Assembly: GCA_964570585.1 (NCBI GenBank)
Contig: CAZMYR010000003.1
Span: forward strand, 22,749-86,748
Source of the DNA: an uncultured Planctomycetia bacterium
GTDB taxonomy: Bacteria > Omnitrophota > Gorgyraeia > JABMRG01 > JAFGKX01
Length of the DNA: 64,000 bases
Reading direction: 5' to 3'
Part shown: positions 1-64,000 of the stretch, one piece after another
How positions within the stretch are numbered: the stretch's first letter is position 1
How the letters are laid out: every line of letters starts with the position of its first letter
Program-made: the position numbers and the translations under genes
Notes under the pieces: generated by a model
Database searches by the model: none
Seen by the model: the letters and a program-made list of their open reading frames with translations, nothing else
Told to the model about the DNA's origin: nothing

Positions 1-9
1 CGAGACTGA

Positions 10-38
10 GTCCCGCCCTTTTGAGAAAAGGGCGGGAC
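10..38 (-). terminator. 13-bp GC-rich hairpin (GTCCCGCCCTTTT/AAAAGGGCGGGAC) downstream of the aconitase-family gene; no clear U-tract
   Basis: perfect inverted repeat read directly in the sequence. Confidence 0.3.
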
Positions 39-181
39 GAAGCAAAGTTTGTGTCTGAGCCCGAACACATCGTAAGATGTGAGGGCGAGTTAAACTTTGC
101 CGAAGTTCATAAAATGCGTGCCCGAAGGGCAAAAATTCCAGTTACGAATAGGTGATTGCTATGTTTTTGAGATTGCTTCGC

Positions 182-1447
182 TCACTTCGTTCGCTCGCAA
201 TGACGTCGCGGATCGGTTATTTTTCCTGTTAACGCAGATGCAGCTACTGTCGCCGGTGAAGCTAAATAGATAAAAGCATTCGGGTTGCCCATTCTGCCTT
301 TAAAATTTCTATTCGCTGTAGATATTACAACCTCACCATCGGAAGGAACACCATCGTGAGTGCCTACGCAGGGCCCGCATCCCGGGGTAACTACACTACC
401 TCCGGCTTCAATAAATGTCCGGATAATCCCTTTTTTCATAGCCTCCAGATAAATCTGTTTTGATGCAGGCGCTATAACCAATCTTACATTATCAGCTATT
501 AGATTGCCTTTAAGTATTTTAGAGGCTATCATGAGATCTTCTAATCTTCCGTTAGTACATGTTCCGATAAAGGCTAAATTTACCGGTTTTCCTTCAACGT
601 CTTTAACATTGGATACATTATCGACTGTATGGGGTTTAGATATCTTCGGAGTAAATTTGCTGACATCATATCTTTTTACGCTAATATAATCGGCATCTTT
701 ATCCGGATAGACTTTCCTTTTAATCTTTTTGCCTGTTTTCTTAAGCCAGCTAACCACTTTTTCGTCAGGATACATAATGCCACATTTGGCTCCCATTTCA
801 ACAGCCATGTTTGAAATAGTGAAGCGCGCATCAACAGTTAAAGCTTCTATTGCCTTACCTGTAAATTCAATTGAATTATAGGTACAGCCATCAGCGCCTA
901 AATCCCCTATAATATGCAAAATTATATCCTTTGAATAAACACCCTTTGGCAATTTGCCATCTATTATTACCTTGATAGTCTCTGGAACTTTAAACCAGTT
1001 TTTACCGCTGGCTAATGTTATAGCTAAATCTGTAGAACCGAAACCTGTCGCCAATGCCCCTAATGCGCCGTAAGTACAGGTATGAGAATCTGCCCCTACT
1101 ACTAAATCACCTGGGAGCACATTTCCGGATTCTAATATTACCTGGTGGCATACACCACAGCCTATATCATATAAGCGCAGCTTATTTCGAGCAGCAAATT
1201 TCCGCATTTTGGCATGCACTGCCGAAACCCCTATATTGGGTGAAGGGGCGCTGTGGTCGATGACCATACAAAATCTTTTTCTTGCTGTTAACTTTTTTGC
1301 TCCCAGTTTATGCAAAGCATCTATGATAAGAGCGCTGGTCCCATCCTGACCAAAACAAAAATCCACCTTGGATAAGGCATAATCACCCGCCTTTAAGTCT
1401 CTGCGCGAATGTTCGCTTAATATCTTTTCCGCTACTGTCTTGCTCAT
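182..1447 (-). CDS. leuC: aconitase-family large subunit (3-isopropylmalate dehydratase / homoaconitase LeuC-like, about 420 aa short form)
   Basis: 421 aa ORF with Fe-S dehydratase motifs (GxGxCH..., GTCTNGR, PGCGPC); no small subunit within the window. Confidence 0.7.
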   Translation of the reverse strand: MSKTVAEKILSEHSRRDLKAGDYALSKVDFCFGQDGTSALIIDALHKLGAKKLTARKRFCMVIDHSAPSPNIGVSAVHAKMRKFAARNKLRLYDIGCGVCHQVILESGNVLPGDLVVGADSHTCTYGALGALATGFGSTDLAITLASGKNWFKVPETIKVIIDGKLPKGVYSKDIILHIIGDLGADGCTYNSIEFTGKAIEALTVDARFTISNMAVEMGAKCGIMYPDEKVVSWLKKTGKKIKRKVYPDKDADYISVKRYDVSKFTPKISKPHTVDNVSNVKDVEGKPVNLAFIGTCTNGRLEDLMIASKILKGNLIADNVRLVIAPASKQIYLEAMKKGIIRTFIEAGGSVVTPGCGPCVGTHDGVPSDGEVVISTANRNFKGRMGNPNAFIYLASPATVAASALTGKITDPRRHCERTK

Positions 1448-1535
1448 TTCTGATACACGTTCCTAATAAAAAGGAGGTTTGACCCTTTTATATCAGGACC
1501 CCACCCCCTTTAATACGACCCCTTACACAAAAGGG

Positions 1536-2159
1536 CTAATCTTTTTTTCTTTTGAATATTCCTTTTATTCGGTTAAACCACCCTTTTTTCTTTTCAGGTT
1601 TAGGTTTTACTTTTTCAGCTTCTGAGGGTTCTTCCTTAGCTTTTGGAGGTTTCTCTTTAGGCTTAGCTTTTAACTTCTCAGGTGCCGGCTTCTCTTTTAT
1701 TTCTTCAATTGGTTTTGGTTTTTCCCTGGGCGCCTCTACAACTTTCTTCGGGGCTTCTTTGGCTTTGGCCTTTACCTTCTTCTTCGGCTTTGGCTCCTCT
1801 TTTAGTTTTTCTACTAACTCAAGTATGGCCATTTGGGTGCCATCGCCATGACGACTATTTAACTGAATAATTCTAGTATATCCACCATTTCTGTCTTTGA
1901 ATAAAGGAGCTATATCTTTTACTAAGCGTGACACTAAAGACCTATCCTGTAACATATCAAAAGCCGCTCTCCTTGCTTGTAGTGTCTCTTTCTTGCCCAA
2001 TGATATTAGCTTATCTAAAAGCCTGGACGCCTCCTTGGCTTTAGGTAATGTTGTTTTGATCCTCGAATATATAAGAGCGTTCCTCGCTAAGGACCGCATT
2101 AATTCCTTGCGAGCTGATTTATTTCTCCCAAAACGTTTATTTAATTTGCCGTGTCTCAT
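1536..2159 (-). CDS. rplQ: 50S ribosomal protein L17 with about 85-aa Lys/Glu/Pro-rich C-terminal tail
   Basis: N-terminal 120 aa typical of L17; operon position after rpoA. Confidence 0.9.
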   Translation of the reverse strand: MRHGKLNKRFGRNKSARKELMRSLARNALIYSRIKTTLPKAKEASRLLDKLISLGKKETLQARRAAFDMLQDRSLVSRLVKDIAPLFKDRNGGYTRIIQLNSRHGDGTQMAILELVEKLKEEPKPKKKVKAKAKEAPKKVVEAPREKPKPIEEIKEKPAPEKLKAKPKEKPPKAKEEPSEAEKVKPKPEKKKGWFNRIKGIFKRKKD

Positions 2160-3130
2160 TTTTTCTTTTTGATTTTCATTCCAAGTGAAATGCCCATATT
2201 ATCCAAAATGCCAATAATTTCATTCAAAGACTTTTTGCCAAAGTTTCTATATTTTAGCATTTCACTTTCGGTCTTGCCCACTAAATCGCCTATAGCCTTT
2301 ATCTTGGCCTTTTCTAAACAATTGCCGCTTCTTACTGAAAGTTCAAGTTCGGTAACCGGGATTTTAAGTTTCCCCTGAAGCTCTTCATCTTCCTCCGGCT
2401 CCTCAGTAATCTCTAAGTCTTCCGGAAGTTTGCCGAAATTGACAAAAATATCAAGATGTCTTTGCAAGACATTGGATGCATAGAGCAAAGCTTCTTTAGG
2501 GCTCACCGCTCCGTTAGTGCATATTTCTAATATAAGTTTATCATAATCTGTAATCTGGCCTACCCTGGTATCTCCAACATTGAAATTCACTTTAGTAACG
2601 GGGCTAAAAATAGAATCTATAGCAATGACTCCTATTGGGGCGCTTTCTTTTTTGTTTTTTTCCGCCGGAACATATCCACGGCCTTTGCCCAAACCCATTT
2701 CTACATTAAATTTAATATTTCTTGTCAATGTAGCTATATGTAAATCCTTGTTTATGATATCCACTGTTTCATCAGCAATTATATCTTTAGCTGTGACCTT
2801 GCCTTTTCGTTGAACTTTTATATATAATGGTTTTGGTTTAAGGGCATGGCTTCTTATCACAACTTTCTTAATATTAAGTATAATTTCAGGCACATCCTCA
2901 ATCACTCCGTCTATAGCAGAAAATTCATGCTGAATCCCTTCGAATCTTACATTAGTTACTGCGCTACCTTCGACTGAAGATATAAGTGCCCTCCGTAAAG
3001 AATTTCCCAGAGTTATTCCATAACCTCTTTCGAACGGTTCTGCTATAAATTTACCGTAAGTATCTGTCAGGGTAGATTCATCACATTCGAGAGTTTTGGG
3101 CATTTCAAATTCTTTCCAAGCTATTCCCAT
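2156..3130 (-). CDS. rpoA: DNA-directed RNA polymerase alpha subunit
   Basis: 324 aa, conserved alpha NTD/CTD; 4-nt overlap with rplQ. Confidence 0.95.
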   Translation of the reverse strand: MGIAWKEFEMPKTLECDESTLTDTYGKFIAEPFERGYGITLGNSLRRALISSVEGSAVTNVRFEGIQHEFSAIDGVIEDVPEIILNIKKVVIRSHALKPKPLYIKVQRKGKVTAKDIIADETVDIINKDLHIATLTRNIKFNVEMGLGKGRGYVPAEKNKKESAPIGVIAIDSIFSPVTKVNFNVGDTRVGQITDYDKLILEICTNGAVSPKEALLYASNVLQRHLDIFVNFGKLPEDLEITEEPEEDEELQGKLKIPVTELELSVRSGNCLEKAKIKAIGDLVGKTESEMLKYRNFGKKSLNEIIGILDNMGISLGMKIKKKK

Positions 3131-3206
3131 CTCTTTTTACCTCCAATTTTTGCAAAGCAAAAATTGTCCCAAACAGTGCGACGAAAAGGAGCACTGGAGG
3201 AACAAT

Positions 3207-3833
3207 TTACTTCGAATATAATTCTACAATAAGCTGGACCTGAATCGGAAAACCAACATCTTCTTTTTTAGGAAGCCTCTCAATTTTAGCCGTTAAAAGT
3301 TTTTCATCTACATTTATCCAACCGGGTACGCCTCTTTCTTTTAAGTCTTGCATTCTTTCGGATACAAGCTTAAATTGGTCCTTCTTGGCATTTACCTTTA
3401 TAGTATCTCCTTTGCCAACTAAGTAAGATGGCCGGTCTACCTTTTTTTCATTAACCATAATAAAACCGTGGGTAACCATTTGCCTTGCCTGAGACCTGGA
3501 AGGAGCAAAACAGCACCTAAAGGCTACATTGTCTAACCGCCGTTCTAAAAATTGCAGAAGGGCCTCACCGGTGACGTCCCGTGACCTCTCTGCTTTTTTA
3601 AAATAATTTCTGAATTGTTTCTCTAGCACTCCGTATATTGTCTTGGCTTTCTGCTTTTCTCTAAGCTGTAAACCAAAATCGGAAAGCTTTCTTCTCCGTT
3701 GACCATGTACGCCGGGTTTATAACTGCGCCTATCTAAGGCGCACTTCTCAGTTACGCAACGATTACCTTTAAGAAAAAGTTTTACGCCTTCCCTTCTGCA
3801 CAACCTGCACGATGCTCCTATATACTTTGCCAT
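3207..3833 (-). CDS. rpsD: 30S ribosomal protein S4 (start trimmed to the ATG behind an AGGAGGA site; track ORF over-extends into a repeat)
   Basis: MAKYIGASCRLCRREG N-terminus matches S4; RBS tcctcct at 3836-3842. Confidence 0.9.
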   Translation of the reverse strand: MAKYIGASCRLCRREGVKLFLKGNRCVTEKCALDRRSYKPGVHGQRRRKLSDFGLQLREKQKAKTIYGVLEKQFRNYFKKAERSRDVTGEALLQFLERRLDNVAFRCCFAPSRSQARQMVTHGFIMVNEKKVDRPSYLVGKGDTIKVNAKKDQFKLVSERMQDLKERGVPGWINVDEKLLTAKIERLPKKEDVGFPIQVQLIVELYSK

Positions 3834-3911
3834 TATCCTCCTAGTTTTGCTTGCGTTTATTGGGTTTGTAGGGTTTATAGGGTTATAACTCAATAAACTC
3901 TATAAACTCAA

Positions 3912-4376
3912 CTATACTCTCCTTCGCTTCGGGGCTCTACATCCATTATGTGGTATAGGCGTAATATCTTTAATGGTACTTATCTGTAATCCAGCCGCCT
4001 GCATTGCCCGTATTGCTGATTCTCTGCCTGCCCCCGGTCCCTTTACGCAAATCTCTACCTTTTTTAGTCCTAACCCTTTTGCTTTTTCAGCAGCTGCACT
4101 TGCAGCTCTTTGAGCAGCGAACGGTGTAGATTTTTTCGAACCTTTAAAACCGATGTTGCCGCTGGAACACCAACAAATTGTATTGCCATTTTTATCTGTT
4201 ACAGTAATAATTGTATTGTTAAAGGTCGCTAAGATATATACTATACCATCATGGATGAAAACTTTTTGTTTCGACTTTTTCTTTTCAGGTTTTGGTTCTT
4301 GTTTTGGTTCTTGTTTTGGTTCTTGTTTTGGTTCTTGTTTTGGTTCTTGTTTTGGTTTCTCTTCAGCTTTTACCAT
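3912..4376 (-). CDS. rpsK: 30S ribosomal protein S11 with N-terminal (KQEPx) tandem-repeat extension
   Basis: C-terminal 120 aa typical of S11; 15-bp unit repeated five times at the 5' end. Confidence 0.9.
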
Positions 4377-4384
4377 TTCTATAA

Positions 4385-4783
4385 TTACCCTTCCTTTCTG
4401 ATTTTCTGTTGTTTTTCTCTTTTTGCAACGCCAACTGTCTTTCTCGGGCCTTTCCGGGTGCGTGCATTTGTATTTGTTCGTTGCCCTCTTACTGGCAAAC
4501 CCCTTCTATGGCGCAATCCTCTATAAGTTCCTATGTCTATTAGCCTATTTATGTTCCCTGTAACCTCTCTTCTTAAATCGCCTTCTATCTTATAATTTTT
4601 TGTAATAAACCTAGAAATTTTTGCTACATCTTCTCCGGTAAGGTCCTTAGCCCTCATATCGGGATTTATGCCATTAGCTTTTAATATTTTATTTGAAACA
4701 GTTCTGCCAATCCCGTGAATATAAGTAAGTGCGATCTCTACCCTCTTCCCTTTTGGTATATCAACACCGCAAACTCTCGGCAT
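4385..4783 (-). CDS. rpsM: 30S ribosomal protein S13
   Basis: 132 aa, conserved S13 sequence. Confidence 0.95.
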
Positions 4784-4901
4784 CTTTTACTCCCGTCTTT
4801 TAATGGTTAGTTGTAAGTTATAAGTCGTAAGTTATAAGTTTTTTTCGGCCTTCAATTCGAATTTTAGCTTAAAACTTAAAACTTAAAACTTAAAACTTTT
4901 G

Positions 4902-5015
4902 TTATCCCTGTCTCTGTTTATGCTTCGGATTCCTGCATATAACTCTAACTACACCTTTGCGTTTTATAATCTTACATGAAGAACAAATTTTTTTAACCGA
5001 TGCTCTAACCTTCAT
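4902..5015 (-). CDS. rpmJ: 50S ribosomal protein L36 (not in ORF track, under 60 aa)
   Basis: hand translation gives [37 protein letters not shown]; classic L36 zinc ribbon, canonical position between rpsM and infA. Confidence 0.85.
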
Positions 5016-5017
5016 TT

Positions 5018-5233
5018 TTATCTCTCTCGATAAATAATCCGTCCCTTGGTAAGGTCATACGGTGAAAGTTCTAATTTTACTTTGTCCCCTGGTACTATTC
5101 TTATAAAATACATTCTCATCTTACCTGCAACATGTGCCAGGACCCTGTGTCCATTATCCAATTCTACTCTAAACATTGCGTTTGGCAATGCTTCTATAAT
5201 CGTGCCTTCTGTTTGAATTGCCTCTTCTTTCAT
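5018..5233 (-). CDS. infA: translation initiation factor IF-1
   Basis: 71 aa S1-like fold, strongly conserved. Confidence 0.95.
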
Positions 5234-5282
5234 TTTGAGTTATGGGTTATGAGTTCATAGTTCATAGACTACGAACTACGAA

Positions 5283-6032
5283 CTAATTAAATTCCGTCAA
5301 TATCCTGGGCCCCTCCTCTGTAACAGCAACAGTATGCTCAAAATGCGCTGAAAGTTTTCTATCAGCCGTAACAGCTGTCCAGCCGTCTTTAAGTATATCC
5401 ACTTTATAAGTTCCTATATTAATCATCGGCTCTATTGCCAATACCATCCCGGGTTTTAGCGCCGGGCCCATATGTGGTTGTCCAAAATTCGGTATTTGCG
5501 GATCCTCATGCAGGTTTGAACCTATACCGTGGCCAACAAATTCTCTTACGACGGAAAAAGCATTTAATTCTGCTTCGTCTTGAACAGCACACGATATATC
5601 AGAAAGTCTGTTATCAACGGTTGCCATTGCAATAGCTTTATAGAGGGCTCCTTTGGTCACATCCAGTAATCTTTTAGCCTCAGGAGAAATTTCTCCAACA
5701 CCTACAGTTATTGCGGCGTCTCCATAAAACCCATCCAGTTCAACCCCGGCATCAATGCTTATTATGTCGGCTTCTTTTAATCTTCGTGTACCCGGTATAC
5801 CATGTACTATTTCTTCATTTATCGAAGTGCATATATTTTTAGGGAATCCCCTATAACCATTAAAGGCGCACCTGCCTCCTAGTTTACTGATCAGTTCGGC
5901 TGCTCTTTTGTCCAGTTGTTCAGTAGTTACTCCCGGCGCTATCATGTCAGTGAGCATGGCTAATGTTTTCGCTACAATAATCCCCGCCTTATGCATCTTT
6001 TCTATTTCATCTTTTGATTTATAATGTATCAA
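5283..6032 (-). CDS. map: methionine aminopeptidase type I
   Basis: 249 aa with pita-bread fold metal ligands. Confidence 0.9.
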   Translation of the reverse strand: MIHYKSKDEIEKMHKAGIIVAKTLAMLTDMIAPGVTTEQLDKRAAELISKLGGRCAFNGYRGFPKNICTSINEEIVHGIPGTRRLKEADIISIDAGVELDGFYGDAAITVGVGEISPEAKRLLDVTKGALYKAIAMATVDNRLSDISCAVQDEAELNAFSVVREFVGHGIGSNLHEDPQIPNFGQPHMGPALKPGMVLAIEPMINIGTYKVDILKDGWTAVTADRKLSAHFEHTVAVTEEGPRILTEFN

Positions 6033-6692
6033 TTATATCAGTCCCTCTTGGTTAAAGAGCTCGTGAAGAATCTTGTATAACTTATCTACTTCTAAATCTC
6101 CTGAAACAGTATGCAAAAACCCCTTATTTTTATAATAATCTATTAATCCTGCTGTTTGCTGATTATACACTTTTATTCTTTTTAAAACCGTTTCTTTCTT
6201 ATCGTCGTTGCGCTGGATAAGTCTCCCTCCGCATATATCGCATATCCCCTCTTTTTTAGGTAGTATATTCTTTATATGATAATTAGCACCGCATTTTTCG
6301 CAAATCAGGCGGCCTGTTAACCGGTCTATTATAACCTGTTCTGATGTCTGCATATAAACAACTATATCTAACGGAATTTTATTAATTGCTAAAAATTCAT
6401 CGAGCGAAGTAGCTTGAGCTTTTGTTCTCGGGTAGCCATCGAGTATAAACCTGTTCTGAATACTTTTATCCTTTAGCTTCTCTATCACAATTTGATTTAC
6501 TATTTCATCCGGCACTAATTGTCCCCGCTGCATATATCCAGTTAATCTTTGTCCAATTTCATCTGACCTTTTAGCAGACTCTCTAAATATATCTCCTGTT
6601 GAAAGATGAACTAGATTTAATTTTTGAGAAAGAACCTTCGCCTGCGTTCCCTTACCAGCTCCTGGAGGCCCCAACAATATTAATCTCACCAC
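6033..6692 (-). CDS. adk: adenylate kinase with Cys4 zinc lid
   Basis: GPPGAGKGT P-loop and CxxC...CxxC lid. Confidence 0.95.
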   Translation of the reverse strand: MVRLILLGPPGAGKGTQAKVLSQKLNLVHLSTGDIFRESAKRSDEIGQRLTGYMQRGQLVPDEIVNQIVIEKLKDKSIQNRFILDGYPRTKAQATSLDEFLAINKIPLDIVVYMQTSEQVIIDRLTGRLICEKCGANYHIKNILPKKEGICDICGGRLIQRNDDKKETVLKRIKVYNQQTAGLIDYYKNKGFLHTVSGDLEVDKLYKILHELFNQEGLI

Positions 6693-6712
6693 TTTAACCT
6701 TTATTCTTGTTG

Positions 6713-8062
6713 CTAGCGTCTCGACCTCAATTTACCTTTCCTCAAGAATCCTTCATAATGTCTCATTAAAAGCTGGGATTCGATCTGTTTCATTGTATCT
6801 AACATAACCCCAACTGTAATTAATAAGGCTGTTCCGCCGAAGAAACTGGCTATTAAAAAGGGTATGTTTAGCCATCTTGATATTATTCTTGGAAATACAG
6901 CTATCAAAGCCAAAAATATAGCTCCAGGCAATGTAACTCTTGTCAATATTCTATCAAAATAACTTGCCGTAGGTTTACCCGGCCTTATGCCCGGGATAAA
7001 TCCTCCGTACTTTTTCATATTATCAGCCACATCTACAGGATTAAATGTAATTGCGGTATAAAAATAACAGAAAAATACTATCAAACCGGAATACATTGTA
7101 AAATAAAGTATGTTTCCTCTCATCAGCGCATTAGCCATCTTCTGGAATGTAGGATTAGGAAAAAAACCAGCAATTGTTGCCGGAAAAAGTAATAAAGATT
7201 GCGCGAATATAATCGGTATAACCCCGGCGTGATTTACCCTGAAAGGAATATATGTGCTTTGGCCGCCGTAAACCTTTCTGCCAATTATTCTCTTGGCATA
7301 TTGCACCGGTATTCTGCGCTGTCCCTGGGTAATTATAACTACTGCGACAATAACCCCAACCATAATAATTACCATTGCTATCAACGTAAGCACATCTATC
7401 TGCCTTCTGGCTGGCGCAAAAGGCGATACCAACAAAAATAGTTGATTTGTCGCTGTAGGCAATCGGGATATTATACTAGCCGTAATAATAAGCGACATTC
7501 CATTACCAATACCATATTCAGTTATCTGCTCGCCTAACCACATTATAAAGGCAGTGCCGCTGGCTAAGGTTAAAACTGTTAATAATCTAAAGCCCCAGCC
7601 CGGAAATTGAACTATCTGGACACCTTGAAAATGGGCCGGGTTTTCCAACCATAGACTAATGAAAGTAGCTTGTATTACAGCCAGAACTACCGTGCCATAT
7701 CTGGTATATTGGGTAATCTTTCTTCTGCCTTCTTCCCCACCTTCTTTGGCTAATCGCTCAAGCTGCGGTATAACTGTAGTGAGAAGCTGCATAATGATGG
7801 AGCTGGATATATACGGCATAATACCTAAAGCGAATATGGTCATATTCCGCATAGCTCCACCACTAAACAGATTCATAATGCCAAAAAGTGTGCCGCCGGT
7901 TGTCCTGGCTATATTATCAAAGAACTGCGCTAATGCTGCCCCATCTATACCGGGAGTAGGGACAAAACAGCCTATTCTATAGACAGCTACCAACCCCAAG
8001 GTAAGAAATATTTTCTTTCTTAGATCCGGGACTTTTAATATATTAGCTAAAGCTGCTAACAT
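6713..8062 (-). CDS. secY: preprotein translocase subunit SecY
   Basis: 449 aa, 10 TM segments, conserved. Confidence 0.95.
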   Translation of the reverse strand: MLAALANILKVPDLRKKIFLTLGLVAVYRIGCFVPTPGIDGAALAQFFDNIARTTGGTLFGIMNLFSGGAMRNMTIFALGIMPYISSSIIMQLLTTVIPQLERLAKEGGEEGRRKITQYTRYGTVVLAVIQATFISLWLENPAHFQGVQIVQFPGWGFRLLTVLTLASGTAFIMWLGEQITEYGIGNGMSLIITASIISRLPTATNQLFLLVSPFAPARRQIDVLTLIAMVIIMVGVIVAVVIITQGQRRIPVQYAKRIIGRKVYGGQSTYIPFRVNHAGVIPIIFAQSLLLFPATIAGFFPNPTFQKMANALMRGNILYFTMYSGLIVFFCYFYTAITFNPVDVADNMKKYGGFIPGIRPGKPTASYFDRILTRVTLPGAIFLALIAVFPRIISRWLNIPFLIASFFGGTALLITVGVMLDTMKQIESQLLMRHYEGFLRKGKLRSRR

Positions 8063-8162
8063 CTTTTTTTAGTACCGTTTACGGTTTCAAAGGGGTAAGT
8101 GTCCCCTAATTCATTCTTTGCTGGGGGGCATTTACCTCTTTGAAACTGTAAACGGTACTTTC

Positions 8163-8621
8163 TTAACGGGATTGAATTTTTTCAATGCTTCCGCCTGTTT
8201 TTTTAATAGCACTTTTTGCAGAATTTGAAAAGGCATGCGCAGTAACAGTAAAATTCTTTTTAAGTTTTCCTTTGCCTAAAATCTTTATGGGTTTTTTTAT
8301 AGTCTTTATTAATCTTTTATCTTTTAATAAAGACGGTGTTATATGAGTCCCCTCTTTAAAAATATTTAATTTCTCTAAATTAATAATCGAATATTCTTTT
8401 TTTTCTCTTGGCGTAAATCCTCTTTTTGGGATCCTCCTCATTAATGGCATCTGGCCTCCTTCGAAGCCAAAGGTCCGCTTTGAGCCTGACCTTGACCTTT
8501 GCCCTTTGCTGCCTCTGCCACCGGTTTTACCTCTGCCAGAGCCCATCCCTCTGCCTTTTCTTCTCTTAGGTCTCCTGGCGCCTTTAGGAGATTTCATGTC
8601 CTGTATTTTCATTTGCCTCAC
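8163..8621 (-). CDS. rplO: 50S ribosomal protein L15
   Basis: Gly/Arg-rich N-terminus typical of L15. Confidence 0.9.
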
Positions 8622-9196
8622 TCGGACTGCTTTTCCAGCAGCTCATTCTTGTAGCGCAACTTTTTTAGTCCATCCATAGTTGCCTTTATAACATTTGATG
8701 GCGTCTGCGATTTTAGGCTCTTGGTTAATATATCTTTTATACCTGCTGCATCGCAAACCGGCCTTATAACGTTACCTGCGATGACACCTGTACCTTCTCC
8801 CGCTGGTTTAAGAAGCACAACGGCTGCGCCATATCTGCCAATCACCTCATGGGGTATAGTGCTTCCTTTAACAGGGACATTTATCATATTCTTTTTAGCA
8901 TCATTGATACCCTTTTTAATCGCATTGGGAACCTCATTTGCTTTCCCGAAACCACAGCCTACATTACCCTTTTTATCTCCTACTACTACCACTGCACCAA
9001 AATTTAATTTTCGGCCCCCCTTTGTAACCTTAGTGGTTCGTTTAATGGAAATCACCTTCTCAATAGTTTCTTCCTCAGGATGTATTTCCTTGTAAGTCTT
9101 TTTTAATTCTCGAGGGATTACCTTTTTTATCTCTTTGGCTGATTTTTTGTCTGCCTCGTCTTTTTTAAATTCTTTTTGGTCTTTCTTCTCTACCAA
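8618..9196 (-). CDS. rpsE: 30S ribosomal protein S5 with Lys/Glu-rich N-terminal extension; start probably TTG at 9196 behind GGAGG (track begins at 9208)
   Basis: [19 protein letters not shown] core; no in-frame ATG upstream of the core; directly abuts rplO with no L30 gene. Confidence 0.85.
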
Positions 9197-9265
9197 GTTA
9201 GCCTCCAAAATTTACGAAAGTAAATTTTGTCCCGAACGATGCGACGAATAGGAGCATCGGAGGGA

Positions 9266-9622
9266 CTAAAACCGCAAACCGTTTTTACGGCAAGCTTCTG
9301 CAAACTCTTTTACCCTTCCGTGATAACGATAGCCACTTTTATCAAATTTGACCTGTTTCATATTTGCCTTCTGAGCTTCTTTAGCTAAAAGTTCGCCCAA
9401 TGCCCTGGAAGCGGTAATGTTACCCTTGTGTTTAAAATTATCTCTCAATCCTTTATCCAGCGTTGAGACAGACAGCAATGTCTTGCCTTCAACATCATCT
9501 ATTAATTGAGCAGTCATATTATTAAGACTCCTGTAAATACAAAGGCGGGGTCTCTCTTTTGTGCCAAGCAATTTCTTCTTTCCTCTTAAATATCTTCTTC
9601 GTCTTGCGTCTTTTACCTTCAT
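9266..9622 (-). CDS. rplR: 50S ribosomal protein L18
   Basis: 118 aa, conserved. Confidence 0.9.
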   Translation of the reverse strand: MKVKDARRRRYLRGKKKLLGTKERPRLCIYRSLNNMTAQLIDDVEGKTLLSVSTLDKGLRDNFKHKGNITASRALGELLAKEAQKANMKQVKFDKSGYRYHGRVKEFAEACRKNGLRF

Positions 9623-9701
9623 CTCAGTAATTTACCTCCGTACACTTACGTGTACGGTATCCTTTTCGTACATTCCCCGCACGTAAGTGCGGGGTCCGAT
9701 C

Positions 9702-10238
9702 TTATGCTACCGTCTTTCCTGCTTTCTTCCTCACATATTCACCGACATATCTTATGCCTTTACCCTTATATGGCTCAGGTTTATAAAAATCCCTTATCTC
9801 CGCAGCCGTTTCTCCGACAGCCTGCTTATCAATACCCTTAACTACAATTTGGGTAGGTTTCGGAGTCTCTATGGTAATACCATCCGGTATCCGATATTCT
9901 ATCGGGTGAGAAAATCCAAGGTTTAATGTGAGTTTTTTGCCGGAAACCAGGGCTTTAAAACCTACCCCTATAATCTCTAACTGTTTAGAAAAACCTTCCT
10001 TCACTCCTTTTATCATATTTGCAATCAGCGCTCTAGCTAGTCCATGTAATGCCCGGTGCTGTTTATCGTCGGAAGATCTAATTACCGCAATTGTATTATC
10101 TTTAATATCGACATCTATCCCCTGCGCCAAAGAATAATCCAATTTGCCTTTTGGGCCTTCAACGTAAACTACATTATCTCGTTTTTGAACTTTTACCCCT
10201 TCAGGTATATTAATAGGTCTTTTTCCTATTCTGGACAT
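9702..10238 (-). CDS. rplF: 50S ribosomal protein L6
   Basis: 178 aa, conserved. Confidence 0.95.
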   Translation of the reverse strand: MSRIGKRPINIPEGVKVQKRDNVVYVEGPKGKLDYSLAQGIDVDIKDNTIAVIRSSDDKQHRALHGLARALIANMIKGVKEGFSKQLEIIGVGFKALVSGKKLTLNLGFSHPIEYRIPDGITIETPKPTQIVVKGIDKQAVGETAAEIRDFYKPEPYKGKGIRYVGEYVRKKAGKTVA

Positions 10239-10247
10239 TTTATAATC

Positions 10248-10652
10248 CTACCAAACGTGACAGAGAATTTCTCCACCAATCTTAATATCTCTACATTCTT
10301 TGTCTGTTCTAATGCCCTTTGATGTCGACACAATGGCGATGCCTATCCCTCCTAATACAGATTTGACCTGGTCTGATTTTTCATAAATCCTTAAGCCTGG
10401 CTTAGAAATCCTTTTAAGATTACTTATCACAGGAGTTTTCTGTTTATCTTTACCATATTTTAGATAAATTCTTAATATTCCCTGTTTGTTATCTTCTATT
10501 TTTTTGAAATTTCTAATATAACCTTCTCTTTTTAATATTTGGGCTATCTGTTCTTTAATATTTGACGAAGGACAATCTACATTTGCCTTTCTGGCTTTCA
10601 ATGCATTTCTTATTAATGTTAAGAAATTGGCTATCGGATCTGTCATGCTCAT
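10248..10652 (-). CDS. rpsH: 30S ribosomal protein S8 (start trimmed to MSMTDPIA)
   Basis: N-terminus matches S8 MSMQDPIAD; GGAG RBS upstream; track extension runs into palindromic element A1. Confidence 0.9.
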
Positions 10653-10662
10653 TACTTTCTCC

Positions 10663-10750
10663 ATGTTGGTGCCATGCACTGCGGTGCCACCCTACGTGGC
10701 AAAACTGTATATTTAAAAGGTAGGGTGGCACCGCAGTGCATGGCACCATT
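10663..10750. repeat. palindromic element family A, copy 1: 28-bp perfect arms TGGTGCCATGCACTGCGGTGCCACCCTAC around a 24-nt loop
   Basis: read directly; fills the rpsN-rpsH spacer; second copy at 13147-13234 has the loop inverted. Confidence 0.85.
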
Positions 10751-10752
10751 TC

Positions 10753-10938
10753 TCACCAACTTGCCTTAGTAACGCCTGGTATTTCACCACTGGATGCTAA
10801 TTCCCTAAAACAAATTCTACACAATTTAAATTTCCTAATGTACCCTCTAGGCCTACCGCACCTTTGACAACGATTGTAAGCCCTCACTTTAAACTTAGGT
10901 TTCTTTCTTTGTTTTTCTATTAACGCTTTCTTAGCCAT
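10753..10938 (-). CDS. rpsN: 30S ribosomal protein S14 type Z (zinc-binding)
   Basis: 61 aa with CxxC...CxxC. Confidence 0.9.
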
Positions 10939-10944
10939 ATCTCT

Positions 10945-11490
10945 CTACTTTTCTTTAAGGGGCATACCCAGATATTTTAAAAGTTCATAAGCTACATCTT
11001 TGGTAGTCTTTGTTAAGTTTACAGTAATATCCATGCCCAGGGTTTTATAAACTTTATCCGGCTCAATCTCAGGAAATATTAGTTGTTCAGAAAGGCCAAA
11101 TGTATAATTGCCATGCCCGTCAAAACTATTAGCAGGCAATCCTTTAAAATCTCTAATTCTTGGTATTGCCACGTTGACAAGCCTGTCTAAAAATTCATAC
11201 ATTCTGGCTCTTCTTAAAGTAACCATACAGCCAACAGATGAACCCTTTCTGATCTTAAAATTAGAAATTGCTCTTTTGGCTTTAGTAACAACAGGCTTTT
11301 GCCCTGTAATTATTGCCAGGTCTTTCTGGGCCTCTTCAACTATTTTTGTATCGTGAGCTCCTGCCCCTATACCCATATTTACCACAATCTTTTTTATGCG
11401 AGGCACCTGAAAGCGATTCTTATAGCCGAATTTCTGCACTAAAGAAGGCACTGCCTCTCTTCTATATCTTTCTAATAACCTTGGGACCAT
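10945..11490 (-). CDS. rplE: 50S ribosomal protein L5
   Basis: 181 aa, conserved. Confidence 0.95.
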   Translation of the reverse strand: MVPRLLERYRREAVPSLVQKFGYKNRFQVPRIKKIVVNMGIGAGAHDTKIVEEAQKDLAIITGQKPVVTKAKRAISNFKIRKGSSVGCMVTLRRARMYEFLDRLVNVAIPRIRDFKGLPANSFDGHGNYTFGLSEQLIFPEIEPDKVYKTLGMDITVNLTKTTKDVAYELLKYLGMPLKEK

Positions 11491-11496
11491 AATTTA

Positions 11497-11805
11497 TCAC
11501 AATATCTCTTCACATTTTTTACAATAACGTGATTTTTTACCATCGCTTAAAACAGTAATCCCAATTCTTGTTGGTTTGTTGCACCTTGGGCAAATAACTT
11601 TTAAGTTAGAAATATTAATGGCGGCCTCTTTTCGGACTATACCACCTTGTTGAGCTTGTTGAGTTTTGCGAGTATGACGCTTGATAAAATTTATCCCTTC
11701 TACGATTACCCTGTTTTCTTTAGGAAAAACCCGTAAGACCTTGCCGGTTTTGCCCTTATCTTTACCCGCCACAACTCTTACTTGATCATTTCTTCTTATT
11801 CTCAT
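11497..11805 (-). CDS. rplX: 50S ribosomal protein L24
   Basis: KOW domain. Confidence 0.9.
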   Translation of the reverse strand: MRIRRNDQVRVVAGKDKGKTGKVLRVFPKENRVIVEGINFIKRHTRKTQQAQQGGIVRKEAAINISNLKVICPRCNKPTRIGITVLSDGKKSRYCKKCEEIL

Positions 11806-11810
11806 CCGGG

Positions 11811-12179
11811 TTATATAACCTCCGGTGCAAGCGATACTATCTTTGCAAAACGTTTCTCTCTTAGTTCTCGTGCAACAGGACCAAATATTCTACTGCCACG
11901 CGGATTACCCGCTTCATCTATAAGGACACAGGCGTTCCCATCAAATTTTAATGTCGAACCATCCTTCCTCCTTATGGCATTGCGGGTTCGAACTATTACC
12001 GCTTTAACCTTCTCACCCTTCTTTATTAAAGAATCAGGAGTTGCTTCTCTTACGCTACCGCTTACAACGTCTCCAATATCTGCATATTTTTTTTCAGAAC
12101 GATGGACAACGCCGATACAACGCACGACCCGCGCCCCGGTATTATCCGCAATCTCTAGCATGCTTCTAGGATATATCAT
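11811..12179 (-). CDS. rplN: 50S ribosomal protein L14
   Basis: 122 aa, highly conserved. Confidence 0.95.
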
Positions 12180-12214
12180 TCTCTCTCTACAAACTACGAA
12201 CTACCAACTACAAA

Positions 12215-12472
12215 CTATTTGATTACCTCTATTATGCGATAGCGTTTCCCTTTTGATAAAGGCCTGGTTGGCAGTATTTTAACCTTATCTCCAATCTTGG
12301 CAACATTTTTAGGGTCATGGGCCTTAACCTTACGTCTATGCTTTATAATCTTTTTATACAGTTTATGAGTAGTGAAATTCTCCAACCTTACCACTGCTGC
12401 TTTATTCATCTTATCACTTACTACTATGCCGATTTGAGATTTAAGCTTTTTCCTTTTTATCTGTTTTTGCAT
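12215..12472 (-). CDS. rpsQ: 30S ribosomal protein S17
   Basis: GIVVSDKMNKAAVV motif; 5' end overlaps rpmC by 32 nt, so true start may lie downstream. Confidence 0.85.
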   Translation of the reverse strand: MQKQIKRKKLKSQIGIVVSDKMNKAAVVRLENFTTHKLYKKIIKHRRKVKAHDPKNVAKIGDKVKILPTRPLSKGKRYRIIEVIK

Positions 12473-12656
12473 AACTTGCCTCTTTTAAAATAGTTAAAAT
12501 CCTGGCTATATCTTTCCTTGTTTGAGAAATTCTAGATGGCTTCTCCAGCTTGCCCATTTTGGCATAAGTGCGCAAATTTATCAGTTCTTTCTTTAAGGAG
12601 AACTGTTTAGATGCAAGTTCTTCCATGGTCATATCTCTTAATTCGTCGGGCTTCAC
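12441..12656 (-). CDS. rpmC: 50S ribosomal protein L29 (GTG start)
   Basis: MKPDELRDMTMEELASKQFSLKKELINLR aligns with L29. Confidence 0.85.
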   Translation of the reverse strand: MKPDELRDMTMEELASKQFSLKKELINLRTYAKMGKLEKPSRISQTRKDIARILTILKEASYAKTDKKEKA

Positions 12657-12722
12657 GTTTTATCTTCCTTTGTTTCTTACAACTTAAAACTTACGACTTA
12701 CAACTAACCGAGCGTAGCGAGG

Positions 12723-13139
12723 TTATACGTGTTTTCTCCCAATGAGCTTTGTCTTAAAAGGTATTTTGCTTGCAGCAAGCCTAAGAGCGTCTTTAGCTAC
12801 CTCTCCGGGTACTCCTTCAACTTCAAAAAGAACTCTGCCCCTTCTTATTACAGCTACCCAAAACTCAGGCATCCCTTTACCTTTGCCCATTCTTGTTTCT
12901 GCTGGTTTCTTGCTAACCGATTTATCCGGAAAAACTCTTATCCAGACTTTCCCTCCTCCTCTTAAATGACGGGTAAGCACTACCCTGGCTGCTTCAATCT
13001 GGGTATTCTTAAGCCAGGCATTCCCTAAAGCCTGCAGTCCATATTCTCCAAAGCAGACCTTACTACCAGCAACAGCCAAGCCTTTTCTTCGTCCTCTTTG
13101 CGACTTGCGATATTTTACTCTTTTAGGCATCAATACCAT
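12723..13139 (-). CDS. rplP: 50S ribosomal protein L16
   Basis: [12 protein letters not shown] start, conserved. Confidence 0.95.
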
Positions 13140-13146
13140 AATAAAC

Positions 13147-13234
13147 CCATGTTGGTGCCATGCACTGCGGTGCCACCCTACCTTTTAAATATACAGTTTT
13201 GCCACGTAGGGTGGCACCGCAGTGCATGGCACCA
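13147..13234. repeat. palindromic element family A, copy 2 (same arms as copy 1, loop reverse-complemented); occupies the whole rpsC-rplP spacer and abuts the rpsC stop codon
   Basis: read directly; arms identical to 10667-10748. Confidence 0.85.
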
Positions 13235-13930
13235 TTACTTACGTTTTGGTTTTACGGCTTGCGTCTTAAGCTTTTCGCTATCTTTATTTTCATCCCTTTT
13301 ACCAGGGAGTATCTCGCCTCTGCATACCCATACTTTAACACCAATTAGACCATAAGCGGTATGTGCTTCACAAAAGCCGTATTCTATATCTGCTCTAAAT
13401 GTCTGTAATGGGACCTTCCCTTCCTTGTAAACCTCTGAGCGGGAGAGCTCAAGGCCGCCAAGTCTCCCAGAACATCTTATTTTTACCCCCTCTGCGCCGT
13501 GATTCATAGTCATCTGCACCGCTTTTTTCATGACCCTCCGAAAAGCTACCCTTTTCTCTATTTGAAAAGCGACGTTTTCAGCAATTAGCTGAGCATTTAC
13601 CTGTGGGTCTTTAACCTCTTTGATATCTATAAAAACATCCTTATTTGTTACGTTGGTCAAATCATCTCTTAATCTATCTATATCTGCTCCCTTCCTACCG
13701 ATTATGATTCCCGGCCTGGCAGTATGAATGATAGCCCGTATTCTGTTGCTGGCTCTTTCAATCTCTATATTTGATATCGCAGCAGAAAAATATTGCTTTT
13801 TAATATAATCTTTTATTTTAAGATCTTCGTGAAGAAACTCAGCAAAATTCTTTGATTTCGAAAACCATCTGGATTTCCATGGCTTTATATATCCGACTCT
13901 TAAACCATATGGATGAGTTTTTCGTCCCAA
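13235..13930 (-). CDS. rpsC: 30S ribosomal protein S3
   Basis: KH domain, 231 aa with K-rich tail. Confidence 0.95.
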   Translation of the reverse strand: MGRKTHPYGLRVGYIKPWKSRWFSKSKNFAEFLHEDLKIKDYIKKQYFSAAISNIEIERASNRIRAIIHTARPGIIIGRKGADIDRLRDDLTNVTNKDVFIDIKEVKDPQVNAQLIAENVAFQIEKRVAFRRVMKKAVQMTMNHGAEGVKIRCSGRLGGLELSRSEVYKEGKVPLQTFRADIEYGFCEAHTAYGLIGVKVWVCRGEILPGKRDENKDSEKLKTQAVKPKRK

Positions 13931-13931
13931 T

Positions 13932-14366
13932 TTATTTTTTTCCTCCAGTCTTTACAGCTTTTTTTTCTTTTTTACCCTGTAACTTTTCAACTTTTTTAAC
14001 TTTTGGAACTTTTTTAACTGTTTTAGATACCGGCGTTAAGGTATCCAATTCAACAGTCAAATGACAGGACCTTTTTCTAATCATGGCTGCCATACCCATA
14101 GCTCGGGCTTTATATCTCTTTAGCATAGGTCCGCCGTCCGCAAATATCCTGCAAATATATAAATCATTTTCATCAACGTTAGGCAGCCTTTTCGCGTTAG
14201 CTACTGCAGAGTAGACAGCTTTATAAATATAAGATGCTGCTTTCTTATTCGTATTTTCCAATATGGAGAGGGCTACAGGCACAGTCTTGTTCCTAATTAA
14301 AGGCAGAAGGAGCCTTAGTTTCTTCGGAGAAATCCTCAAATATTTTATTTTTGCTTTCGCTATCAT
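13932..14366 (-). CDS. rplV: 50S ribosomal protein L22 with K-rich C-terminal extension
   Basis: conserved core plus about 30 aa tail. Confidence 0.9.
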   Translation of the reverse strand: MIAKAKIKYLRISPKKLRLLLPLIRNKTVPVALSILENTNKKAASYIYKAVYSAVANAKRLPNVDENDLYICRIFADGGPMLKRYKARAMGMAAMIRKRSCHLTVELDTLTPVSKTVKKVPKVKKVEKLQGKKEKKAVKTGGKK

Positions 14367-14459
14367 ATTAGGATTGCTTCGGTTGCCTTCGGCAACCTCG
14401 CAATAAATTCGGACTTATCACTTACGTCGTCCTACGGACTCCGTAAGTGATGTCCTCAT

Positions 14460-14747
14460 TTACTTCAGTGCTACCGGTTCCTTTATATGCGCAGCGCCAT
14501 GGGACCTAAAAGTCCTGGTTGGGGCAAACTCTCCCAATTTATGACCAACCATATTCTCAGTTACAAATACTGAAATAAACCTATTGCCGTTGTGTATAGA
14601 AAATGTAAGGCCAACAAATTCCGGAATAATAGTAGAGCGCCTTGACCAGGTCTTAATAGGTTTCTTCTCGCCTTTTCTGGCCATCTTTTCTATCTTTTCT
14701 AACAGCCTCGGATCTACGTATGGACCTTTTTTAATTGATCTGCTCAT
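14460..14747 (-). CDS. rpsS: 30S ribosomal protein S19
   Basis: 95 aa, conserved. Confidence 0.95.
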
Positions 14748-14754
14748 TTATTTT

Positions 14755-15603
14755 TTATCCTTTTTTCTTTTTCTTCCTCTTAGGTCTTCTTTTTAATATA
14801 TATTTATCAGAAAGTTTTTTCTTCTTTCTTGTCTTCAACCCCTTGGTAATTTTACCCCATGGGGTAGATGGATGCCTGCCGCCTGAAGATTTTCCTTCAC
14901 CCCCGCCAAGTGGATGATCGACAGGATTCATAGCAACACCTCTAGTCCCAGGTCGTATGCCCAACCATCTGCTTCTGCCGGCTTTTCCAATAGATTCTCC
15001 CTTATGTTCAACATTGCTCACCTGTCCTATTGTGGCATAGCAATCTAAATCTACTAATCTTACTTCTCCGGATGGCATTTTAACGTGAGCCCATCTTTCT
15101 TCTTTTGCTAGAATCTGTGCAGAGGAACCAGCGCTGCGAACCGCCAGGGCTCCTTTACCTTTGTATAATTCCAGATTATGAATCAAGGTACCAGATGGGA
15201 TGTGCCTAAGCTGCATACAGTTACCTGCTTTTACATCTGTTTTCTCAGATGTTAAAATCTCATCTCCGACTTTAAGACCCTGGGGGCATAGAATATACCT
15301 TTTTTCACCATCCTCATACTCAACCAATGCTATACGCGCAGTGCGATTAGGGTCATATTCTATCGAAATAACTTTTGCTTTTATATCTCTTCTATCTCTC
15401 TTAAAATCAACGATGCGAATTCTCCTTTTGTGTCCGCCTCCTCTGTGCCTGACCGTAATCCGCCCCTGCACATTTCTTCCCCCGCTCTTTTTTAGAGGTA
15501 GGGTAAGGGGTTTATATGGTTTAGTGGCAGTAATATCCTCAAAGGAAGAGATTCGTGTCCATCGTTTGCCAGGTGTTATAGGTTTATATTTCTTTATAGC
15601 CAT
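14755..15603 (-). CDS. rplB: 50S ribosomal protein L2
   Basis: 282 aa, conserved, K-rich tail. Confidence 0.95.
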
Positions 15604-15604
15604 T

Positions 15605-15895
15605 TTACGTGCTCACCACCTCTATAACGTCGCCTTCTTTTAGTGTGACCATGGCTTTCTTCCAACCGGATGTATGTCCCAATTTATATCTGACTCTACG
15701 AGGTTTCCCTTTCACATTCATGACATTAACAGATACAACTTTTACTTTATGTATATCTTCAACTGCTTTCTTTATCTGTATTTTATTTGCTAATTTATCG
15801 ACGAGGAAAAGATACTTATTCTGCCGCATTAATCTTGTGCCTTTTTCAGTCCTTAATAGGGACTTTATAATATCATAAGATGTCTTTGTCTTCAT
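15605..15895 (-). CDS. rplW: 50S ribosomal protein L23
   Basis: 96 aa, conserved. Confidence 0.9.
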
Positions 15896-15967
15896 CCCGC
15901 ACCTTTTATTTATTCATCCCGGACCTTTTTAATATTACTTTTGAATATTTTAAAGGTGCGGGATTCA
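15893..15967. repeat. palindromic element family D, copy 1 (ATCCCGCACCTTT arms); its arms contain the rplD stop codon and the rplW start codon
   Basis: read directly; second copy at 57671-57748. Confidence 0.8.
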
Positions 15968-16600
15968 TTGCGTCAATCTCTTTTCTAAATTTGTGAAAGC
16001 TGATCTTTCAATAAGAATCTTCTCTGCCAGGATTACTCTATATGCATTGACATCACAACCTCTTAGCACAGCTACTTTCTTTAGGTTGTTTGATGCTTTT
16101 TTCAATTTTTCATTCACCGAATCTACTACAAGTAATAATCTTTCTTTATCAAAATCAAGCTTTAATTTTTTTAATATATCGGTAAAACCTTTAGTCTTAT
16201 GAGAAGCCAATTCTATCTTGTCCAGGATTATAATTTTGTTTTCATTTATTTTATCGTTAAGAGCCGATCGTAATGCCTGTTTAAGTGCCTTTGCGGGTAA
16301 TCTGTAATAATAATCTTTTGGTTTTGGCCCAAAAGTAATACCTCCGCCTCTCCACAAAGGAGATCTTATGCTACCGGCCCTTGCCCTACCTGTACCTTTT
16401 TGTCTCCAAGGTTTTCTGCCTCCGCCCCTGACTTCTGCCCTCGCTTTTGTGTTAGCAGAACCTGCTCGCACATTTGTTTGATACATCAATGCCGTTTCAT
16501 GGACTAATGGCTGATTCACAGAACCATCGAATAGTTTCTGATTTAATTTTATATTTCCTATTCTTTTGCCTTCCTGATTTATTATGTCTAATGTTTTCAT
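15965..16600 (-). CDS. rplD: 50S ribosomal protein L4
   Basis: 211 aa, conserved. Confidence 0.9.
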   Translation of the reverse strand: MKTLDIINQEGKRIGNIKLNQKLFDGSVNQPLVHETALMYQTNVRAGSANTKARAEVRGGGRKPWRQKGTGRARAGSIRSPLWRGGGITFGPKPKDYYYRLPAKALKQALRSALNDKINENKIIILDKIELASHKTKGFTDILKKLKLDFDKERLLLVVDSVNEKLKKASNNLKKVAVLRGCDVNAYRVILAEKILIERSAFTNLEKRLTQ

Positions 16601-16618
16601 GTGTCACCGAACACCGAA

Positions 16619-17308
16619 CTAAGCTTTAGCCGCCTTTTTAACCTCCTTGGTTTCTTCAGGTTTCTTCGCTGGGAGTTTCTTACCTTTTACGGCCTTTCTT
16701 ACCACCAAATAATTTCCAGCAGAACCAGGCACAGCTCCTTTAACAACCATTAAATTGCTGTCCTTATTTATCTCCATAACTTCTAAATTTTGAACTGTCA
16801 CCCAATCATTACCCATATGACCCGGCATATGTTGGCCTTTTAAAACTCTCGAAGGATAAGCGCTGGCCCCTATCGAACCGGGCCTTCTATGTGTCATAGA
16901 GCCGTGTGAGGCACCTCCGCCATGCCAGTGCCATCTTTTCATGCCACCCTGAAATCCCTTGCCTATTGAAATCCCTGATATATCTACAAAGTCCCCTTGC
17001 TTGAAAGTATCTAGGAAAAACTGCTGACCTGGTTTAATCTCTTCCGCATTATCTATAGCTACTTCTTTTATAAATCTTAAAGGTTCAGTTTTGGCTTTCT
17101 TAAAATGTCCTAATTCTGGTCTTTTTGTAATTTTTTTAGATTTTTTATCAAAACCTAATTGCACTGCTGAATAGCCATCTTTATCTTCGGTTTTTATTTG
17201 CAGCGCTATGCAAGGACCAACTTCTATTAAAGTTGTAGCAATTGCATCGCCTGCTGATGTAAAATACTGGCTCATTCCTATCTTTTTTCCTAATAATCCC
17301 TTTGGCAT
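16619..17308 (-). CDS. rplC: 50S ribosomal protein L3
   Basis: 229 aa, conserved, K-rich tail. Confidence 0.95.
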   Translation of the reverse strand: MPKGLLGKKIGMSQYFTSAGDAIATTLIEVGPCIALQIKTEDKDGYSAVQLGFDKKSKKITKRPELGHFKKAKTEPLRFIKEVAIDNAEEIKPGQQFFLDTFKQGDFVDISGISIGKGFQGGMKRWHWHGGGASHGSMTHRRPGSIGASAYPSRVLKGQHMPGHMGNDWVTVQNLEVMEINKDSNLMVVKGAVPGSAGNYLVVRKAVKGKKLPAKKPEETKEVKKAAKA

Positions 17309-17332
17309 GTTTCCTCGATTTAGCTGGTTTCG

Positions 17333-17398
17333 TATCTAGTATCTAGTATCTAGTATCTAGTATCTAGTATCTAGTATTTCCGAGATACGATTCACGAG
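17333..17398. repeat. (TATCTAG)x6 tandem array followed by (GAGATACGA)x2, forming complementary arrays; rplC-rpsJ spacer
   Basis: read directly. Confidence 0.85.
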
Positions 17399-17423
17399 AT
17401 ACGAACAACGAAGCGCTTATCTC

Positions 17424-17726
17424 CTAGCGTATATCCACATCCACGCCTGCTGGCAAATCCAATCTCTTCAGAGCATCTATTGTCTTTGCAGTCGGTTCAA
17501 TAATGCTTAATAACCTTTTATGAACTTTTATCTGAAACTGCTCTCTAGATCTTTTGTCAATATGGGGAGACCTTAAAACAGTATAATCTTCCCGTTTAGT
17601 AGGCAATGGTATAGGGCCAGAAACCTTAGCCCCTGTCTTCTTGGCAGTTTCCACAATCTCTGCTGCAGATTGATCAAGAATCCTATGGTCATATGCTCTT
17701 AATCTAATCTGTATCTGCTGCTGCAT
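17424..17726 (-). CDS. rpsJ: 30S ribosomal protein S10
   Basis: 100 aa, conserved. Confidence 0.95.
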
Positions 17727-17735
17727 TTTACCTCT

Positions 17736-18935
17736 CTACTCTATTATCTCCGTAACAACTCCTGCACCTACCGTCCTGCCGCCTTCTCTTATAGCAAACC
17801 TTAATTCTTTTTCCATGGCGATAGGCGTTATAAGAGATCCTTCTAAGGTTACGTTGTCACCCGGCATTACCATCTCAGTGCCTTCCGGAAGTTTTATTGT
17901 CCCGGTAACATCGGTGGTTCTAAAATAGAATTGGGGACGATAGCCGTTGAAGAAGGGGGTATGCCTTCCGCCTTCTTCTTTGCTTAACACATAAACCTTT
18001 GCTTTAAATTTAGTATGCGGGGTTATGGAACCTGGCTTGGCTAAGACCATACCTCTTTCTAGGTCTTTCTTTTCTACGCCACGAAGAAGTATTCCTACGT
18101 TGTCTCCGGCTTGACCTTCATCCAAGAGCTTCCTAAACATCTCAACCCCTGTGACTACACTCTTTTTGGGGGCAGGACGCATACCTACTATCTCTATATC
18201 TTCGTTTATCTTGACTTTTCCTCTTTCTATTCTACCTGTTGCTACTGTGCCTCTTCCGGTTATGGAGAAGACATCTTCTATAGCCAAAAGGAAGGGCTTA
18301 TCAATGTCTCTTTTTGGAGTAGGGATGTATTCATCCACTGCCTTTAAAAGCTCCATGATTGGCTTGGTGGCTTCATTACCAGGGTCTCCCTCTGCTTCCA
18401 TGGCTTTTAAAGCACTTCCTCTTATAATGGGGATTTTGTCTCCCGGAAATTCATATTTTGAAAGAAGTTCCCGGACCTCAAGCTCTACTAAATCTAGGAG
18501 CTCAGGGTCATCAACCATATCTACCTTGTTTAAGAATACAACTATATATGGGACGTTTACCTGGCGGGCTAAGAGGATATGCTCTCTGGTCTGAGGCATA
18601 GGTCCATCAGCTGCTGATACCACCAAAATGGCGCCGTCAGCTTGAGCTGCTCCGGTAATCATGTTCTTAATGTAATCGGCATGCCCAGGGCAGTCTATGT
18701 GGGCATAATGGCGGTTTTCGGTTTCATATTCAACGTGGGCAATGGCTATTGTTATTCCTCTTTCTTTTTCCTCTGGGGCATTGTCTATTGAGTCAAAAGT
18801 CCTGACATCAGCCATACCTTTTTTATTTAAGACCATAGTTATAGCCGACGTAAGACAGGTCTTGCCATGGTCTACGTGGCCTATGGTACCGATGTTTACG
18901 TGTGGTTTACTCCTTACATATTTTTCCTTTGCCAT
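17736..18935 (-). CDS. tuf: elongation factor Tu, copy 1 (start trimmed to MAKEK; track used an upstream TTG)
   Basis: GHVDHGKT motif; identical to copy 2 except the last codons. Confidence 0.95.
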
Positions 18936-18966
18936 TTTCTCCTCCTCTGTAGCGTGAGTTTTGCCC

Positions 18967-18987
18967 CTTTGCTTTCCCAAACGGTGC
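18967..18987 (-). promoter_or_regulatory. family C leader motif (sense GCACCGTTTGGGAAAGCAAAG) in the fusA-tuf spacer
   Basis: same 21-mer found at 34812-34832, 37408-37428 and 37462-37482; partial versions at 29951-29976 and 31739-31770. Confidence 0.5.
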
Positions 18988-18992
18988 TTTCT

Positions 18993-21053
18993 CTAGAATA
19001 TCTTCTCCATCACGTGTTTGGGAACCTGTTCATAATAAGCAGGTTCCATGGTATAAGTCGCTCTACCCTTGGTAAGATTTCTTAATGCTGTTGCATAGCC
19101 GAACATCTCTGCCAATGGCGCATCCCCTTTTATAACTTTGATATTCCCGCGTTGTTTAATAGATTCAATCCTGCCTCTTCTGGAGTTAAAATCTCCTATA
19201 ACATCTCCCAAATATTCTTCAGGAAGAGCTATCTCTAATTTCATAAATGGTTCTAATAATACAGAATTTCCTTTTCCTAAAGCATCCGAAAGGCCTATTG
19301 AAGCTGCGGTCCTAAACGCTAATTCAGAAGAATCGACTTCGTGAAATGAGCCATCAATCAATCTTACGGATATATCCGTGACAGGATAACCTGCAACAAC
19401 TCCGCTCCTGGATGCTTGCATAATACCTTCTTTTACTGCCGGTATAAATTCTTTCGGTATAACCCCTCCTTTTATTCTACTGGCAAAAGTAACACCTGAA
19501 CCTTTTTCTGCCGGCTCTGCATCAAGTACCACATGAGCGTATTGACCTCTTCCTCCGGTCTGTTGAATAAATTTCGCAGTTGCGCTGGCATGTTTAGTTA
19601 ATGTCTCTTTATAAGCAACCTGGGGCCTGCCTACATTTGCAACCACATTAAACTCTCTAAGCATCCTATCTACTACAACCTCGAGATGTAATTCTCCCAT
19701 ACCCGATATGATCGTCTGCCCTGTATTTTCATCATGTCTTACTTTAAATGAAGGGTCCTCGTCTTGAAATTTCTTTAATGCCAGGGCCAATTTTTCCCGG
19801 TCAGTATTAGACTTTGGCTCTATGGCTAAAAATATGACCGGCTCAGGAAATTGCATACTCTCTAATATAATGGGATGCCTTTCATTGCATATAGTATCGC
19901 CGGTCTTTGTCTCGCGCAGACCAACTGCCGCCGCTATATCGCCGGCATAAACTTCGGGAATTATCCGCTGTTTATCAGCGTGCATTTTTACAATTTTGCC
20001 TACTCTTTCCTTGATTTCTTTCGATGAATTATATATATAACTGCCGGACTTTAATCTGCCGGAATAAACTCTAAAAAATGTCAATTTACCAACAAAAGGA
20101 TCGCTCATTATCTTAAAAATGAGTGCTGAGAATGGCTCATTATTGTCTGGTTTTCTCGAAATCTCTTTGTTTGTTCTTGGTTCAAACCCTTTAATAGGCG
20201 GCACTTCTAAAGGGCTGGGCAGAAAATCACAGATAGCATCAAGTAATGGCTGCACCCCTTTATTTCTTAATGCCGCTCCACAGGTAATTGGAATAAACTT
20301 CGCTTTAATGGTTGATTTACGTATCGCGGCTCTTAATTCATCCGGTGTTATCTCTTCATCATGGATGAACTTTGCCATAATTTCATCGTCTGTATCAGCC
20401 ACTGATTCTATTAGTCTGTGTCTATATTCTTCTACTTTAGATTCCAGCCCATCCGGAATTTTGCCTGATTTATAATTCAGGCCTTCCTCATCTTCATATA
20501 CTATTGCATTCATATTTATAAGGTCTATTATTCCGTTAAAATTTGATTCAACTCCTAAGGGTAATTGAATAGCGGCTGCATTCGCACCTAATCTTTCCCT
20601 TATCTGTTTTACGACCCTAAAGAAATCACTGCCTATTCTGTCCATTTTGTTTATGAAACATATCCTGGGAATTCTATAATAGTCTGCCTGCCGCCAGACT
20701 GTCTCACTTTGTGATTCAACCCCACCTACTCCACAAAATATAACTACCCCTGCGTCCAATACTCGTAGGGAGCGCTCTACCTCAACCGTAAAGTCTACAT
20801 GACCGGGAGTATCCAGTATATTTATGGTGTAATCTTTCCATATACAGGTGGTGCTAGCAGATGTAATGGTTATGCCCCTTTCCTGCTCTTGAGCCATCCA
20901 GTCCATAGTTGCAGTACCTTCGTCTACCTCGCCTAACTTATACACCCTGCCCGTATAATACAGCATTCTTTCAGTAGTGGTAGTTTTACCGGCATCAATG
21001 TGAGCAATGATACCAATGTTTCTTAGTTTTTCTAAATTAGATCTTTTTCTCAT
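18993..21053 (-). CDS. fusA: elongation factor G
   Basis: 686 aa, [12 protein letters not shown] motif. Confidence 0.95.
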
Positions 21054-21106
21054 ATGTAATTAACTTTTTTAACTTTTTAAACTTTTAGAACCTTTTAAAC
21101 TGTTTT

Positions 21107-21577
21107 TCACCATCGAAAATGCGCAAATGCTCTATTTGCTTCTGCCATCTTATGGGTGTCCTGTCTCTTCTTTATTGCAGCGCCCTGATTCTGATAAGCC
21201 TGCAGAATCTCATCGGCTAAACGTTCTTTCATCGGTTTGCCTTTTTTTGCTTTTGCAAAATTGCGTATCCACCTGAGCGCAACTGCAGTACCCCGGTCAG
21301 TTTTAACCTCTACAGGTATCTGATACGTTGCACCCCCTACTCGTCTGGGTTTAAGTCCGACTCTAGGCCTGGCATTTTCTATAGCTTTCTTGAAAATCTC
21401 TAAAGGGTTATCTTTACCTGATCTTTTTTCGATTATATCAAAAGCCCCATAAACTATTTTCTCAGACGTAGATTTTTTCCCTTTTAACATTACTATATTT
21501 ATAAACTTCGAAACCAGTTTTGAATTATATTTAGGGTCAGCTATTATATCTCTTTTTGGCGCTCTTCTCCGCCTCAT
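21107..21577 (-). CDS. rpsG: 30S ribosomal protein S7
   Basis: 156 aa, conserved. Confidence 0.95.
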
Positions 21578-22008
21578 TTTTCTCCTTCTGGCACAGGTTC
21601 TGGTCTCGCTGCGGCAGCGGCTGCTGGGGCAACTACCCCTTTGCCTCTTTTTGAACCATATTTAGACCTGCTCTTTGTCCTATTGGCTACACCCTGTGTA
21701 TCCAGTGTACCTCTCACTATATGATATCTTACCCCGGGTAAGTCCTTGACTCTACCGCCTTTCACCAATACGATTGAATGCTCCTGCAAATTATGGCCTT
21801 CACCCGGAATATAGGCCGTAACAACTATGCCATTTGTAAGCCTTACCCTGGCTATCTTTCTTAGAGCAGAGTTTGGTTTTTTAGGCGTTTGGGTTTTAAC
21901 CTGTAAACAAACTCCTCTTTTCTGCGGGCAATTTCGTAAGGCCCTGGATTTACTTTTGCTTCTTATTTTTTTTCTTCCTTTTCTTACAAGTTGATTTATG
22001 GTCGGCAT
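21574..22008 (-). CDS. rpsL: 30S ribosomal protein S12 with about 20-aa Ala/Pro-rich C-terminal extension
   Basis: conserved S12 core, 144 aa. Confidence 0.95.
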
Positions 22009-22036
22009 GTTACTAACTCCTTGAAATACTTGTTCG

Positions 22037-22078
22037 TTATTGCGTTATTGCGTATTGCGACGTACGACGTACGACGAA
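22037..22078. repeat. (TTATTGCG)n then (ACGTACG)x3 tandem arrays in the rpsL-rpoC spacer; reverse complement of the array at 54476-54538
   Basis: read directly. Confidence 0.8.
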
Positions 22079-22083
22079 ACATG

Positions 22084-25000
22084 CTATTTCTTTCTTTTTA
22101 CCTTTACCTTTACCTTTGCCTTCCCCTTCTTTTTCACTGAAGATTTGGCTTTCTCTTTTTTTGCCCTTGTTGGCTTTACCGGTCTTTCTTCTTCCCCAAG
22201 GGCTGGAACCTTAACTATTTCAATGTCACGATGGGTTTTAAAACCTGTGCCAGCCGGAATAAGATGTCCCATAATGACGTTCTCTTTTAATCCGTAAAGT
22301 TGGTCTGTTTTCCCTTCGGCTGCGGCTTCTGTTAATATTCTTGTTGTCTCTTGAAAACTGGCTGCAGAAATAAAACTCTGGGTGCTCAACGACGCCTTGG
22401 TAATACCTAACAATACCTGGGTGGCACTGGCGGGTTTACCTTTTTTCTTTAACGCTCTTTGATTTTCTTCATTAAATATTTCCTTATCAGCATGTGAACC
22501 TATTAGCAAATTTGTATCACCGGGATCTTCAATCCTTACCTTCTTAAGCATCTGGCGTGTTATTATCTCGATATGCTTATCATTAATCTTAACCCCCTGC
22601 AGCCTGTAGACCTCCTGGACTTCGTTTACCAGATACTCCTGCAAGGCCTTATCCCCTGAAACCCTTAAAATATCCTGCGGCACTACCGGGCCATCAACTA
22701 ATTGTTGTCCGGCATAGACCTTATCCCCCTTGTATACATTTAGATGTTTACCATGTGGTATTAAATATTCCTTCTTCATCCCTGTAGGGCTTTTTACAAC
22801 TAAAATTCTTTGCCCTTTCTTTGAACCACCAAACTCAACCGTACCGTCTATTTCACTAATAATAGCCGGGTCTTTGGGGCGGCGAGCTTCGAAAAGTTCA
22901 GCCACTCTTGGTAATCCACCGGTGATATCCTTTGTCTTTGTAATTACCCTTGGAATCTTAGCCAATAAATCACCCGCTTTTACTAATCTACCATTTTTAA
23001 CCAGAATATGGGCCCCTGCAGGAATCGGGTATATCGCCAATACCTCCTTCTTCTCATTCTGAATAATTAACTGAGGGTGATATTCTCCTTTGTGTTCAAC
23101 GATGACCGTATCGATGAGTTTAGTTTGCGGATTTATCTCTACTCGCATAGTAACACCTTCTCTAATATCCTCAAATCTAACCCCGCCGCTGACCTCGGTA
23201 ATAATAGGTGACATATAGGGATCCCACTGAACAAAGATTTTTCCCTTTTCTACTCTTGCCCCTTCTTCAACTTTTATGACTGCCCCATGCGGGACGGCAT
23301 AACGTTCAAACTCTCTGCCCGAGGCGTCGTTAATGGATACCTGGCCATTTCGATTAAGGACTATAATCTCTTTGGCCTCTTCTTTCTTTACTGTTTTTAA
23401 ACCATGGTATTTTATTATTCCATCGTTTTTGGCTTTTATATTGGACTGTTCAATTATTCTGCTGGCGGTGCCTCCGATGTGAAAAGTTCTCATAGTAAGC
23501 TGTGTGCCAGGCTCGCCTATAGATTGTGCAGCTATTATTCCCACTGCCTCGCCCAACTCAACTAACCTACCTGTTGCTAAATTTCTGCCATAGCATTTAG
23601 CGCAAACACCTTTTTTAGCCTCGCAGGTTAAAACACTTCTTATTCTAATCTTTTCAATACCAGCCTGTTCAATCTTCGCTGCCTTTTCTTCATCAATCTC
23701 TTCGCCGGCTTTTAGCAATAACTCATCAGTTATAACATCAACTATATTATCTAATGCAATTCTGCCGATTATTCTTTCTTTTAAAGGAACTACAACCTCA
23801 TCCCCTTCTATTATTGCGCTGGTTAGAATACCGTTTAATGTTTTGCAGTCTCCTTCTGTCACAATAACATCCTGGGCTACATCCACTAACCTTCTGGTTA
23901 AATAACCTGAATCTGCTGTCTTAAGCGCGGTATCTGCTAAGCCTTTTCTGGCTCCGTGGGTCGAAATAAAATATTCCAGCACTGTTAATCCCTCTCGAAA
24001 ACTTGCTATTATTGGATTTTCGATGATTTCACCGGACGGTTTTGCCATTAGCCCACGCATACCGGCTAACTGTCTTATTTGTTGTTTTGAACCGCGCGCA
24101 CCGGAATCGGCCATCATATATATAGGATTAAATTCCCCCAAACCTTTTAGTACCTTTTCTGAAACTGTATCGGTTGCGTGAGTCCAGATATCTATAATTT
24201 TATTATATCTTTCTCTATCAGTAATAAAACCTCTTTTATATTGAAATTCTACATCTTTTACTTCATCGTATGCGGTTTTTATAATCTTCTCCTTTTCCTT
24301 GCTCAGGACCAGATCGTCCATTGATATGGAAAGACCTGCTAATGTTGCCCATTCAAAACCCATCTCTTTTAAATCGTCTAAAAGCTGCGTAGTTCTCGAA
24401 TGTCCAAATTTGCTATAACACTCGGTTATAATTTCTTGGATTTTTGACTTATCCAGGCATTCATTTACAAAACGAAAATCTCTCGGTAGTATCTCGTTAA
24501 ACAAGACTCTGCCGGTTGTCGTTTTTATTAATTCATCTTTAATTTTTAATTTTATACTTTCATGTATCGATATCACTTTGTCGCTAAAAGCTACTGTTAC
24601 TTCGTCTTTTGAAGAAAAAGTCCTTATCTGCTCCTTTGGTTTCTCTTCTCGCTTTGTGATAAAATAGAGTCCTAAAACAATATCTTGAGTCGGCGTTGTT
24701 ATAGGATTACCGTTAGCCGGCGAAAATATATTGTTGGACGAGAGCATAAGTATCTTAGATTCTATCTGGGCTTCGGTTGAAAGCGGGACATGAACAGCCA
24801 TCTGGTCTCCGTCAAAATCTGCGTTAAAGGCAGTGCAAACTAAAGGATGTATCTTTATGGACTTGCCTTCTATTAATAAAGGCTGAAAAGCCTGAATCCC
24901 CAGACGATGCAAAGTGGGAGCGCGATTTAAAAGAACGGGATGGTCTTTGACAACCTCATCTAATATATCCCAGACTTCTAACTCTGCCTTCTCAACCATA

Positions 25001-26169
25001 CGTTTTGCGCTTTTTATAGTATGCACAAAACCTTTTTCTCTAAGCTTTTTTATAATGAAGGGCTCGAAAAGTTCCAATGCCATCTTTTTTGGCAGGCCAC
25101 ATTGATATAATTTAAGTTTCGGCCCAACTACTATTACAGATCTGCCGGAATAATCTACTCTTTTGCCTAAAAGGTTCTGTCTGAACCGGCCTTGCTTACC
25201 TTTTAGCATATCACTCAATGATTTAAGGGGGCGGTTTCCTGGACCAAGCACTGCCCTGCCGTGTCTTCCATTATCAAATAGCGCATCCACTGCTTCCTGA
25301 AGCATCCTTTTCTCATTTCTAATAATGACCTCCGGCGCTTTTAATTCTATTAATTTTTTAAGTCTGTTATTCCTATTTATTACTCTCCTGTAAAGGTCGT
25401 TTAAATCACTTGTGGCAAATCTACCTCCTTCAAGCGGCACAAGCGGCCTTAAATCCGGTGGAATTACCGGGATAATATCCATAATCATCCATTCAGGCTT
25501 ATTGCCACTGGTCTTAAAAGCTTCGATTAATTTAAGAGTTTTAGCCAGTCGCTTTTTGGACTGAGCGCTTTTGGTTTCTTTTAGGTCTTCTCTCAATTTG
25601 GCTGTCATTTTTGAAAAATCAACTTCAGTAAGCAATTTCCTAATGGCTTCTGCACCCATCCGGGCTCTGAAACCCACGCCATATTTCTCTTTGTACTGTC
25701 TATACTTATCTTCTGTAAGAAGGTCTTTCTTTTTAAGGGGCGTTTCTCCTGGATCTAATATTATATATTCTTCATAATACAGGACCTTTTCCAATTGCCT
25801 TAAAGTTAAGCCTAATACAGTCCCTATTCTAGAAGGGCTTACTTTAAAAAACCATATATGGGATACCGGCGTTGCCAATTCAATATGACCCATACGTTCT
25901 CGTCTGACTCTCGAAAGTGTAACTTCTACTCCGCAACGGTCACATACAATGCCCTTATGCTTTATTCTTTTGTATTTACCGCAGCTACATTCCCAATCAC
26001 GGGTAGGCCCGAATATCCTTTCGCAAAACAGGCCATCCTTTTCAGGCTTTAAGGTCCTGTAATTTATCGTTTCAGGTTTTTTAACTTCACCATGGGACCA
26101 GTGCTTTATTGTTTCCGGTGAAGCTATGTTTATTGAAATTCTATCAAAATGGTCTTTATGTTCTATCAT
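22084..26169 (-). CDS. rpoC: DNA-directed RNA polymerase beta' subunit with K-rich C-terminal tail
   Basis: 1361 aa, NADFDGD motif. Confidence 0.95.
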
Positions 26170-26186
26170 GGGGTAACCTATTCCAA

Positions 26187-26221
26187 CCTACGCGGTGCTA
26201 ACATAGTTAGCATTGCGTAGG
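26187..26221 (-). promoter_or_regulatory. imperfect hairpin CCTACGCGGTGCTAAC...GTTAGCATTGCGTAGG between rpoB and rpoC, just 5' of the rpoC RBS
   Basis: inverted repeat read directly. Confidence 0.4.
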
Positions 26222-26225
26222 TTTA

Positions 26226-29200
26226 TCATAAACTTTTCTCCGATCTTTCAGCCCTTATGTCTAATCCTAGACTTTGCAGTTCCTTTAATAAGACATTAAA
26301 AGATTCAGGAGTCCCCGGCTGTAAGGCATGTTCACCCTTTACTATTGACTCATAAACTTTGGTTCTGCCGGTGACATCATCACTTTTCACTGTAAGCAAT
26401 TCCTGTAGAGTATGCGAAGCGCCATATGCTTCTAATGCCCATACCTCCATTTCGCCCAATCTCTGTCCGCCAAATTGAGCCTTCCCCCCTAATGGTTGCT
26501 GGGTCACTAAAGAATATGGACCGATTGAACGAGCGTGTATCTTATCATCGACTAAATGTATAAGTTTCATCATATAGATATATCCGACTGTCACCTTCTG
26601 CTCGAATTGCTCGCCTGTAAAACCATCGTGCAAGGTTATTTTGCCATCCTTTGGTAAACCCGCCTTATGCATAGATTCTTTGATCTCTTCTTCAGAAGCT
26701 CCATCAAATACAGGGCTTATCACCTTAAATCCCAATACCTTTGCAGCCCAACCTAAATGGGTTTCTAATATCTGTCCTACATTCATACGAGAAGGAACTC
26801 CTAAGGGATTTAAGACTAAATCGACAGGGGTGCCATCCGGCATATAAGGCATATCTTCTTCAGGAAGTATCTTGGCAACCACACCTTTGTTGCCATGGCG
26901 GCCTGCAATCTTATCTCCGACTGAAATCCTCCTTTTGCTGGCAACATTTACTATGACTTTCTTAAGTATACCTGGTGGAAGTTCGTCTCCTCTTTTTATC
27001 TTATCGATTTCTCTATCTTGTTCATAGGTTAGTTCCTCAATCTGCTCATCGAAAACTCCCATCGCTCTTTCAATCTCTTCTTCTAGTTGTCGATTTTCAT
27101 CGGCTAAACGCAAAGTGGATATATCGCATTTTGTCAGCTTTTTTATATCACGTGACCTTACCACTTTGCCTGCCGGAACTAATACCTCGGCTGTCTGCTC
27201 ATCGAGTAAACTTGCGGTTATTTTTCGGCCTACAAGTAGTTTTGCTAATTTTTGTAGTTTTTCCTTTCGTAAATTTTCTATTTGGGATGTATAAAATTTC
27301 TTTATCTCATCAATCTGGTCTAATTCTTTCTTTAGTTCTTCTTTGCTTTTCGGTTTTCGAGTCTTTCTGGAGAAGATTTTAACATCAACTACAATCCCCT
27401 CTACTCCCGGTGGAACCACTAAAGATGCGTCCCGGACATCGCCGGCCTTCTCGCCAAATATTGCCCGCAATAACTTCTCTTCAGGAGAAAGCTCGGTTTC
27501 GCTCTTTGGCGATACTTTACCCACTAATATATCTCCAGCTGTTACTTCTGCTCCTATTCTGACGATACCATCCTCACCAAGATTGCCTAGTGCCTCTTCA
27601 GCAACATTGGGTATATCTCTGGTTATTTCTTCAGGCCCTAATCTGGTATCCCTGGCCTCAATGTCAAATTCTTCTATATGCACAGAAGTATAAACATCCT
27701 CTTTTACAACTTTTTCACTTATTAATATAGCATCTTCGAAGTTATAGCCGCGCCAGGGCATAAAAGCTACTAATATGTTACGCCCTAATCCTAATTCGCC
27801 ATCTTTAGTCGAAAAACCATCTGCGATTACATCTCCCTTTTTAACCTTTTGGCCAATTTTTACAATAGGCCTTTGATTGACACAGGTAGATGCATTTGAT
27901 CTTCTAAATTTCTTTAACTTATATTCAATCTGGCCGATTTTTATCATATCAGACTGGACATGTTTAACTTTACCATCTGCCTTGGTAGTTATTACAGCGC
28001 CTGAATCATATGCACACTTTCCTTCTATGCCTGTGCCCACTAATGGCGCTTCGGGATAGAGTAAGGGAACCGCCTGCCTTTGCATATTAGATCCCATTAA
28101 TGCTCTGTTTGCATCGTCGTGTTCTAAGAATGGTATAAGGCTGGCTGCAATGCTTACTAACTGAGCTGGCGAAACATCCATGTATTGAACATCTTTACCA
28201 GGAGCCATTAAAAAGTTGTTCTTGTATCTGCAAAACACTATTTTATCAAGGAACCAGCCGGATTTGTCAACCTTCGAATTTGCCTGAGCTATATAATACT
28301 TATCCTCAACATCAGCAGATAAATACTCAATTTTATCTGTTACTCTTGAGTTTTCTACTTTGCGATAAGGGGTCTCTATAAAACCAAATTCATTGATGCG
28401 AGCGTATGTGCTTAATGAAGCAATAAGGCCTATGTTAGGGCCTTCAGGGGTTTCTATCGGGCAAATTCTACCATAATGAGAATAATGCACATCTCTAACT
28501 TGAAAACCTGCTCTTTCTCTTGAAAGCCCTCCCGGGCCCAATGCAGAAACTCTTCTTTTGTGGGTCATTTCTGCTAATGGATTAGTTTGATCCATAAACT
28601 GTGAGAGCTGGCTCCTGCCAAAAAAATCCCTAACCATTGCAGAGACTATCTTGGAGTTAATCAGATTATATGGCAGTACAGTTTCTAATTCATAAATAGA
28701 GAGTCTTTCTCTTGCCGCACGTTCCATTCTGGCTAATGCTATCCTAAATTGATTCTGCAAAAGTTCTCCAACAGTACGCACCCTTCTATTGCCTAAATGG
28801 TCTATATCATCAGGGGGGGCTTCTACCTGCTTGCGCCTTATAAGTTCCCTCATAGTTATTAATATGGTCTGAAGGTCAATTATTCGTTTTGACAAAGGAA
28901 CTTTCATATTTAGCTTTCTATTTAAAATATAACGACCAACCCGACCTAAATCATATCTTCTTGCGTCAAAGAACAACCTGTTAATCAATGCTGTCGCGCT
29001 TTCAATGGTAGCTGGATCGCCGGGACGCAGTTTCCTGTATATATCCAAAAGCGCATCTTCCTTAGATTTGGTATGATCCCTGTGTAAAGTGTCCATAATC
29101 TCTTTAACCGGTCTTTCTATAACCTTAATCGATTTTATTTTATGATGTTCGAGTCTATGAACAGACTCTGTGGTAATTTTCTCACGCTTTGGCAAAATTA

Positions 29201-29930
29201 TTATATCTGTCCCTTCTTCTACTATATCTGCGGCAGTATAGAGTCCTATCAGCTTTTTAATATCTTCTTTTTTAGGCGATCTTATTTCTTTTATACCCCC
29301 AAATTCTCTTAAAATATCTTCGTCTTTAGATAATCCCATCGCTCTTAGCAATGTGGTGGCTAAAATTTTTCTGCGCCTATCTATAACAACATGGAGAACG
29401 CCATATGCATCGAATCCAAATTCAATCCACGCACCCCGATAAGGGATTATTCGGGTAGAATATAACTTTTTGCCGCTTGGGTGTAATTCGTACTCAAAAG
29501 ATACACCCGGAGAACGATGCAACTGACTTACAACTACTCGCTCTTCGCCATTTATGAGGAAAGTTCCGACAGGGGTCATAAGTGGTAATTCTCCTATATA
29601 GACCTCTTGCTCTTTTATCTCTCTTTTTCCCCTTAAGCGCACCTTTATCTTCAAGATAGCGGCATAGGTCATCCCTCTACTTTTGCATTCATCGATATTA
29701 TATTTAGGTTTGCTTAAGGTGTAATTAACAAATTCCAGTCTGTATTCTCCGTCATAACTCTCAATAGGAAATATTTCTTCAAATGCCTGCTGCAGGCCCT
29801 GGTGTTTGCGTTTCATTTTTGCAACATCCTGCTGTAAAAATTCTCTATATGAGTTAATTTGAACACCTAATAGATGTGGTATTCTGTATACTTGTTTGAG
29901 CTTGGAAAAATCTTTCCTTTTTATAGACAT
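26226..29930 (-). CDS. rpoB: DNA-directed RNA polymerase beta subunit
   Basis: 1234 aa, conserved. Confidence 0.95.
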
Positions 29931-29950
29931 GTTTCTCTCGCTTTAGGAAT

Positions 29951-29976
29951 GCACCGTTTGGAATCCCAAACGGTGC
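29951..29976 (-). promoter_or_regulatory. perfect 11-bp hairpin GCACCGTTTGG-AATC-CCAAACGGTGC in the rplL-rpoB spacer (family C); candidate attenuator
   Basis: read directly; the analogous E. coli spacer carries the rplL-rpoB attenuator. Confidence 0.5.
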
Positions 29977-29981
29977 TTTCT

Positions 29982-30482
29982 TTATTTCAAAGTTACCTTC
30001 GCGCCGACTGCCTCTAATTTCTTCTTTATGTCTTCTGCTTCCTCTTTCGTCGCATTTTCCTTAACTATTTTAGGAGCAGAATCGACAAGATCTTTTGCCT
30101 CTTTAAGGCCGAGGGTAGTCACTGTACGAATTTCTTTTATGACCTGAATTTTGTTCGCGCCTATCTCAGACAGTTCAACATTAAAAGCGACCTTTTCTTC
30201 TTCCTCTTCTGCCGCTGCTCCAGGAGCAACTGCACCAGCAGCAAATACAGCAGGAGCTGCTGCTTGAACACCAAATTTCTCCTCTAAGACTTTTACAAGT
30301 TTTGATAACTCTAGAACAGACATACCTTCAATACTCTTAACTAATTTCTCTTGTTCTTTAGTCATCTCTGTTTCTTTTGTTTCGCTTGCAGTTTTTGCAG
30401 ATTTCTCACTTTTTTCTTCTGCTGGTTGTTTCTTTTTTTCTTCGACTGCCTTAGCCTCTTGTTTTTTTGCCTCTTCAGCCAT
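29982..30482 (-). CDS. rplL: 50S ribosomal protein L7/L12 with about 40-aa Lys/Glu-rich N-terminal extension
   Basis: strong GGAGG RBS before the long start; core [24 protein letters not shown] aligns with L7/L12. Confidence 0.85.
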
Positions 30483-30483
30483 T

Positions 30484-31032
30484 TTATTTTCCTCCCCTTT
30501 GTTCTTTTTTATCTTTTATTGCATTTATCGCATAAACAAACTTTCTTATAATTCCAGATAATACTCCTACCATACCCATTATCGGGCTATTGAGCGAAGA
30601 AGCGAGTCTGGCCAATAATATTTCTCTAGATGGTATAGCGGCTATCTCTTTTATTGTGTTTACAGGAACCACTTTTCCTTCTATGCAGGCTCCTTTGAGT
30701 TTAAATTGTTTATTTTCTTTAGTGAAATTTACCAAGATTTTAGATGCCATTACAGGATCTTTTGAATTATAACTAATTCCACATGCGCCTTTAATAAGAT
30801 CCCTGATCATATCTAAGTTAATCTTTTCTAATGCCATTATGCACATAGAATTTTTAACCACCATATAATTACTAGATGCTTTCTTTAGTTTGCCTCTCAA
30901 TTCCTCCATTTGTTTATTAGAAAGATTACCGCACTCAGTCACAAATAGGTTGGTAGCGCCTTGTAAACGGGCAGCAATCTGATCTATCATATGTTGTTTT
31001 AATAGCCTTCCGGGCTTTAGGTGTTCTTCCAT
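30484..31032 (-). CDS. rplJ: 50S ribosomal protein L10
   Basis: 182 aa, conserved. Confidence 0.9.
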
Positions 31033-31728
31033 TTATTTATACTCCGATGCATCTAATTTCACTCCGGGACCCATCGTTGTGGATAAATTGATACTTTTTA
31101 TAAATTGACCTTTCACAGAAGAGGGCCCGTTCTGCTTAACCGCTTGAATAAGTGAACGTATATTTTCACAAATAGCTTTTTCGTTAAAAGATATTTTAGA
31201 GACTGCCATATTTATACAGGCAGTTTTGTCCATTTTAAACTCAATCTTGCCTTTTTTGGCCTCTTTTACTGCATTTGCTACATCATTTGTTACTGTTCCT
31301 GCTTTTGAAGTTGGCATAAGACCGCGGGGTCCCAAAATTTTACCTAGCCTCGCTAAATCCTTCATCATCTCCGGAGTGGCTACAGCTATATTAAAATCCA
31401 AAAACCCTGTGTTTACCTTTTGAATAAGATCAGCGTCTCCGACATAATCGGCTCCTGCATCCTTTGCAGCCTGAGCATCCTTCTCTTTGCAGAAAACAGC
31501 TACCTTTACAGTTTTTCCTGCACCATGCGGCAAAATTACAGTACCTCTTACAGGTTGTGGTTTTTCTTTTAAATCCAGGCTTAATTTGATTGAAATCTCA
31601 ACGCTCTGGTCAAACTTCGGTTGTGGTACTTTTTTTAATATGTCCACAGCTTCCTGCAAGTTATGTAACTTTGATGGATCTACTAAACTTTTGGCCGCTT
31701 TCATTCTCTTACTTATCGTTGTGGTCAT
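31033..31728 (-). CDS. rplA: 50S ribosomal protein L1
   Basis: 231 aa, conserved. Confidence 0.95.
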   Translation of the reverse strand: MTTTISKRMKAAKSLVDPSKLHNLQEAVDILKKVPQPKFDQSVEISIKLSLDLKEKPQPVRGTVILPHGAGKTVKVAVFCKEKDAQAAKDAGADYVGDADLIQKVNTGFLDFNIAVATPEMMKDLARLGKILGPRGLMPTSKAGTVTNDVANAVKEAKKGKIEFKMDKTACINMAVSKISFNEKAICENIRSLIQAVKQNGPSSVKGQFIKSINLSTTMGPGVKLDASEYK

Positions 31729-31738
31729 TTTGGTATAT

Positions 31739-31770
31739 GCACCGTGCTACTTTGCTTTCCCAAACGGTGC
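31739..31770 (-). promoter_or_regulatory. family C motif (GCACCGTG...TTTGCTTTCCCAAACGGTGC) in the rplK-rplA spacer
   Basis: read directly. Confidence 0.45.
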
Positions 31771-31774
31771 TATT

Positions 31775-32215
31775 CTAATTTTTTATGTCTATTCCCATGC
31801 TGCGGGCTGTACCTTCAATAATTTTAATCGCTTCTTCAATATTATTGGTGTTTAAATCCGTCAATTTTTCTTTCGCAATATCTCTAACCTGTTCCTTTGT
31901 TATCATGGCTATCTTTTCTTTATTTGGCACGCCCGAAGCCTTTGCAATATTAGCTGCCCTTTTTAACAAAATTGAAGACGGTGGGCTTTTTACCACAAAT
32001 GAAAAAGTCCTATCTTCATAAACATCTATGACAACGGGCAGTATCAGACCTTCCTTGTTCTTTGTCTGTTCATTGAAAGTTTTGCAAAATTCCATTATAT
32101 TTATTCCATGTTGACCTAAGGCCGGCCCAACCGGTGGAGCGGGATTAGCCGTTCCTGCAGGACAATATAACTTTATTTGAGCTTTAATGGGTTTTTTTCT
32201 CTTTTTCTTTTTCAT
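31775..32215 (-). CDS. rplK: 50S ribosomal protein L11
   Basis: 146 aa, [11 protein letters not shown] motif. Confidence 0.95.
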
Positions 32216-32742
32216 AATTTCTCAATCTGCCAGCATTCAAGTTCAACAGGTGTCGGACGTCCAAATATCATTACCGCGACCTTAACTTTTCCTTTTTCAG
32301 GACTGACTTCATCGATAGCCCCGTTAAAATTTATGAATGGGCCATCTATTATTTTTACCCCCTCGCCTTTTTCGAACGTTATCTTAGGAGTAGGCCTCTC
32401 CTTTTTTTCCTCAGTTTGCTTAATGATATTGGCAATCTCTTCATCCAGCAACGGTGTCGGCTTTGTTCCAGAACTCACGAAATCTGTAACACCGATAATA
32501 TTTTTAACTAAGTACCAGATGTCATCGGTCAATTCTATTTCCGCTAATATATAACCCGGGAAAAATTTTCGCTCCGATATTTTCTTTTTGCCGCCTTTTA
32601 CCTCAGAAATTACCTCGGTAGGTATCAAAATCTGCGATACTTTATCCTGGAGATTCTTAAGTTTACTCTGATTTAACAACCTTTTTTTGACTTTTTCCTC
32701 TTCACCGGTCAGGGTATGTATAACGTACCATTTTTTTTCCAT
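32212..32742 (-). CDS. nusG: transcription termination/antitermination factor NusG
   Basis: 176 aa, NGN plus KOW domains. Confidence 0.9.
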
Positions 32743-32751
32743 TTAAAGGGC

Positions 32752-32937
32752 CTATCTTATCATAATTTGCATGGCTTTCGAAAATATAAAATCACAAATG
32801 CCTATAAACAACGCTAATATCATTACACTTAATATAACCACTACGGTAGAACCTAACAGTTCATTTTTGTCCGGCCAGCTAACCTTTTTTAACTCTACTT
32901 TAACCTCTTTTAAAAAATTTATTGCTTTTACGAACAT
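32752..32937 (-). CDS. secE: preprotein translocase subunit SecE
   Basis: 61 aa with single TM; canonical position. Confidence 0.85.
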   Translation of the reverse strand: MFVKAINFLKEVKVELKKVSWPDKNELLGSTVVVILSVMILALFIGICDFIFSKAMQIMIR

Positions 32938-33048
32938 ATAAATTTTACTTCGTAAAATTTAGTCATAAGTCGTAAGATGTAAGTTTTAAGTACTTCTTAC
33001 TACTTACTACTTATGACTTACAACTATGAATTCCGTAAAGCGGAATTC

Positions 33049-33069
33049 AAATGGCAGGCCTGGAGGGAT
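33049..33069 (-). repeat. 21-bp direct repeat of the tRNA-Trp 3' end (TGGCAGGCCTGGAGGGATTCG)
   Basis: identical to 33275-33295. Confidence 0.8.
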
Positions 33070-33274
33070 TCGTCCCCGTCGTGTCGTGCCTTGCGTTTGC
33101 CTTCGGCAAGCCTCAGGCACTCACTCCTTAAGGAAAAACTCTGATAGTTTTTCCTTAATATTCCTTTTCCTTCCGCATAGTAGAAATCTACGCCGATAGG
33201 GGAAAACAATCTTTTCCCCTATAACCCCTTCTTGGGTTCTCATCCCTCATCAGGACCATCTTCATATCTATCAA

Positions 33275-33352
33275 TGGCAGGCCTGGAGGGATTCGAACCC
33301 CCAACGAGCGGATTTGGAGTCCGCTGCTCTAGCCAATTAGAGCTACAGGCCT
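33275..33352 (-). tRNA. trnW: tRNA-Trp (anticodon CCA), CCA-encoded
   Basis: hand-folded cloverleaf: acceptor AGGCCTG/CAGGCCT, D-stem GCTC/GAGC, anticodon loop CUCCAAA, T-loop TTCGAAT. Confidence 0.85.
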
Positions 33353-33356
33353 TTGA

Positions 33357-33390
33357 TTAAAAACCTGTCGCTATCAAAGCGGCAGGTTTC
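33357..33390 (-). terminator. hairpin ACCTGCCGC...GCGACAGGT plus U-tract between rpmG and tRNA-Trp
   Basis: read directly; one mismatch in a 9-bp stem followed by TTTTT. Confidence 0.35.
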
Positions 33391-33431
33391 TATATGCCTG
33401 CCGGCAGGCAGGCAACTACTACTTTTTGCTA

Positions 33432-33581
33432 CTACTTTGCTTCTTTATGAACAGTTCTTTTTCTGCAGAACTTACAATATTTTTTTAATTCTAATCTATT
33501 AGTTACATTCTTCTTATTCTTTACGGTAGAATACCATCTATTTTTGCATTCGGGACATGTAAGTAGAATTTGCTCCTGCAT
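33432..33581 (-). CDS. rpmG: 50S ribosomal protein L33 (zinc ribbon, 49 aa; not in ORF track)
   Basis: hand translation [49 protein letters not shown]; start ATG overlaps the tuf stop (TAATG). Confidence 0.75.
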
Positions 33582-34780
33582 TATTCCATTATCTCCGTAA
33601 CAACTCCTGCACCTACCGTCCTGCCGCCTTCTCTTATAGCAAACCTTAATTCTTTTTCCATGGCGATAGGCGTTATAAGAGATCCTTCTAAGGTTACGTT
33701 GTCACCCGGCATTACCATCTCAGTGCCTTCCGGAAGTTTTATTGTCCCGGTAACATCGGTGGTTCTAAAATAGAATTGGGGACGATAGCCGTTGAAGAAG
33801 GGGGTATGCCTTCCGCCTTCTTCTTTGCTTAACACATAAACCTTTGCTTTAAATTTAGTATGCGGGGTTATGGAACCTGGCTTGGCTAAGACCATACCTC
33901 TTTCTAGGTCTTTCTTTTCTACGCCACGAAGAAGTATTCCTACGTTGTCTCCGGCTTGACCTTCATCCAAGAGCTTCCTAAACATCTCAACCCCTGTGAC
34001 TACACTCTTTTTGGGGGCAGGACGCATACCTACTATCTCTATATCTTCGTTTATCTTGACTTTTCCTCTTTCTATTCTACCTGTTGCTACTGTGCCTCTT
34101 CCGGTTATGGAGAAGACATCTTCTATAGCCAAAAGGAAGGGCTTATCAATGTCTCTTTTTGGAGTAGGGATGTATTCATCCACTGCCTTTAAAAGCTCCA
34201 TGATTGGCTTGGTGGCTTCATTACCAGGGTCTCCCTCTGCTTCCATGGCTTTTAAAGCACTTCCTCTTATAATGGGGATTTTGTCTCCCGGAAATTCATA
34301 TTTTGAAAGAAGTTCCCGGACCTCAAGCTCTACTAAATCTAGGAGCTCAGGGTCATCAACCATATCTACCTTGTTTAAGAATACAACTATATATGGGACG
34401 TTTACCTGGCGGGCTAAGAGGATATGCTCTCTGGTCTGAGGCATAGGTCCATCAGCTGCTGATACCACCAAAATGGCGCCGTCAGCTTGAGCTGCTCCGG
34501 TAATCATGTTCTTAATGTAATCGGCATGCCCAGGGCAGTCTATGTGGGCATAATGGCGGTTTTCGGTTTCATATTCAACGTGGGCAATGGCTATTGTTAT
34601 TCCTCTTTCTTTTTCCTCTGGGGCATTGTCTATTGAGTCAAAAGTCCTGACATCAGCCATACCTTTTTTATTTAAGACCATAGTTATAGCCGACGTAAGA
34701 CAGGTCTTGCCATGGTCTACGTGGCCTATGGTACCGATGTTTACGTGTGGTTTACTCCTTACATATTTTTCCTTTGCCAT
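33581..34780 (-). CDS. tuf: elongation factor Tu, copy 2 (start trimmed to MAKEK)
   Basis: identical to copy 1 including the 5' leader. Confidence 0.95.
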
Positions 34781-34811
34781 TTTCTCCTCCTCTGTAGCGT
34801 GAGTTTTGCCC

Positions 34812-34832
34812 CTTTGCTTTCCCAAACGGTGC
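34812..34832 (-). promoter_or_regulatory. family C leader motif upstream of tuf copy 2
   Basis: identical to 18967-18987. Confidence 0.5.
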
Positions 34833-34897
34833 TTTCTTTATATATATGTAGTTATAATAAATCTTAAAAAAGACAAAACACTCCCTTACTTTGCTTC

Positions 34898-34952
34898 CAA
34901 TCCCCGTTTTCACGGGAACCGTTTTCATGGAGACAAGTTTTACGGGGATTGG
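34898..34952 (-). promoter_or_regulatory. 12-bp perfect hairpin CCAATCCCCGT...ACGGGGATTGG whose 3' arm includes the CCA end of tRNA-Thr; inner hairpin CCCGTTTTCACGGG
   Basis: read directly. Confidence 0.45.
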
Positions 34953-35025
34953 AGCCCATGACCAGGATTGAACTGGTGACCTCGTCCTTACCAAGGACGT
35001 GCTCTACCAACTGAGCTACATGGGC
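34950..35025 (-). tRNA. trnT: tRNA-Thr (anticodon GGU)
   Basis: hand-folded: GCCCATG acceptor, anticodon loop TTGGTAA, T-loop TTCAATC. Confidence 0.85.
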
Positions 35026-35116
35026 GATAAAAAGCCTTGCCTTTTGCTTTAAATCACTTCTGTCCCTAACTAAGGACGCTTTTATATATATGTTATATTA
35101 TGTAATGTGAGTGATA

Positions 35117-35144
35117 ATTATACCAAAAAAAGAATTCTTGTCAA
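35117..35144 (-). promoter_or_regulatory. sigma-70 type promoter TTGACA-16 nt-TATAAT upstream of tRNA-Thr and tuf
   Basis: perfect -35 and -10 hexamers on the minus strand. Confidence 0.6.
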
Positions 35145-35158
35145 GTGTTTTTTGAAAT

Positions 35159-37276
35159 TTATCCAGTTAAGCCTAAGGCGAAGGTATCTTTAAACTTATG
35201 GACCAATTTTTCTCTCAGCATTCTATGGCGGCAATTTTTCAAAGGAGGATCTTCTTTAATAAGCCTGAAGGCTTCTTTTCGAGCTTGTTCGAGAATTTCT
35301 ATATCCTGAGTTAAATTGGCAAGTTCAAGCTCTGGAATACCATGCTGTCTCCTGCCAAATACTTCGCCTGTTCCGCGGATAGCCATATCCTCTTCTGCGA
35401 TTTGAAAACCGTTATCGGTCTTCACCATCGCTTCTAATCTAGAGGTAGAGCTTTCGGTTTTAGGTTCTGACATCAATATACAATATGACTGAAAATTCCC
35501 TCTACCTATTCTCCCCCTCATCTGATGAAGTTGACTTAGTCCAAAACGTTCTGCATTTTCTATCATCATTACTGAAGCATTTGGAACATCTATGCCTACC
35601 TCTATGACTGTTGTGCATACCAATATATCTATCTTGCCTTTTTTAAAATCTGTCATTGTTTTTGTTTTTTCATCAGCCTTAAGCCTTCCGTGCATCAGGC
35701 CCAATTTAAAGTTACTAAATTTCCGCTGCAGCTTCTGATATAATCTTTTCGCTCCTTCAATCTGCAACTTGTCCGATTTTTCAATAACAGGGCAGACAAT
35801 ATAACCTTGCCTGTCTTTTTTGACTTCTTCCTTAAAAAAATCATATGCCTTTTCTTTCTGAGCAGGAGAAATTAAAAAAGTCTCGACGCGGCGAGGGCCA
35901 AAGGGTAACTCGTCAATTACAGATATGTCCATATCGCCGTATAGACTCATTGCCAAAGTCCTGGGTATAGGTGTTGCGCTCATAACCAATATATGGGGGT
36001 TAAGACCTCTCTTTTTAAATGTAGCTCTCTGCTGTACTCCAAACTTATGTTGTTCATCAATAATTACCAGACCTAAATCTTTAAATTTGATAGCTTCCTG
36101 TATCAAGGTATGGGTACCGATGATAACTTGCGCTTCTCCGGATTGGATAAGTCCAACTGTATCAGCCTTTTTCTCTTTCGGCATTTCGCTTATTAGCAAT
36201 ACAACTTCAACGCCAAGGGGAGTAAGTATTTTGCTTAAAGTCAGGTAATGCTGCCGAGCTAAAATTTCGGTCGGAACCATTATAACACCTTGATGATTAT
36301 TTTTTGCAGTTAATGCTAACGCATATGTTGAAACGGCAGTCTTACCTGAACCTACTTCTCCCTGGAGAAGTCTGTACATTGGTCTTTGGGAAAGCATATC
36401 TTTCTCTATCTGGTCAATCGCTTTAGTTTGTGCCTTTGTAAGAGTAAAGGTTAGAGCTTTGAAGAATTCTTTCTTAAACTCATCTGTAACTGTATGGGTT
36501 AGTGCATTTTTAGCGCTCTTAATTCTATAGCGTCTTAATGCCAGGGCCATCTGCAGGAAAATAAATTCATCAAAGACTAACCTGCGACGGGCTTCATTTT
36601 TTCCTCTTTCATTAAACGGAAAATGTATATTCAGGAGTGCTGATTTCAGGTCTAATAAACGATGTCTTGCGCGTATATCGACAGGGAGATGTTCCTGAAT
36701 ATAAGACGAATACTGGTCTAGGCAATTTTTAATTATACTCCGCAATCTCCTCTGATTTACACCCGAAACTAAAGGATAGATAGGGACTATTCTTCCTGTA
36801 TGTATTTTGTTAAATTTTTCTGACCCATCGCCTCCGTCTCCGGCGGAGTCAGAGGCGGATCCGCCTTTGGCGGATTTTATTATTTCATATTCCGGATGGA
36901 TAACTTGTAATTTGCCGCGTTTTTGTATTTTGCCGTACATTATAACCTTATCGCCTTTATCAAAGTATTTCTTCATATATGGCTGACTAAACCAGAGGGC
37001 GTATATAGTAGCTGTCTTATCTCCTATTGCAAGCTGAAATATAGCCTGACCTTTCTTTGTCCTGAATATACCAGAGGCGAGCACTTCTCCAATAAATGTC
37101 TGAGCTTCATCCGGTATTAATTGGGCAATAGGCTTTATGTTGCTTCTGTCTTCATATCGCCGGGGAGTATGGTATAGGCAGTCAGCTACAGTTGATATAT
37201 CCAGACGCTGCAAGATATTTTGTCGCCGGGGTCCGACCCCTTTTATGTATCTGGATGGGACTTTTTCGATGTTCAT
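35159..37276 (-). CDS. recG: ATP-dependent DNA helicase RecG
   Basis: 705 aa, wedge domain plus SF2 helicase motifs (GSGKT, DEQH). Confidence 0.9.
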   Translation of the reverse strand: MNIEKVPSRYIKGVGPRRQNILQRLDISTVADCLYHTPRRYEDRSNIKPIAQLIPDEAQTFIGEVLASGIFRTKKGQAIFQLAIGDKTATIYALWFSQPYMKKYFDKGDKVIMYGKIQKRGKLQVIHPEYEIIKSAKGGSASDSAGDGGDGSEKFNKIHTGRIVPIYPLVSGVNQRRLRSIIKNCLDQYSSYIQEHLPVDIRARHRLLDLKSALLNIHFPFNERGKNEARRRLVFDEFIFLQMALALRRYRIKSAKNALTHTVTDEFKKEFFKALTFTLTKAQTKAIDQIEKDMLSQRPMYRLLQGEVGSGKTAVSTYALALTAKNNHQGVIMVPTEILARQHYLTLSKILTPLGVEVVLLISEMPKEKKADTVGLIQSGEAQVIIGTHTLIQEAIKFKDLGLVIIDEQHKFGVQQRATFKKRGLNPHILVMSATPIPRTLAMSLYGDMDISVIDELPFGPRRVETFLISPAQKEKAYDFFKEEVKKDRQGYIVCPVIEKSDKLQIEGAKRLYQKLQRKFSNFKLGLMHGRLKADEKTKTMTDFKKGKIDILVCTTVIEVGIDVPNASVMMIENAERFGLSQLHQMRGRIGRGNFQSYCILMSEPKTESSTSRLEAMVKTDNGFQIAEEDMAIRGTGEVFGRRQHGIPELELANLTQDIEILEQARKEAFRLIKEDPPLKNCRHRMLREKLVHKFKDTFALGLTG

Positions 37277-37286
37277 TTTTCTACTT

Positions 37287-37368
37287 GCCCCGTTAGAAAT
37301 TATGTGATATTATAGTGCATTCTACATGCTATATTTTGTTTAGTATATAAAAAAATTTCTAACGGGGC
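37287..37368. repeat. 15-bp perfect inverted repeat GCCCCGTTAGAAATT...AATTTCTAACGGGGC (family I) flanking a 52-nt AT-rich spacer in the divergent recG/rpmB promoter region
   Basis: read directly; near-identical arms (CCCCGTTACAAATT) occur inside both pilin-like genes. Confidence 0.75.
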
Positions 37369-37407
37369 TTGCATATTAAATTATGCTATGTTATTATATC
37401 ACAGAAT

Positions 37408-37482
37408 GCACCGTTTGGGAAAGCAAAGTAGCAAATGTAGGGATTACGGGGACACTTGCCCCTTTGCTTTCCCAAACGGTGC
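37408..37482 (+). promoter_or_regulatory. 21-bp perfect hairpin made of two inverted family C motifs, immediately 5' of the rpmB RBS
   Basis: read directly. Confidence 0.55.
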
Positions 37483-37507
37483 TATTCTTGTAAAACAGGA
37501 GTGGAAA

Positions 37508-37735
37508 ATGTCAAGGGTTTGTCAAATATGCGGCAAAAGGCCATCTGCCGGTAGGTCTATGACTCGCCGAGGAATGGCTAAAAGGCTCGGAGGGGTGGGG
37601 CAAAAAATAGTTCGTTCAAATAAACGTAGATTTTTACCCAATCTTAAAAAAGTGAAAGTAATTGTTGGAAAGACGAAAAAGACTATGCGTGTCTGCACAG
37701 AGTGTATAAAGTCTGGCAGAGTTAAAAAAGCATAA
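37508..37735 (+). CDS. rpmB: 50S ribosomal protein L28 (start trimmed to MSRVCQICGK)
   Basis: matches the L28 N-terminus; AGGAGTGG RBS. Confidence 0.85.
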   Translation: MSRVCQICGKRPSAGRSMTRRGMAKRLGGVGQKIVRSNKRRFLPNLKKVKVIVGKTKKTMRVCTECIKSGRVKKA

Positions 37736-37742
37736 GCACAAC

Positions 37743-37885
37743 AAAAAATCCTAAATCCTAAACTCGAAATCCTAAACAAACCCAAAACTCTAAACCCAAA
37801 TGTTCAAAACAGATTGCATAACAATTATGTTTTGAGTTTTGTATTTTGAGTTTGTTTAGAGTTTAGGGTTTAGTGTTTAGGGTTT
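37743..37885. terminator. long imperfect palindrome built from CCTAAA/TTTAGG repeats; bidirectional terminator between convergent rpmB and otsB, right arm overlaps the otsB 3' end
   Basis: read directly. Confidence 0.5.
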
Positions 37886-38667
37886 ATGTCCGTTAATTTC
37901 TCTAGAAATCCAAACACCTCTTTTGTATCCGTCGCATAATATTCAGCGTTTGAAACTGTATTTTTTCCTCCCACAAAGATTGTAATGCCTTTCTTTTTCA
38001 ATCTCTTAAAAGCGCTTTCATCGGTCTCGTCATCGCCTAGATAAATAGGTAAAATCCTCCTACGCTTATTCTTTTTTCTTTTTAATAAATAATCGACGAG
38101 GCTGCCCTTGTCCCATTTAATTGGAGGGCGCACTTCGATTACTTTCTTACCGTTGGTTATTTTTACTTTTTTACTTTCAATATACGGAGTAAGTGTAGTA
38201 ATAACTGAATGTTTTAGTTTTTTTATTTTTGCTCCTTTTACCATACGGTAATGCACGCTTAAGGTAAGCCCTTTGTCTTCAATAAAGGCGCCAGGAATTT
38301 TTCTGCATGCTGTTTTCAGTTTGGAAAAAAGTGGTGCCAGCCGCGAGTTTTTTTTAAAAAACTTGTGCCTGGCACCACTTTTTCCATTTTCTATCTCCAA
38401 CCCATGATTACCAGCTAAAGCTATGCCTTTTATTTTTATCTTTTGTTTTAATTGCTTAATTGAACGACCGCTTATTATCGCTATAGAGAATTTAGGATTT
38501 TTCATTAATTTAAGCAGGATAGATTTTGATTCTTTCGGTAAATTCGCTAATTCGGGCTTTTTAACAATTGGGGCAAGGGTGCCGTCATAATCCAGGAAAA
38601 GGTATATGTGGGGAGTTCTATTTATTTCTGCAAAGATTTTTCTGGAGTGTCGGAAGAGATACTTCAT
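37870..38667 (-). CDS. otsB: trehalose-6-phosphate phosphatase (HAD family)
   Basis: DYDGTL motif, 265 aa. Confidence 0.8.
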   Translation of the reverse strand: MKYLFRHSRKIFAEINRTPHIYLFLDYDGTLAPIVKKPELANLPKESKSILLKLMKNPKFSIAIISGRSIKQLKQKIKIKGIALAGNHGLEIENGKSGARHKFFKKNSRLAPLFSKLKTACRKIPGAFIEDKGLTLSVHYRMVKGAKIKKLKHSVITTLTPYIESKKVKITNGKKVIEVRPPIKWDKGSLVDYLLKRKKNKRRRILPIYLGDDETDESAFKRLKKKGITIFVGGKNTVSNAEYYATDTKEVFGFLEKLTDINPKH

Positions 38668-38722
38668 TCTCTGGTTTCAGGTTGCAAACTTATAACTTAT
38701 TACCAAAAAGGTATTTCACTCT

Positions 38723-40201
38723 CTATTTCTGAATCTTTTTGATCTCAGATATGACCTTGCCTGCCCACTTATAGATATTATTTTCCTTAACAACACCGCG
38801 TAAAGTCTTCATTCTTCTGGTTCGCTCTGCCTTGGGAAGCTCTAAAGCCTGCTTTATCTTATCTGCAAAGTCATCTATATCGTATGGGTTTACAAATATC
38901 GCTTCTGATAACTCTCTGGCGGCACCCGTGAACCTGCTGAGTATCAATACCCCGTCTTCATCAATACGCGATGAGATAAATTCTTTTGAAACTAAATTCA
39001 TGCCATCATGTAAAGGGCTTACAATGCAGGCTCGGGCAAGTCTAAAAAACGCAAGAATTTGCTTCAAAGGCACATGCCTTCTCAATAGAATAACCGGCGA
39101 CCAATCCTCAGCCGAATATTTCCAGTTTATATCAGACATAAGGGCATTAATCCTGTCGTTTAAATTCTTATATTCTTGTATCTGGATACGGCTGAGTTCT
39201 CCGATCTGGATAAAAACTATTCTTTTGCGATATTCTGGATATTTTTCCAAAAATCTATCCAGCGCCAATAATCTCTCCGGGATACCTTTAGTATAATCTA
39301 ACCTGTCCAGTCCAAAAAGCACATAATCTACCTTTTCTAAACTAAACTCATTTATAATCTTCTGCATGGCCTTTTCAACTTCTTCTGTATCTGATATTTC
39401 GCATACGGCCCGGAAATCGGCACTAATAGGGAATGCCCTTATAAACGTCTCATGGCCATTATATATTACTGAGTATTTTTCTCTATCAATCCTGGCCTCT
39501 AATACTTTATCCACATTATCGAAAAAATTCTCACAATGATATCTTATATGAAAACCTAATAAATCATTACATAATAGAGCTTCTATAATCTCTCTCTGTT
39601 TTGGGCATATTCTAAAGACTTCCGAATTGGGCCAGGGGATATGCCATGAATGTATACATAAAACATCAGGGCGCCTTTTCTTTATCATCTGCGCTAAAAG
39701 GGTAAGATGAAAATCATGAATCCACACCACTGCCCTCCGCCCTTTTATCTCTTCCAATATAACATCGGCAAATCTCCGGTTTACCAATTTATAATAATTC
39801 CAGTCGTTTTCATTAAAGCTGGGCCTGGTATAGGTAAGATGGCAAAGGGGCCATAATGAACTGTTGGAGAAGCCAAAATAATAACCTTTCTCTTCTTCTT
39901 TATCGAGCCATATCCTCTTTAAAGTATAACTCGGATTATCAGACGGAACTTTAATGCAGTCATTTTTATCCACCACTTTTCTATCTCCTGAACCCCGGCC
40001 ATGAGCAACCCATAAACCGCCGCAAGCCTGCATAACAGGGTCAAGCGCAGTCGCTACTCCTCCTGTCGGGCGGTCACACTCTATTTTGCCTTCTTTTATT
40101 ACGTGGACATACGGCTCTCTATTAGCAGCTATGACCAGCATAGTGTCTTTGCCTAACACTTTAGCAACAGTATCTTTAAGTTGTTTTCTATCCCAGGTCA
40201 T
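38723..40201 (-). CDS. otsA: alpha,alpha-trehalose-phosphate synthase (GT20)
   Basis: 492 aa, conserved GT20 motifs. Confidence 0.85.
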   Translation of the reverse strand: MTWDRKQLKDTVAKVLGKDTMLVIAANREPYVHVIKEGKIECDRPTGGVATALDPVMQACGGLWVAHGRGSGDRKVVDKNDCIKVPSDNPSYTLKRIWLDKEEEKGYYFGFSNSSLWPLCHLTYTRPSFNENDWNYYKLVNRRFADVILEEIKGRRAVVWIHDFHLTLLAQMIKKRRPDVLCIHSWHIPWPNSEVFRICPKQREIIEALLCNDLLGFHIRYHCENFFDNVDKVLEARIDREKYSVIYNGHETFIRAFPISADFRAVCEISDTEEVEKAMQKIINEFSLEKVDYVLFGLDRLDYTKGIPERLLALDRFLEKYPEYRKRIVFIQIGELSRIQIQEYKNLNDRINALMSDINWKYSAEDWSPVILLRRHVPLKQILAFFRLARACIVSPLHDGMNLVSKEFISSRIDEDGVLILSRFTGAARELSEAIFVNPYDIDDFADKIKQALELPKAERTRRMKTLRGVVKENNIYKWAGKVISEIKKIQK

Positions 40202-41292
40202 TTGCCTTCCTTTGCTAAATATAATGTCTGGGTCGGATAAGCAAATTCAATGTCTCGGGCCTCGAATTCTTTCTTCATGGCAAAATTAATCTCTTGCTGA
40301 ATATCCATATATTTATTGTAGTCTCTGCTCATAACATAGTAGACAACTTCAAATACCAGATTGAAATCGCCATAGGAGGCAAAATGGGCACGGTCAAAGG
40401 TGGTATCCTTAACATTTTTTATAACATTTTCGATTATTCCCGGTATAACCTTCAACTTCTCGAGGGGAGTCTGATAGGTAACGCCAAGTTTAAAAACAAC
40501 CCTTCTTTTTCCCATCCTTTTATAGTTGCGCAACCGAGAATTGGTAAGGTCTTTATTAGAAAAGACTAATTGCTCTCCGCCAAGACTGCGTATACGGGTG
40601 GTCTTAATTCCAATATGCTCAATGGTTCCTAAATACTCTCCTATTATGATAAAATCTCCGATTTCAAACGGACGGTCAAACATTATAGCAAAATAACTAA
40701 ATAGATCTCCTAAAATTGCCTGAGCTGCTAAGGCTACTGCTACGCCTCCGATACCTAAACCGGCAACAACAGCTGATATTTTAAATCCTAAGTTGTCTAA
40801 GAAAAAGATAATAGCCAATCCCCATACAATTAGCTTTATTATTCTTAAAATCCCTTTTAAACTTCGCTCTAAACCTACATCTTTGCCTCTCTTTGTCCGG
40901 TAAATATCAAATCCGTAACCTATAAGAACTGTGGCTAAACGCGCTGCAAATAAGGTCAGAATAGCCATTCCTGTAATATCGATAATTTTTTTCAACAGAG
41001 GATCTAAATTTAGGATATTCACACTCAAATAGAAAGCGCCAAAATAGGCCAAAGGAAGAAGTATCTTTTGAATAAGCCCAACCAGAAAATCATCCAACGT
41101 TGTAGCAGTCTTTTCTGCCCATTTTTTTAAGCGCCTTAATATAAAGCACTGGAATATCTTAATAATGGCGAAACCTGCTAAAAGTATAAGAACGCATATT
41201 AAATAATCGGCAATACGATTTCCAAGAAACGCCTTTTCTATAATCTCCTGAAGCATTTTTATTCTCCTTTTACCGTAGGAGCCCCCCGACAA
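40198..41292 (-). CDS. mscS: small-conductance mechanosensitive channel (MscS family)
   Basis: 364 aa, TM helices plus conserved MscS beta domain; 4-nt overlap with otsA. Confidence 0.8.
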   Translation of the reverse strand: MSGGSYGKRRIKMLQEIIEKAFLGNRIADYLICVLILLAGFAIIKIFQCFILRRLKKWAEKTATTLDDFLVGLIQKILLPLAYFGAFYLSVNILNLDPLLKKIIDITGMAILTLFAARLATVLIGYGFDIYRTKRGKDVGLERSLKGILRIIKLIVWGLAIIFFLDNLGFKISAVVAGLGIGGVAVALAAQAILGDLFSYFAIMFDRPFEIGDFIIIGEYLGTIEHIGIKTTRIRSLGGEQLVFSNKDLTNSRLRNYKRMGKRRVVFKLGVTYQTPLEKLKVIPGIIENVIKNVKDTTFDRAHFASYGDFNLVFEVVYYVMSRDYNKYMDIQQEINFAMKKEFEARDIEFAYPTQTLYLAKEGK

Positions 41293-43000
41293 CCTTTGGT
41301 GTCGGGACTCCTACGTTAAGCCGTATGTCCTTAAGCTGCAACTGAATAGATTTTACCCCCTTGTATGTATTTAAACTGCAGGTATAAGCCAGATTGATAT
41401 CTTCGTCTGTAATATTAGCGGGGACATTATCTGCCATTCTAAAACCTTTTGCTTCACAAACTTTATCTCCATCAGTAACCCACATCTTTATAGAATCTCT
41501 ACCTATTATCTGTGGTGGTCTTTTAATTTTAAGTTTTTTAGTTGCAAAGACAGGACGAGGGTTTGCTGAACCAAAGGGTGCAAGTTGACTCATCTCTTTA
41601 AAAAATCTATCTGATAATGACTTAAACCCAATCTCCATATCTATCTCTACTGTTGGTATAAGGTCTTCTGCTTTAAGACAACTTTGAGCAATTTCGTTTA
41701 TAAGCCTTCTAAAATCTTCCAAATGACTCTTATGCATTGTTAGGCCTGCTGCATAACGATGCCCGCCAAAATTCTCTAAAAGGTGGCTGCATTTATCAAG
41801 TGCTTCGACAAGATGAAAATTTTTTATCGACCTGCCTGAACCCTTTGCAATCTTACCTTTGGTTGTCATAATCAATGCCGGCCGATGATACCTATCAACA
41901 AGCCTTGATGCAACTATACCTATAACTCCCGAATGCCAGTCTTCATTCTGCAAAACGATAATTTTGTCCTGTTTAAAGTCTATAGTCTGTTCTAACTTAG
42001 CGAGCGCCTGAGTTAAAGTCTGCTGCTCTAATTTCTGCCTGTTGCGGTTTTCTATATCCAGAGTCTCTGCCAATAAATCTGCTTCCTGAGAATTACCTGT
42101 AAGGAGCAGTTGCAAAGCTGTCTCTGCTGAACTTAATCTTCCTGCTGCATTTATGCGCGGCCCGAGAATATAGCCGACATAATGGGAGCTCATTTCCTTG
42201 CCTTTTAATCTTGCTACTGATATAAGGGCCTGCAATCCTTTCTTTTTGCTATTGGTTACTTGCTCAAGGCCGAATTTTGTCAATATTCTATTTTCATCTG
42301 TAAGGGGCACCACATCCGAAATAGTGCCCAAGCATACTAAATCAAGATGTTCATAAATAGAATCTGAATCAACGCCGCAAAGAGCAGATGCCAATTTAAA
42401 AGCTACTCCGACTCCGGCTAAATCTTTATATGGGTACTTGCAGCCTTTTTGTAAGGGGTTTAATATGCTAAATGCATCTGGTAAATCGCCTGAAGGCTGA
42501 TGATGGTCGGTTATAATAACATCTATTCCGGCGCTGTTAAGCTGTTTTGTTTGCTCTTTCGCCGTTATGCCACAATCTACGCTTATAAATAATTTTGTCT
42601 TTCTTATTATAGCAAGTTTAATAGCATTCTCACTTATTCCGAAACCTTCCATAATCCTATCGGGTATATAATGGTTAACCCTTGCCCCCATTTTTTTTAG
42701 CACAAGCTCAAGCAGCGCTGTTGCGCAAATTCCATCTACGTCATAATCGCCATGAATTAATATCTGTTCTTTTCTTTCTATGGCTTTTTTTATACGGGAT
42801 ACAGATTTGCGCATCCCATTCATTAAAAAGGGGTCTTTTAAGTTAAACAGGCTGGGTCTTAAAAATTCATAAGCGCTGCCGGGAGTATCTATGCCTCTGT
42901 TTAACAAAATCTGAGCTGTGATTCCGGATACAGAAAGCTCATCGGATAGAATCTTCTGTCTTTCTAAATCTGTTTTCTTAATAAGCCATTTCTTTATCAT
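41270..43000 (-). CDS. recJ: single-stranded-DNA-specific exonuclease RecJ (start trimmed to MIKKWL; overlaps secDF stop by 4 nt)
   Basis: DHH and DHHA1 motifs. Confidence 0.85.
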   Translation of the reverse strand: MIKKWLIKKTDLERQKILSDELSVSGITAQILLNRGIDTPGSAYEFLRPSLFNLKDPFLMNGMRKSVSRIKKAIERKEQILIHGDYDVDGICATALLELVLKKMGARVNHYIPDRIMEGFGISENAIKLAIIRKTKLFISVDCGITAKEQTKQLNSAGIDVIITDHHQPSGDLPDAFSILNPLQKGCKYPYKDLAGVGVAFKLASALCGVDSDSIYEHLDLVCLGTISDVVPLTDENRILTKFGLEQVTNSKKKGLQALISVARLKGKEMSSHYVGYILGPRINAAGRLSSAETALQLLLTGNSQEADLLAETLDIENRNRQKLEQQTLTQALAKLEQTIDFKQDKIIVLQNEDWHSGVIGIVASRLVDRYHRPALIMTTKGKIAKGSGRSIKNFHLVEALDKCSHLLENFGGHRYAAGLTMHKSHLEDFRRLINEIAQSCLKAEDLIPTVEIDMEIGFKSLSDRFFKEMSQLAPFGSANPRPVFATKKLKIKRPPQIIGRDSIKMWVTDGDKVCEAKGFRMADNVPANITDEDINLAYTCSLNTYKGVKSIQLQLKDIRLNVGVPTPKVVGGLLR

Positions 43001-45207
43001 CTTCTCTTCTTCTTCTGCCAGGCGATTAAAAGCGGGCTGGCGATAAATATGGTTGAGTATATACCAGAGATAAAACCTACTATAAGACAAAATGCAAAAT
43101 TGTGTAATACCTCACCACCAAGAAAAAATAATGCAAATGCAGTAAATAGTGTAGTAAGGGTAGTAAGGACCGTCCTGCCTAAGGTCTGATTTACGCTCAT
43201 ATTTATTAATTCTATAAAGTTTATCTTGCGAAGCAAGCGCATATTTTCTCTTATCCTGTCATAGATAACCACTGTGTCATTTATAGAATAACCGGCAATG
43301 GTCAAAAGTGCCGCAACTATAGTTAAATCAAACTCCTTGCCTGTTATTGCCATTGCCCCTATCGTAACCAATACGTCATGAAATAAAGCTACTACTCCTG
43401 CCAATCCATATTCCCAGTGCTTAAATCTTATGCCAATGTAAATCAGAATGCCGGTCAGACCTAAAAGCAATGCCTTAATTGCATTCTTTCTTAAAAGCCT
43501 GCCTACTGATGGTCCAACCTTCTCCACCCTCATCATTTCAGCCTGGTTGTCTTTAAAATCTTGCTTGAAGGTCTTTTTTATCTTATCATATGTATCGGTG
43601 TATGTCCTTATGAGCACATCGCGATTATCTGCAAATTGCTGTATAGAGGCGCTGGCAAGGTCTACCCTTGCCAAACTATCACGAACCATAGCAATATCAA
43701 CCGGTTTTTGAAACCTGAATTGCTGCAGGGTGCCACCGGTAAAATCCACGCCAAAGTTTTTCTCGCCTCTCATCGTAAAAACAAAAATTCCTACAGCAAT
43801 AACCACAGCCGATAAAATATAACAAATCCTTCTTTTTGCGACAAAATTTATACGAGTGCCGCTTATTAAACTGAGCATGCGGAGCCTGCCAAATTTAGGA
43901 GAGCGACTAAGTACATTAAATATAGTTCTGGTAACAACAAGGGCAGTAAATAAACTGGCCAGAATACCTATGGTAAGTGTCATAGCAAATCCGCGAATAG
44001 GACCTGTCCCGAATTGAAGCAGCATAATAGCTGCTATGATTGTAGTTACATTTGAATCTAAAATTGCGCTGAAGGCCTTAGAATATCCGATTGAAATGGC
44101 GCTCCGGACAGTCTTTCCTGTCTTAAGCTCTTCTCGAATTCTCTCATATATTAAAACATTGGCATCTACTGCCATGCCAATAGTAAGTATCAAACCTGCA
44201 ATGCCCGGCAAAGTTAAAGTAAAGTGAAAATAGCCCATTACCCCGCCTATGATTATGATATTTAATAAAAGGGCGATGTTTGCTATTATCCCTGAAAGCA
44301 TATAATATATGAGCATGAAGACTATGACTAAAATAAAACCTGTCAAAATAGCGCACAGGCCTGCATTTACCGAGTCCCGTCCTAATAACGGACCTACTGT
44401 CCTTTCTTCCTCTATATATACTGGCGCAGGAAGAGCACCGGCGCGCAATACAATTGCTAAATCGTTTGCCTCATCCGGACTAAACCTCCCTTCAATTATC
44501 GCTTCTCCGGAAGGTATCTCTTCCTTTATATTAGGGGCAGATTTTACAACGCCATCAAGCACTATAGCGAGTCGGCGTCCAACATTGTCTCTGGTAACGC
44601 GGGCAAATTTTCTCGCGCCTTCTCTATTGAAAGATAGACCTACTACAGGTTGATTAAATTGGGACTGTTGAAACTTAACTGTAGCGTCTTTTAAATCAGC
44701 TCCGGCAACTTCGGCTTTTTCTTCAAGAAGGATTGGCTGGCCTTTTTCGTCTTCTTTCAATTCATAGCCTTCGGGAACATTGTTTTCCAGGGCGCTCTTT
44801 AATTTCTCAGGGTCTGCTGAAACCAGTTTAAACTCTAAAAGTGCAGTTTGGCCTACCAGCTCAATAGCCCTATCTCTATCCGTTACTCCTGGTAGCTGTA
44901 CTACTATTTCATCCTTGCCCTGTCTTTGTATAGCAACCTCTTTAACCCCAAATTGGTCTATACGATTCCTTATTATCTCTAATGCTACATCCGGCGCATC
45001 CTTTGCCTCTTTCTCAGATAACTTTGCTGTATCAACCTTAAGCACAAGGTACATTCCACCCTGGAGGTCAAGCCCTAAATTTATCCTTCCTTCCCGAATT
45101 ACTTTACCTGCTTTATCTTTTATGGTAAACGGGGGAAATAAACTCCACAGGGATAAAATAATAACAACTAATATAAGCAAAACCTTCCATTTAAGGTTCT
45201 TCTGCAT
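42997..45207 (-). CDS. secDF: fused protein translocase subunits SecD-SecF
   Basis: 736 aa, 12 TM, periplasmic domain. Confidence 0.9.
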   Translation of the reverse strand: MQKNLKWKVLLILVVIILSLWSLFPPFTIKDKAGKVIREGRINLGLDLQGGMYLVLKVDTAKLSEKEAKDAPDVALEIIRNRIDQFGVKEVAIQRQGKDEIVVQLPGVTDRDRAIELVGQTALLEFKLVSADPEKLKSALENNVPEGYELKEDEKGQPILLEEKAEVAGADLKDATVKFQQSQFNQPVVGLSFNREGARKFARVTRDNVGRRLAIVLDGVVKSAPNIKEEIPSGEAIIEGRFSPDEANDLAIVLRAGALPAPVYIEEERTVGPLLGRDSVNAGLCAILTGFILVIVFMLIYYMLSGIIANIALLLNIIIIGGVMGYFHFTLTLPGIAGLILTIGMAVDANVLIYERIREELKTGKTVRSAISIGYSKAFSAILDSNVTTIIAAIMLLQFGTGPIRGFAMTLTIGILASLFTALVVTRTIFNVLSRSPKFGRLRMLSLISGTRINFVAKRRICYILSAVVIAVGIFVFTMRGEKNFGVDFTGGTLQQFRFQKPVDIAMVRDSLARVDLASASIQQFADNRDVLIRTYTDTYDKIKKTFKQDFKDNQAEMMRVEKVGPSVGRLLRKNAIKALLLGLTGILIYIGIRFKHWEYGLAGVVALFHDVLVTIGAMAITGKEFDLTIVAALLTIAGYSINDTVVIYDRIRENMRLLRKINFIELINMSVNQTLGRTVLTTLTTLFTAFALFFLGGEVLHNFAFCLIVGFISGIYSTIFIASPLLIAWQKKKRR

Positions 45208-45229
45208 CTATTTACTCTCCCAGAGGTAA

Positions 45230-45274
45230 TTGGGACGTCCTGCAGGGGGGGCACCCTGCAGGACGTCCCCAACC
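45230..45274. repeat. palindromic element family B, copy 1 (GGGACGTCCTGCAGGG-N6-CCCTGCAGGACGTCCC)
   Basis: read directly; inverted copy at 51973-52018. Confidence 0.85.
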
Positions 45275-45290
45275 AGAAAGAAAAATCTGG

Positions 45291-45626
45291 TTACTGGCTA
45301 CTGGTTTCTGGTTTCTTCTTCAATCCTGCTACCGCAGATTTCGATATTTCCAGCTTTACATTTTCGTTTACTCTAACTGTGAAAGTATTCTCTTTTACAT
45401 TCACAATAGTGCCGTGTATTCCTCCTGTGGTAATTATTTCTTCATTCTTTTTAAGTTCGCCGAGCATCTTTTGATGGTCTTTCTGCTTCTTTTGCTGCGG
45501 CCTTATAAGCAAAAAATAAAATATGGCAAAGATTAGTATAATAGGCATAAAACTAACCAGAGGACTTGGCGCCTGTTGTCCCTGCGTCTGCGATGGCTGA
45601 CCCATTGCATAGGCATTTGTTAGCAT
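45291..45626 (-). CDS. yajC: preprotein translocase subunit YajC
   Basis: 111 aa, single TM, conserved. Confidence 0.85.
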   Translation of the reverse strand: MLTNAYAMGQPSQTQGQQAPSPLVSFMPIILIFAIFYFLLIRPQQKKQKDHQKMLGELKKNEEIITTGGIHGTIVNVKENTFTVRVNENVKLEISKSAVAGLKKKPETSSQ

Positions 45627-45649
45627 AAAAAACTCCTTCCGTTATTGGG

Positions 45650-47900
<2,251 letters not shown>

Positions 47901-47904
<4 letters not shown>

Positions 47905-49064
47905 TCCGTCAACTTAACAACTTCTGCGCCCGGGTAATAGTGCCTGAGTATCTGATAACAATTATAGCCTTTTTTTGCCATGGAAAAGGCTCCCCACTGG
48001 CACATTCCCACACCATGACCCCAACCATATCCTTTAAAATGGGCTTGATTATCTTCAATTGACATACTGAAATTTGTGCTATTTAAGACTTTTGTGCCTA
48101 ATATATTGCGAAACTCTTTTGCGGCCATTTTTATGGTATTGTCTGCTTTAATCCTTAAGCTCCTTACTCTGCCCGATCTATCTCTGGATAGAATCTTTAT
48201 AGATTTTATTTTACCTGTCGGTTCTTTAGCCCTGCTTATTTTATCTTCAATCTCATCTAAAGAAATTGTCTTCGCCCATATAAAATACGGAGAATTTTCG
48301 CAAAAAGGGCAGTTTACGCCTCTGAGCGGTTTTACCCCTGATGAAATCTTCCATAACCTCGATGCTTTTTCAGTTCTGCCTCCGCATGTAGCGTGGAAAA
48401 AGGCCGGCAAAACCCTACCTCTATACATTAGAATCTGGCCTGCAGTTTCATCAACTGCTTTGCTGGTTCTAAATTTCTCTCCAAATACGCCTCTGTATAC
48501 CTGTGAACTTACATCTGCACGAAGATAGTATTCTTTATCAGACCTTTGCTGGGCTTGATAAATAGCAAATGTCCTTGAAGCTATGGCCTGGGCCTTTATA
48601 GCCTCCAGGGGCCATCGGTGAGATATTTCATAGTAAAGAACACCTTTAATATAATTTTCTATATTTAATACATTTATAACTGAAAGCAAGCCTTGTTTTG
48701 TCTTTATTAATTGTAACCTGCCTCTATACAAACACTTCCCTACATATATAGATGGGTCTTTGGCAGGTATAATCTCTATCCCATATATCTTAAAATAATC
48801 CTCTTTGAATGTCCTAAAATGTATTCCATGCTCAAAAGCCCTGACTTTCGCCTGCCACAGAACCTCACCTTCTTTAAGGACTTCCCCGGTCTCGATTGTA
48901 GTTATTTTATACGGCCCTTTTACTGCTAATTCTATCTCTTCTACGTCTTCATCTATTGCTACCCTTATCTTATCAGGCACTGCTACTGATAAACTGTCTA
49001 CCTCTTCTGACAAGCAGAATAATATGGCAAAAATAAAAAGAACGAATATGAAGGATTTTCTCAT
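47901..49064 (-). CDS. SpoIID/LytB-domain protein (amidase enhancer), secreted
   Basis: signal peptide plus SpoIID motif ISHRWPLEAIKAQAIASRTFAIYQ. Confidence 0.7.
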
Positions 49065-49268
49065 TTTCGGGTTAGTAGATATAATACAATTGTTATTGCT
49101 GCACTAATTAAAAGGCAGGTAGCTAAGGGGAGGTAAAAATGGAAATTATCCTTTTTTATATAGATATCGCCAGGCAGTTTACCCAAAAATGGAATCTTAT
49201 CGAAAAACTGCAAAAATATTCCCAGCATTACTAACAATATCCCGAATATAATAAGGGTTTTGCCAATC

Positions 49269-49814
49269 TTAATTTTGAATTTTTAATTTTTTATACCGTT
49301 CCCGCTCACTATATATACATCCGCAATACTTCTGATGATAGAGCCCCATCTGTCTTGATAAATTATGCGACTCTCTAAAACCTGTTCTGAAGTCTTCATA
49401 ATAAAAATTTATTCCATAATTTTTTTCTAAAGAGGTGGCTATATCCTTTATCTTGTCTTGATCCTGATATGGGCTTATCAACAAAGTTGTAGTAAATGCG
49501 TCAAAATTTTCTCTTTTGGCAAACTCTGCGGTTATTTTTAGCCTTAATTGCCAGCATAAGCTGCATCTATCATCCTGTTCATGGAGTGTTATCTTTCTAA
49601 AAAAATCCTCAAATTTATATTCTCTATGGAAAAAAACGGGCAAATTTAACTTCTCCGATACACAAACTACCGATTCCCTCCTTTTATCATACTCTGAAAC
49701 AGGATGTATATTGGGATTATAAAAAAAGCCGAAAACTTTATGGTCTTTTTCACGAAGGGTGTTTATGCAATAAATCGCGCAAGGCCCGCAACATATATGC
49801 AGTAGGATTCGCAT
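49269..49814 (-). CDS. queH: epoxyqueuosine reductase QueH (DUF208)
   Basis: 181 aa, CCGPC plus Cys cluster. Confidence 0.75.
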   Translation of the reverse strand: MRILLHICCGPCAIYCINTLREKDHKVFGFFYNPNIHPVSEYDKRRESVVCVSEKLNLPVFFHREYKFEDFFRKITLHEQDDRCSLCWQLRLKITAEFAKRENFDAFTTTLLISPYQDQDKIKDIATSLEKNYGINFYYEDFRTGFRESHNLSRQMGLYHQKYCGCIYSERERYKKLKIQN

Positions 49815-49868
49815 CGTTTAGCGTTTAGCGGATAGCGTTTAGCCGATGGGAAAACTATTCGCTATACG
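49815..49868. repeat. (CGTTTAGCG)-type tandem array with complementary CGCTAAA array; queH-ruvB spacer
   Basis: read directly. Confidence 0.7.
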
Positions 49869-50906
49869 CTAAAATAGCTCTTTCTGCTTCTCTCTGGTTT
49901 TCTTAAGATGTTGATATGCCAGGTCAGTAATTTTTCTGCCGCGTGGAGTGCGTTTTAAAAAGCCGCTTTTAAGCAAAAATGGCTCCACCACATCAACTAT
50001 TGTATCGGATTCTTCATTTAAAGAAGCGGCCAATGACTCTATGCCTACAGGCCCGCCTTTATAATAATCGATTATGGCAAAAAGAACCTTTCTATCTATA
50101 GTATCCAGGCCAAACGAATCGATGCCCTGGGAATTCAAGGCCTCATCCGCTATTTCTTTAGTAATGGCACCGGATTTTTTTACCTGGGAGAAGTCTCTTA
50201 CCCGGCGAAGCAGGCGATTGGCAACACGGGGAGTGCCTCTTGAGCGCCTGGCTATTTCCATCGCTCCTTCTTTGTCAATCTTAATATTTAAAATTTTCAC
50301 AGAACGATTTATAATCTTCACCAGCTCTTCCGGCTGGTAAAAATCTAAATGAAAAAACATGCCAAACCTGCCCCGTAAAGGGGCGGAAAGTAATCCGGAA
50401 CGGGTAGTAGCTCCTATAAGGGTGAAATGCTTTAGATTAAATTTTATTGTTTTTGCATACGGGCCTTTATCTATAACAAAATCTATCTGGAAATTTTCCA
50501 TAGCCGGATAAAGAAATTCCTCTACAACTTTAGATAAACGGTGCACCTCATCTATAAACAAGACATCCCCTTTTTCTAAATTAGTAAGTATGCCTATTAA
50601 ATCCCCTGCTCTTTCTATTGCCGGGCCTGATGTAGCGGTTATTTTAGAACCCATCTCGTGGGCAATGATATGAGCTAAACTAGTCTTACCTAATCCGGGA
50701 GGCCCTGCAAAAAGCATGTGCTCAAGAGGTTCTCGTCTTTCCTTTGCAGCCTGCAAGGATATAAGCAGATTTTCTACAGTCTTTTTCTGCCCTACAAAGT
50801 CGCTTATTTTAGTAGGACGCAAAGAAAGATTTAATATCTTATCCTCATCAGTCTCCTGCTGAAGGATTATCTTCTCTCTTTTCGGCTTTGGGGTTTTTTC
50901 CTTCAT
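49869..50906 (-). CDS. ruvB: Holliday junction branch migration ATPase RuvB
   Basis: Walker A GPPGLGKT, 345 aa. Confidence 0.95.
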
Positions 50907-51013
50907 ACTAGCAACTATTCCTTACAAAAGTTTATTGTCGAGACCTGAAACTTATTAGACCCTACAACAGTCTGACCCCTTGCTGCTTATATTTTTCCAC
51001 TGACACATTCACA

Positions 51014-51757
51014 TCAGGACTTATGGCGTAGTATTTCAAGTTCTTTTCTTAACGGTGCCCAGTATTCTATATCCTTTTGTCGCTCTCGTGCTTCCTCTTC
51101 ACGAAGTGCTGAGCCAAGTTTTTCTGTATCTCTATTAATTGCCAGGGATAAAAGGGGCCTGCGTGCAAGACATTCCCTTGCAATTGCAGGATATCGCCTT
51201 GTCAATTCAATTAAAATAGATGTATCCCGACATTCGCGAAGCCACCATTTTATGCGCTCATCTGAGGGTTTATCTTTGTTTGATAAATAATCATTCTCTA
51301 CAAGGCGTTTTAACATAAGCCAATCTTTATCGCGCTGAGTTTTTTTGCTTTGAACAAGGTCTCGCAGACCGATGACGTCGATAGAGCTGCCGTTTTTTAA
51401 TACCACGGTTTTTTTACGTTTCCATAATTTATCAAATGGTTCCGAGCCGCGCAATTTAGATATTATGTCAATACGCAATTTTTCTACGCCTTTTGCATTA
51501 CACCGAAAATGACAGGCATGTCCACGTTCTAAATACTCTTGCTTAAGCGGCGGCACATAGATACGAGTTGCATTCAAGGCGCTTAAAGCAGCTTGCAGAG
51601 ATTTAAGGTTTTTCGGTGTGCATAATAAGACAAAATCTGAATCACGGCTAAATTCAGCAGCACCGTAAATAATACAGGCCTGTCCGCCGATTAGCAAACA
51701 TTTAACTTTATGCTTCTTTAAAGTAGAAAGGACTTTGAGGATCGGGTTCGGGGTCAA
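51014..51757 (-). CDS. predicted nucleotidyltransferase (Pol-beta superfamily core GG...S.D.D, plus about 150-aa helical C-terminal domain); alternative start codon
   Basis: LLIGGQACIIYGAAEFSRDSDFVL motif; no in-frame ATG near the N-terminus. Confidence 0.5.
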   Translation of the reverse strand: MTPNPILKVLSTLKKHKVKCLLIGGQACIIYGAAEFSRDSDFVLLCTPKNLKSLQAALSALNATRIYVPPLKQEYLERGHACHFRCNAKGVEKLRIDIISKLRGSEPFDKLWKRKKTVVLKNGSSIDVIGLRDLVQSKKTQRDKDWLMLKRLVENDYLSNKDKPSDERIKWWLRECRDTSILIELTRRYPAIARECLARRPLLSLAINRDTEKLGSALREEEARERQKDIEYWAPLRKELEILRHKS

Positions 51758-51893
51758 GACTCCCTCCTAATGCAATATAAAGTTTCCATAACTTAGTTGT
51801 TTCGGAAAAACGTTCAGCGGGCGTAAGCCTTAGCCATTCAGCGTTTTCATCTACAAATTTCTGTTTTGTGTATTTAATCTTTTGTTTCTTCAT
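51708..51893 (-). CDS. small hypothetical protein (61 aa) overlapping the NTase gene by 50 nt
   Basis: ATG-initiated ORF; no recognisable domain. Confidence 0.35.
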   Translation of the reverse strand: MKKQKIKYTKQKFVDENAEWLRLTPAERFSETTKLWKLYIALGGSLDPEPDPQSPFYFKEA

Positions 51894-51966
51894 TGAGGGT
51901 AAAAGGGGACGGTTCTATTTTTTACATTTTTCCTGGTGTCCCCCTCAGGGGAAAAAATTCCTTCTT

Positions 51967-52086
51967 CTAGCATGGTTGGGGACGTCCTGCAGGGAGGCAA
52001 CCCTGCAGGACGTCCCCACTACTTACATCAGTCTCCTGCTGAAGGATTATCTTCTCTCTTTTCGGCTTTGGGGTTTTGTTTTTCAT
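51967..52086 (-). pseudogene. duplicated 5' fragment of ruvB (first 17 codons, 52 bp identical to 50846-50897) fused in frame to codons from palindrome B; 39-aa ORF
   Basis: read directly; [20 protein letters not shown] versus Ruv[21 protein letters not shown]. Confidence 0.6.
51973..52018. repeat. palindromic element family B, copy 2 (inverted relative to copy 1)
   Basis: read directly. Confidence 0.85.
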
Positions 52087-52098
52087 ATTTTTTAATGG

Positions 52099-52659
52099 TT
52101 ACTCTAAATAAAGCAAATATGCCTCCCACTTTCCATTATAACTGTCAATAACGTAGGTATCTGTATTAGCAGGAGTAACAGTATCTTCTATGACATAGTG
52201 TCCTTGATTTTTTGGGTCAGTATCATTACTTCGAAATAATATTTGGTACTGGCTTGTTGTTCCATCGTAGAGAACCCTATACTGGCATATTGTTGTATCG
52301 CTTGAAGTTGGTGGTATCTCTATGTTTAATTCATCTTCAGCATTAACATAATCACTGATAGCTTCTGTCCAATCCCAGGGAAAATAACCTCCCTTTTTAT
52401 AATTATAATACCTCTCTGCTGCAAGAATAACCTGTACGGTATTGGGTACCTCCTTCAATTTCGCCCTGGTACGAAATGTTTCAAACTGAGGATACAATAT
52501 TGTAGCAAGAATAGCGATAACAACTGTGACCATTAATAATTCTACTAAGGTAAACCCCGTTACAAATTTACGTTTGCTATTCTTCTTTTGTATGCTTTGG
52601 TTAATTTGTAACGGGGTAAATGAGTTCCTTTTCTTTGGCTTTATATTTTTTTCTTTCAT
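52099..52659 (-). CDS. type IV pilin / pseudopilin-like protein (prepilin-type N-terminal cleavage/methylation domain), 35-aa leader
   Basis: KRKFVTG-FTLVELLMV class III signal; hydrophobic N-terminal helix. Confidence 0.75.
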   Translation of the reverse strand: MKEKNIKPKKRNSFTPLQINQSIQKKNSKRKFVTGFTLVELLMVTVVIAILATILYPQFETFRTRAKLKEVPNTVQVILAAERYYNYKKGGYFPWDWTEAISDYVNAEDELNIEIPPTSSDTTICQYRVLYDGTTSQYQILFRSNDTDPKNQGHYVIEDTVTPANTDTYVIDSYNGKWEAYLLYLE

Positions 52660-52671
52660 ATTCTTTAATGG

Positions 52672-53217
52672 TTATTCTAAATAACCTAGATATTTATCAT
52701 AGGGACTTTCGATAGTATAGTTACGTGTTTGTATAACGCACTCACCTACTTTTTTTTCGTCTTCTGCAGTATTGTCAGCTTTCCGAAAATGTATTGCCCA
52801 GGTACCGGGAGTAGTAGTATTATCCACCCAATATTCGCATACATCTCTAGGAAGAGTTATATTTAATTCATGCTCAACTTCCGCATTGCCATGAGCGCTA
52901 CTAGTATAAACAAAATTATCAGCATCGGCCGCAGTCCAGTCAAAATAAGCACCAATTTTAAAATTATAATACTTCTCTCCTGCAAGAATTAGCTGTATGG
53001 TATTCGGTACTTCCTTCAATTCTGTCCTTATACGAAATGTTTGAAATCGGGGATACATTATTGTAGCAAGAACACCGATAATAACTACGACTATTAATAA
53101 TTCTATTAAGGTAAGCCCCGTTACAAATTTACGTTTGCTATACTTGAAAATATAATTTTTAAATATATTTTGTATGCTTTGGTTAATTTGTAACGGGGTA
53201 AAGGAGTTCCTTTTCAT
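52672..53217 (-). CDS. type IV pilin / pseudopilin-like protein, paralog of the gene at 52099-52659
   Basis: KRKFVTG-LTLIELLIV signal; shared leader KRNSFTPLQINQSIQ. Confidence 0.75.
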   Translation of the reverse strand: MKRNSFTPLQINQSIQNIFKNYIFKYSKRKFVTGLTLIELLIVVVIIGVLATIMYPRFQTFRIRTELKEVPNTIQLILAGEKYYNFKIGAYFDWTAADADNFVYTSSAHGNAEVEHELNITLPRDVCEYWVDNTTTPGTWAIHFRKADNTAEDEKKVGECVIQTRNYTIESPYDKYLGYLE

Positions 53218-53849
53218 CTTATTCCCCTTTTTGTCTTTTTCTGGTTATAAACCTCGTTCAATAGTTGTTCTGTGGTCTCTATATCAGGATTTTGTTCAAG
53301 AGCACTCTTTACCATCCGGTCTGCCTCGGTCTTTTTATATTGAAGCTGGCTTAAAACTTCTAATGCCTCTTCTTCTATATCTTTCCTTAAAGCTATCTCA
53401 TCGGGTTTAAATCTATCTTTTATAAGACCGAACCTGCCAACTTTACCCTGAAGCTTTGCAATTATCTGCTTTGCCCTTTGCTCTCCTATGCCGGGTAGGC
53501 ATCTGAGGTGTGAGGTGTCTGCCGATTCTATAGCTTGAATAATCATTGATATCGGTTCACTCAATGCCTTAACAGCAGCCTTAGGCCCTACGCCAGAAAC
53601 GGTTATAAATTTTTCGAAGAATTCCTTTTCTATCTGATTTGTAAATCCGATCAACACCGGAGTGCTCCTTGCCGGGTCATTTGCAAGATAATGGAAAGTT
53701 ATCAGTTCTATCTCATTGCCAATCCTGGCATCTTTTAAATCGTTCAATACCGTAAGCGGAACCAGAATCTCATATCCTATGCTATTTATTTCGATAAGTA
53801 AACTGGCTTCATTCTTCCTGATTAGCTTGCCTTTGATTCTGGATATCAT
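53214..53849 (-). CDS. ruvA: Holliday junction DNA helicase RuvA
   Basis: 211 aa, OB domain plus HhH motifs; 4-nt overlap with the downstream pilin-like gene. Confidence 0.9.
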   Translation of the reverse strand: MISRIKGKLIRKNEASLLIEINSIGYEILVPLTVLNDLKDARIGNEIELITFHYLANDPARSTPVLIGFTNQIEKEFFEKFITVSGVGPKAAVKALSEPISMIIQAIESADTSHLRCLPGIGEQRAKQIIAKLQGKVGRFGLIKDRFKPDEIALRKDIEEEALEVLSQLQYKKTEADRMVKSALEQNPDIETTEQLLNEVYNQKKTKRGIR

Positions 53850-53859
53850 AAGTATAGGA

Positions 53860-54000
53860 ACGTTTCCAAAATCAAAGAGGCAAATGTAGGAACGTTTCCA
53901 AAATCAAAGAGGCAAATGTCCCCATAAAGGGGACACTTGCCCCTTAGATTTCGGAAACGTTCCTGGGGACACTTGCCCCTTAGATTTCGGAAACGTTCCT
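53860..54000. repeat. composite direct and inverted repeats (AGGAACGTTTCCAAAATCAAAGAGGCAAATGT x2; GGGGACACTTGCCCCTTAGATTTCGGAAACGTTCCT x2) in the ruvC-ruvA spacer
   Basis: read directly. Confidence 0.8.
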
Positions 54001-54470
54001 TTCTGTTTATATATATGTGTCAAACACAAAGCCAGAGCATCAGTTATATCTGCCGGTCCCTTAGAAGGTTTTAGATTCAAAAGGCCTTCTACTGTACGCT
54101 GAACCTGCTGCTTCGAGGCATTGCCATTGCCAGTTACAGCTTGCTTTACTGTCTTAGCCGGATAATTAACCAGCTCTAAATTTTCTAAACCGCAAGCTAA
54201 AACAATAATCCCTCTGGCATGACCCATTAGAATTGCTGTCATCGGATGCCTGTAATGAGAATAGAGTTTTTCTAGAATGCAAACTTTGGGTCTGGTCTCT
54301 TTGATTAAATTTAAAACTTGGGAATAGATGATATTAAGACGGATGCGTAGATTTTGTTTACCGGATGTTTTTATTGTGCCTGCTTCTACAATTTTTATAT
54401 TCCCTCTATTTTGCACAACTACGCCATATCCGGTTACATTCAGGCCTGGATCTATTCCTAGAATTCGCAT
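53904..54470 (-). CDS. ruvC: crossover junction endodeoxyribonuclease RuvC (start trimmed to MRILGIDPG)
   Basis: conserved RuvC N-terminus; track extension translates the tandem repeat. Confidence 0.9.
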   Translation of the reverse strand: MRILGIDPGLNVTGYGVVVQNRGNIKIVEAGTIKTSGKQNLRIRLNIIYSQVLNLIKETRPKVCILEKLYSHYRHPMTAILMGHARGIIVLACGLENLELVNYPAKTVKQAVTGNGNASKQQVQRTVEGLLNLKPSKGPADITDALALCLTHIYKQKGTFPKSKGQVSPGTFPKSKGQVSPLWGHLPL

Positions 54471-54475
54471 ATCTT

Positions 54476-54538
54476 TCGTCGTGCGTCGTGCGTTCTTCGT
54501 CGTACGTCGTACGTCGTACGTCGTAATACGCAATACAT
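54476..54538. repeat. (CGTCGTRCG)n tandem array then TAATACGCAATAC; inverted partner of 22037-22078
   Basis: read directly. Confidence 0.8.
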
Positions 54539-54542
54539 ACCT

Positions 54543-55292
54543 TTATCCGCTTGCCTCCAATATTATGCTATCAGGTATATCAAAGTTCGAATAGACGTTT
54601 TGGACATCATCGTGGTCTTCTAAGCCTTCTATTAATGACAAAACGCTTCTTGCAGGAGCACCTTCTACCCTAACGGTGCTGGATGGAATCATGGTTATCT
54701 CATCAGATTCTATTTTTATATTAGACTTTTCAAATGCAGTTTTTACCTTTTCAAAATCAGCCACGCTGGTAGTTATCTCATACATATCGCCTTCAGTCTT
54801 CATATCCTCTGCGCCAGATTCTAAGGCTGCACTCATAAGGATATCCTCATCTACACCCTGTTTTTTTACAAGAATAAACCCTTTCTTTTTAAATATCCAC
54901 TGAACACTGCCCTGCCCGGCCATACTGCCGCCTTTTTTCGAGAAAATGGTTCTTATTTCTGCGGTTGAGCGATTTTTATTATCGGTGAGTACCTCAACTA
55001 ATATTGCTACACCTTTTGACCCATACCCCTCATAAATAACTTCTTCGTAAGTTATGCCTGGTAGCTCTCCTGTGCCCTTTTTAATGGCCCTTTCAATATT
55101 ATCTGATGACATATTGCAAGACTTGGCTTTATTCACAACTAATCTTAAGGATGGATTAATATTAACATCGCCGCCTCCCTGCCTGGCTGCGACTGTTATC
55201 TCTTTAGCCAATTTTGAAAATAACTTACCTCGTTTAGCATCTACTGTTGCTTTTTTATGTTTAATTCCTGCCCATTTTGAATGGCCTGACAT
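54543..55292 (-). CDS. yebC: YebC/PmpR family DNA-binding transcriptional regulator
   Basis: 249 aa, conserved. Confidence 0.9.
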   Translation of the reverse strand: MSGHSKWAGIKHKKATVDAKRGKLFSKLAKEITVAARQGGGDVNINPSLRLVVNKAKSCNMSSDNIERAIKKGTGELPGITYEEVIYEGYGSKGVAILVEVLTDNKNRSTAEIRTIFSKKGGSMAGQGSVQWIFKKKGFILVKKQGVDEDILMSAALESGAEDMKTEGDMYEITTSVADFEKVKTAFEKSNIKIESDEITMIPSSTVRVEGAPARSVLSLIEGLEDHDDVQNVYSNFDIPDSIILEASG

Positions 55293-55293
55293 A

Positions 55294-57345
55294 TCACGCT
55301 CCTGAAGCTTCCTCTTTCACTGCCTTCGCCTTCGCTATTATCTGTTGAGCTACCTTATCCGGCACCTGCTCATAACGAGAAAATTTCATTGTGTAGGAAC
55401 CTTTGCCTGCTGTCATAGAACGTAACTCTGTCGCATATTTAAGCATCTCAGCCAAAGGTACCTGTGCTTTTACTATCTGATTTGCACCTTTGGGTTCCAT
55501 TCCCATAATTCTTCCTCTTCGAGAATTTAAATCGCCGGTTATGTTTCCCATAGCATCTTCAGGCACTACTACCTCTACATCCATAATCGGCTCTAATAAC
55601 ACAGGGTTGGCTTGTTTTAATCCATTTTTCATCGCGGTACTTGCTGCAATCTTAAATGCCATTTCGGAGGAATCCACTGTATGAAAGGACCCATCAAAAA
55701 GGGTAACCTTAACACCCGCCACCGGCGCACCGATTAATATCCCTGCTTGCATAGTTGCTTTTACGCCTTTCTCAACGCCGGGAATATACCCTCTTGGTAT
55801 AGCCCCACCGGCAATCTTATCCACAAACTCATAATTTTCGCCTCGAGGAAGCGGTTCAAGCTTAAGATAAACTTCACCATACTGGCCATGGCCTCCTGTC
55901 TGCTTCTTATGTTTATAACTGACCTCGACCTTCTTCCTTATAGTTTCTTTATAGGCCACCTTGGGCGTGCCAATCTCAACCTCAACTTTAAAATTCCTCT
56001 TCAGCCTTTCAATCATAATCTTAAGATGTAAGTCCCCTAATCCCGATACTATCAATTCTTTTGTCTGTTGATTCCTTCCATACTTAAATGTTGGGTCCTC
56101 ACTGCCCAATTTTGAGAGAGCGGTCATTATCCTTTCTTCATCTTGTCTGGTCTTTGGCTCAAGTGATAATGATATAGCAGGCTCCGGCATTTTAATTGTA
56201 TCAAATTCAAGCTGCCTTGATTCGTTGCATATAGTATCACCTGTGGTTGTCTCCTTTAATTTTGCGACTGCAGCTATATCGCCGGCCCGGACCTTGTCTA
56301 TCCCTTCCTGCTCTTTTCCCTTAAGCAGAAATATCTGGCCTATTTTTTCCCTGGCAGATTTATTTACATTATAAAATCCTGTATTGGATGGCAGGCTTCC
56401 GGAAAACACTCTAAAGATGGTAAGTTGTCCGACGTAAGGATCGATGATTGTCTTGAAAACTTGTGCAGCAAAAGGTTCATCAGCGGAAACTTTATATTTT
56501 ATAGGATTGGTTCCATCGGGCGAGGTAGCCTGTATTAGGGCTGCATCTTGTGGCGAAGGAGCAAATTTTATAATACCATTTATAAGCTCATCTACGCCAA
56601 TTCCTTTAGTAGCCGAACCGCAAAATACAGGATGTGTATTGCCTATACTTACTGCCTTTTTAAGGCCATTTATTATTTCATCCTGAGAGAGCTCTTCTCC
56701 CACAAGATATTTTTCGATTAATGCATCATCTGTTTCAGCTATTGCCTCTATAAGCTGCTCTCTATATTTTAGGGCCTTATCTTTATCATCGCCTGAAATA
56801 CTCTCGACGGTAGCCTTATTCAATAAATCAACCACCTTCTCAAAAGAGGTTTCTTTACCTATCGGATATGTAATAGGGACGCAATTTTTTCCAAATTCTT
56901 TCTGCACTGCCTCAATCGTTTTCTCAAAACTTGAATGTTCCTTATCTAACTTATTTATAAATAAAAATGAAGGCTTTTTAGCTTCTTTTAACATATCCCA
57001 CATCCGGGACGTGCCTATCTCTACTCCGTTTACCCCGCATACTAAACACAGCCCACAGCCAGCAGCACGAAGAGATGAAAAAACTCCACCTATAAAATCT
57101 GCATAACCCGGGGTATCTAAAAGATTTATTCTTTTTGAGTCTTTTTCAATGCTAAGCACCTTTGGATCAATCGTAATCTTTCTTTCAATTTCATCCGGGT
57201 TATAATCGCACATACTGGTACCTTCATCAACGCTACCACGTCTTGTGTTTACCTTTGCAGCAAATAGTATAGAATCTATTAAAGATGTCTTTCCGGCACT
57301 CGAATGAGATAAAAATACAATATTTCTTATATCCTTAACATCCAT
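55294..57345 (-). CDS. elongation factor G paralog (EF-G2-like translational GTPase)
   Basis: 683 aa, G-domain motifs, divergent from fusA at 18993. Confidence 0.8.
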   Translation of the reverse strand: MDVKDIRNIVFLSHSSAGKTSLIDSILFAAKVNTRRGSVDEGTSMCDYNPDEIERKITIDPKVLSIEKDSKRINLLDTPGYADFIGGVFSSLRAAGCGLCLVCGVNGVEIGTSRMWDMLKEAKKPSFLFINKLDKEHSSFEKTIEAVQKEFGKNCVPITYPIGKETSFEKVVDLLNKATVESISGDDKDKALKYREQLIEAIAETDDALIEKYLVGEELSQDEIINGLKKAVSIGNTHPVFCGSATKGIGVDELINGIIKFAPSPQDAALIQATSPDGTNPIKYKVSADEPFAAQVFKTIIDPYVGQLTIFRVFSGSLPSNTGFYNVNKSAREKIGQIFLLKGKEQEGIDKVRAGDIAAVAKLKETTTGDTICNESRQLEFDTIKMPEPAISLSLEPKTRQDEERIMTALSKLGSEDPTFKYGRNQQTKELIVSGLGDLHLKIMIERLKRNFKVEVEIGTPKVAYKETIRKKVEVSYKHKKQTGGHGQYGEVYLKLEPLPRGENYEFVDKIAGGAIPRGYIPGVEKGVKATMQAGILIGAPVAGVKVTLFDGSFHTVDSSEMAFKIAASTAMKNGLKQANPVLLEPIMDVEVVVPEDAMGNITGDLNSRRGRIMGMEPKGANQIVKAQVPLAEMLKYATELRSMTAGKGSYTMKFSRYEQVPDKVAQQIIAKAKAVKEEASGA

Positions 57346-57670
57346 CAGTTAGGAAAATTACTTTCTGTTCTGTGTATGAAATTAATTACAGGTGTGAAGT
57401 ATTTCAATATAAAACTAATTATAATAGCGGAGCACCAGTATTGTCAAGCAAAAAGGGATGGTCTTTTGTTGCACTGCGGAGAATGAGTTCTTTAACTTCT
57501 GATAGCCCAACAAATTGGGCAACTAACCATTCTTGTCCACGGTGATGTAATAGCAATGCACAGGGGAAGTTTCTACATAAATCAGCCAGGCCACTGGAGT
57601 ACTTATCTGTAATATCCTTGAGCCTGATGGTATATTCTGCAAGCTCTTTAATATTGCTGTGTTTTTGTTA

Positions 57671-57748
57671 TTCATCCCGCACCTTCCTTCATTCCCGCTT
57701 ACCTTCTTAATATTGCAAATTTGAATACAAAGAAGGTGCGGGATTCAT
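57671..57748. repeat. palindromic element family D, copy 2; right arm overlaps the stop codon of ORF 57745-58035
   Basis: read directly. Confidence 0.8.
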
Positions 57749-58035
57749 ATATTCATCTCCACTTTCTTTCTTAATCTATGTAAATCCTCCACTATCTTAT
57801 CAATGTTGACTACGCGTTTTATCTTAGGGAGCCCAAAGGCGACCATCCTCACCCTCGCCGGGCCTATCACACTTTTATTTATTGTGTCTTTATCAATCGC
57901 TGTTTGTTTTTGCCAGGCTTGTGTAATCACCGGAGTTACTGCACTAAAACCAGCAGCAAGCGCTGGTAACGCCTTTCCGTTTGACAAAACTTGAGATAAA
58001 ATAATTATAACGATGATAAATTTAATCAGTCTCAT
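57745..58035 (-). CDS. small secreted hypothetical protein (signal peptide plus about 70 aa)
   Basis: N-terminal hydrophobic signal MRLIKFIIVIIILSQVLS. Confidence 0.4.
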   Translation of the reverse strand: MRLIKFIIVIIILSQVLSNGKALPALAAGFSAVTPVITQAWQKQTAIDKDTINKSVIGPARVRMVAFGLPKIKRVVNIDKIVEDLHRLRKKVEMNI

Positions 58036-58366
58036 TTTTTGCTCCTTTCTTTAATTTCTTTAATTCTTCTGCAAGGTTAGGAAGCGCTTTTTTTAAAAGT
58101 TCACCTATTCTTTGTTCTAACTCTTCTTGCGAGTGCACCAAATTGCCTGATATCTCCATTTTCCTAACCGCCTCTACTATCGCCTGTATTATTTCTGTTC
58201 GAGAAAGTTTTTTTCCGGTTGAAAACAAGGCATCTTTGCTAATTTTGTCTATAAAATCTAACTGCTCCCTTGCAAGAAATGCAATAACCCTGCCTACATG
58301 TTTAGCATTATGGCTAATCTGTGCAAACCGAGAGGGGCGTTTATGATTTATGTGTGTGTTTGTCAT
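58022..58366 (-). CDS. hypothetical protein (114 aa from ATG at 58366 behind GGAGG; His-rich N-terminus, possible HTH)
   Basis: ORF with good RBS; no recognised domain. Confidence 0.45.
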   Translation of the reverse strand: MTNTHINHKRPSRFAQISHNAKHVGRVIAFLAREQLDFIDKISKDALFSTGKKLSRTEIIQAIVEAVRKMEISGNLVHSQEELEQRIGELLKKALPNLAEELKKLKKGAKNETD

Positions 58367-58388
58367 TTTAGATACCTCCAATAAAAAA

Positions 58389-58422
58389 AAGCCCTATTCT
58401 TACCTAAGAAAGAATAGGGCTT
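58389..58422 (-). terminator. intrinsic terminator: 13-bp perfect stem AAGCCCTATTCTT/AAGAATAGGGCTT plus U8, placed inside the 5' leader of ORF 58022-58366
   Basis: read directly; upstream segment 58436-58445 can pair with the 5' arm as an antiterminator. Confidence 0.6.
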
Positions 58423-58553
58423 TTAAACTTCCGCTCTATTCTTTCGGCAGCCCGACTCTCCCAGACTCGTGGGACTCGTAGCTTTGCGTCCCATTCTTAC
58501 GAATGGTTTGCCTTTATCGAGAATTTCCTTTAAAAGAGCTTTTTGTTTCTACA

Positions 58554-58585
58554 TTAAGTATGCCCAATATTTTTAAAAAAGTCAA
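58554..58585 (-). promoter_or_regulatory. putative promoter TTGACT-17 nt-CATACT for the leader and small ORFs
   Basis: good -35, weak -10. Confidence 0.3.
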
Positions 58586-58677
58586 GAGGTGAGAAGATAT
58601 TTTTTTATTTTTGTACTTTTGTCACTTTTTACATTTGTGAATCGCCAACGAAAGTCCCATACCAATTCTCGCAGAGA

Positions 58678-58906
58678 CGCATCGTTAGGTTTTGTGTGCT
58701 TTGCCTCCGCTTGCCGCTTGCTCAGGTCTGTGGCAATTCTCGCAGGGACGCAAAAAATCCCCAGCGTGGATTTTTTGCTCTGTCCTCGGCCTCGCTCTTT
58801 TTGTCCCGAAATTTCGGGATAAGAAACCATGCCCGCTCGGCCTGCGCAAGCCCTGCTCGAATTGCCACAGGACCTTCGCTTTTGTTGACAGTCGCTACGG
58901 CAAAGC
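58678..58906. repeat. GC-rich element with nested perfect inverted repeats (outer 18 bp GGTTTTGTGTGCTTTGCC; inner 12 bp; internal 11-bp hairpin); non-coding
   Basis: read directly; overlapping ORFs in several frames on both strands. Confidence 0.6.
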
Positions 58907-59212
58907 ACACAAAACCTTTAGACTCCGCCCTGTTCAAATTGTTATAGGAGCTTCTGCTTTAAATCCAAACAAAATATTATCCTACAAAAGTAAAAACTAA
59001 AGGGGTGGACGCAGAGAGGAAAATAGGCGCTCGGGGTATCGTGGAGCGAGACATTAGAAATTTTTTACCAAATGTCTTTTTAGGATTTATGGCGAGTGAG
59101 ACGACGGAACTGACTCGCTACTTTCTAGCTAAAGAATTCCGTCAAGCGAACGAGCCATAAGTTCAAAAAGACGGCAAAAAATTTCAGTCTCGCGAAACAA
59201 TACCCTGAGCGC

Positions 59213-60373
59213 CTATTTCCCCATGCCGATATTCTGGGCTCGCTGGAAGACTTTTCCTTCGGTTTGGATAGATGGGGCGATTATCAGCTTTGTTTTCTGC
59301 ATTTCTTTTATATTGCGGGCGCCGACATTGCCCATAGAAGTGGTGAGTGCACCCATTAAATTCTGAGTTCCATCATCCAATCTTGCAGGGCCGAATAATA
59401 TCTCTTTTAATGTGCCGGTCGTTCCCACCTTTATTCTGGTGCCACGTGGCAGGTTTGCGTGAGGAGTAGCCATACCCCAGTGATAACCTCCGCCAGGGGC
59501 TTCTTTTGCTCTGGCAAAAGCAGAACCTACCATAACAGCATCGGCACCGGAGGCAAATGCCTTGCATATATCCCCACCGGTACTCATTCCACCGTCTGTT
59601 ATAATGGGGATGTATTTTTTCTTCTTCTTAAAATAATTGTTTCTTGCTGCAACACAATCGACAGTAGCAGTCACTTGCGGAAGACCAATTCCTAAAACTC
59701 CTCTTGTGGTGCAGGCAGCGCCAGGGCCGATTCCTACCAAAAGGCCGTTTATTCCTGTTTCCATAAGCTCAAGCGTAGTTTTGTAGCTGCAGGTATTTCC
59801 GACAATTACAGGGATTTTCATGTTTTGGCAGAATTTTTTAAAATTTAGCACCTTGTATTCTTTGGATATATGTTTTACGGTTGTAACTGTTGACTGGACC
59901 ACAAATATATCACATCCGGCATCCTGGGCTATTTTGCCGAACCTCTCCGCTCTTTGCGGTATGGCACTTACTACTGCCGGAACTCCTTTAGATTTAATTT
60001 CCTTTATCCTTTTTACTATTAACTTCTCTTTTATTGGCTTCGTATATATGCTTTGGACTAGTTCAGTCGCTTCCTGAGGCGCGGCTTTAGCTATTTTCCT
60101 CAAAACAATATCTGGATTTTCATATCTTGTCTGGATGCCCTCTAAATTTAATACAGCAAAACCTCCGAGTTTGCCAAAGGCAATTGCAAATCGGACATTA
60201 ACCACTCCGTCCATCGCTGCTGCGATTATAGGGACATGAAATTTGTGTTTGTCTATCTTCCAGGATGTATCAACTTCATTTGGGTTTATGGTTACATCAC
60301 CGGGAACAAGTGCTACTTCATCAAAGCCATAACAACGTCTTGCGGTTCTATCTTTTCCTATATATAATCCCAT
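59213..60373 (-). CDS. IMP dehydrogenase/GMP reductase family protein lacking the CBS pair
   Basis: 386 aa TIM barrel with conserved IMPDH motifs. Confidence 0.8.
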   Translation of the reverse strand: MGLYIGKDRTARRCYGFDEVALVPGDVTINPNEVDTSWKIDKHKFHVPIIAAAMDGVVNVRFAIAFGKLGGFAVLNLEGIQTRYENPDIVLRKIAKAAPQEATELVQSIYTKPIKEKLIVKRIKEIKSKGVPAVVSAIPQRAERFGKIAQDAGCDIFVVQSTVTTVKHISKEYKVLNFKKFCQNMKIPVIVGNTCSYKTTLELMETGINGLLVGIGPGAACTTRGVLGIGLPQVTATVDCVAARNNYFKKKKKYIPIITDGGMSTGGDICKAFASGADAVMVGSAFARAKEAPGGGYHWGMATPHANLPRGTRIKVGTTGTLKEILFGPARLDDGTQNLMGALTTSMGNVGARNIKEMQKTKLIIAPSIQTEGKVFQRAQNIGMGK

Positions 60374-60388
60374 CTGCTTCTCCTTTGC

Positions 60389-60480
60389 AGTTCTAAAAGT
60401 TCTAAAGGTTCTAAAGGTTCTAAAAGTTCTAAAAGTTCTGAACTTTTGGAACTTTTTAACTTTTTAAACTTTTTTAACTG
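60389..60480. repeat. paired complementary tandem arrays (GTTCTAAARG)n / (AACTTTTT)n upstream of the IMPDH-family gene
   Basis: same family as 46776-46876. Confidence 0.9.
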
Positions 60481-60579
60481 TTTAACCTACAGATTATATC
60501 CACATGCAAAATTATGTCAATACAAATTGCTTACACAGATAATCGCAGATTTAGAACAGATGATAGCAGATATCCCTGA

Positions 60580-62067
60580 TTATCTGTGCATTTTGAAATT
60601 CCATACAACAAAATTGCTTTCTATATCTTCAACATGCAAGCGGTAAATATCATACATAGCTTTTTCTAAAACTATACCTGAGTTTAATTTCTCCAGCAAT
60701 TTCTTAAATTTGTATTTTCCGTATCTGTCTATGAGATATTTTAAAAATAGTTTTGACAAGAGATAACCCGATCTTATTTTTTTATAACCGGCTGACGAAA
60801 ATAAACTATCTATCCGATTTAATTTAAAAGGTTCTTCTTTTTTAAAAATCTCATTCAATAAATTTTTATCCTGCCGGTTTAAACTTCGCTCCGGTTCTGC
60901 TAGCTGTGCAAATCCTTCATGTAACCAAACAGGTATATTTTTAGGATATAATATATGCAATACTGCATGCCCATATTCATGGTATATGACTCTTCTTGGA
61001 CCTTGCTGCTCTCCTAATACATCTCCTACCCTTAAGCGAACTTTACCATCATATAAGCCTAAGGTCCAATCTAACTTCTGGGTCGCCTGTCTAAATTGTT
61101 CTGCGGTGTAAATAATTACTGTAACCTTTTTATCGGTAAAAAAGCCAAAATCACTCTTCACCTTGCGGCGGGCATCTTCCAACATATCTATTATATCCCA
61201 TACTAAATCCGGGTCCCTTTCGCCTTCAAACCTGATATCGAAATGGGCACGGGCGCGAGTCTTAAAATCCTCCTCAATCTCAAGCTCCCTGGTTGCTTTG
61301 GCAAGTGTTTCTTTAAGGCCGGAGATGGTAGAATCTAAACTTAATGCCTTATTCCAATACTCAACAGCTTTTTTAAGTTCATTCTGCTGATAATAAATAT
61401 TGCCTAAGAATACATATGCAGCAGGTTTGCTAGAATCATAATCTATGCAATCTCTGGCTAAATTTAATGCTTCCTGTAAGCGCCCTATATTAAAACTTAT
61501 CTTGGCCTCTTGAAGGGTTGTATTATATATATTGTCCTTAAAAGTAATATTTTCCGGATCGAATTTCAGCGCTTCTTTAAAATTGCTTAAGGCAAGGTCA
61601 TATCTGCCTTTTTCAAAAAGAGATAATGCATAATTGTTGTAATAAATGGCAATTTGTTTAGGATAGGCAGAACCGGAGGGGTCTTTATCATATGCCCTTT
61701 TTTCATATCTTATGGCATCTAACCATAATCTATCTTTCGCCAATTGCCCCGCTAAATAATGGCAGGCAGTGCTTAAATTTTTGTTTATAATCTGGTTATC
61801 CGGCTCTAGGTCGCTGGCTGATTCAAATGCAATAACGGCATTTTCATAATCGCCGGCTTCCATATATCTTAAGCCCTGCTGGTTTACCCCGTTAGAAGTT
61901 TCTTCACTGCCTTCAAAATATGAACTTCTAACGGGGTTTAATTCAGAAACCTCGTCGGCACTGGCAGCAGTTATAAGACCGGCTAATATAAAAAATAAGA
62001 CAATTATTGTAAACAAAAAAGGCCCCGAATTTTCGGGGCCTTTTTTCTGAAGGGATTTATATCCCAT
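60580..62067 (-). CDS. membrane-anchored TPR-repeat protein with C-terminal HExxH...E zinc-metallopeptidase-like domain
   Basis: N-terminal TM, TPR motifs, HEYGHAVLH...HEGFAQLAE. Confidence 0.6.
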   Translation of the reverse strand: MGYKSLQKKGPENSGPFLFTIIVLFFILAGLITAASADEVSELNPVRSSYFEGSEETSNGVNQQGLRYMEAGDYENAVIAFESASDLEPDNQIINKNLSTACHYLAGQLAKDRLWLDAIRYEKRAYDKDPSGSAYPKQIAIYYNNYALSLFEKGRYDLALSNFKEALKFDPENITFKDNIYNTTLQEAKISFNIGRLQEALNLARDCIDYDSSKPAAYVFLGNIYYQQNELKKAVEYWNKALSLDSTISGLKETLAKATRELEIEEDFKTRARAHFDIRFEGERDPDLVWDIIDMLEDARRKVKSDFGFFTDKKVTVIIYTAEQFRQATQKLDWTLGLYDGKVRLRVGDVLGEQQGPRRVIYHEYGHAVLHILYPKNIPVWLHEGFAQLAEPERSLNRQDKNLLNEIFKKEEPFKLNRIDSLFSSAGYKKIRSGYLLSKLFLKYLIDRYGKYKFKKLLEKLNSGIVLEKAMYDIYRLHVEDIESNFVVWNFKMHR

Positions 62068-62068
62068 C

Positions 62069-63703
62069 TTAATACATTCCTCCTCCCATTCCGCCACCGG
62101 GTGGCATGGCAGGCATGGCAGGTTTTTCTTTCTCCGGAATATCGCTTACCACGCTCTCTGTTGTTATCATAAGCGCAGCTATGCTGGCTGCATTCTGAAG
62201 GGCGGTCCTGGTAACCTTGGTCGGATCCATGACGCCGCCTTCTATCATATCTTTATATTCTCCCTTTTCAGCATCAAAACCAAAGTTGCCCTTTTCACCC
62301 TTTACCCTTTGCGCAACTACAGAACCTTCCTCGCCGGCATTTTCTGCAATTTGCCTGATTGGCGCTTCAAGAGCTCTACGAATTATCTCTACGCCAACTT
62401 TTTCATCACCTTTTGCTTTTACACCATCGAGCGCGTTGATTGCACGGAGCAAAGCTACGCCGCCGCCTGCAACGATGCCTTCTTCTACAGCGGCGCGGGT
62501 TGCATGAAGGGCATCCTCAACTCTGGCCTTTTTCTCCTTCATTTCGGTTTCAGTGGCTGCGCCGACATTTATTACTGCAACCCCTCCGGATAATTTGGCC
62601 AGGCGCTCCTGCAATTTCTCTTTATCATAATCGGAATCGCTTTCTTCTATCTGTTTTTTAATCTGATTTATCCTGGCATTTATCTGGCTTGATGAGCCGG
62701 CCCCTTCTATTATAGTAGTATTTTCTTTATCGATAGAGACTCTTTTTGCCCTGCCTAAATCATCTAAAGTTACACTTTCTAACTTTATGCCTAAATCTTC
62801 GGTAACGGCTTTGCCTTTGGTAAGGACTGCTATATCATCAAGCATAGCCTTACGTCTGTCACCGTAACCGGGGGCCTTTACTGCTGCGCAGGCTAATGTT
62901 CCGCGAATCTTATTTACTACCAGGGTGGCTAAAGCCTCACCATCAACCTCTTCTGCTATGATAAGGAGCGGTTTTCCTGTTCTTGCTATCTGCTCAAGCA
63001 AAGGAATCATATCCTTCATAACAGATATTTTTTTCTCGTGTATGAGGATGTAAGGGTCTTCCAGTGAAACTTCCATTTTCTCCGCATTGGTAACAAAATA
63101 AGGTGATAGATAACCCTGGTCAAACTGCATACCCTCAACCAGATCAAGGGATGTCTCCATAGCTTTAGCTTCTTCAACAGTAATTACACCATCTTTTCCT
63201 ACCTTTTCCATAGCTTCAGCTATAAGATTGCCTATGGTGTTGTCTCCGTTGGCTGCTATTGTCCCTACTTGCGAAATCTCTGTTTTATTTTTTACATCCT
63301 TTTTTGTCTTATTTAAATAATCAACCACTGCCTCTACCGCCTTTTCAACCCCTCTTTTAAGAGCCATGGGATTGGCTCCTGCTGTGACATTCTTTGAGCC
63401 CTCGCCGTATATTGCTTCTGCCAAGATTGTAGCAGTGGTGGTGCCGTCGCCTGCAACATCTGAGGTTTTGGATGCAACCTCTTTTACCAGCTCGGCTCCT
63501 ATGTTCTCGTAGGGGTCCTCAAGTTCTATCTCTTTTGCTACAGTAACGCCGTCCTTGGTAATTGTAGGCGAGCCGAATTTCTTCTCAAGGACCACGTTTC
63601 TTCCTTTTGGGCCTAAAGTAATCTTCACGGCTTTTGCTAATATTTCTATGCCCGCTTTAATAGCCCTTCTGGCTTCATCGCTAAAAATTAATTGTTTTGC
63701 CAT
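62069..63703 (-). CDS. groEL: chaperonin GroEL
   Basis: 544 aa, GGM C-terminal repeats. Confidence 0.95.
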
Positions 63704-63722
63704 ATCCTTTCACCTCCAAATT

Positions 63723-64000
63723 TCATTCAATTATAGCTAATACATCCTCTTCTTTTACAATAAGATGCTCTTCACCTTCAATCTTTATCTCTGTGCCAGA
63801 ATACTTGCCATATAAAACTTTATCGCCTACTTTAACTTCCAGAGGTTCCGCTTTGCCGCTTTCAAGTGTTTTGCCCTTTCCCACAGCTATTACCTTGCCT
63901 TCCTGGGGTTTTTCCTTTGCTGTATCGGGCAGGATAATACCGCCTTTCGTCTTCTCCTCTGCTTTTAATGGCTTTATCAATATTCTATCTCCCAAAGGTT
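63723..64000 (-). CDS. groES: co-chaperonin GroES, 5' end truncated by the window edge (track M is an internal TTG)
   Basis: GDRILIKPL...IIE; the reading frame continues upstream past 64000. Confidence 0.85.

Follow-up and report, generated by a model that had tools for sequence, protein, structure and literature searches.

A previously undescribed, Omnitrophota-specific family of two-hairpin intergenic elements, with two members inside ribosomal-protein operons

Two stem-loops situated before rpoA and rpsE in a 64-kb stretch of Omnitrophota DNA (hereafter the window, meaning the whole stretch that was analysed) are real and strongly covarying structures, yet they are not a regulator specific to ribosomal-protein operons. 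They belong to a previously undescribed, well-defined and Omnitrophota-specific family, whose unit consists of a hairpin with a large conserved loop (hp1) directly abutted by an A/U-rich palindromic hairpin (hp2). The explanation that we favor, with modest confidence, is that each of the two sites is one copy of a roughly 60-nt intergenic repeat, bipartite and palindromic, which is specific to some Omnitrophota lineages and is REP-like in character. The Omnitrophota are uncultured and often ultra-small organisms, and to our knowledge nothing is known of their non-coding DNA; a search of the literature likewise recovered no description of such an element in this group. Comparison of RpoA sequences places the window in Candidatus Omnitrophota, the proteins of the loci L003-L009 being 63-72% identical to that of the window and everything else about 50% identical.

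The degenerate pattern by which the initial annotation had defined the stem-loop matches the window exactly at two sites of 38 nt each (Table 1), with no third match in the window when up to 3 mismatches were allowed and none in 100 shuffles. The sense strand of both copies is the minus strand, as it is for the flanking genes, which NCBIfam profiles identify as S4 (3207-3893) followed by RpoA (2156-3130), and L18 (9266-9622) followed by S5 (8618-9208). In the sense RNAs (GUUCCUCCAGUGCUCCUUUUCGUCGCACUGUUUGGGAC and GUCCCUCCGAUGCUCCUAUUCGUCGCAUCGUUCGGGAC) hp1 is built of an outer helix of 5 bp, an internal loop with unequal sides (UC versus UUU or UUC), an inner helix of 6 bp and a terminal loop of 11 nt that reads UCCUWUUCGUC in both copies, with folding energies of -12.7 and -14.8 kcal/mol (z = -3.3 and -4.3 against shuffles). 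Both copies fold as had been described, including the double compensatory change, the inner helices of the two being two compensated pairs apart. The description of their flanks needs slight amendment: both copies were said to start at the stop codon of the upstream cistron, which is right for copy 2, although copy 1 begins only after a short gap, and the reported succession of an A/U hairpin, GGAGG and a start codon stands, although the hairpins are 9 bp each rather than 8-9 bp. For copy 2 the predicted fold of an 86-nt construct contains both hp1 and hp2. The start of rpsE is most likely the TTG at 9194-9196 rather than the first in-frame TTG, which overlaps the Shine-Dalgarno sequence, because the S5 profile match begins downstream and the preferred TTG lies 5 nt after GGAGG. 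Two other peculiarities of this ribosomal-protein cluster are that rpsE overlaps rplO directly, with no rpmD (L30) between them (8163-8621), and that L17 (207 aa) is much extended at its C terminus and partially matches the 'sunset domain' variant.

Table 1. Positions in the window of the two hp1-hp2 copies and their immediate flanks
Feature	Position	Strand	Description	Covariance-model score (bits)
rpsD stop codon	3207-3209	-	TAA, 3 nt upstream of hp1 copy 1	
hp1 copy 1	3166-3203	-	outer helix GUUCC/GGGAC, internal loop UC/UUU, inner helix CAGUGC/GCACUG, loop UCCUUUUCGUC	55.3
hp2 copy 1	3145-3165	-	9-bp A/U hairpin AAUUUUUGC-UUU-GCAAAAAUU, flush with hp1 (read from the sequence)	
Shine-Dalgarno sequence and rpoA start	3128-3144	-	GGAGG 3140-3144, ATG 3128-3130, immediately 3' of hp2	
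rplR stop codon	9266-9268	-	TAG, its last base being the first G of hp1 copy 2	
hp1 copy 2	9229-9266	-	outer helix GUCCC/GGGAC, internal loop UC/UUC, inner helix CGAUGC/GCAUCG, loop UCCUAUUCGUC	59.4
hp2 copy 2	9207-9228	-	9-bp A/U hairpin AAAAUUUAC-UUUC-GUAAAUUUU, flush with hp1	
Shine-Dalgarno sequence and probable rpsE start	9194-9206	-	GGAGG 9202-9206, TTG 9194-9196	

A relaxed search recovered hairpins with the same loop and bulges on different stems in L008, another Omnitrophota MAG, where they sit between map and infA and after rplQ, and not at the junctions occupied in the window. These first four sequences from the window and L008 show 100% pairing, with 7 of the 11 pairs changed on both sides. 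The initial covariance model was built from the four-sequence alignment, in which the L008 copies differ by a 1-nt indel and an N stands as placeholder in the internal loop on the 3' side. Run on the window with filters off, this model scored nothing above 14 bits apart from the two known copies, and across ribosomal-protein loci totaling 1.37 Mb, drawn from other phyla and from five further Omnitrophota, it detected nothing beyond L008; likewise, 1.2 Mb from other phyla contained no hp1 hits. Metagenomes were then scanned with the pattern TYCYTCNNNNNCTCCTWTTNGTCGNNNNNT, which lets the inner stem vary and prescribes the 5' arm and bulge as well as most of the loop. This yielded at least 122 matches in at least 120 loci, and both helices are complementary in 71 among the matches listed. 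The remainder, in which the helices are not complementary, look like chance matches, and two matches on viral contigs were set aside as chance for the same lack of stem complementarity. The covariance model subsequently collected at least 72 hits, including second copies on several contigs.

In the alignment of 72 hits, standard pairs occupy 97.6% of the pair cells, as against 80.2% in shuffles and 28-46% with slid partners; changes on both sides are seen in 131 pair cells, and none of 500 shuffles reached the observed covariation score. RNAalifold, applied to a plain MAFFT alignment of 47 full units, recovered both hp1 and hp2 with compensatory changes at 12 of 18 pairs. At least 67 copies are unique, and among them 32 distinct inner stems occur. 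Hence the view that covariation marks a functional RNA structure, originally drawn from two copies, is borne out to the extent that this is a genuine structure under selection, covarying across 67 distinct sequences: the search for further copies by covariance model succeeded in metagenomes (72 hits), though not beyond the two copies within the window, and the differences between copies are not those of random drift after a recent duplication. Against Rfam, the whole window gave no match at either site at gathering thresholds, and the 200-nt regions around each site gave only noise, and no ribosomal-protein leader, at E-values up to 10. Elsewhere in the window there is a c-di-GMP-I-GGC riboswitch aptamer (58442-58521, minus strand), which scores 72.1 bits against a gathering score of 59.

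The consensus unit spans about 60 nt, of which hp1 contributes 37-38 nt and hp2 19-24 nt. Upstream of hp1 there is an A at position -2 in 79% of copies and a G at -1 in 77%, with a weak T/A bias at -4/-3. The outer helix of hp1 is a 5-bp RUCCY/RGGAY, most commonly GUCCU/AGGAU, and is followed by an internal loop that is usually a 2x2 pyrimidine mismatch, UC/UC. This mismatch is invariant in 65 of 67 copies, an invariance imposed in part by the scan pattern, which fixes the 5' TC and the first 3' T, although the mismatch is also found in copies that the pattern did not constrain. The inner stem is 6 bp of free sequence closed by a C-G pair and carries an 11-nt loop, usually UCCUWUUCGUC. The window copies and that of L163 form a subtype with C-G as the first inner pair and a 3-nt bulge on the 3' side. 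Following hp1 with no spacer, hp2 is a 9-10 bp A/U-rich palindrome with the consensus CAAWUUUGC-UUC-GCAAAWUUG, a loop that is mostly UUC, and a G after it. Its pairs are Watson-Crick in 413 of 419 cases, with a single G:T, a near-purity that is as expected of a DNA palindrome.

Invariance of the hp1 loop in the 67 metagenome copies was likewise largely imposed by the pattern; at positions that it left open, the N position is C in 78% and the W-restricted position is A in 72%. Nine copies were obtained with no constraint on the loop, and in 7 of these it is at most 3 changes from the consensus (for example UCCUAAUUGUC, UUCUAUUCGUC and UUCCGUUGGUC). In the other two, at 592-640 of L128 (CATAGAACTTTG) and 217-266 of L138 (GTGTGAAAACTAT), the loops are unrelated, and both copies keep the canonical outer helix, the TC/TC mismatch and the adjacent hp2. 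From their sequences, these two suggest that there may be several loop classes on one common scaffold. Conversely, the loop signature C-UCCU-NNNN-GUC-G recurs on a different, 12-bp stem in the second module of larger composites of the L008 type. Such composites contain hp1 and are found at 7826-7955 and 11600-11780 of L008 and also in L113, L126, L127, L146, L149, L161, L167 and L191. In these a GCGAGGCCGAAGGCCGAAGC-type hairpin lies upstream, and downstream, in place of hp2, there is a 12-bp hairpin, AAATTCGCACTTATAACTTACG-CTCCTTACAGTC-GCGTAAG..., with the related loop. The two L008 composites are about 85-90% similar to each other, and the rpsD>rpoA spacer of the same locus holds parts of the composite's module.

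Thirteen genes of the ribosomal-protein cluster were mapped in the loci L003-L009. In L003-L007, the closest Omnitrophota compared, the rpsD>rpoA spacer is about 15-48 nt long and holds only a Shine-Dalgarno sequence, and at rplR>rpsE there is a similarly short spacer or coding sequence without the element. The window thus has the element at two junctions where L003-L007 lack it, which makes it a lineage-specific addition at both. Other junctions also vary: at L5>S14 the element is present in L169 but missing from L003 and L006 (both at 76-87% protein identity) as well as from the window, and at P-II>GlnA the element is in sense orientation in L120 and L198, with the whole composite inverted in L113. 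At PNPase>dut, by comparison, it is present in both L109 and L202 with different stems, the proteins being about 25% diverged, and this retention suggests long-term maintenance. The marker genes of the member contigs (L5, S14, S19, EF-Tu, SecE, RuvA/C) have their best matches in Omnitrophota.

Copy density of the hp1-hp2 element looks low. The 64-kb window has 2 copies and 21 kb of L008 has 2 copies of hp1 and 2 related hairpins; a second copy occurs on eight short contigs, and seven member contigs of 12-14 kb have none. All-against-all clustering of the 336 ORFs on member contigs disclosed no recurrent non-syntenic neighbor, transposases included, and the clusters of neighboring ORFs are all syntenic housekeeping genes. 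There is no target-site duplication: of 46 copies, 4 have matching flanking 2-mers and 3 have matching flanking 3-mers, no more than expected by chance. Apart from the L008 composites no near-identical copies that would mark recent movement were seen.

When tRNAs were called with ARAGORN and proteins with a greedy ORF set, two settings were found to dominate, namely sense-oriented positions between co-directional protein genes and positions beside tRNA genes. All copies lie in spacers, any overlap being limited to 1 nt of a stop codon or to 2 nt of the CCA of a tRNA. In the sense copies a stop codon precedes hp1 by 1-17 nt and the Shine-Dalgarno sequence begins where hp2 ends. Junctions verified with NCBIfam are LpxC>FabZ, PNPase>dut, GrpE>(DnaK), (XseA)>XseB, RuvC>RuvA and P-II>GlnA, and the occupied L5>S14 junction of L169 has the support of tblastn against the reference loci. 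By inspection we add KsgA>GatC, PstB>PhoU and copies upstream of S19, S20, L21, HPr, Obg and RNase Y.

Among the matches listed, 22 copies have a tRNA within 36 nt of hp2. Of these tRNAs, 16 are encoded on the opposite strand: the CCA end reaches into the final bases of hp2 and lies at a constant 18-21 nt from hp1 (32 nt in L165). In the 6 cases with a tRNA on the same strand, it starts 19-35 nt after hp1, and in L150 and L187 it is flush with, or a few nucleotides from, the end of hp2. The arrangement in L150 runs TATAAT, hp1-hp2, tRNA-Pro, tRNA-Arg and an inverted hp2-hp1, and a near-consensus sigma-70 promoter is also found just upstream of a copy in L147 and in L168. A different hairpin (AAUCCCCGU...ACGGGGAUU) directly follows the CCA of tRNA-Thr in the window (34920-34975, minus strand), which indicates that tRNA 3' ends here carry structured trailers even without the hp1-hp2 module.

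Roughly a third of the copies run antisense to the genes around them, yet their orientation is far from random. At protein-gene junctions 31 copies are sense and 11 antisense (p = 0.003), tRNAs face hp2 in 22 cases against 2 (p = 4e-5), and orientation depends on the type of neighbor (Fisher p = 0.001), counts that all rest on crude ORF calls. In either orientation of the element, hp2 is nearly always turned towards the gene end. Sense-context hp1 has 7 G:T against 1 A:C, a strand asymmetry that is not significant (p = 0.16); for hp2 this test is uninformative, as it is almost purely Watson-Crick.

We favor a REP-like repeat because of the size of the family, its presence at unrelated junctions, the filled and empty sites among relatives, the occurrence of both orientations and the formation of mosaics. 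Accordingly we propose that the module spreads or is duplicated as DNA, in the manner of REP elements and other stem-loop repeats, and that the hp1 loop, the mismatch and the 5' AG plausibly constitute the recognition surface for a putative protein. By landing inside operons the module would, to judge from its position, be transcribed. In mRNA, hp1 could then shield the 3' end of the cistron before it, and hp2, which should read almost identically in either orientation, might leave the adjoining GGAGG single-stranded or keep the Shine-Dalgarno sequence or tRNA end in a defined context. In the window the element would thus be a passenger or modulator of the alpha and spc operons rather than a ribosomal-protein sensor. 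The orientation biases and the 7:1 ratio of G:T to A:C suggest some RNA-level or positional selection, which a purely selfish DNA element would not predict. Together with the long retention at some sites, these biases and the wobble ratio, the latter not being significant, leave real room for a role in host RNA punctuation or processing, and the hp1-hp2 module may have a generic function in RNA processing, which the initial annotation also raised, or in RNA stability.

The alternative that survives best takes this further, and we regard it as a serious if unlikely possibility. Here the module would be a dedicated RNA punctuation signal, that is, a cis RNA element for a putative Omnitrophota RNA-binding protein or endonuclease, with cleavage at the boundary of hp2 and the gene setting the ends of mRNAs and tRNAs and leaving hp1 behind as a protective 3' hairpin. 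Strong covariation of the helices and conservation of the loop and bulges are consistent with such a signal, although G:U is almost absent from hp2 and two copies carry unrelated loops on the same scaffold. The placement of hp2, flush with a Shine-Dalgarno sequence or tRNA 5' end or overlapping a tRNA CCA, points the same way, as do the facing of tRNAs towards hp2 (22 to 2), the sense bias at protein junctions and the copies lying just downstream of sigma-70-like promoters in L147, L168 and L150. Being a palindrome, hp2 would present the same gene-proximal RNA hairpin in either orientation; hp1 would not, and in the third or so of copies that are antisense its loop reads GACGAAUAGGA in the transcript. 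Recurrence of the motif C-UCCU-NNNN-GUC-G on a different, longer stem in L008-type modules also argues for recognition of this kind, and the 7 G:T against 1 A:C in sense-context hp1 would fit, but for the lack of significance of that asymmetry. The same junction being filled or empty among relatives, the element is dispensable there. A narrower version, in which a dedicated putative protein reads the C-UCCUnnnnGUC-G loop and UC/UC mismatch of hp1 to punctuate operons, and hp2 marks the cut sites at mRNA 5' ends and tRNA 5' or 3' ends, appears rather doubtful.

It is improbable that the element is an intrinsic terminator or attenuator, possibly a bidirectional one, tuning read-through between cistrons and ending tRNA transcripts. 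It does always lie 3' of something, be it a stop codon within 1-17 nt (sense) or a tRNA CCA (antisense); hp2 has an A-tract/U-tract layout, and UUUUUGCUUUG comes after the extended hp1 stem of window copy 1. However, a scan of the window for promoters and terminators gave no signal at either copy. An intrinsic terminator is a G+C-rich stem with a short loop and a U-run behind it, but the hp1 loop is 11 nt, the family consensus continues from hp1 as CAAAUUU... without a U-run, and G-C pairs in hp2 number only about 2. Furthermore, some sites fall inside the obligatorily co-transcribed pairs L18>S5, L5>S14 and XseA>XseB, and a terminator has no need of a conserved 11-nt loop.

Still less probable is a cis-acting translational switch, in which CCUCC of the hp1 5' arm or CUCC of the loop would pair with the downstream GGAGG and gate translation of rpoA or rpsE. 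Both window copies have an exact CCUCC at positions 4-8 and a CUCCU in the loop, and one 86-nt MFE fold of copy 1 pairs the Shine-Dalgarno sequence with UUUGCUUU. In the family consensus, however, the 5' arm is UCCUUC rather than CCUCC, making this a trait of the window subtype and not a feature of the family, and many members precede tRNAs or other sequence without a Shine-Dalgarno sequence. Moreover, the pairing between loop and Shine-Dalgarno sequence is only 4 bp, and the hp1 fold dominates the ensemble.

The least probable of these readings is the one with which the window copies were originally credited, a site in the alpha and spc operons for autoregulation by a ribosomal protein or for processing specific to these operons: although both window copies lie in ribosomal-protein operons directly upstream of a Shine-Dalgarno sequence and other members occur at L5>S14 and upstream of S19, S20 and L21, the orthologous junctions of the closest Omnitrophota (L003-L007) are empty, the same module is found at many unrelated, mostly non-ribosomal junctions or by tRNAs, with about a third of the copies antisense, and no Rfam ribosomal-protein leader matched at E-values up to 10, such that autoregulation is largely ruled out by the family distribution. 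Four further candidates were considered and set aside: a SECIS or read-through stimulator, as the stop codons are TAA and TAG; a boxA/Nus site, the resemblance to which is weak and fails in antisense copies; a T-loop or tRNA mimic, as the hp1 loop lacks the invariant T-loop positions; and an integron attC, as there are no R'/R'' boxes and the contexts are housekeeping genes.

The window has several other families of intergenic palindromes, two of them inside the ribosomal-protein cluster. One repeat family of the core operons is a 96-nt near-perfect palindrome (CCATGTTGGTGCCATGCACTGCGGTGCCACCCTACG...) present at 10661-10756 and 13147-13242, that is, at the rpsN/rpsH and rplP/rpsC junctions, with its central 24 nt or so inverted between the two copies. 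Since other palindrome families are also present, including this one at two ribosomal-protein junctions, the window genome evidently tolerates such insertions in core operons. Tandem 9-nt repeats of GTTCTAAAA followed by inverted GAACTTTTT repeats occur at 46759-46900 and 60372-60499, and also at 13981-14039 and 21054-21112; judging by their sequence, these arrays could form long A/T-rich hairpins. A G+C-rich perfect hairpin repeat of 40 nt (GGGACGTCCTGCAGGG...CCCTGCAGGACGTCCC) is found at 45232-45271 and 51979-52018. A motif of about 35 nt (sense AGCACCGTTTGGGAAAGCAAAGGGGCA...) recurs at 8124, 18953, 29954, 31748, 34798, 37448, 53929 and 53965, just upstream of several genes, as before tuf after tRNA-Thr, and may be a shared leader or promoter-proximal element. 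The EF-Tu gene tuf is itself present in two copies, detected as a 300-nt duplicate of 99% identity (17737-18036 and 33582-33881), one of which lies in a tRNA-Thr/tuf/tRNA-Trp/secE region.

The family thus provides a module with a usable covariance model that marks spacers inside the most conserved operons as well as the ends of tRNA genes. Its polarity rule, by which hp2 faces the gene, is not explained by simple selfish spread. For annotators it is a caution against reading such hairpins as operon-specific regulators, and it might serve as a lineage marker in binning and as a basis for a phylogenetic-profiling search for the recognizing protein. If the module does define RNA ends, it would be a natural insulator of cistrons, and if it is an RNA punctuation signal, we would be dealing with a phylum-specific system for defining RNA ends, or else with a new, non-RAYT class of hairpin-recognizing mobile DNA.

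Among known systems, the S4 leader of the alpha operon and the S8 site of the spc operon are rRNA mimics conserved at one orthologous position. Like these, the window copies lie inside the alpha and spc operons beside a ribosome-binding site, but unlike them the element is missing from the orthologous junctions of relatives and is found at many other junctions. The malE-malF REP and the RNase III sites of phage T7 are intercistronic hairpins with stabilizing or processing roles that have experimental support. Here too the hairpin is placed between a stop codon and the next ribosome-binding site, where hairpins of this kind are expected to protect the upstream segment and set relative expression; the present element differs in being known from sequence and in having about a third of its copies antisense. 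It is not a MITE, as the unit lacks both target-site duplications and terminal inverted repeats, and it is not a CRISPR repeat, as the window has single copies 6 kb apart and no array was found in it.

The closest parallels are with REP, BIME and REPIN elements, which like hp1 are imperfect palindromes of about 38 nt inside transcription units, typically just after coding regions. As in REP families, there are several copies in both orientations, the stems vary but stay paired, and the units are combined into mosaics. A broad definition describes REPs as extragenic, short, transcribed palindromic sequences that seldom overlap coding regions and share a consensus in multiple copies per genome (PMC12306157), and the present element is extragenic, short and stem-loop-forming with a consensus, its transcription being inferred from position in operons. 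Binding of REPs by the RAYT transposase of E. coli depends on a mid-stem mismatch and on conserved bases at the 5' foot of the REP (PMC3479197), and hp1 similarly has a 2x2 mismatch in mid-stem and conserved bases at its 5' foot. There are also clear differences. In contrast to GTAG-REPs, hp1 has no GTAG at its 5' foot, where AG alone is conserved, and its loop is large and conserved at 11 nt, whereas REP loops are usually 2-5 nt. Unlike the inverted REP of a REPIN or BIME, the partner hp2 is an A/U palindrome unrelated to hp1, and an inverted pair of whole modules is seen only in L150, where it flanks two tRNAs. The low apparent copy density and the strong bias of hp2 to tRNA ends and Shine-Dalgarno sequences further set the element apart from REPs. 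In REPIN-RAYT systems the RAYT, a Y1/HUH transposase, is a single-copy gene with repeats on its flanks; no RAYT was seen in the clustering of the 336 ORFs on member contigs.

That said, REP families of 20-100 copies, untagged families and families without a dedicated transposase are all documented (PMC3733652). CGTC-tagged REPs carry an unpaired CGTC at the foot of a stem of 8-9 bp whose loop measures 4-5 nt (PMC3733652); here, by contrast, the 11-nt hp1 loop has CGTC at its 3' end, the bases before hp2 are GATC, GATG or GACG and not CGTC, and the unit is a fixed hetero-pair of hairpins. The element also resembles in its habits the families surveyed by Di Nocera et al. 2013, such as the Rickettsia RPE and the Neisseria dRS3, which are lineage-specific, transcribed palindromes located mostly downstream of ORFs (PMC3733652). 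The stems described there have A/T pairs first and often a CCA tail (PMC3733652), which recalls the overlap of hp2 with the CCA of tRNA genes.

Follow-up and report, generated by a model that had tools for sequence, protein, structure and literature searches.

In Xanthomonas, heptamer arrays between genes form 70–75 inverted pairs per genome (Rehm et al. 2015, PMC4692102). These arrays lie near stop codons, are mostly transcribed, are not conserved between species (PMC4692102) and show no association with mobile elements (Rehm et al., PMC4692102). The short tandemly repeated repetitive (STRR) heptamers of cyanobacteria are further relatives, and in Beggiatoaceae TAACTGA repeats occur inside ribosomal-protein operons, which have been proposed as binding sites for a translational regulator (PMC4679880). 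In the 5′-UTR of Haemophilus hmw, a hairpin of heptamer repeats, (ATCTTTC)n, is cut by RNase III, and changes in repeat number require the hairpin, transcription and RNase III, all three (PMC12721329).

Here we analyse spacer arrays of this general form in a 64,000-nucleotide stretch of an Omnitrophota genome (the window). A preliminary description of the window knew of no family with such an architecture, a statement overturned by the Xanthomonas pairs, the STRR heptamers and the Beggiatoaceae repeats.

Distribution, placement and folding

We called tandem arrays with Tandem Repeats Finder (TRF) and counted those of period 6–11 with 2.5 copies or more. The window contains 35 such arrays (units of 6–11 nt), compared with a mean of 1.8 and a maximum of 6 in 20 shuffles; the repeats are real, and their number is far above chance expectation. 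They are almost confined to spacers. Intergenic DNA makes up 7.1% of the window yet is home to 21 of the 35 arrays (4.6 per kb intergenic versus 0.24 per kb coding, binomial p = 7e-16), an enrichment of approximately 20-fold. Units of spacer arrays are usually 7–9 nt long and fall into at least nine families within 64 kb. Units of different loci have cores in common, as first described, and three families recur: one at 46776, 60389 and 21062, one at 22035 and 45640, and one at 4805, 12673 and 32957. Shared unit families are also seen at non-orthologous spacers of relatives.

The link to intercistronic spacers that was originally proposed is borne out, as the arrays extend from the stop codon up to a point just 5′ of the Shine–Dalgarno (SD) ribosome-binding sequence. 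The element begins between −26 and +17 nt relative to the upstream stop codon at 13 of 14 loci, and there it ends 0–26 nt 5′ of the start codon, so that the SD stays free. All 14 spacers reported to hold two complementary arrays do contain arrays, but the pairing is clear at only six of them, weak at four and absent from four that carry single arrays. Fold z-scores were computed against dinucleotide shuffles for both strands, the + strand being antisense to the genes. The six clear complementary pairs form long hairpins (3845, 4805, 5236, 32955, 46776 and 60389); their better strands have z from −4.6 to −7.3, a stability matched by none of the shuffles. Pairs that are weak or partial (17333, 22037, 49815 and 54476) have z from −0.4 to −2.4, and the single arrays (12180, 12665, 21057 and 45640) form no hairpin on the transcribed strand (sense z +1.0 to +1.9). 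Because these four loci do not fold, hairpin formation is not the whole story. If the better strand is taken, seven loci in all have z between −4.6 and −8.3; sense RNA folds weakly (z above −2) at 3835, 17309, 22009, 49815 and 54471. Long hairpins in several registers, another feature of the original account, hold for many loci. Arm lengths are correlated over 207 pairs (r = 0.36, p = 1e-7), and every other long spacer of these operons also contains a stable, non-tandem hairpin (z −2.2 to −10), so that folded spacers are a general trait of this genome.

Array-bearing loci of the window

The rpsJ-to-rplQ cluster has 13 of 29 spacers of at least 40 nt and a median spacer of 20 nt, compared with 5.5 nt in L167, an array-free relative from Omnitrophota, in agreement with the earlier remark that arrays occupy ribosomal-protein operons whose spacers are normally tiny. 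All features below are on the − strand and all arrays were called with TRF, supplemented by pair detection at 3855..3911, 37746..37886 and 46776..46876 and by Pfam at 45640..45675, 46776..46876, 47080..47113, 49815..49866 and 60389..60485.

In the rpsK-to-rpsD spacer, an inverted pair of 9-nt arrays (3855..3911; written on the + strand, GTTTATAGG ×3.3 and AACTCAATA ×2.8) starts 0 nt past the rpsK stop codon, ends 20 nt ahead of the rpsD start and folds with z −5.5 on the + strand versus −1.3 as sense RNA. The rpmJ-to-rpsM spacer holds an inverted pair of 7-nt arrays (4805..4898), GTAAGTT/ATAAGTY ×4.6 and CTTAAAA ×4.4, with a 30-nt loop between them (z −3.0 sense, −4.6 antisense). Inverted heptamer arrays between map and infA (5236..5285) read, in the sense direction, TAGTTCG ×2 and then CTATGAAC-type units, and the first unit includes the map stop codon TAG. 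Stop codon and array likewise coincide between rpsQ and rplN, where a single heptamer array (12187..12217, CTACAAA ×4.4) reads TAG TTTG TAG TTGG TAG TTCG TAG in sense, its opening TAG being the rpsQ stop; it is without a complementary partner (MFE 0, z +1.0). The single heptamer array between rplP and rpmC (12673..12705, sense GTAAGTN ×4.3) is also without a partner (z +1.9 sense, +0.8 antisense). Between rpsJ and rplC (17332..17411), GTATCTA ×6.6 is followed by CGAGATACGAACAA ×2.2; the arms are of unequal length and only partially complementary (z −0.5 sense, −1.5 antisense). Copies within GTATCTA ×6.6, like those within CTTAAAA ×4.4 at 4805..4898, are 100% identical, which points to recent expansion. 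A single 9-nt array, AACTTTTTA ×4.9, in the rpsG-to-fusA spacer (21062..21105) belongs to the unit family of the arrays at 46836 and 60441 and forms no hairpin (z +1.2 sense, +0.5 antisense). The rpoC-to-rpsL spacer contains two differing adjacent arrays (22035..22076; CGTTATTG ×3.2 and CGACGTA ×2.7) that pair on the + strand, through G–T only and non-significantly (z +1.4 sense, −0.4 antisense).

The leader between tRNA-Trp and secE carries an inverted heptamer pair (32957..33025), in sense GTAAGTN/ATAAGTN arrays followed by ACTTACN arrays, flanked by two small ordinary hairpins (z −5.3 sense, −5.9 antisense); secE was identified at 32752–32937, and an ORF at 33024–33209 has no Pfam match. 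A large inverted pair, AAATCCT ×4.4 against GTTTTGA ×3.6 plus GTTTAGG ×4.7 (37746..37886), lies between the convergent genes rpmB (+) and otsB (−) and overlaps the otsB stop codon (z −6.0 on the − strand, −8.3 on the + strand). A U-run follows it on the − strand, so that its context resembles a terminator; a consensus terminator scan misses it owing to the AT-rich stem. This pair was absent from the preliminary list. At the tgt-to-yajC spacer, the final 26 nt of tgt, stop codon included, lie within a single 8-nt array (45640..45675, CGTTATWG ×4.5; z +1.3 sense, −2.0 antisense), whose unit family also occurs at 22035 and in a close relative (L081).

The longest pair, AGTTCTAAA ×6.6 against GAACTTTTT ×4.6, lies between queA and tgt (46776..46876; z −4.9 sense, −7.3 antisense). 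It is nearly loopless and has an identical T·T mismatch in each unit, plus G·T on the + strand; such recurrence of one mismatch in every unit indicates that each arm was homogenised on its own. CGTTTAG ×4.1 with a short partial complement fills the ruvB-to-queH spacer (49815..49866; z −1.8 sense, −2.1 antisense), and one array, CGTCGTA ×7.0, lies between yebC and ruvC (54477..54538), where reading frame and Pfam match set the ruvC start at 54470. This array has no separate partner array and is self-complementary via its CGTACG core only (z −1.2 sense, −2.4 antisense). An inverted pair of the 46776 family, AGTTCTAAA ×5.7 against AACTTTTTA ×5.1 (60389..60485; z −2.7 sense, −6.7 antisense), makes up essentially the entire 5′-UTR of an IMPDH-family gene (59213–60373). 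Directly 5′ of it, a promoter scan found a perfect sigma-70 consensus, TTGACA-16-TATAAT (60493..60520, 12/12 matches), predicted from the consensus alone, which would place the hairpin at the extreme 5′ end of the predicted transcript.

Arrays inside genes, likewise missing from the preliminary list, include a 9-nt array of the AACTTTTTA family within the 3′ end of rplV (13980..14025) that, by translation, encodes in frame the lysine-rich tail of the protein; slippage therefore acts in coding DNA if the period is a multiple of three. A heptamer array of the GTAAGTT family (AAGTTGT ×4.9) within the queA coding sequence (47080..47113) is a rare in-gene case.

Strand preference and turnover among relatives

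A G–U wobble pattern at 5236–5282, favouring the sense RNA, had been taken to indicate function in the transcribed orientation. The pattern is present there, at the only locus with a clearly better sense-RNA fold (5236–5285; sense z −6.5, antisense z −2.0), but is reversed at nearly all other paired loci. Of the 11 paired loci, 10 have the better fold on the antisense strand, contrary to what selection on mRNA structure would predict; over the 14 array spacers of the window, the + (antisense) strand is the better one at 12 (Wilcoxon p = 0.008). This bias is reversed in the closest relative, and because relatives overall show opposite or mixed trends, the wobble asymmetry is no consistent signal and does not argue for function in the transcribed orientation. 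Among pairs from Terriglobales (Acidobacteriota), sense RNA is modestly better folded than antisense (51 versus 30, p = 0.002), a pyrimidine-5′/purine-3′ polarity holds in 147 of 177, and there is a modest sense-strand G–U excess.

Unit-sized indels and whole-element gain or loss set close relatives apart. Between the window and L081, coding flanks are 95–99% identical and the arrays at map-to-infA are unrelated; the L081 secY-to-adk spacer has a clean hairpin insertion of approximately 70 nt. The rpmJ-to-rpsM hairpins of the two genomes are orthologous, with loop and 3′ flank conserved in L081 and arms grown from different units. The rpsJ-to-rplC spacer, which holds the array at 17332..17411 in the window, is 6–10 nt long in two relatives (L082 and L083), and two metagenome contigs that are 97–98% identical (L132 and L135) differ by 7-nt unit indels. 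Related Omnitrophota (L166 and L167) have few or no arrays and spacers of 2–25 nt. As units differ or inserts are missing despite 95–99% identical coding DNA, turnover by unit slippage must be very fast, and as presence or absence differs between near-identical genomes, no particular spacer needs its element. These differences fit neutral tolerance as well as function. Conservation in related genomes, which the preliminary description had named as a test of function, is thus largely lacking at the level of sequence and position.

Origin and possible role

We favour, with a probability of about one half, the explanation that these are inverted microsatellites grown by slippage, and that any action they have is that of generic RNA stem-loops. 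Intergenic microsatellites with units of 7–9 nt would lengthen and shorten through replication slippage and, where an array is followed by its own reverse complement, as is frequent in this lineage, the spacer would become one long, imperfect, multi-register stem-loop. The arrays are probably co-transcribed with their operons, one as a whole 5′-UTR, and may be sites of processing; as RNA they would be generic stem-loops whose specific sequence is irrelevant. Such stems could present RNase III with double-stranded targets and stand in the way of 3′ exonucleases, and may shield naked AU-rich spacer RNA from Rho and single-strand RNases. A self-closing stem would also bring the next ribosome-binding site close to the stop codon, and for that reason insertions would be tolerated in tightly coupled ribosomal-protein operons and unfolded ones would be short. 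There is good support for a mutational origin combined with a filter that favours self-folding inserts, whereas a positive regulatory function of the arrays is plausible but unproven. It is reasonable to hypothesise an RNA-level role in processing or stability, for which the RNase III hairpin of the Haemophilus hmw 5′-UTR is an experimental precedent (PMC12721329).

It is possible, if somewhat doubtful, that the arrays are instead non-adaptive by-products with no role of their own: slippage-prone replication or repair would make 7–9-nt microsatellites everywhere, and selection would purge those in coding DNA as well as any spacer copies that are not folded away. Differences in presence and units at the same spacer between genomes with 95–99% identical genes speak for this, as do the relatives with few or no arrays, the inconsistent strand preference, the lack of conservation between Xanthomonas species (PMC4692102) and the same families in coding DNA, frame-compatible (13980) and occasionally frame-incompatible (47080). 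However, their great density in the most compact, most highly expressed operons of two phyla calls for at least strong tolerance, and the matched arm lengths, the folding of all long spacers, and the Terriglobales polarity and G–U excess are unexpected of by-products. We consider it improbable that the arrays belong to the miniature mobile palindromic elements (REP/REPIN or MITE type), copied between spacers by a hairpin transposase such as a REP-associated tyrosine transposase (RAYT, IS200/IS605 family), with the tandem units secondary. For mobility, unit families recur at several window loci and at non-orthologous spacers of relatives, and the sharing between non-orthologous spacers is not accounted for by slippage in place alone. 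The secY-to-adk insertion of L081 is a clean indel, units include GTAG or CGTC, which are tags of REP superfamilies (PMC3733652), and other palindromic elements of the genome clearly insert into hairpin centres; a palindromic element at 8063–8162 is flanked by an ACCGT direct repeat, and a duplicated element lies at 53855–54000. Against mobility, the arrays have no constant core, terminal inverted repeats are limited to the arrays as such, and the secY-to-adk indel lacks a target-site duplication; unit families number at least nine in 64 kb, arms expand in place by unit-sized steps, Pfam found no transposase among the genes of the window, and the Xanthomonas arrays likewise lack an association with mobile elements (PMC4692102).

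Iterated binding sites for a sequence-specific RNA- or DNA-binding protein, for example a translational regulator beside start codons, would account for units with conserved and variable positions (TTNGTAG, RGTTCTAAA), for arrays that adjoin start and stop codons, and for the likeness of start-proximal sense units (TAACTTA here, NAGCTGA/GAACTGA in Terriglobales, TAACTGA in Beggiatoa). Such sites are very unlikely given the many unrelated units in one 64-kb window and the wholesale replacement of units between close relatives; a search for TAACTGA arrays in the window found none, and the paired form would bury the presumed sites in a stem. Marginally less likely still is action at the DNA level, in which AT-rich imperfect palindromes would form cruciforms, or hairpins on single-stranded DNA, that affect supercoiling, replication or recombination. 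The better-folding + strand at most window loci, unpredicted by mRNA function, and the nearly loopless pairs at 46776 and 60389, as true DNA palindromes should be, are in its favour, but G–T wobbles add little to the stability of a DNA hairpin, the strand bias is reversed in the closest relative, and the exact stop-to-SD placement points to constraints from translation signals rather than DNA topology. An artefact of assembling or sequencing low-complexity regions, to which nothing but the metagenomic origin of the sequences points, is effectively refuted: independent NCBI, JGI and ENA assemblies share the architecture, two genomes from different sources (L083 and L084) are 100% identical over 20.8 kb, repeat-containing spacers included, and the flanking genes are intact and in frame.

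The arrays have close counterparts in known systems. The window shares with Xanthomonas its inverted heptamer arrays, their nearness to stop codons and their non-conservation between genomes; with Beggiatoaceae it shares repeats within ribosomal-protein operons, although the TAACTGA unit is absent. Ribosomal operons of Terriglobales have the same paired-array architecture, denser than here. Earlier descriptions of such structures thus cover Xanthomonas and cyanobacteria, not Omnitrophota or Acidobacteriota.

Paired tandem arrays in the spacers of core operons

Intercistronic spacers in the window carry slippage-driven microsatellites with 7-9-nt units that are almost confined to spacers, often form inverted folding pairs and turn over very rapidly. 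Tandem arrays had been listed at 14 loci (named here by window coordinate), and Tandem Repeats Finder (TRF) recovered arrays of 7-9-nt units at 14/14, with periods of 7, 8 or 9 and 2.6-7.0 copies across all loci. When all arrays are filtered alike (period 6-11, 2.5 copies or more), the window holds 35 arrays against a shuffle mean of 1.8. Intergenic DNA makes up 7.1% of the window and contains 21 of the 35, a density of 4.6 arrays per kb compared with 0.24 per kb in coding sequence (about 20-fold; p = 7e-16). Array DNA amounts to ~930 nt, roughly one fifth of the intergenic DNA of the window. The coding repeats include a perfect 12-nt unit present 5.8 times at 4289-4357, which is in frame and encodes (KPKQEP)n at the N terminus of S11, and a 9-nt repeat of the intergenic AACTTTTTA family at 13980-14025, which encodes, also in frame, the lysine-rich tail of L22.

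The preliminary description held that every locus pairs an array with its complement. This applies clearly to six of the 14 (3845, 4805, 5236, 32955, 46776 and 60389) and weakly or partially to four (17333, 22037, 49815 and 54476); the other four (12180, 12665, 21057 and 45640) each hold one array, which does not fold. One more clear pair, at 37746-37886, had been overlooked, which gives seven clear pairs, four weak pairs and four single arrays. Arm lengths correlate across 207 pairs (r = 0.36). At 46776 the same T.T mismatch recurs in each unit, so neither arm is a recent fold-back copy of the other; as this example illustrates, homogenisation acts on each arm separately. TRF distinguishes at least nine unit families in the window, AT-rich, 7, 8 and 9 nt in length and without G-tracts. 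Families that recur at several window loci and in non-orthologous spacers of the closest relative (L081) and of another related locus (L165) are TAAGTT/AACTTA, GTTCRTAG/CTAYGAAC, AGTTCTAAA/GAACTTTTT and CGTTATWG.

Elements start between -26 and +17 nt from the upstream stop codon in 13/14 loci and end 0-26 nt ahead of the next start codon, leaving the Shine-Dalgarno (SD) sequence free. Often the first repeat unit is the stop codon itself, as with the TAG of map, the TAG of rpsQ and the TAA of tgt. The idea that heptamers with TAA, TAG or TGA serve to end every reading frame was dropped; it is inseparable from AT-richness because both orientations carry stops. The element at 60389-60485, which folds, lies ahead of an SD and directly behind a perfect TTGACA-16-TATAAT (12/12 consensus match), and would therefore form the whole predicted 5'-UTR of the downstream gene. 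The pair at 37746-37886 separates two convergent genes, with a U-run after it. Genes that flank arrays are those of ribosomal proteins, rpoC, tgt, queA, ruvB, ruvC and an IMPDH-family gene.

Nearly all genes of the window are on the minus strand. In order of transcription they comprise the S10-spc-alpha ribosomal-protein cluster (rpsJ 17424-17726 down to rplQ 1536-2159, minus strand); tuf, fusA, rpsG and rpsL; rpoC, rpoB, rplL, rplJ, rplA, rplK, nusG and secE; tRNA-Trp, a second tuf and tRNA-Thr; and the housekeeping genes recG, rpmB, otsBA, mscS, recJ, secDF, yajC, tgt, queA, queH, ruvB, ruvA, ruvC, yebC, an EF-G paralogue, the IMPDH-family gene and groEL. The best named matches of SecY are all Candidatus Omnitrophota, and an exact-sequence protein look-up of the window L16 returned no match. 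The two tuf copies (17736-18980 and 33581-34825) differ at 3/1245 nt, implying that gene conversion is still under way. Between tuf and tRNA-Trp, the spacer at 33353-33580 has no listed ORF of at least 60 aa; read by eye, it resembles code for a ~50-aa zinc-ribbon L33-like peptide (...CPECKNR...), and if this reading holds, rpmG sits there. The 61-aa ORF at 33024-33209 matches no Pfam family and is unlikely to be a gene. A c-di-GMP-I-GGC riboswitch aptamer (58442-58521, minus strand; Rfam RF03167, 72 bits, E = 4e-15) precedes small genes without a Pfam match (58022-58381 and 57745-58035). The same 64 kb include recG (35159-37276), recJ (41270-43090), ruvB (49869-50906), ruvA (53214-53849) and ruvC (53904-54470), which encode enzymes that process branched DNA or Holliday junctions; their being together in a palindrome-rich genome is notable, though probably a coincidence.

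Turnover, occurrence in Terriglobales and strand preference

Elements are not conserved at the same genes between the window and its relatives L081, L082, L083 and L165. At the orthologous spacers of four Omnitrophota genomes (SecY identity 96%, 86% and 85%), elements are gained and lost, and units differ at the same spacer. Between the window and L081, the flanking coding DNA is 95-99% identical and several spacers are sharply different. For example, the secY-to-adk spacer is 20 nt long in the window and consists in L081 of 20 nt plus a clean hairpin insert of ~70 nt, and the map-to-infA hairpins of the two genomes are unrelated. The rpmJ-to-rpsM hairpins are orthologous, with a conserved loop and 3' flank, and their arms grew with different units: AAGTTTT in the window (four perfect copies, together with a 14-nt duplication) and GCGTTATW in L081. 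Between L132 and L135, two metagenome contigs with 97-98% identity, the arrays differ by indels of 7-nt units. Among the other related loci, L166 has few arrays and L167 none. Orthologous hairpins are not alignable between genomes, and for multi-register arrays such as these, counts of covarying pairs are meaningless.

Terriglobales (Acidobacteriota) loci from an S3 search have the same inverted-array plan at a higher density, up to ~1.8 arrays per kb. Among the matches listed in the contig scans for relatives, most were distant (best 59% and 71% identity). Spacers of the Terriglobales ribosomal operons are filled with pairs, such as GTTTCAAA/TTGAAACC, AGCTTCT/GCTAGAA and GTCGTTG/AACGACC, and the pairs fold at -38 to -57 kcal/mol. 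Heptamer- or octamer-array hairpins at 4517-4610, 6914-7013 and 8425-8483 of locus L032 are examples from this set (L003-L080). In 147/177 pairs the 5' arm is rich in pyrimidines and the 3' arm in purines, a polarity that is strand-symmetric. Arrays of the NAGCTGA/GAACTGA type directly adjoin the L16 start codon, where a canonical SD is often missing. Our literature search turned up no account of such repeats for either Omnitrophota or Acidobacteriota.

G-U wobbles at 5236 had been taken to favour folding of the sense RNA (the mRNA, minus strand). That locus bears the argument out (z, the fold score against dinucleotide shuffles, is -6.5 for sense vs -2.0 for antisense), but it fails across the array spacers, where the antisense (plus) strand is the stabler in 12/14 (Wilcoxon p = 0.008) and, by dinucleotide-shuffle folding, at 10/11 paired loci. 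The antisense strand folds better because the mismatch that recurs in each unit is G.T on the plus strand and A.C on the mRNA strand. The sense strand folds better in L081-L083 (19 vs 7), preference is mixed in the loci L165, L166 and L001, and sense is modestly better in Terriglobales (51 vs 30, p = 0.002; G-U pairs 232 vs 169) in a test that assumed operon orientation (ORF-based orientation is unreliable in high-GC loci). On ungapped arm alignments, G-U vs A-C counts are 11 vs 16 in Omnitrophota, an asymmetry that is not significant, and 95 vs 72 in Acidobacteriota, where it is weak (p = 0.09). A rule that the GT-rich arm always lies 5' in Omnitrophota was not upheld by count (4 vs 6). Because the strand results differ among lineages, wobble asymmetry offers no consistent evidence for function at the RNA level.

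Non-tandem hairpins and larger palindromic elements

The remaining long spacers of the ribosomal and rpoBC operons of the window are all stable non-tandem hairpins (z -2.2 to -10), so folding is the general rule for long spacers, and tandem-array hairpins are one way of reaching it. Non-tandem hairpin spacers lie at 15896-15964, 14367-14459, 13140-13234, 10680-10752, 9623-9701, 26170-26225, 29931-29981, 31729-31774, 45208-45290 and 51894-52098, and the hairpins group into several repeated families, forming a REP-like population. The GGTGCCATGCACTGCGGTGCCACCCTAC family has two copies, with the loop inverted between them; GCACCGTTTGG...CCAAACGGTGC and GGGGACGTCCTGCAGGG are other families; and the ATCCCGCACCTT...AAGGTGCGGG hairpin has further copies at 57346 and in L082. 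An ACTTACG/CGTAAGT core is also present in the non-tandem hairpins 14367-14459 and 9623-9701, which suggests that ordinary hairpins can seed arrays.

A palindromic, MITE-like element at 53855-54000 has a left arm of 32 nt and a right arm of 36 nt, both present as perfect (100% identical) tandem duplicates, and folds into a hairpin of -109 kcal/mol (z -17.9). Its plan, with both arms duplicated, is that of the short-unit arrays with a larger unit. The last ~36 codons of RuvC (GTFPKSKGQVSP twice), past the end of the Pfam RuvC domain, come from this element. A related element, GTTTCAAAGAGG...CCCCTTTGAAAC at 8063-8162, sits in the middle of a hairpin, GTACCGTTTAC/GTAAACGGTAC. L081 (824-844; 96% SecY identity) lacks the element, and an ACCGT direct repeat flanks the indel, an arrangement consistent with either an insertion with a 5-bp duplication or a deletion by slippage. 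The rplR-to-rpsE (9209-9265) and rpsD-to-rpoA (3131-3206) spacers have in common a motif, TCCYTCC-stem-TCCTWTTCGTC-stem-GTTYGGGACAA, the stems of which carry compensatory changes (GATGC/GCATC vs AGTGC/GCACT); judged from these two copies, it could be a small conserved RNA element.

Possible roles and relation to known repeats

We infer that the arrays are transcribed and behave as generic stem-loops, which may be targets of RNase III, act as barriers to 3' exonucleases and shield the spacer RNA. By drawing the stop codon close to the ribosome-binding site that follows, the stem would make such elements tolerable in tight operons. A purely neutral reading of the arrays is the chief alternative to these roles. 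Mobility may add to the spread of the unit families, but the anatomy of the elements gives it no support. We looked for a target-site duplication at the secY-to-adk indel between L081 and the window and found none, and the elements at 46776 and 60389 have only arrays in common; on these grounds MITEs were rejected. Among the genes scanned within the 64-kb window there was no transposase. Intrinsic terminators, which have a GC-rich stem and a U-tract, were set aside, as the stems are AT-rich and lie inside operons, and the one element with a U-run after it, 37746-37886, was not called by the consensus scan. CRISPR arrays were likewise rejected, the units being contiguous and without spacers (TRF). 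Rfam returned no match at gathering score at any window array locus or in six related loci.

It is also conceivable, although we consider it unlikely, that the inverted microsatellites are not passive. By analogy with Haemophilus hmw, they would then be a self-sustaining RNA/DNA system of at least two phyla, Omnitrophota and Acidobacteriota. Transcription of the hairpin and its processing by RNase III would make the two arms expand and contract in a coupled way and so yield rapidly tunable intercistronic punctuation. Both arms would change together, after the one-arm case in hmw, and the punctuation would set the stability of mRNA segments and cistron stoichiometry in core operons, replacing tight translational coupling. 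Candidate signatures would be the agreement in length between arms, the purine/pyrimidine polarity of the Terriglobales pairs, the perfect duplication of both arms in parallel at 53855-54000 and the presence of a hairpin in every long spacer.

Few bacterial transcription units are as compact and conserved as the ribosomal-protein operons, and it is unusual that one third to one half of such spacers are very fast-evolving hairpins of 50-130 nt. The same plan, independent and denser in Terriglobales, suggests either a general, under-described form of operon mRNA punctuation or a general rule of insertion tolerance. In practical terms, array loci are strain-level markers, and they are a source of gene-calling errors in metagenome-assembled genomes, as ORFs enter arrays and arrays supply stop codons.

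RNA stabilisation of the REP/T7 type is the functional model that we invoke for the window elements; T7-type intercistronic RNase III hairpins and malEFG are examples of such RNA elements. REP, BIME and REPIN sequences are palindromes that lie outside genes, downstream of coding regions and between neighbours that are co-directional or convergent, and they plausibly stabilise the upstream mRNA (PMC3733652). REPs are near-identical copies of 20-40 bp with a GTAG/CGTC tag and a RAYT transposase, whereas the window elements consist of tandem units without a constant sequence. Instead of many near-identical 20-40-bp palindromes, we found the multiple unit families with no constant core, and GTAG (within TTCGTAG/TTTGTAG units) and CGTC (within CGTCGTA units) occur inside the repeats, not as an end tag.

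Cyanobacterial short tandemly repeated repetitive sequences (STRR) have units such as CCCCAGT, TTGGTCA and CAACAGT and are not known outside heterocystous cyanobacteria; those in the RNase P RNA gene reportedly lengthen a helix. They are intergenic tandem heptamers of several unit families, and an array can share its spacer with a complement, as in the Nostoc hupS-asr0689 region, which combines TTGTCAG arrays with a CTGAC-type complement (PMC2408588); in heterocystous strains, STRR are also reported from within the gene for RNase P RNA (Vioque 1997). The window units differ from these, and their host belongs to Candidatus Omnitrophota. We found no account of STRR placed systematically from stop to SD in ribosomal operons.

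Marine Beggiatoaceae, some cyanobacteria and Bacteroidetes have TAACTGA direct repeats, which are also intergenic, occur inside ribosomal-protein operons and beside start codons, and in forward orientation carry a stop in every frame; they have been proposed to act post-transcriptionally (MacGregor 2015, PMC4679880). The window heptamer arrays resemble them in being intergenic, including within ribosomal-protein operons. TAACTGA arrays have a single unit, are predicted to be unstructured and comprise 169 direct sets vs one indirect repeat (PMC4679880), and a search of the window for TAACTGATAACTGA with up to two mismatches found no match.

Haemophilus influenzae hmw1A/hmw2A is the sole case with experiments on how such a structure works. 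There, (ATCTTTC)n is transcribed in the 5'-UTR and forms one arm of a long hairpin with ten repeats paired (Rapun-Araiz et al. 2025, PMC12721329). RNase III cleaves this hairpin and expression changes, and repeat expansion and contraction need the hairpin, transcription and RNase III, all three (PMC12721329). The element at 60389-60485 has the same position just behind a perfect promoter consensus, in a predicted 5'-UTR. Unlike the window pairs, the right arm of the hmw hairpin is a G-rich non-repeat region, not a complementary array. Additionally, hmw is a single locus type that controls a phase-variable adhesin, whereas elements of the window type number dozens per 64 kb and flank housekeeping genes, not phase-variable surface or contingency genes.

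The preliminary description knew of no described family with this architecture, yet inverted heptamer pairs had already been reported from Xanthomonas (PMC4692102), in addition to the TAACTGA, STRR and Haemophilus hmw repeats. GGGAATC heptamer arrays number 183-186 per Xanthomonas genome, typically with ~4 units of conserved and variable positions; 89-93% are intergenic, overlapping the upstream stop or at a mean of 28 nt from it, and 70-75 inverted pairs per genome converge on opposite strands with stem-loop or cruciform potential (Rehm et al. 2015, PMC4692102). They are mostly transcribed, unlinked to mobile elements and not conserved at the same genes between sister species (PMC4692102). 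The window arrays share the head-to-tail units of ~7 nt, the mix of conserved and variable positions in the unit, the position near or overlapping the upstream stop, the convergent pairs and the lack of conservation among close relatives. Unlike the one G-rich family of Xanthomonas, which has G-quadruplex potential, they belong to at least nine AT-rich families without G-tracts, to which a G-quadruplex explanation cannot apply, and they lie inside ribosomal-protein and rpoBC operons in a different phylum. They are a variant of the Xanthomonas-type family, not the same family. What is new here is the AT-rich, multi-family composition, the 7-9-nt units, the new phyla and the location inside core operons; the kind itself is known, if little studied. 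The literature on heptamer repeats (Xanthomonas, STRR, Beggiatoa TAACTGA and Haemophilus hmw) is thereby extended to AT-rich units without G-quadruplex potential, which argues that the common denominator is a stem-loop combined with slippage, rather than G-quadruplexes or a specific motif.

Follow-up and report, generated by a model that had tools for sequence, protein, structure and literature searches.

Two spacers of a single S10/spc operon hold the same long hairpin with its loop in opposite orientations, which raises the questions of whether the hairpin is a mobile repeat, of how its loop came to be flipped, and of what it might do to the ribosomal-protein mRNA. The operon lies in a 64-kb stretch of DNA (the window, meaning the whole of the DNA analysed) from an Omnitrophota bacterium. 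We conclude with moderate confidence that the hairpin is a young, clade-restricted and non-autonomous palindromic repeat of REPIN/MITE-like type, and that its loop inverts in place.

Anatomy of the hairpin and its setting in the operon

A repeat search of the 64-kb window finds two 82-nt hairpin elements in the S10/spc operon, at 10667-10748 and 13153-13234, which are 100% complementary to each other over all 82 nt. Each copy consists of two 29-nt arms, 100% complementary and 24 nt apart, that enclose an AT-rich 24-nt loop, and because the whole 82-nt units are complementary, the loops of the two copies are exact reverse complements. The window contains four occurrences of the arm TGGTGCCATGCACTGCGGTGCCACCCTAC, arranged in two inverted pairs, where shuffled sequences predict none; the repeat is real, and a chance match is excluded. 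The complementarity at 82 of 82 positions bears out the two-copy palindromic element with mutually reverse-complement 24-nt loops that an earlier note on this DNA had described, but the dimensions given there need revision. The arms, put at 28 nt, are 29 nt long in the repeat search, and the hairpin unit is 82 nt rather than a perfect palindrome of 88 bp; because a 6-nt flank (CCATGT on the plus strand) is shared on one side only, the 88-bp whole is not a perfect palindrome. With this shared flank, copy 1 spans 10661-10748 and not 10663-10750. The features are as follows.

10248..10652, minus strand: rpsH (S8, 134 aa), downstream of copy 1
10663..10666, minus strand: copy 1 ACAT tail, on the sense strand, directly 3' of the element
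10667..10748, minus strand: copy 1, hairpin element in the rpsN/rpsH spacer; its sense-strand loop CTTTTAAATATACAGTTTTGCCAC is termed the 'C orientation'
10667..10695, unstranded: copy 1 first arm, with TGGTGCCATGCACTGCGGTGCCACCCTAC as its plus-strand sequence
10696..10719, unstranded: copy 1 loop, 24 nt, AT-rich
10720..10748, unstranded: copy 1 second arm, perfect complement of the first
10753..10938, minus strand: rpsN (S14, 61 aa), upstream of copy 1
12723..13139, minus strand: rplP (L16), downstream of copy 2
13149..13152, minus strand: copy 2 ACAT tail, on the sense strand, 3' of the element
13153..13234, minus strand: copy 2, hairpin element in the rpsC/rplP spacer; its sense-strand loop GTGGCAAAACTGTATATTTAAAAG is termed the 'G orientation'
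13153..13181, unstranded: copy 2 arm
13182..13205, unstranded: copy 2 loop, flipped relative to that of copy 1
13206..13234, unstranded: copy 2 second arm
13235..13237, minus strand: rpsC stop codon TAA, which abuts copy 2
13235..13930, minus strand: rpsC (S3, 231 aa), upstream of copy 2

The flanking genes are those that the earlier note had named (rpsN/rpsH and rpsC/rplP), and exact-protein look-ups returned no record for the window S14 or for the 100%-identical S3 (P0121). Two open reading frames that had been dismissed as translations of the element, at 10555-10749 (minus strand) and 13098-13355 (plus strand), do indeed share the same 26-letter peptide from opposite strands. In both copies the stem is followed by ACAT (4 nt) and then by the GG of the next ribosome-binding site, which for rpsH is a GGAG that starts 4 nt beyond the copy 1 stem, so the element ends just before the downstream ribosome-binding site as had been stated. 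Contact with the upstream stop codon, also claimed for both copies, holds for copy 2 at the rpsC TAA but not for copy 1, which begins 4 nt past the rpsN stop (TGA GAAA).

Beyond the hairpin the unit is asymmetric, reading (TAA), 29-nt arm, 24-nt loop, 29-nt arm and ACAT on the sense strand, and the loop flips between copies while the outer flanks (TAA ... ACAT) keep a single orientation. The known instances total four, at two sites, with two copies within the 64 kb. ACAT stands 3' of the element in all four, and (G)TAA forms the 5' junction in three (window copy 2 and the relatives L088 and L168, where in L168 it is the rpsN stop); the TAA may be an insertion target or else may be supplied by the element. 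ACAT is missing at the tail position from the element-free spacers of the relatives, and it also occurs inside the element-free rpsC/rplP spacer of L086 and L087. No direct repeat abuts both ends of the element in any of the four instances, as a target-site duplication would. GAGAAA, which lies near both sides of copy 1, was considered as such a duplication and rejected, because it is not in contact with the 3' end and the other three instances lack it.

Turnover in the spacers and the search for further copies

Judged from the spacers of relatives at 4-7% divergence at third codon positions, the element is gained and lost among close relatives. Between rpsC and rplP it is present in the window and in L088; L086 and L087 have spacers of 39-46 nt with neither the element nor a hairpin, L089 and L176 carry unrelated family-B hairpins instead, and the spacers of L002 and L003 are 10-15 nt long. 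Between rpsN and rpsH it is present in the window and in L168, its place being taken by a heptamer-repeat hairpin in L169 and L170 and by yet another sequence in L171-174, and L003 has a spacer of 18 nt. The rpsC genes of L087 and L088 diverge by only 2.1%, yet the element is found in L088 and not in L087. L088 comes from Ga0315549, L168 from DRR310879, and L089 and L169 both from SDBU01. The L086 and L087 spacers are not clean empty sites, since they show further indels relative to the occupied allele. Moreover, the rpsC gene tree is mosaic, so that the spacer together with its element could have spread by homologous recombination and not by transposition. Identical copies in unrelated spacers, and presence, absence and replacement in relatives, sustain the earlier description of a MITE-like or REP-like repeat in kind, but the lack of a target-site duplication does not agree with it.

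The replacement of one hairpin by another might also mean that a strong intercistronic hairpin is needed, as a selected RNA element whose sequences are exchangeable as only the stem matters. Almost all window spacers of at least 35 nt fold into hairpins, unrelated hairpins occupy the same two spacers in other close relatives, and the placement of the element, just past the stop and 4 nt ahead of the ribosome-binding site, is consistent. There is no hairpin, however, in the rpsC/rplP spacer of L086, L087 or L002, or in either spacer of L003 and L004. In addition, the occurrence of both complements of the loop leaves no room for an RNA function specific to the loop, and the location needs no selection to explain it, since a repeat can survive only in the spacers when the genome is compact and has all its genes on one strand. 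We therefore regard selection for an RNA stem as an unlikely explanation of the element.

Further copies were sought well beyond the window. Neither 185,579 species-representative genomes nor the JGI metagenome contigs contain the exact 22-nt core, in searches that one-mismatch variants such as that of L088 would escape. A degenerate arm pattern has no match in viral contigs, blastn against plasmids returns nothing, and the element peptide obtains one weak and irrelevant match among 1.84 billion representative proteins. A covariance model (R1) run over 821 kb of loci recovers only the four known instances plus one weak match, at 38329-38380, which was rejected as a family member because it falls within the coding sequence of otsB, which shows no insertion when compared with PDB 5gvx. 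A scan of 20 window ORFs, all between 35159 and 62097, revealed neither a transposase domain nor a RAYT (Y1 transposase).

Loop orientation and upkeep of the stem

At both sites the loop of the window is opposite to that of a relative. In the rpsC/rplP spacer the relative is L088, which has the same ACAT 3' and (G)TAA 5' junctions, and in the rpsN/rpsH spacer it is L168, which has the same ACAT 3' junction and a 5' junction that differs by 4 nt. The inverted segment is an exact reverse complement (24/24) between the window copies, is unchanged in length and has inverted repeats at both sides; the orthologous flipped loops carry further changes at 1 of 24 positions in L168 and at 3 of 24-25 in L088. 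The window copies are identical to each other, and orthologous copies differ by 2-5 changes. Insertion in both orientations and inversion by recombination between the arms had been left as alternatives in the earlier note. Because a relative with the same junction has the opposite loop at each site, and because the flanks never flip, inversion in place is favoured.

We propose that the element entered two intercistronic spacers of the S10-spc region, behind a stop codon and 4 nt before the next ribosome-binding site, and that its outer frame would then have kept its orientation as the loop inverted repeatedly in place. The flip may take place by recombination between the 29-bp arms, by a replication template switch across the hairpin, or by conversion from an oppositely oriented copy, and the same process might copy one arm onto the other, which would keep the stem perfect. 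Changes in the arms are consistent with such copying. In L088, T>G in one arm is answered by A>C in the other, so that U-A at arm position 9 becomes G-C and the stem stays perfect; L168 has a single C>T change, which makes a U.G pair in the RNA of the sense strand. Every one of the 116 pair cells is paired. This record, the one compensated pair and the one U.G wobble, which pairs on the sense strand only, would also suit a selected RNA stem. The covariation amounts to that one compensated pair and is not significant by shuffling (133/500). Arms more conserved than neutral sites were not seen, arm and loop changes being close to the divergence at third codon positions, and this rate counts against the RNA-element explanation.

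Inversion and correction of this kind have precedents. Template switching is documented to yield loop inversions and compensatory changes, including both combined (PMC8794818), plastid DNA shows widespread flip-flop of loops of 5-50 bp that lie between inverted repeats of 11-24 bp (PMC12928735), and compensatory changes are common in REPIN hairpins (PMC3116915). The element resembles the flip-flop and template-switch inversions of the first two reports in that a 24-nt loop between 29-nt repeats is found as either complement at orthologous sites with the stem perfect. The hairpins in those reports are resident ones, in organelle spacers or RNA genes, whereas the element is an interspersed bacterial repeat in a ribosomal-protein operon.

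Opposite loops could also arise with no inversion in place if a site-specific enzyme, perhaps of the IS200/IS605-like type that inserts beside a fixed tetranucleotide and makes no target duplication, cut or copied the element into either orientation, so that the instances represent independent insertions at a preferred target next to ACAT or TAA. The absence of a target-site duplication, the ACAT and (G)TAA junctions in four and three of the four instances, albeit at only two independent sites, and the ACAT that L086 and L087 have within their element-free spacer are all in keeping with this proposal, and the identity of the window copies, as compared with the 2-5 changes in orthologous copies, fits recent insertion. 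Nevertheless, the same 3' junction, and at rpsC/rplP the 5' junction as well, would have to be struck independently in two spacers and three lineages. Moreover, single-strand transposons of the IS200/IS605 type have a fixed target orientation and distinct, imperfect, subterminal left and right hairpins, whereas the element is a single perfect hairpin over its full length, and no Y1 transposase is present in the 20 ORFs scanned in what is a small window. Independent insertion thus seems to us rather improbable.

Every sequence used here, and hence each loop orientation, comes from a metagenome assembly, and the orientations might have been produced by the assembly or chosen arbitrarily out of a mixed population, as the inverted repeat is about as long as an assembler k-mer. 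Logan contigs are built with k = 31, to which the 29-nt arms come close, and from the flank differences a genome with both orientations needs k of at least 33-37 to place its loops. The 82-nt element is shorter than a normal read, however, and at k = 31 every flank base is still linked with the base that opens the loop; the element is traversed cleanly in four assemblies made by different pipelines, and the lineage-specific loop substitutions fit real copies that evolve separately. We consider an artefact of this sort to be very unlikely, and continue with a loop that inverts in place.

Likeness to known elements and predicted effects on the mRNA

The element shares terminal inverted repeats with MITEs (29-bp arms, 100% complementary) but fails a defining feature of that class because it has no target-site duplication. 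Its likeness to REPINs, which are mobilised by RAYTs, lies in a long hairpin built from two GC-rich units of about 30 nt, inverted about a short spacer (here 29-nt arms and a 24-nt spacer), in its location outside genes, in the lack of a target duplication, and in a compensatory change, for which L088 is the single case. Each arm reads GTAG, the typical head of REPs, at its end next to the loop (GTAGGGTGGCACC...). The 29-nt arm contains the direct repeat GGTGCCA, twice and 15 nt apart, and no internal palindrome; unlike REPs, the arms are not themselves small palindromes. REPINs number hundreds per genome as against two copies in 64 kb, and the perfect stem and flipping loop set the element apart from them; we found no description of loop flipping in REPINs. 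The element is also like the Correia elements (CREE) of Neisseria in being small and non-coding, in having an AT-rich core between perfect terminal inverted repeats, in lying in transcribed spacers beside genes, and in being present or absent between close strains. Correia elements are about 100-155 nt long, however, compared to 82 nt, and the element differs from both Correia elements and MITEs in its one-sided ACAT tail and in having no TA or other target-site duplication. We know of no related insertion sequence. Enterobacterial REP/BIME and ERIC sequences resemble the element as palindromic repeats that are co-transcribed within operons, but they are unrelated in sequence, with imperfect stems and high copy number, and to our knowledge they have not been reported within S10/spc operons.

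In the polycistronic mRNA the element would be expected to fold into a 29-bp hairpin with an energy near -70 kcal/mol. The predicted RNA folds have energies of -72 kcal/mol (z = -9.9) for copy 1 and -75 kcal/mol (z = -8.5) for copy 2, and the element as single-stranded DNA gives -40 kcal/mol. An intrinsic terminator was rejected, the 3' flank being ACAUGG without a U-tract and the terminator scan being empty at the element; because the predicted hairpin has no U-tract, transcription should read through it. The hairpin is likely to act as an RNase III substrate or as a barrier to exonucleases, and not as a terminator. REP hairpins reportedly stabilise the upstream mRNA segment (in the work of Newbury et al. 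from 1987). RNase III binds or cuts the RNA hairpins of Correia elements, which can also create promoters (PMC2649163). Candidate roles for a selected RNA element would be RNase III processing, protection of the upstream mRNA from 3' exonucleases, and enforced translational coupling, the last because the stop codon abuts the stem, whose base would be melted by a terminating ribosome.

No Rfam family is found at the gathering score, and in a scan of 10600-13300 at a laxer E-value the element is overlapped only by generic miRNA-precursor models, at 17-39 bits compared with thresholds of 50-100. A ribosomal-protein autoregulatory leader or other known RNA family was rejected on the basis of these Rfam scans. 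A sigma-54 promoter (TGGCAC-N-TGCA in the arm) was likewise rejected, the GG-to-GC spacing being 9 nt and not 10.

We can also imagine, although we give this very little credence, that the flipping loop is a recombinase-free switch that toggles internal sense and antisense transcription in the ribosomal-protein operon. In the 'G' orientation, a putative sense promoter of sigma-70-like type would be made up of GTGCCA from the arm, an 18-nt spacer and TATATT from the loop, and its transcript would start just inside the 3' arm, so that it lacked the hairpin and left the next gene's ribosome-binding site unobstructed. With the loop in the 'C' orientation, this putative promoter would face antisense into the upstream gene. 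Were the switch real, the rapid turnover of unrelated hairpins in these spacers would reflect selection on intercistronic control points.

The element adds a new palindromic repeat family to the Omnitrophota, an uncultured phylum in which mobile DNA has barely been studied. It would also provide a clean natural example of hairpin-loop inversion together with arm-to-arm correction, here in an interspersed repeat of a bacterium and at sites that are orthologous between genomes only a few per cent apart. The spacers of the cell's most conserved operon are the fastest-changing DNA in this lineage, with unrelated hairpin families swapping at the same positions. In practical terms, the hairpins cause assembly breaks, give rise to spurious ORFs and change the C-terminal tail of S3. 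The question raised for this lineage is whether intercistronic hairpins are tolerated parasites, or whether they shape the processing and coupling of ribosomal-protein mRNA.

Anatomy and position of the family-A element

The proteins SecY, S3 and S8 assign the window to Candidatus Omnitrophota. Every ORF of at least 150 aa is encoded on the (-) strand, and all 2-kb steps but one have negative GC skew; there are two 414-aa EF-Tu ORFs, at 17736-18980 and 33581-34825. Both copies of the family-A element are located in the S10-spc ribosomal-protein operon, and each has a 24-nt AT-rich loop between 29-nt arms of perfect complementarity (TGGTGCCATGCACTGCGGTGCCACCCTAC and its complement), with GGTGCCA occurring twice per arm, 15 nt apart. 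The 29-nt arm is present four times in the window and in none of 100 shuffles.

Copies of the family-A element in the window
Copy 1: 10667-10748, between rpsN (10753-10938) and rpsH (10248-10652), (-) strand genes; sense strand TGA GAAA, element, ACAT GGAGAAAGTA ATG
Copy 2: 13153-13234, between rpsC (13235-13930) and rplP (12723-13139), (-) strand genes; sense strand TAA, element, ACAT GGGTTTATT ATG

The copies are 100% complementary over 82 nt, and their loops are therefore exact reverse complements, as the earlier note had described for two copies in S10/spc. Its 88-bp perfect palindrome with 28-bp arms is better drawn as an 82-nt hairpin with 29-nt arms, a 6-nt flank being common to one side only. 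Its statement that the element abuts the upstream stop codon holds for copy 2 (TAA) but not for copy 1, in which GAAA intervenes after TGA, and the two ORFs that it regarded as spurious do translate the element.

Turnover in close relatives

Close-relative contigs (L-numbered, from metagenome assemblies) diverge from the window by 4-7% at third codon positions and by 1-4% at first and second positions, and one of them, L088, is colinear with it over 2.9 kb at 92.6% identity.

Spacer states in the window and relatives
rpsC-rplP: window, L088; family-A element
rpsC-rplP: L086 (46 nt), L087 (39 nt); no hairpin
rpsC-rplP: L089; long hairpin of another family (GCACCGTTTGGGAAAGCAAAG..., family-B-like), into which the S3 ORF extends
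rpsC-rplP: L176; mini-hairpin GCACCGTTTGGGATTTCAAACGGTGC (family-B-like)
rpsC-rplP: L002 (15 nt), L003 (10 nt); more distant relatives
rpsN-rpsH: window, L168; family-A element
rpsN-rpsH: L169/L170; hairpin of AGTCAGA-type heptamers
rpsN-rpsH: L171-174; different sequence
rpsN-rpsH: L003; 18 nt
rpsN-rpsH: L002; unrelated GC hairpin

In rpsC, L087 and L088 are only 2.1% apart, yet the element is present in L088 and missing from L087. Together with the other spacer states, this pair indicates that the family-A element, as seen in four instances at two sites, undergoes gain, loss and replacement within a very short time, which is the mobility signal sought in the earlier note. Element-free alleles are not clean empty sites, having extra indels relative to the occupied allele. 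Moreover, the parsimony-informative rpsC sites (window 13235-13930 against L086-L089) are mosaic, grouping the window with L088 in the 5' part and with L086 in a cluster at the 3' end, which implies homologous recombination among these lineages. Alternatively, then, the occupied spacer could have been moved between lineages as a cassette by such recombination. The C-terminal tail of S3 is also of variable length and sequence in the close relatives (S3 of 231-238 aa; window 13235-13260, L086-L089 and L176) because spacer elements lie on or over the S3 stop codon, and the L089 S3 ORF ends within a family-B element.

The family-A element acts like a REPIN- or MITE-type non-autonomous repeat. The MITE- or REP-like label in the earlier note is appropriate for the kind of repeat, given its gain, loss and replacement, but the target-site duplication of a MITE is absent; the two different ends of IS200/IS605 derivatives are also lacking. 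A scan of 20 ORFs, which all lie between 35159 and 62097, detected no transposase domain that might point to a RAYT or a parent insertion sequence.

Probable loop inversion and stem changes

At rpsC-rplP, L088 has the junctions of the window (TAA, element, ACATGGGTTTATTATGG) with the loop in the opposite orientation, as read from metagenome assemblies for which the 29-nt arms are near common k-mer sizes and shorter than any read. At rpsN-rpsH, L168 shares the 3' junction of the window (ACATGGAGAAAGTAATG) and again has the opposite loop, the 5' junction being TGG TAA in L168 versus TGA GAAA in the window. The outer frame is not flipped in any instance, with 5' (G)TAA in three of four instances and 3' ACAT in all four. 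The simplest account is that the loop flips in place, with one inversion per site. Independent insertions, the other option raised in the earlier note, would be less simple because they need the same 3' junction, and at rpsC-rplP the same 5' junction, in several lineages.

Loops of 5-50 bp flip-flop between 11-24-bp repeats in plastid spacers (PMC12928735), and template-switch mutations give rise to "loop inversion" and "compensatory mutation plus loop inversion" patterns (PMC8794818); the family-A element displays the features of flip-flop or template switching that can be tested from sequence. Inversion in place would proceed by recombination between short inverted repeats or by a template switch between them during replication, and the same mechanism would copy an arm change onto the opposite arm. 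In L088, T>G at arm position 9 is accompanied by A>C at the paired position, leaving the stem perfect, and the single C>T of L168 produces a U.G pair in sense RNA. Pairing is kept in 116/116 pair cells across the four instances, with covariation that is not statistically significant (one compensated pair; 133/500 shuffles equal it). The compensated pair in L088 is suggestive of arm-to-arm copying. Divergence over the whole element is close to the third-codon-position rate, so that no strong purifying selection is seen. The six substitution events are all assigned to the lineages of L088 or L168. Between the two window copies there is no difference, a pattern that fits either recent spread or conversion between copies.

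RNA folds of the family-A spacers reach -72 to -75 kcal/mol (z about -9), and the hairpin as single-stranded DNA about -40 kcal/mol. Because a terminator scan of the element found nothing and a U-tract is absent after the stem, the operon transcript should read through it. Correia elements in Neisseria mRNAs are bound or cut by RNase III (PMC2649163), and by analogy the 29-bp perfect duplex would be the kind of substrate that this enzyme cuts. Any function must be independent of one strand's loop sequence, since the loop occurs as either complement. Rfam gave no match to the element at gathering score, sub-threshold matches coming only from generic long-hairpin (miRNA-precursor) models. A promoter scan returned a weak sigma-70-like GTGCCA-N18-TATATT (9/12 matches) with its -10 box in the loop, so that its direction tracks loop orientation (antisense in copy 1, sense in copy 2). 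Weak matches of this kind are frequent in the region (14, versus 9.2 expected), and in L088 the box is degraded; loop inversion as a switch of predicted promoter direction has a low probability.

Other spacer hairpins

Nearly all window spacers of at least 35 nt fold into a hairpin, and the window holds several other families and many hairpins with tandem 6-8-mer arms.

Other hairpins
Family B: 8071-8159; 37408-37482; 53856-54000; 29931-29981; 31729-31774; second palindromic family, arms like GCACCGTTTGGGAAAGCAAAG or AGTACCGTTTAC, GGGGACAnTTGCC core, full and mini forms
Family C: 15894-15964 (rplD-rplW spacer), 57669-57749; ATCCCGCACCTT ... AAGGTGCGGGAT, inner part conserved, both copies in the same orientation
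Family D: 45229-45270, 51977-52018; perfect 17-18-bp stem GGGGACGTCCTGCAGGG, 6-nt loop
Tandem arrays, window: 4784-4901; 17309-17423; 32938-33023; 37746-37885; 49815-49868; 60374-60579
Tandem arrays, relatives: L169 1290-1391; L001 2195-2284; L088 1275-1351

The arms of the tandem-array hairpins are complementary 6-8-mer arrays, such as (AAACCCT)n/(AGGGTTT)n, (GCGTATA)n/(CGCTAAA)n and (AGTCAGA)n. These hairpins vary between close relatives and are apparently an unusual, common spacer filler of this Omnitrophota clade. The same spacers carry different hairpins in relatives: L15-SecY has a 100-nt family-B element in the window versus 21 nt in L001 and 3 nt in L175, and L23-L2 has 1-3 nt in the window versus a hairpin of ~100 nt in L088 (30-125). 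One arm of that L088 hairpin matches the motif CGTCATTGCGAGCGAACGAAGTGAGCGAAGCAATC of window 171-205 at 35/35 positions, and a related ATTGCGAGG...GAAGCAATC hairpin occupies the window S19-L22 spacer (14367-14459). A very long near-perfect hairpin of ~180 nt lies at 58909-59100 in a 304-nt spacer (whole-spacer fold -110 kcal/mol). Rfam identifies 58442-58521 (-) as an aptamer of the c-di-GMP-I-GGC riboswitch (RF03167; 72 bits, exceeding the gathering score), and a terminator-like hairpin comes after it. A hairpin at 38329-38380 has outer arms (TGGTGCCAGGCAC) that match the family-A arm in its L088 form; it was rejected as an inserted relative, being inside the otsB (trehalose-phosphatase) CDS, whose protein aligns to PDB 5gvx without an insertion.

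In a compact genome with all its genes on one strand, a repeat can survive only in spacers, so that nothing special has to be invoked for the position of the family-A element in the ribosomal operon. Nevertheless, the striking replacement rate of hairpins keeps alive the rival idea that some hairpin is useful in ribosomal-operon spacers.

Follow-up and report, generated by a model that had tools for sequence, protein, structure and literature searches.

The palindrome between rplD and rplW in the window (the whole 64,000-nt stretch of DNA analysed here) is a 73-nt insertion lying between two copies of ATGAA, and it leaves both ribosomal proteins unaltered. We consider it probable that this palindrome is a non-autonomous, MITE-like derivative of a tiny selfish element that targets start codons and whose full-length form encodes a GIY-YIG nuclease.

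A hairpin at the rplD-rplW junction

The genes around both palindromes of the window are on the minus strand, and the first palindrome, copy 1, is located inside the S10 operon, which in the window comprises tuf, rpsJ, rplC, rplD, rplW, rplB and onward. In sense, from 15968 to 15891, copy 1 reads ATGAATCCCGCACCTTTAAAATATTCAAAAGTAATATTAAAAAGGTCCGGGATGAATAAATAAAAGGTGCGGGATGAA and is organised as ATGAA-TCCCGCACCTTT-AAAATATTCAAAAGTAATATTAAA-AAGGTCCGGGATGAAT-AAATA-AAAGGTGCGGG-ATGAA. The TGA stop codon of rplD occupies 15967-15965 and the ATG of rplW 15895-15893, with a gap of 69 nt between stop and start; in most bacteria the rplD-rplW spacer is 0 nt. The rplD-rplW sequence is identical across three independent assemblies and, in consequence, the hairpin is not an assembly artefact. 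The features of the junction are as follows.

15891..15968, minus strand: copy 1, whole unit including both ATGAA direct repeats; a 73-nt insertion relative to the empty site
15964..15968, minus strand: 5′ ATGAA repeat; it includes the TGA that ends rplD (15965-15967) and the original rplW start, which now opens a mini-ORF
15952..15964, minus strand: left arm ATCCCGCACCTTT, 5′ half of the 13-bp stem; its AAT CCC GCA CCT reads NPAP in the mini-ORF
15906..15968, minus strand: mini-ORF encoding MNPAPLKYSKVILKRSGMNK, from the old start codon through the left arm to a TAA stop (15906-15908) 10 nt before the rplW ATG; the last base of the TAA is the first base of the right arm
15912..15928, minus strand: degenerate inner version of the right arm together with ATGAAT (AAAGGTCCGGGATGAAT), matching the nested tail of the GIY-YIG element at locus L107
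15894..15906, minus strand: right arm AAAGGTGCGGGAT, with SD-like AAGGTG (15900-15905), spacer CGGG and the AT of the rplW ATG (15893-15895)
15891..15895, minus strand: 3′ ATGAA repeat, with the working rplW start codon
15965..16600, minus strand: rplD (L4), 211 aa, C-terminus unaltered by the insertion
15605..15895, minus strand: rplW (L23), 96 aa, N-terminus identical to that of element-free relatives

RNA folding of copy 1 yields a perfect 13-bp stem (AUCCCGCACCUUU/AAAGGUGCGGGAU) that begins immediately 3′ of the UGA and encloses a loop of 47 nt, with a folding energy of -27.3 kcal/mol (z -4.5) that was reached by none of 200 shuffled sequences. Within the 3′ arm, an SD-like AAGGUG is followed, after a spacer of 4 nt, by the AU of the AUG. 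The initial annotation had described, at this junction and at a second one in the window, a palindrome combined with a stop and a start codon, and both the coordinates (a span of 75 nt from TGA to ATG in either copy) and the folding (z -4.5 and -6.7) bear this out. Its statement that the rplW start and the purine-rich sequence before it are enclosed in a perfect 13-bp stem also agrees with the folding. It had placed both codons within the arms, which is right for the start, whose AU belongs to the 3′ arm, and wrong for the stop, which adjoins the stem instead of being part of it. Besides, the direct repeat at the ends is ATGAA and so extends beyond the TGA and ATG given there, and each copy contains an additional inner, degenerate copy of the 3′ arm (15928-15912 and 57706-57687).

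Could such a structure simply be a palindrome that arose by chance, an intrinsic terminator or a stem-loop that stabilises the mRNA? A stem so strong and rich in G+C, in an A+T-rich genome, would be in keeping with a terminator, and T-runs do follow some copies with the same arms in Patescibacteria. However, the stem is placed inside an operon, directly at a start codon, its loop is long, the sequence after it in sense is GAAGACAAAG and not a T-run, and our scan detected no sense-strand terminator there. Neither the shuffling result nor the existence of hundreds of homologous copies is compatible with a chance palindrome, and the probability that we give to this whole group of explanations is negligible.

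The hairpin is an insertion with a duplicated target

By its L4 protein, the window belongs to Candidatus Omnitrophota. Relatives with 97, 94, 91 and 74% identity in L4 have a plain ATGA overlap of rplD and rplW and no element, from which it follows that the window junction carries a 73-nt insertion. The empty sites in loci L117-L121 read ...GACGCAATGAAGACAAAG..., whereas the window reads ...GACGCAATGAA(TCCC...GGGATGAA)GACAAAG..., the insertion being in parentheses. In the same way, the junction ...GAGATTGACGCAATGAAGACAAAGACATCTTATGAT... of relative L119 aligns with ...GAGATTGACGCAATGAA(TCCCGCACC...GGTGCGGGATGAA)GACAAAGACATCTTATGAT... in the window. Duplicated target accounts for the rplD stop, the old start and the TG of the new start; the A of that new start is contributed by the element as its last base, and rplW now has a rebuilt start preceded by the SD-like sequence of the right arm. 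Two further filled and empty pairs come from related genomes: Sua5 and rpiB overlap through ATGA in L125 and are separated by a decayed element in L126, and the junction between SHMT and dCMP deaminase is filled in L125 and empty in L126.

Across the family, the tetranucleotide flanking the element covaries at the two ends (TGAG/TGAG, TGGA/TGGA, TGTA/TGTA, TACA/TACA and TAAA/TAAA), which indicates a true target duplication of about 4 bp. In copies situated on a downstream start, A is the usual base before the 5′ TGAA, G or T is found there on occasion and C never, a mirror of start-codon usage, and on the 3′ side the element supplies the initial base of the start codon, A or G depending on the subfamily. 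A duplication of 4 bp (TGAA) would fit the subfamily ending in GTGAA as well as the covarying cases, and for the window copies the duplication may be of 5 bp (ATGAA).

An alternative view is that the host itself evolved the hairpin as a regulatory or coupling device of the S10 operon, one that sets L23 synthesis relative to L4. The rplW SD and AUG are indeed masked by the stem, the operon is essential and highly expressed, and both proteins are intact. Against this view, the relatives with 97-74% identical L4 have the ATGA overlap in place of the hairpin, a target duplication is present, and the same element occurs between unrelated gene pairs in many phyla; furthermore, Rfam has no match to the element, either in the window at the gathering threshold or in six element-bearing loci at E≤1. 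The empty sites together with the spread over unrelated junctions largely refute a host-evolved hairpin, which we regard as highly improbable.

A second copy in the same window

Copy 2 runs in sense from 57748 to 57671. It separates a 96-aa ORF from one of 50 aa, and the small operon to which they belong follows a c-di-GMP-I-GGC riboswitch. ORF 57745-58035 ends with a stop at 57747-57745, the ATG of ORF 57523-57675 is at 57675-57673, and RNA folding gives a 16-bp stem (-36.3 kcal/mol, z -6.7). It is identical to the element of L107 over ATGAATCCCGCACCTTCTTTGTATTCAAA. Its features are as follows.

57671..57748, minus strand: full extent of copy 2, bounded on either side by an ATGAAT direct repeat; over the first 29 nt it is identical to the 5′ end of the GIY-YIG-bearing element of L107
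57728..57744, minus strand: left arm (ATCCCGCACCTTCTTTG)
57707..57748, minus strand: mini-ORF 1, 13 codons, encoding MNPAPSLYSNLQY followed by a stop
57687..57706, minus strand: inner degenerate right arm (GAAGGTAAGCGGGAATGAAG), which gives the SD-like GAAGGT and the ATG of mini-ORF 2
57672..57692, minus strand: mini-ORF 2, encoding MKEGAG followed by a stop; it crosses the right arm, ending in a TGA that forms ATGA with the downstream start
57674..57686, minus strand: right arm (GAAGGTGCGGGAT); it includes an SD-like sequence and the first two bases, AT, of the start codon (57673-57675)
57745..58035, minus strand: upstream 96-aa ORF, conserved in relatives, stop at 57745-57747; no Pfam family matches it
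57523..57675, minus strand: downstream 50-aa ORF, a conserved small protein of 49-61 aa in relatives

The conservation of this last ORF contradicts its earlier description as degraded. No exact empty site for copy 2 was found in four relatives whose upstream protein is 57-86% identical, and the spacers of these relatives differ, being 9-63 nt long.

A profile of the family detects exactly two copies in the 64-kb window (E 1e-13 and 5e-14), and the 13-mer of the arm alone is weakly above chance there (5 matches, 1.47 expected). The profile scores 48-49 bits on the sense strand versus 30-34 bits on the opposite one, and the sub-terminal boxes TATTCAA/TTGAATA are themselves inverted repeats, which blurs the orientation of the loop. 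Other REP-like palindromes are also present in the window, one of them with GTAGGG. Finally, 9 nt of the arms also occur in the ends of IS5 (GGAAGGTGCG...), where they are oriented the other way relative to the element terminus, and we treated this likeness as a coincidence.

The family recurs at start and stop codons

The same arms are found at more than 230 loci in Omnitrophota, Planctomycetota, Patescibacteria and further groups. Species-representative genomes scanned for exact arms gave at least 113 loci in several phyla, namely Omnitrophota, Planctomycetota (Phycisphaerae, Sedimentisphaerales and Planctomycetales), Patescibacteria, Nitrospirota and others, with at least 3-6 loci per genome in several MAGs and two in the 64-kb window. 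Since the arms were set by the search patterns, their conservation is partly a matter of ascertainment.

Neighbouring stops and starts were tallied, using ORFs of at least 50 codons, for 119 copies among the matches listed, the two of the window included. An upstream stop at the 5′ end and a downstream start at the 3′ end, the arrangement seen in one subfamily, occur together in 29 of these copies; a downstream start is present in 51, 22 of which have the start only; and 56 have neither. The copies of this last class come mostly from other subfamilies, notably those in Patescibacteria, whose palindromic ends are longer (TTTATCCCGC...GCGGGATAAA or CGAATTAATCCCGC...GCGGGATAAGTTCG). A second, independent sample came from a metagenome scan whose pattern consisted only of the left end and the sub-terminal box. 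Here, 66 of 71 distinct sense copies lie on the start of a downstream ORF, and 36 lie also on an upstream stop. At the same metagenome loci, candidate start codons account for at most 25% of the TGAA sites outside long ORFs, so that the association with start codons exceeds what TGAA availability and the purging of in-gene insertions would produce. The idea of the initial annotation that the element can be copied between unrelated gene pairs is therefore upheld by both samples. The coincidence of the arms with stops and starts, for which a genome-wide count had been proposed, extends far beyond the window copies and does not embrace the family as a whole, given the 56 of 119 listed copies that lie away from junctions.

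Full-length forms encode a single-domain GIY-YIG protein

Locus L063 contains two units of about 300 nt between the same arms, each coding for a protein of about 90 aa, and a local iterative search found the same protein between the arms of L107. The arm-bounded ORFs of both loci match the GIY-YIG catalytic domain (Pfam PF01541, E 7e-15 to 2e-17); the nearest solved structures are the UPF0213 entries 1zg2 (E 2.6e-6) and 1ywl (E 7.8e-5), and NCBIfam returned GIY-YIG-type matches only, all of them sub-threshold. The GIY-YIG proteins of related loci, 85-115 aa long, consist of this single domain and no other. The 64-kb window itself contains no GIY-YIG gene.

The arms turned out to be part of this gene. 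A protein search, independent of the DNA pattern, retrieved 94 homologues, mostly from Omnitrophota and Sedimentisphaerales. The C-terminus ...EGAG, present in 31 of the 94, is the right arm read as GAA GGT GCG GGA TGA, and many homologues start with MNPAPS(L/Q)YS.MYHVYLL, that is, ATG followed by the left arm as AAT CCC GCA CCT TCT. In at least 31 protein clusters, then, the arms are the first and last codons of the GIY-YIG ORF itself. Full-length copies are wedged in operons with 4-nt overlaps on both sides, as in dCMP deaminase|GIY-YIG|NrdR and RND adaptor|GIY-YIG|RND pump. Their ends are ATGAACCCCGCACCTTCT...AGAAGGTGCGGGGTGAA, and the downstream gene in that subfamily has now a GTG start.

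The window copies have both ends in common with these full-length elements, the shared stretches being about 29 nt (5′) and about 20 nt (3′), and the order of the window copies (left arm, loop, inner right arm, right arm) is that of the nested tail of L107. Full-length forms are rare, with about 2-3 among 125 left ends, and those of short or middle size prevail, which is the usual ratio between a parent and its miniature derivatives. The peptides of the mini-ORFs keep fragments of the GIY-YIG protein, for example MNPAPSKYSVYHVYLLKSRKDDSLYIGYTSEKIEQREGAG, and several are visibly in-frame internal deletions of the nuclease. Judging from these shared ends and fragments, the short copies are evidently internal-deletion derivatives of the full-length GIY-YIG element. 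In addition, no ORF other than that of the GIY-YIG protein was found between the arms, and the arms themselves belong to that ORF, which suggests that this protein may be what mobilises the family.

An ordinary MITE mobilised in trans by a DDE-type transposase with the same terminal repeats, with the GIY-YIG gene as a passenger or as an adopter of the ends, would explain part of these observations. Small size, perfect terminal inverted repeats and a duplication of 4-5 bp are classic MITE traits, and a target duplication of that length is more typical of DDE transposases. To our knowledge, GIY-YIG enzymes are DNA-cutting nucleases, not known for strand transfer nor as transposases. Nevertheless, arm scans of all loci revealed no unit longer than about 430 nt and no transposase, although more than 230 loci were covered; the only ORF that the arms enclose is GIY-YIG, they are its end codons in the clusters mentioned, and the deletion derivatives keep GIY-YIG fragments. 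We consider this explanation unlikely.

The same arm-bounded ORFs bear on a palindrome of the REP/REPIN type or derived from IS200/IS605, moved as single-stranded DNA by a Y1 (HUH) transposase, for which the apparent duplication would be a required target plus a matching element end. Hairpin-forming ends beside a fixed short sequence agree with it, as do the REP-like palindromes found elsewhere in the window, that with GTAGGG included, and the same analogy is drawn in the paper describing Ssn nucleases (PMC11893778). Yet no Y1 transposase ORF is tied to the arms at any locus, all arm-bounded ORFs being GIY-YIG, and the covarying end tetranucleotide denotes duplication of a variable target and not a fixed end of the element. 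This makes such an origin very unlikely, and a derivative of a GIY-YIG element continues to be our preferred reading.

Relay mini-ORFs cross the element

The 5′ ATGAA keeps the old start codon with its original ribosome-binding site. In one length class of copies, which we call frame-compatible, the old ATG is in frame with the TGA that overlaps the new ATG, so that a relay ORF might run across the whole element. In the genome set, this frame is open in 20 of 25 copies of the class among the matches listed, when 2.9 are expected from shuffled loops (maximum 10 in 2000 shuffles), with 1 of 25 open in the other frames. The independent metagenome set has it open in 30 of 39 copies (2.8 expected, maximum 9) and none of the 39 open in the other frames, and the frame-compatible class is over-represented (39 of 71). 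These counts show that selection has kept the relay frames open. In this way a single ATGA junction becomes a pair, separated by the nuclease or by a relay mini-cistron.

The initial annotation had interpreted the palindrome as a sign of obligatory translational coupling or as a regulated junction module. In the light of the relay ORFs (20/25 and 30/39, against about 3 expected), coupling is supported and translation through or into the element evidently matters, but a regulated junction device of the host is at odds with the empty sites of relatives. Both window copies have a period of 73 nt and fall outside the class with a complete relay frame; hence, for these two copies, coupling is argued only from the geometry of their short ORFs.

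A model for insertion without disruption

How might an essential operon accommodate such an insertion? According to our model, the full-length form is an element of about 300 bp whose single ORF encodes a single-domain GIY-YIG nuclease, and whose terminal inverted repeats are the first codons (ATG AAT CCC GCA CCT TCT) and the last codons (GAA GGT GCG GGA TGA) of that ORF. Insertion of the family is into translation start codons, very often into the ATGA stop/start overlaps of operons, with duplication of TGAA (seen as ATGAA). The 5′ duplicate retains the upstream stop and the old start codon with the original ribosome-binding site, and the 3′ duplicate, together with the last base of the element (A or G) and the SD-like AAGGTG, makes up a new ribosome-binding site and start. 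With the stop kept and the start rebuilt, both host proteins remain unaltered.

At the RNA level, the paired arms are predicted to mask the new SD and AUG. Ribosomes that terminate at the upstream gene, or that initiate at the old ATG, would enter the 5′ arm and melt the stem. They would then translate the relay mini-ORF or the nuclease up to the TGA overlapping the new ATG, or else stop a few nucleotides short of it (10 nt in window copy 1). The right arm thus freed would permit translation of the downstream gene, either by re-initiation or by fresh initiation on AAGGUG-N4-AUG. Since it is the upstream ribosome that would melt the stem, downstream translation would stay coupled to upstream translation. 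In the full-length element, the same geometry would have the nuclease expressed from the signals of the host gene itself.

Comparison with known systems

Bacterial MITEs, such as the Correia elements of Neisseria, are short, non-coding, multi-copy sequences with a stable fold that are tolerated in transcription units, and Chunjie of Geobacter reportedly inserts in operons without disrupting them. The elements described here resemble MITEs in being short and non-coding, with perfect arms of 13-17 bp, a target duplication, empty sites and a longer coding parent with the same ends. They differ in that the parent is a GIY-YIG nuclease and not a DDE transposase, that the target is a start codon, and that the element brings an SD and the first base of the new start, often along with an open relay ORF. 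Our literature searches found nothing on this element in Omnitrophota, nor on MITEs that carry start and stop codons. Rickettsia palindromic elements (RPEs) are mobile palindromes that reside inside coding sequences and become protein segments. Like them, the present elements are palindromic, translated and tolerated by means of frame compatibility; unlike them, they lie between cistrons, with a mini-cistron of their own bounded by ATGA junctions. As for the RNA, coupling in MS2 coat-replicase and in E. coli rpmI-rplT operates through ribosome-mediated unmasking of a sequestered start. There, as here, the downstream SD and AUG are held in a long-range stem whose other strand is crossed by upstream ribosomes, but in our case the device arrives ready-made on a mobile element instead of having evolved in place.

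In T4-like phages, free-standing genes for GIY-YIG and HNH homing endonucleases (seg and mob) are wedged between host genes; the start of T4 mobE overlaps the upstream stop (UAAUGA), suggesting translational coupling, and RNA hairpins sequester ribosome-binding sites (PMC2988022). These selfish nuclease genes share with our elements the stop/start overlaps and the hairpins that hide ribosome-binding sites. However, the phage enzymes have DNA-binding domains and home to the cognate allele, whereas here only the catalytic domain is present, and the seg and mob genes have no inverted-repeat ends, target duplication or miniature derivatives, whereas here one family occupies many unrelated junctions.

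The closest known system is that of Ssn, single-domain GIY-YIG nucleases of about 94 aa (clade cd10448) that are specific for single-stranded DNA and cut it at defined sites beside their repeats (Chenal et al. 2025, Nat Commun, PMC11893778). The ssn genes are flanked by short hairpin repeats (NTS: CGTCATTCCCGCGMAVGCGGGAATCYRG), of which hundreds of gene-less copies also exist, and the authors liken NTS-ssnA-NTS to an insertion sequence (PMC11893778). In both systems, a single-domain GIY-YIG gene of about 90-100 aa (found here in related loci and absent from the window) lies between inverted repeats that form hairpins, and gene-less copies are many, with the variation that here each side of the gene is one arm of a single long inverted repeat. 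The cores of the repeats are also alike (ATTCCCGCG...CGCGGGAAT in NTS and ATCCCGCACC...GGTGCGGGAT here). The published pattern of the Ssn-related motifs (SRM), HGTCWYN(0-2)YYVSBRHN(0-5)WNVSBRGN(0-2)RNCYNB, matches an NTS control and has no match in the window, L063, L107, L122, L125 or L126. Other differences are that the arms are here half-palindromes, 35-60 nt or a whole gene apart and inside the ORF, and that insertion takes place at start codons, with duplication of TGAA and rebuilding of the ribosome-binding site. The Ssn paper does not mention start codons, operons, target sites or their duplication, or Omnitrophota and the other phyla considered here (PMC11893778). In view of these differences, we file the element as one that would work like Ssn/SRM and do not claim its membership.

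More tentatively, and with doubts that outweigh our confidence, we put forward that the unit of about 300 bp might be an autonomous element of a new mechanistic class, the smallest known in bacteria, in which an Ssn-like nuclease would mobilise both the unit and its gene-less derivatives. Start codons would be targeted in order to hijack the promoter and ribosome-binding site of the host, and translation would be passed on through ATGA and the built-in SD.

Implications

The comparison of filled and empty sites constitutes the first evidence of this kind for the mobility of a GIY-YIG-plus-hairpin-repeat element, which in the Ssn paper was an analogy only. It also reveals an unusual route for harmless insertion, even into an essential ribosomal-protein operon, in which the element lands on the start codon, keeps the stop, provides its own SD and the first base of the start, and lets translation continue through a relay ORF. 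The family accounts for odd intergenic hairpins with start and stop codons and for many spurious ORFs of 20-30 codons (MNPAPS...EGAG) in Omnitrophota, Planctomycetota and other uncultured phyla, and it draws attention to systematic changes of start codon (ATG to GTG) and to mis-annotated N-termini of GIY-YIG genes. The presence of the same arms in distant phyla suggests that the family has spread horizontally between lineages of groundwater and sediment. If the nuclease is the mobilising enzyme, the full-length element would represent a compact, sequence-directed DNA insertion system.

Start codons and the GIY-YIG reading frame

Insertion of elements of the CCCCGC/GCGGGG subfamily, whose end supplies a G, changes the start codon of the downstream gene to GTG, as seen in related genomes carrying full-length GIY-YIG elements or filled and empty sites (L125/L126, 6290-6303) and at many loci of the metagenome scan, NrdR being one example (GGGGTGAAGTGTCCG). 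The N-terminus of the GIY-YIG protein itself varies between gene callers, which choose either the ATG within the arm (MNPAPS...) or an internal MYHVYLL. One of the compared loci (L071, 2166-2405, minus strand) carries another GIY-YIG subtype, an ORF (MFVYILKSLKDNSLYVGSTKN...) that lacks the bounding arms and has repeated tRNA-like sequence (GGCTCAGTTTGGCTAGAGCG) on its flanks.

Arm cores in Patescibacteria

Identical 11-nt arm cores were found in genomes of the candidate phyla radiation (L005, L006, L008, L029, L030, L034, L098 and other Patescibacteria loci). The loops of these copies are entirely different, their palindromic ends are longer (TTTATCCCGC...GCGGGATAAA) and a T-run often lies 3′ of them; they are usually placed past TAA stops and not at starts. 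They may belong to the element family itself, or they may stem from another GIY-YIG lineage with a related repeat.

Other palindromes in the window

A second palindrome family is present in two copies, at sites where the genes lie on the minus strand, and further repeats occur in the window:

13153-13234 and 10667-10748, second family, perfect 29-nt arms TGGTGCCATGCACTGCGGTGCCACCCTAC / GTAGGGTGGCACCGCAGTGCATGGCACCA
53856-54000, 8071-8159 and 37408-37482, third family, single and tandem hairpins, AGGAACGTTTCC..AAAGAGGCAAATGTCCCC / GGGGACACTTGCC..
52554-52617, 53116-53198, 61886-61937 and 37287-37368, small family, on ACCCCGTTA..TAACGGGGT
45232-45269 and 51977-52018, small family, on GGGACGTCCTGCAGGG
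37746-37885, imperfect 55-nt inverted repeat, short units of AAATCCTAAA / TTTAGGGTTT type

Because the 24-nt loops of the two second-family copies are mutual reverse complements, these copies lie in flipped orientation. The GTAGGG of this family is REP-like. The rpsC|rplP copy abuts the rpsC stop on one side and leaves 13 nt to the rplP start on the other; the remaining copy starts 4 nt beyond the stop codon of an ORF of 61 aa.

The riboswitch operon around copy 2

The second copy of the mini-element hairpin (57671-57748) is located within a small operon headed by a riboswitch, and the window holds two EF-G-like genes:

58442-58521, minus strand, c-di-GMP-I-GGC riboswitch (72 bits, E 4e-15)
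55294-57345 and 18993-21053, minus strand, EF-G-like genes (683 and 686 aa)

The operon encodes three unannotated proteins of 119, 96 and 50 aa, for which no Pfam family was found, and is kept in relatives, where it adjoins an EF-G paralogue. In a relative that is 86% identical (L134, 981-1045), the spacer at the site of copy 2 is a different one, 63 nt long, and contains a small hairpin of its own (GAAGCCCAGAAGCTTCGGGGC). The second EF-G paralogue lies immediately 3′ of the operon, as it does in relatives L129 and L132. The junction occupied by copy 2 is a hotspot, with variable inserts.
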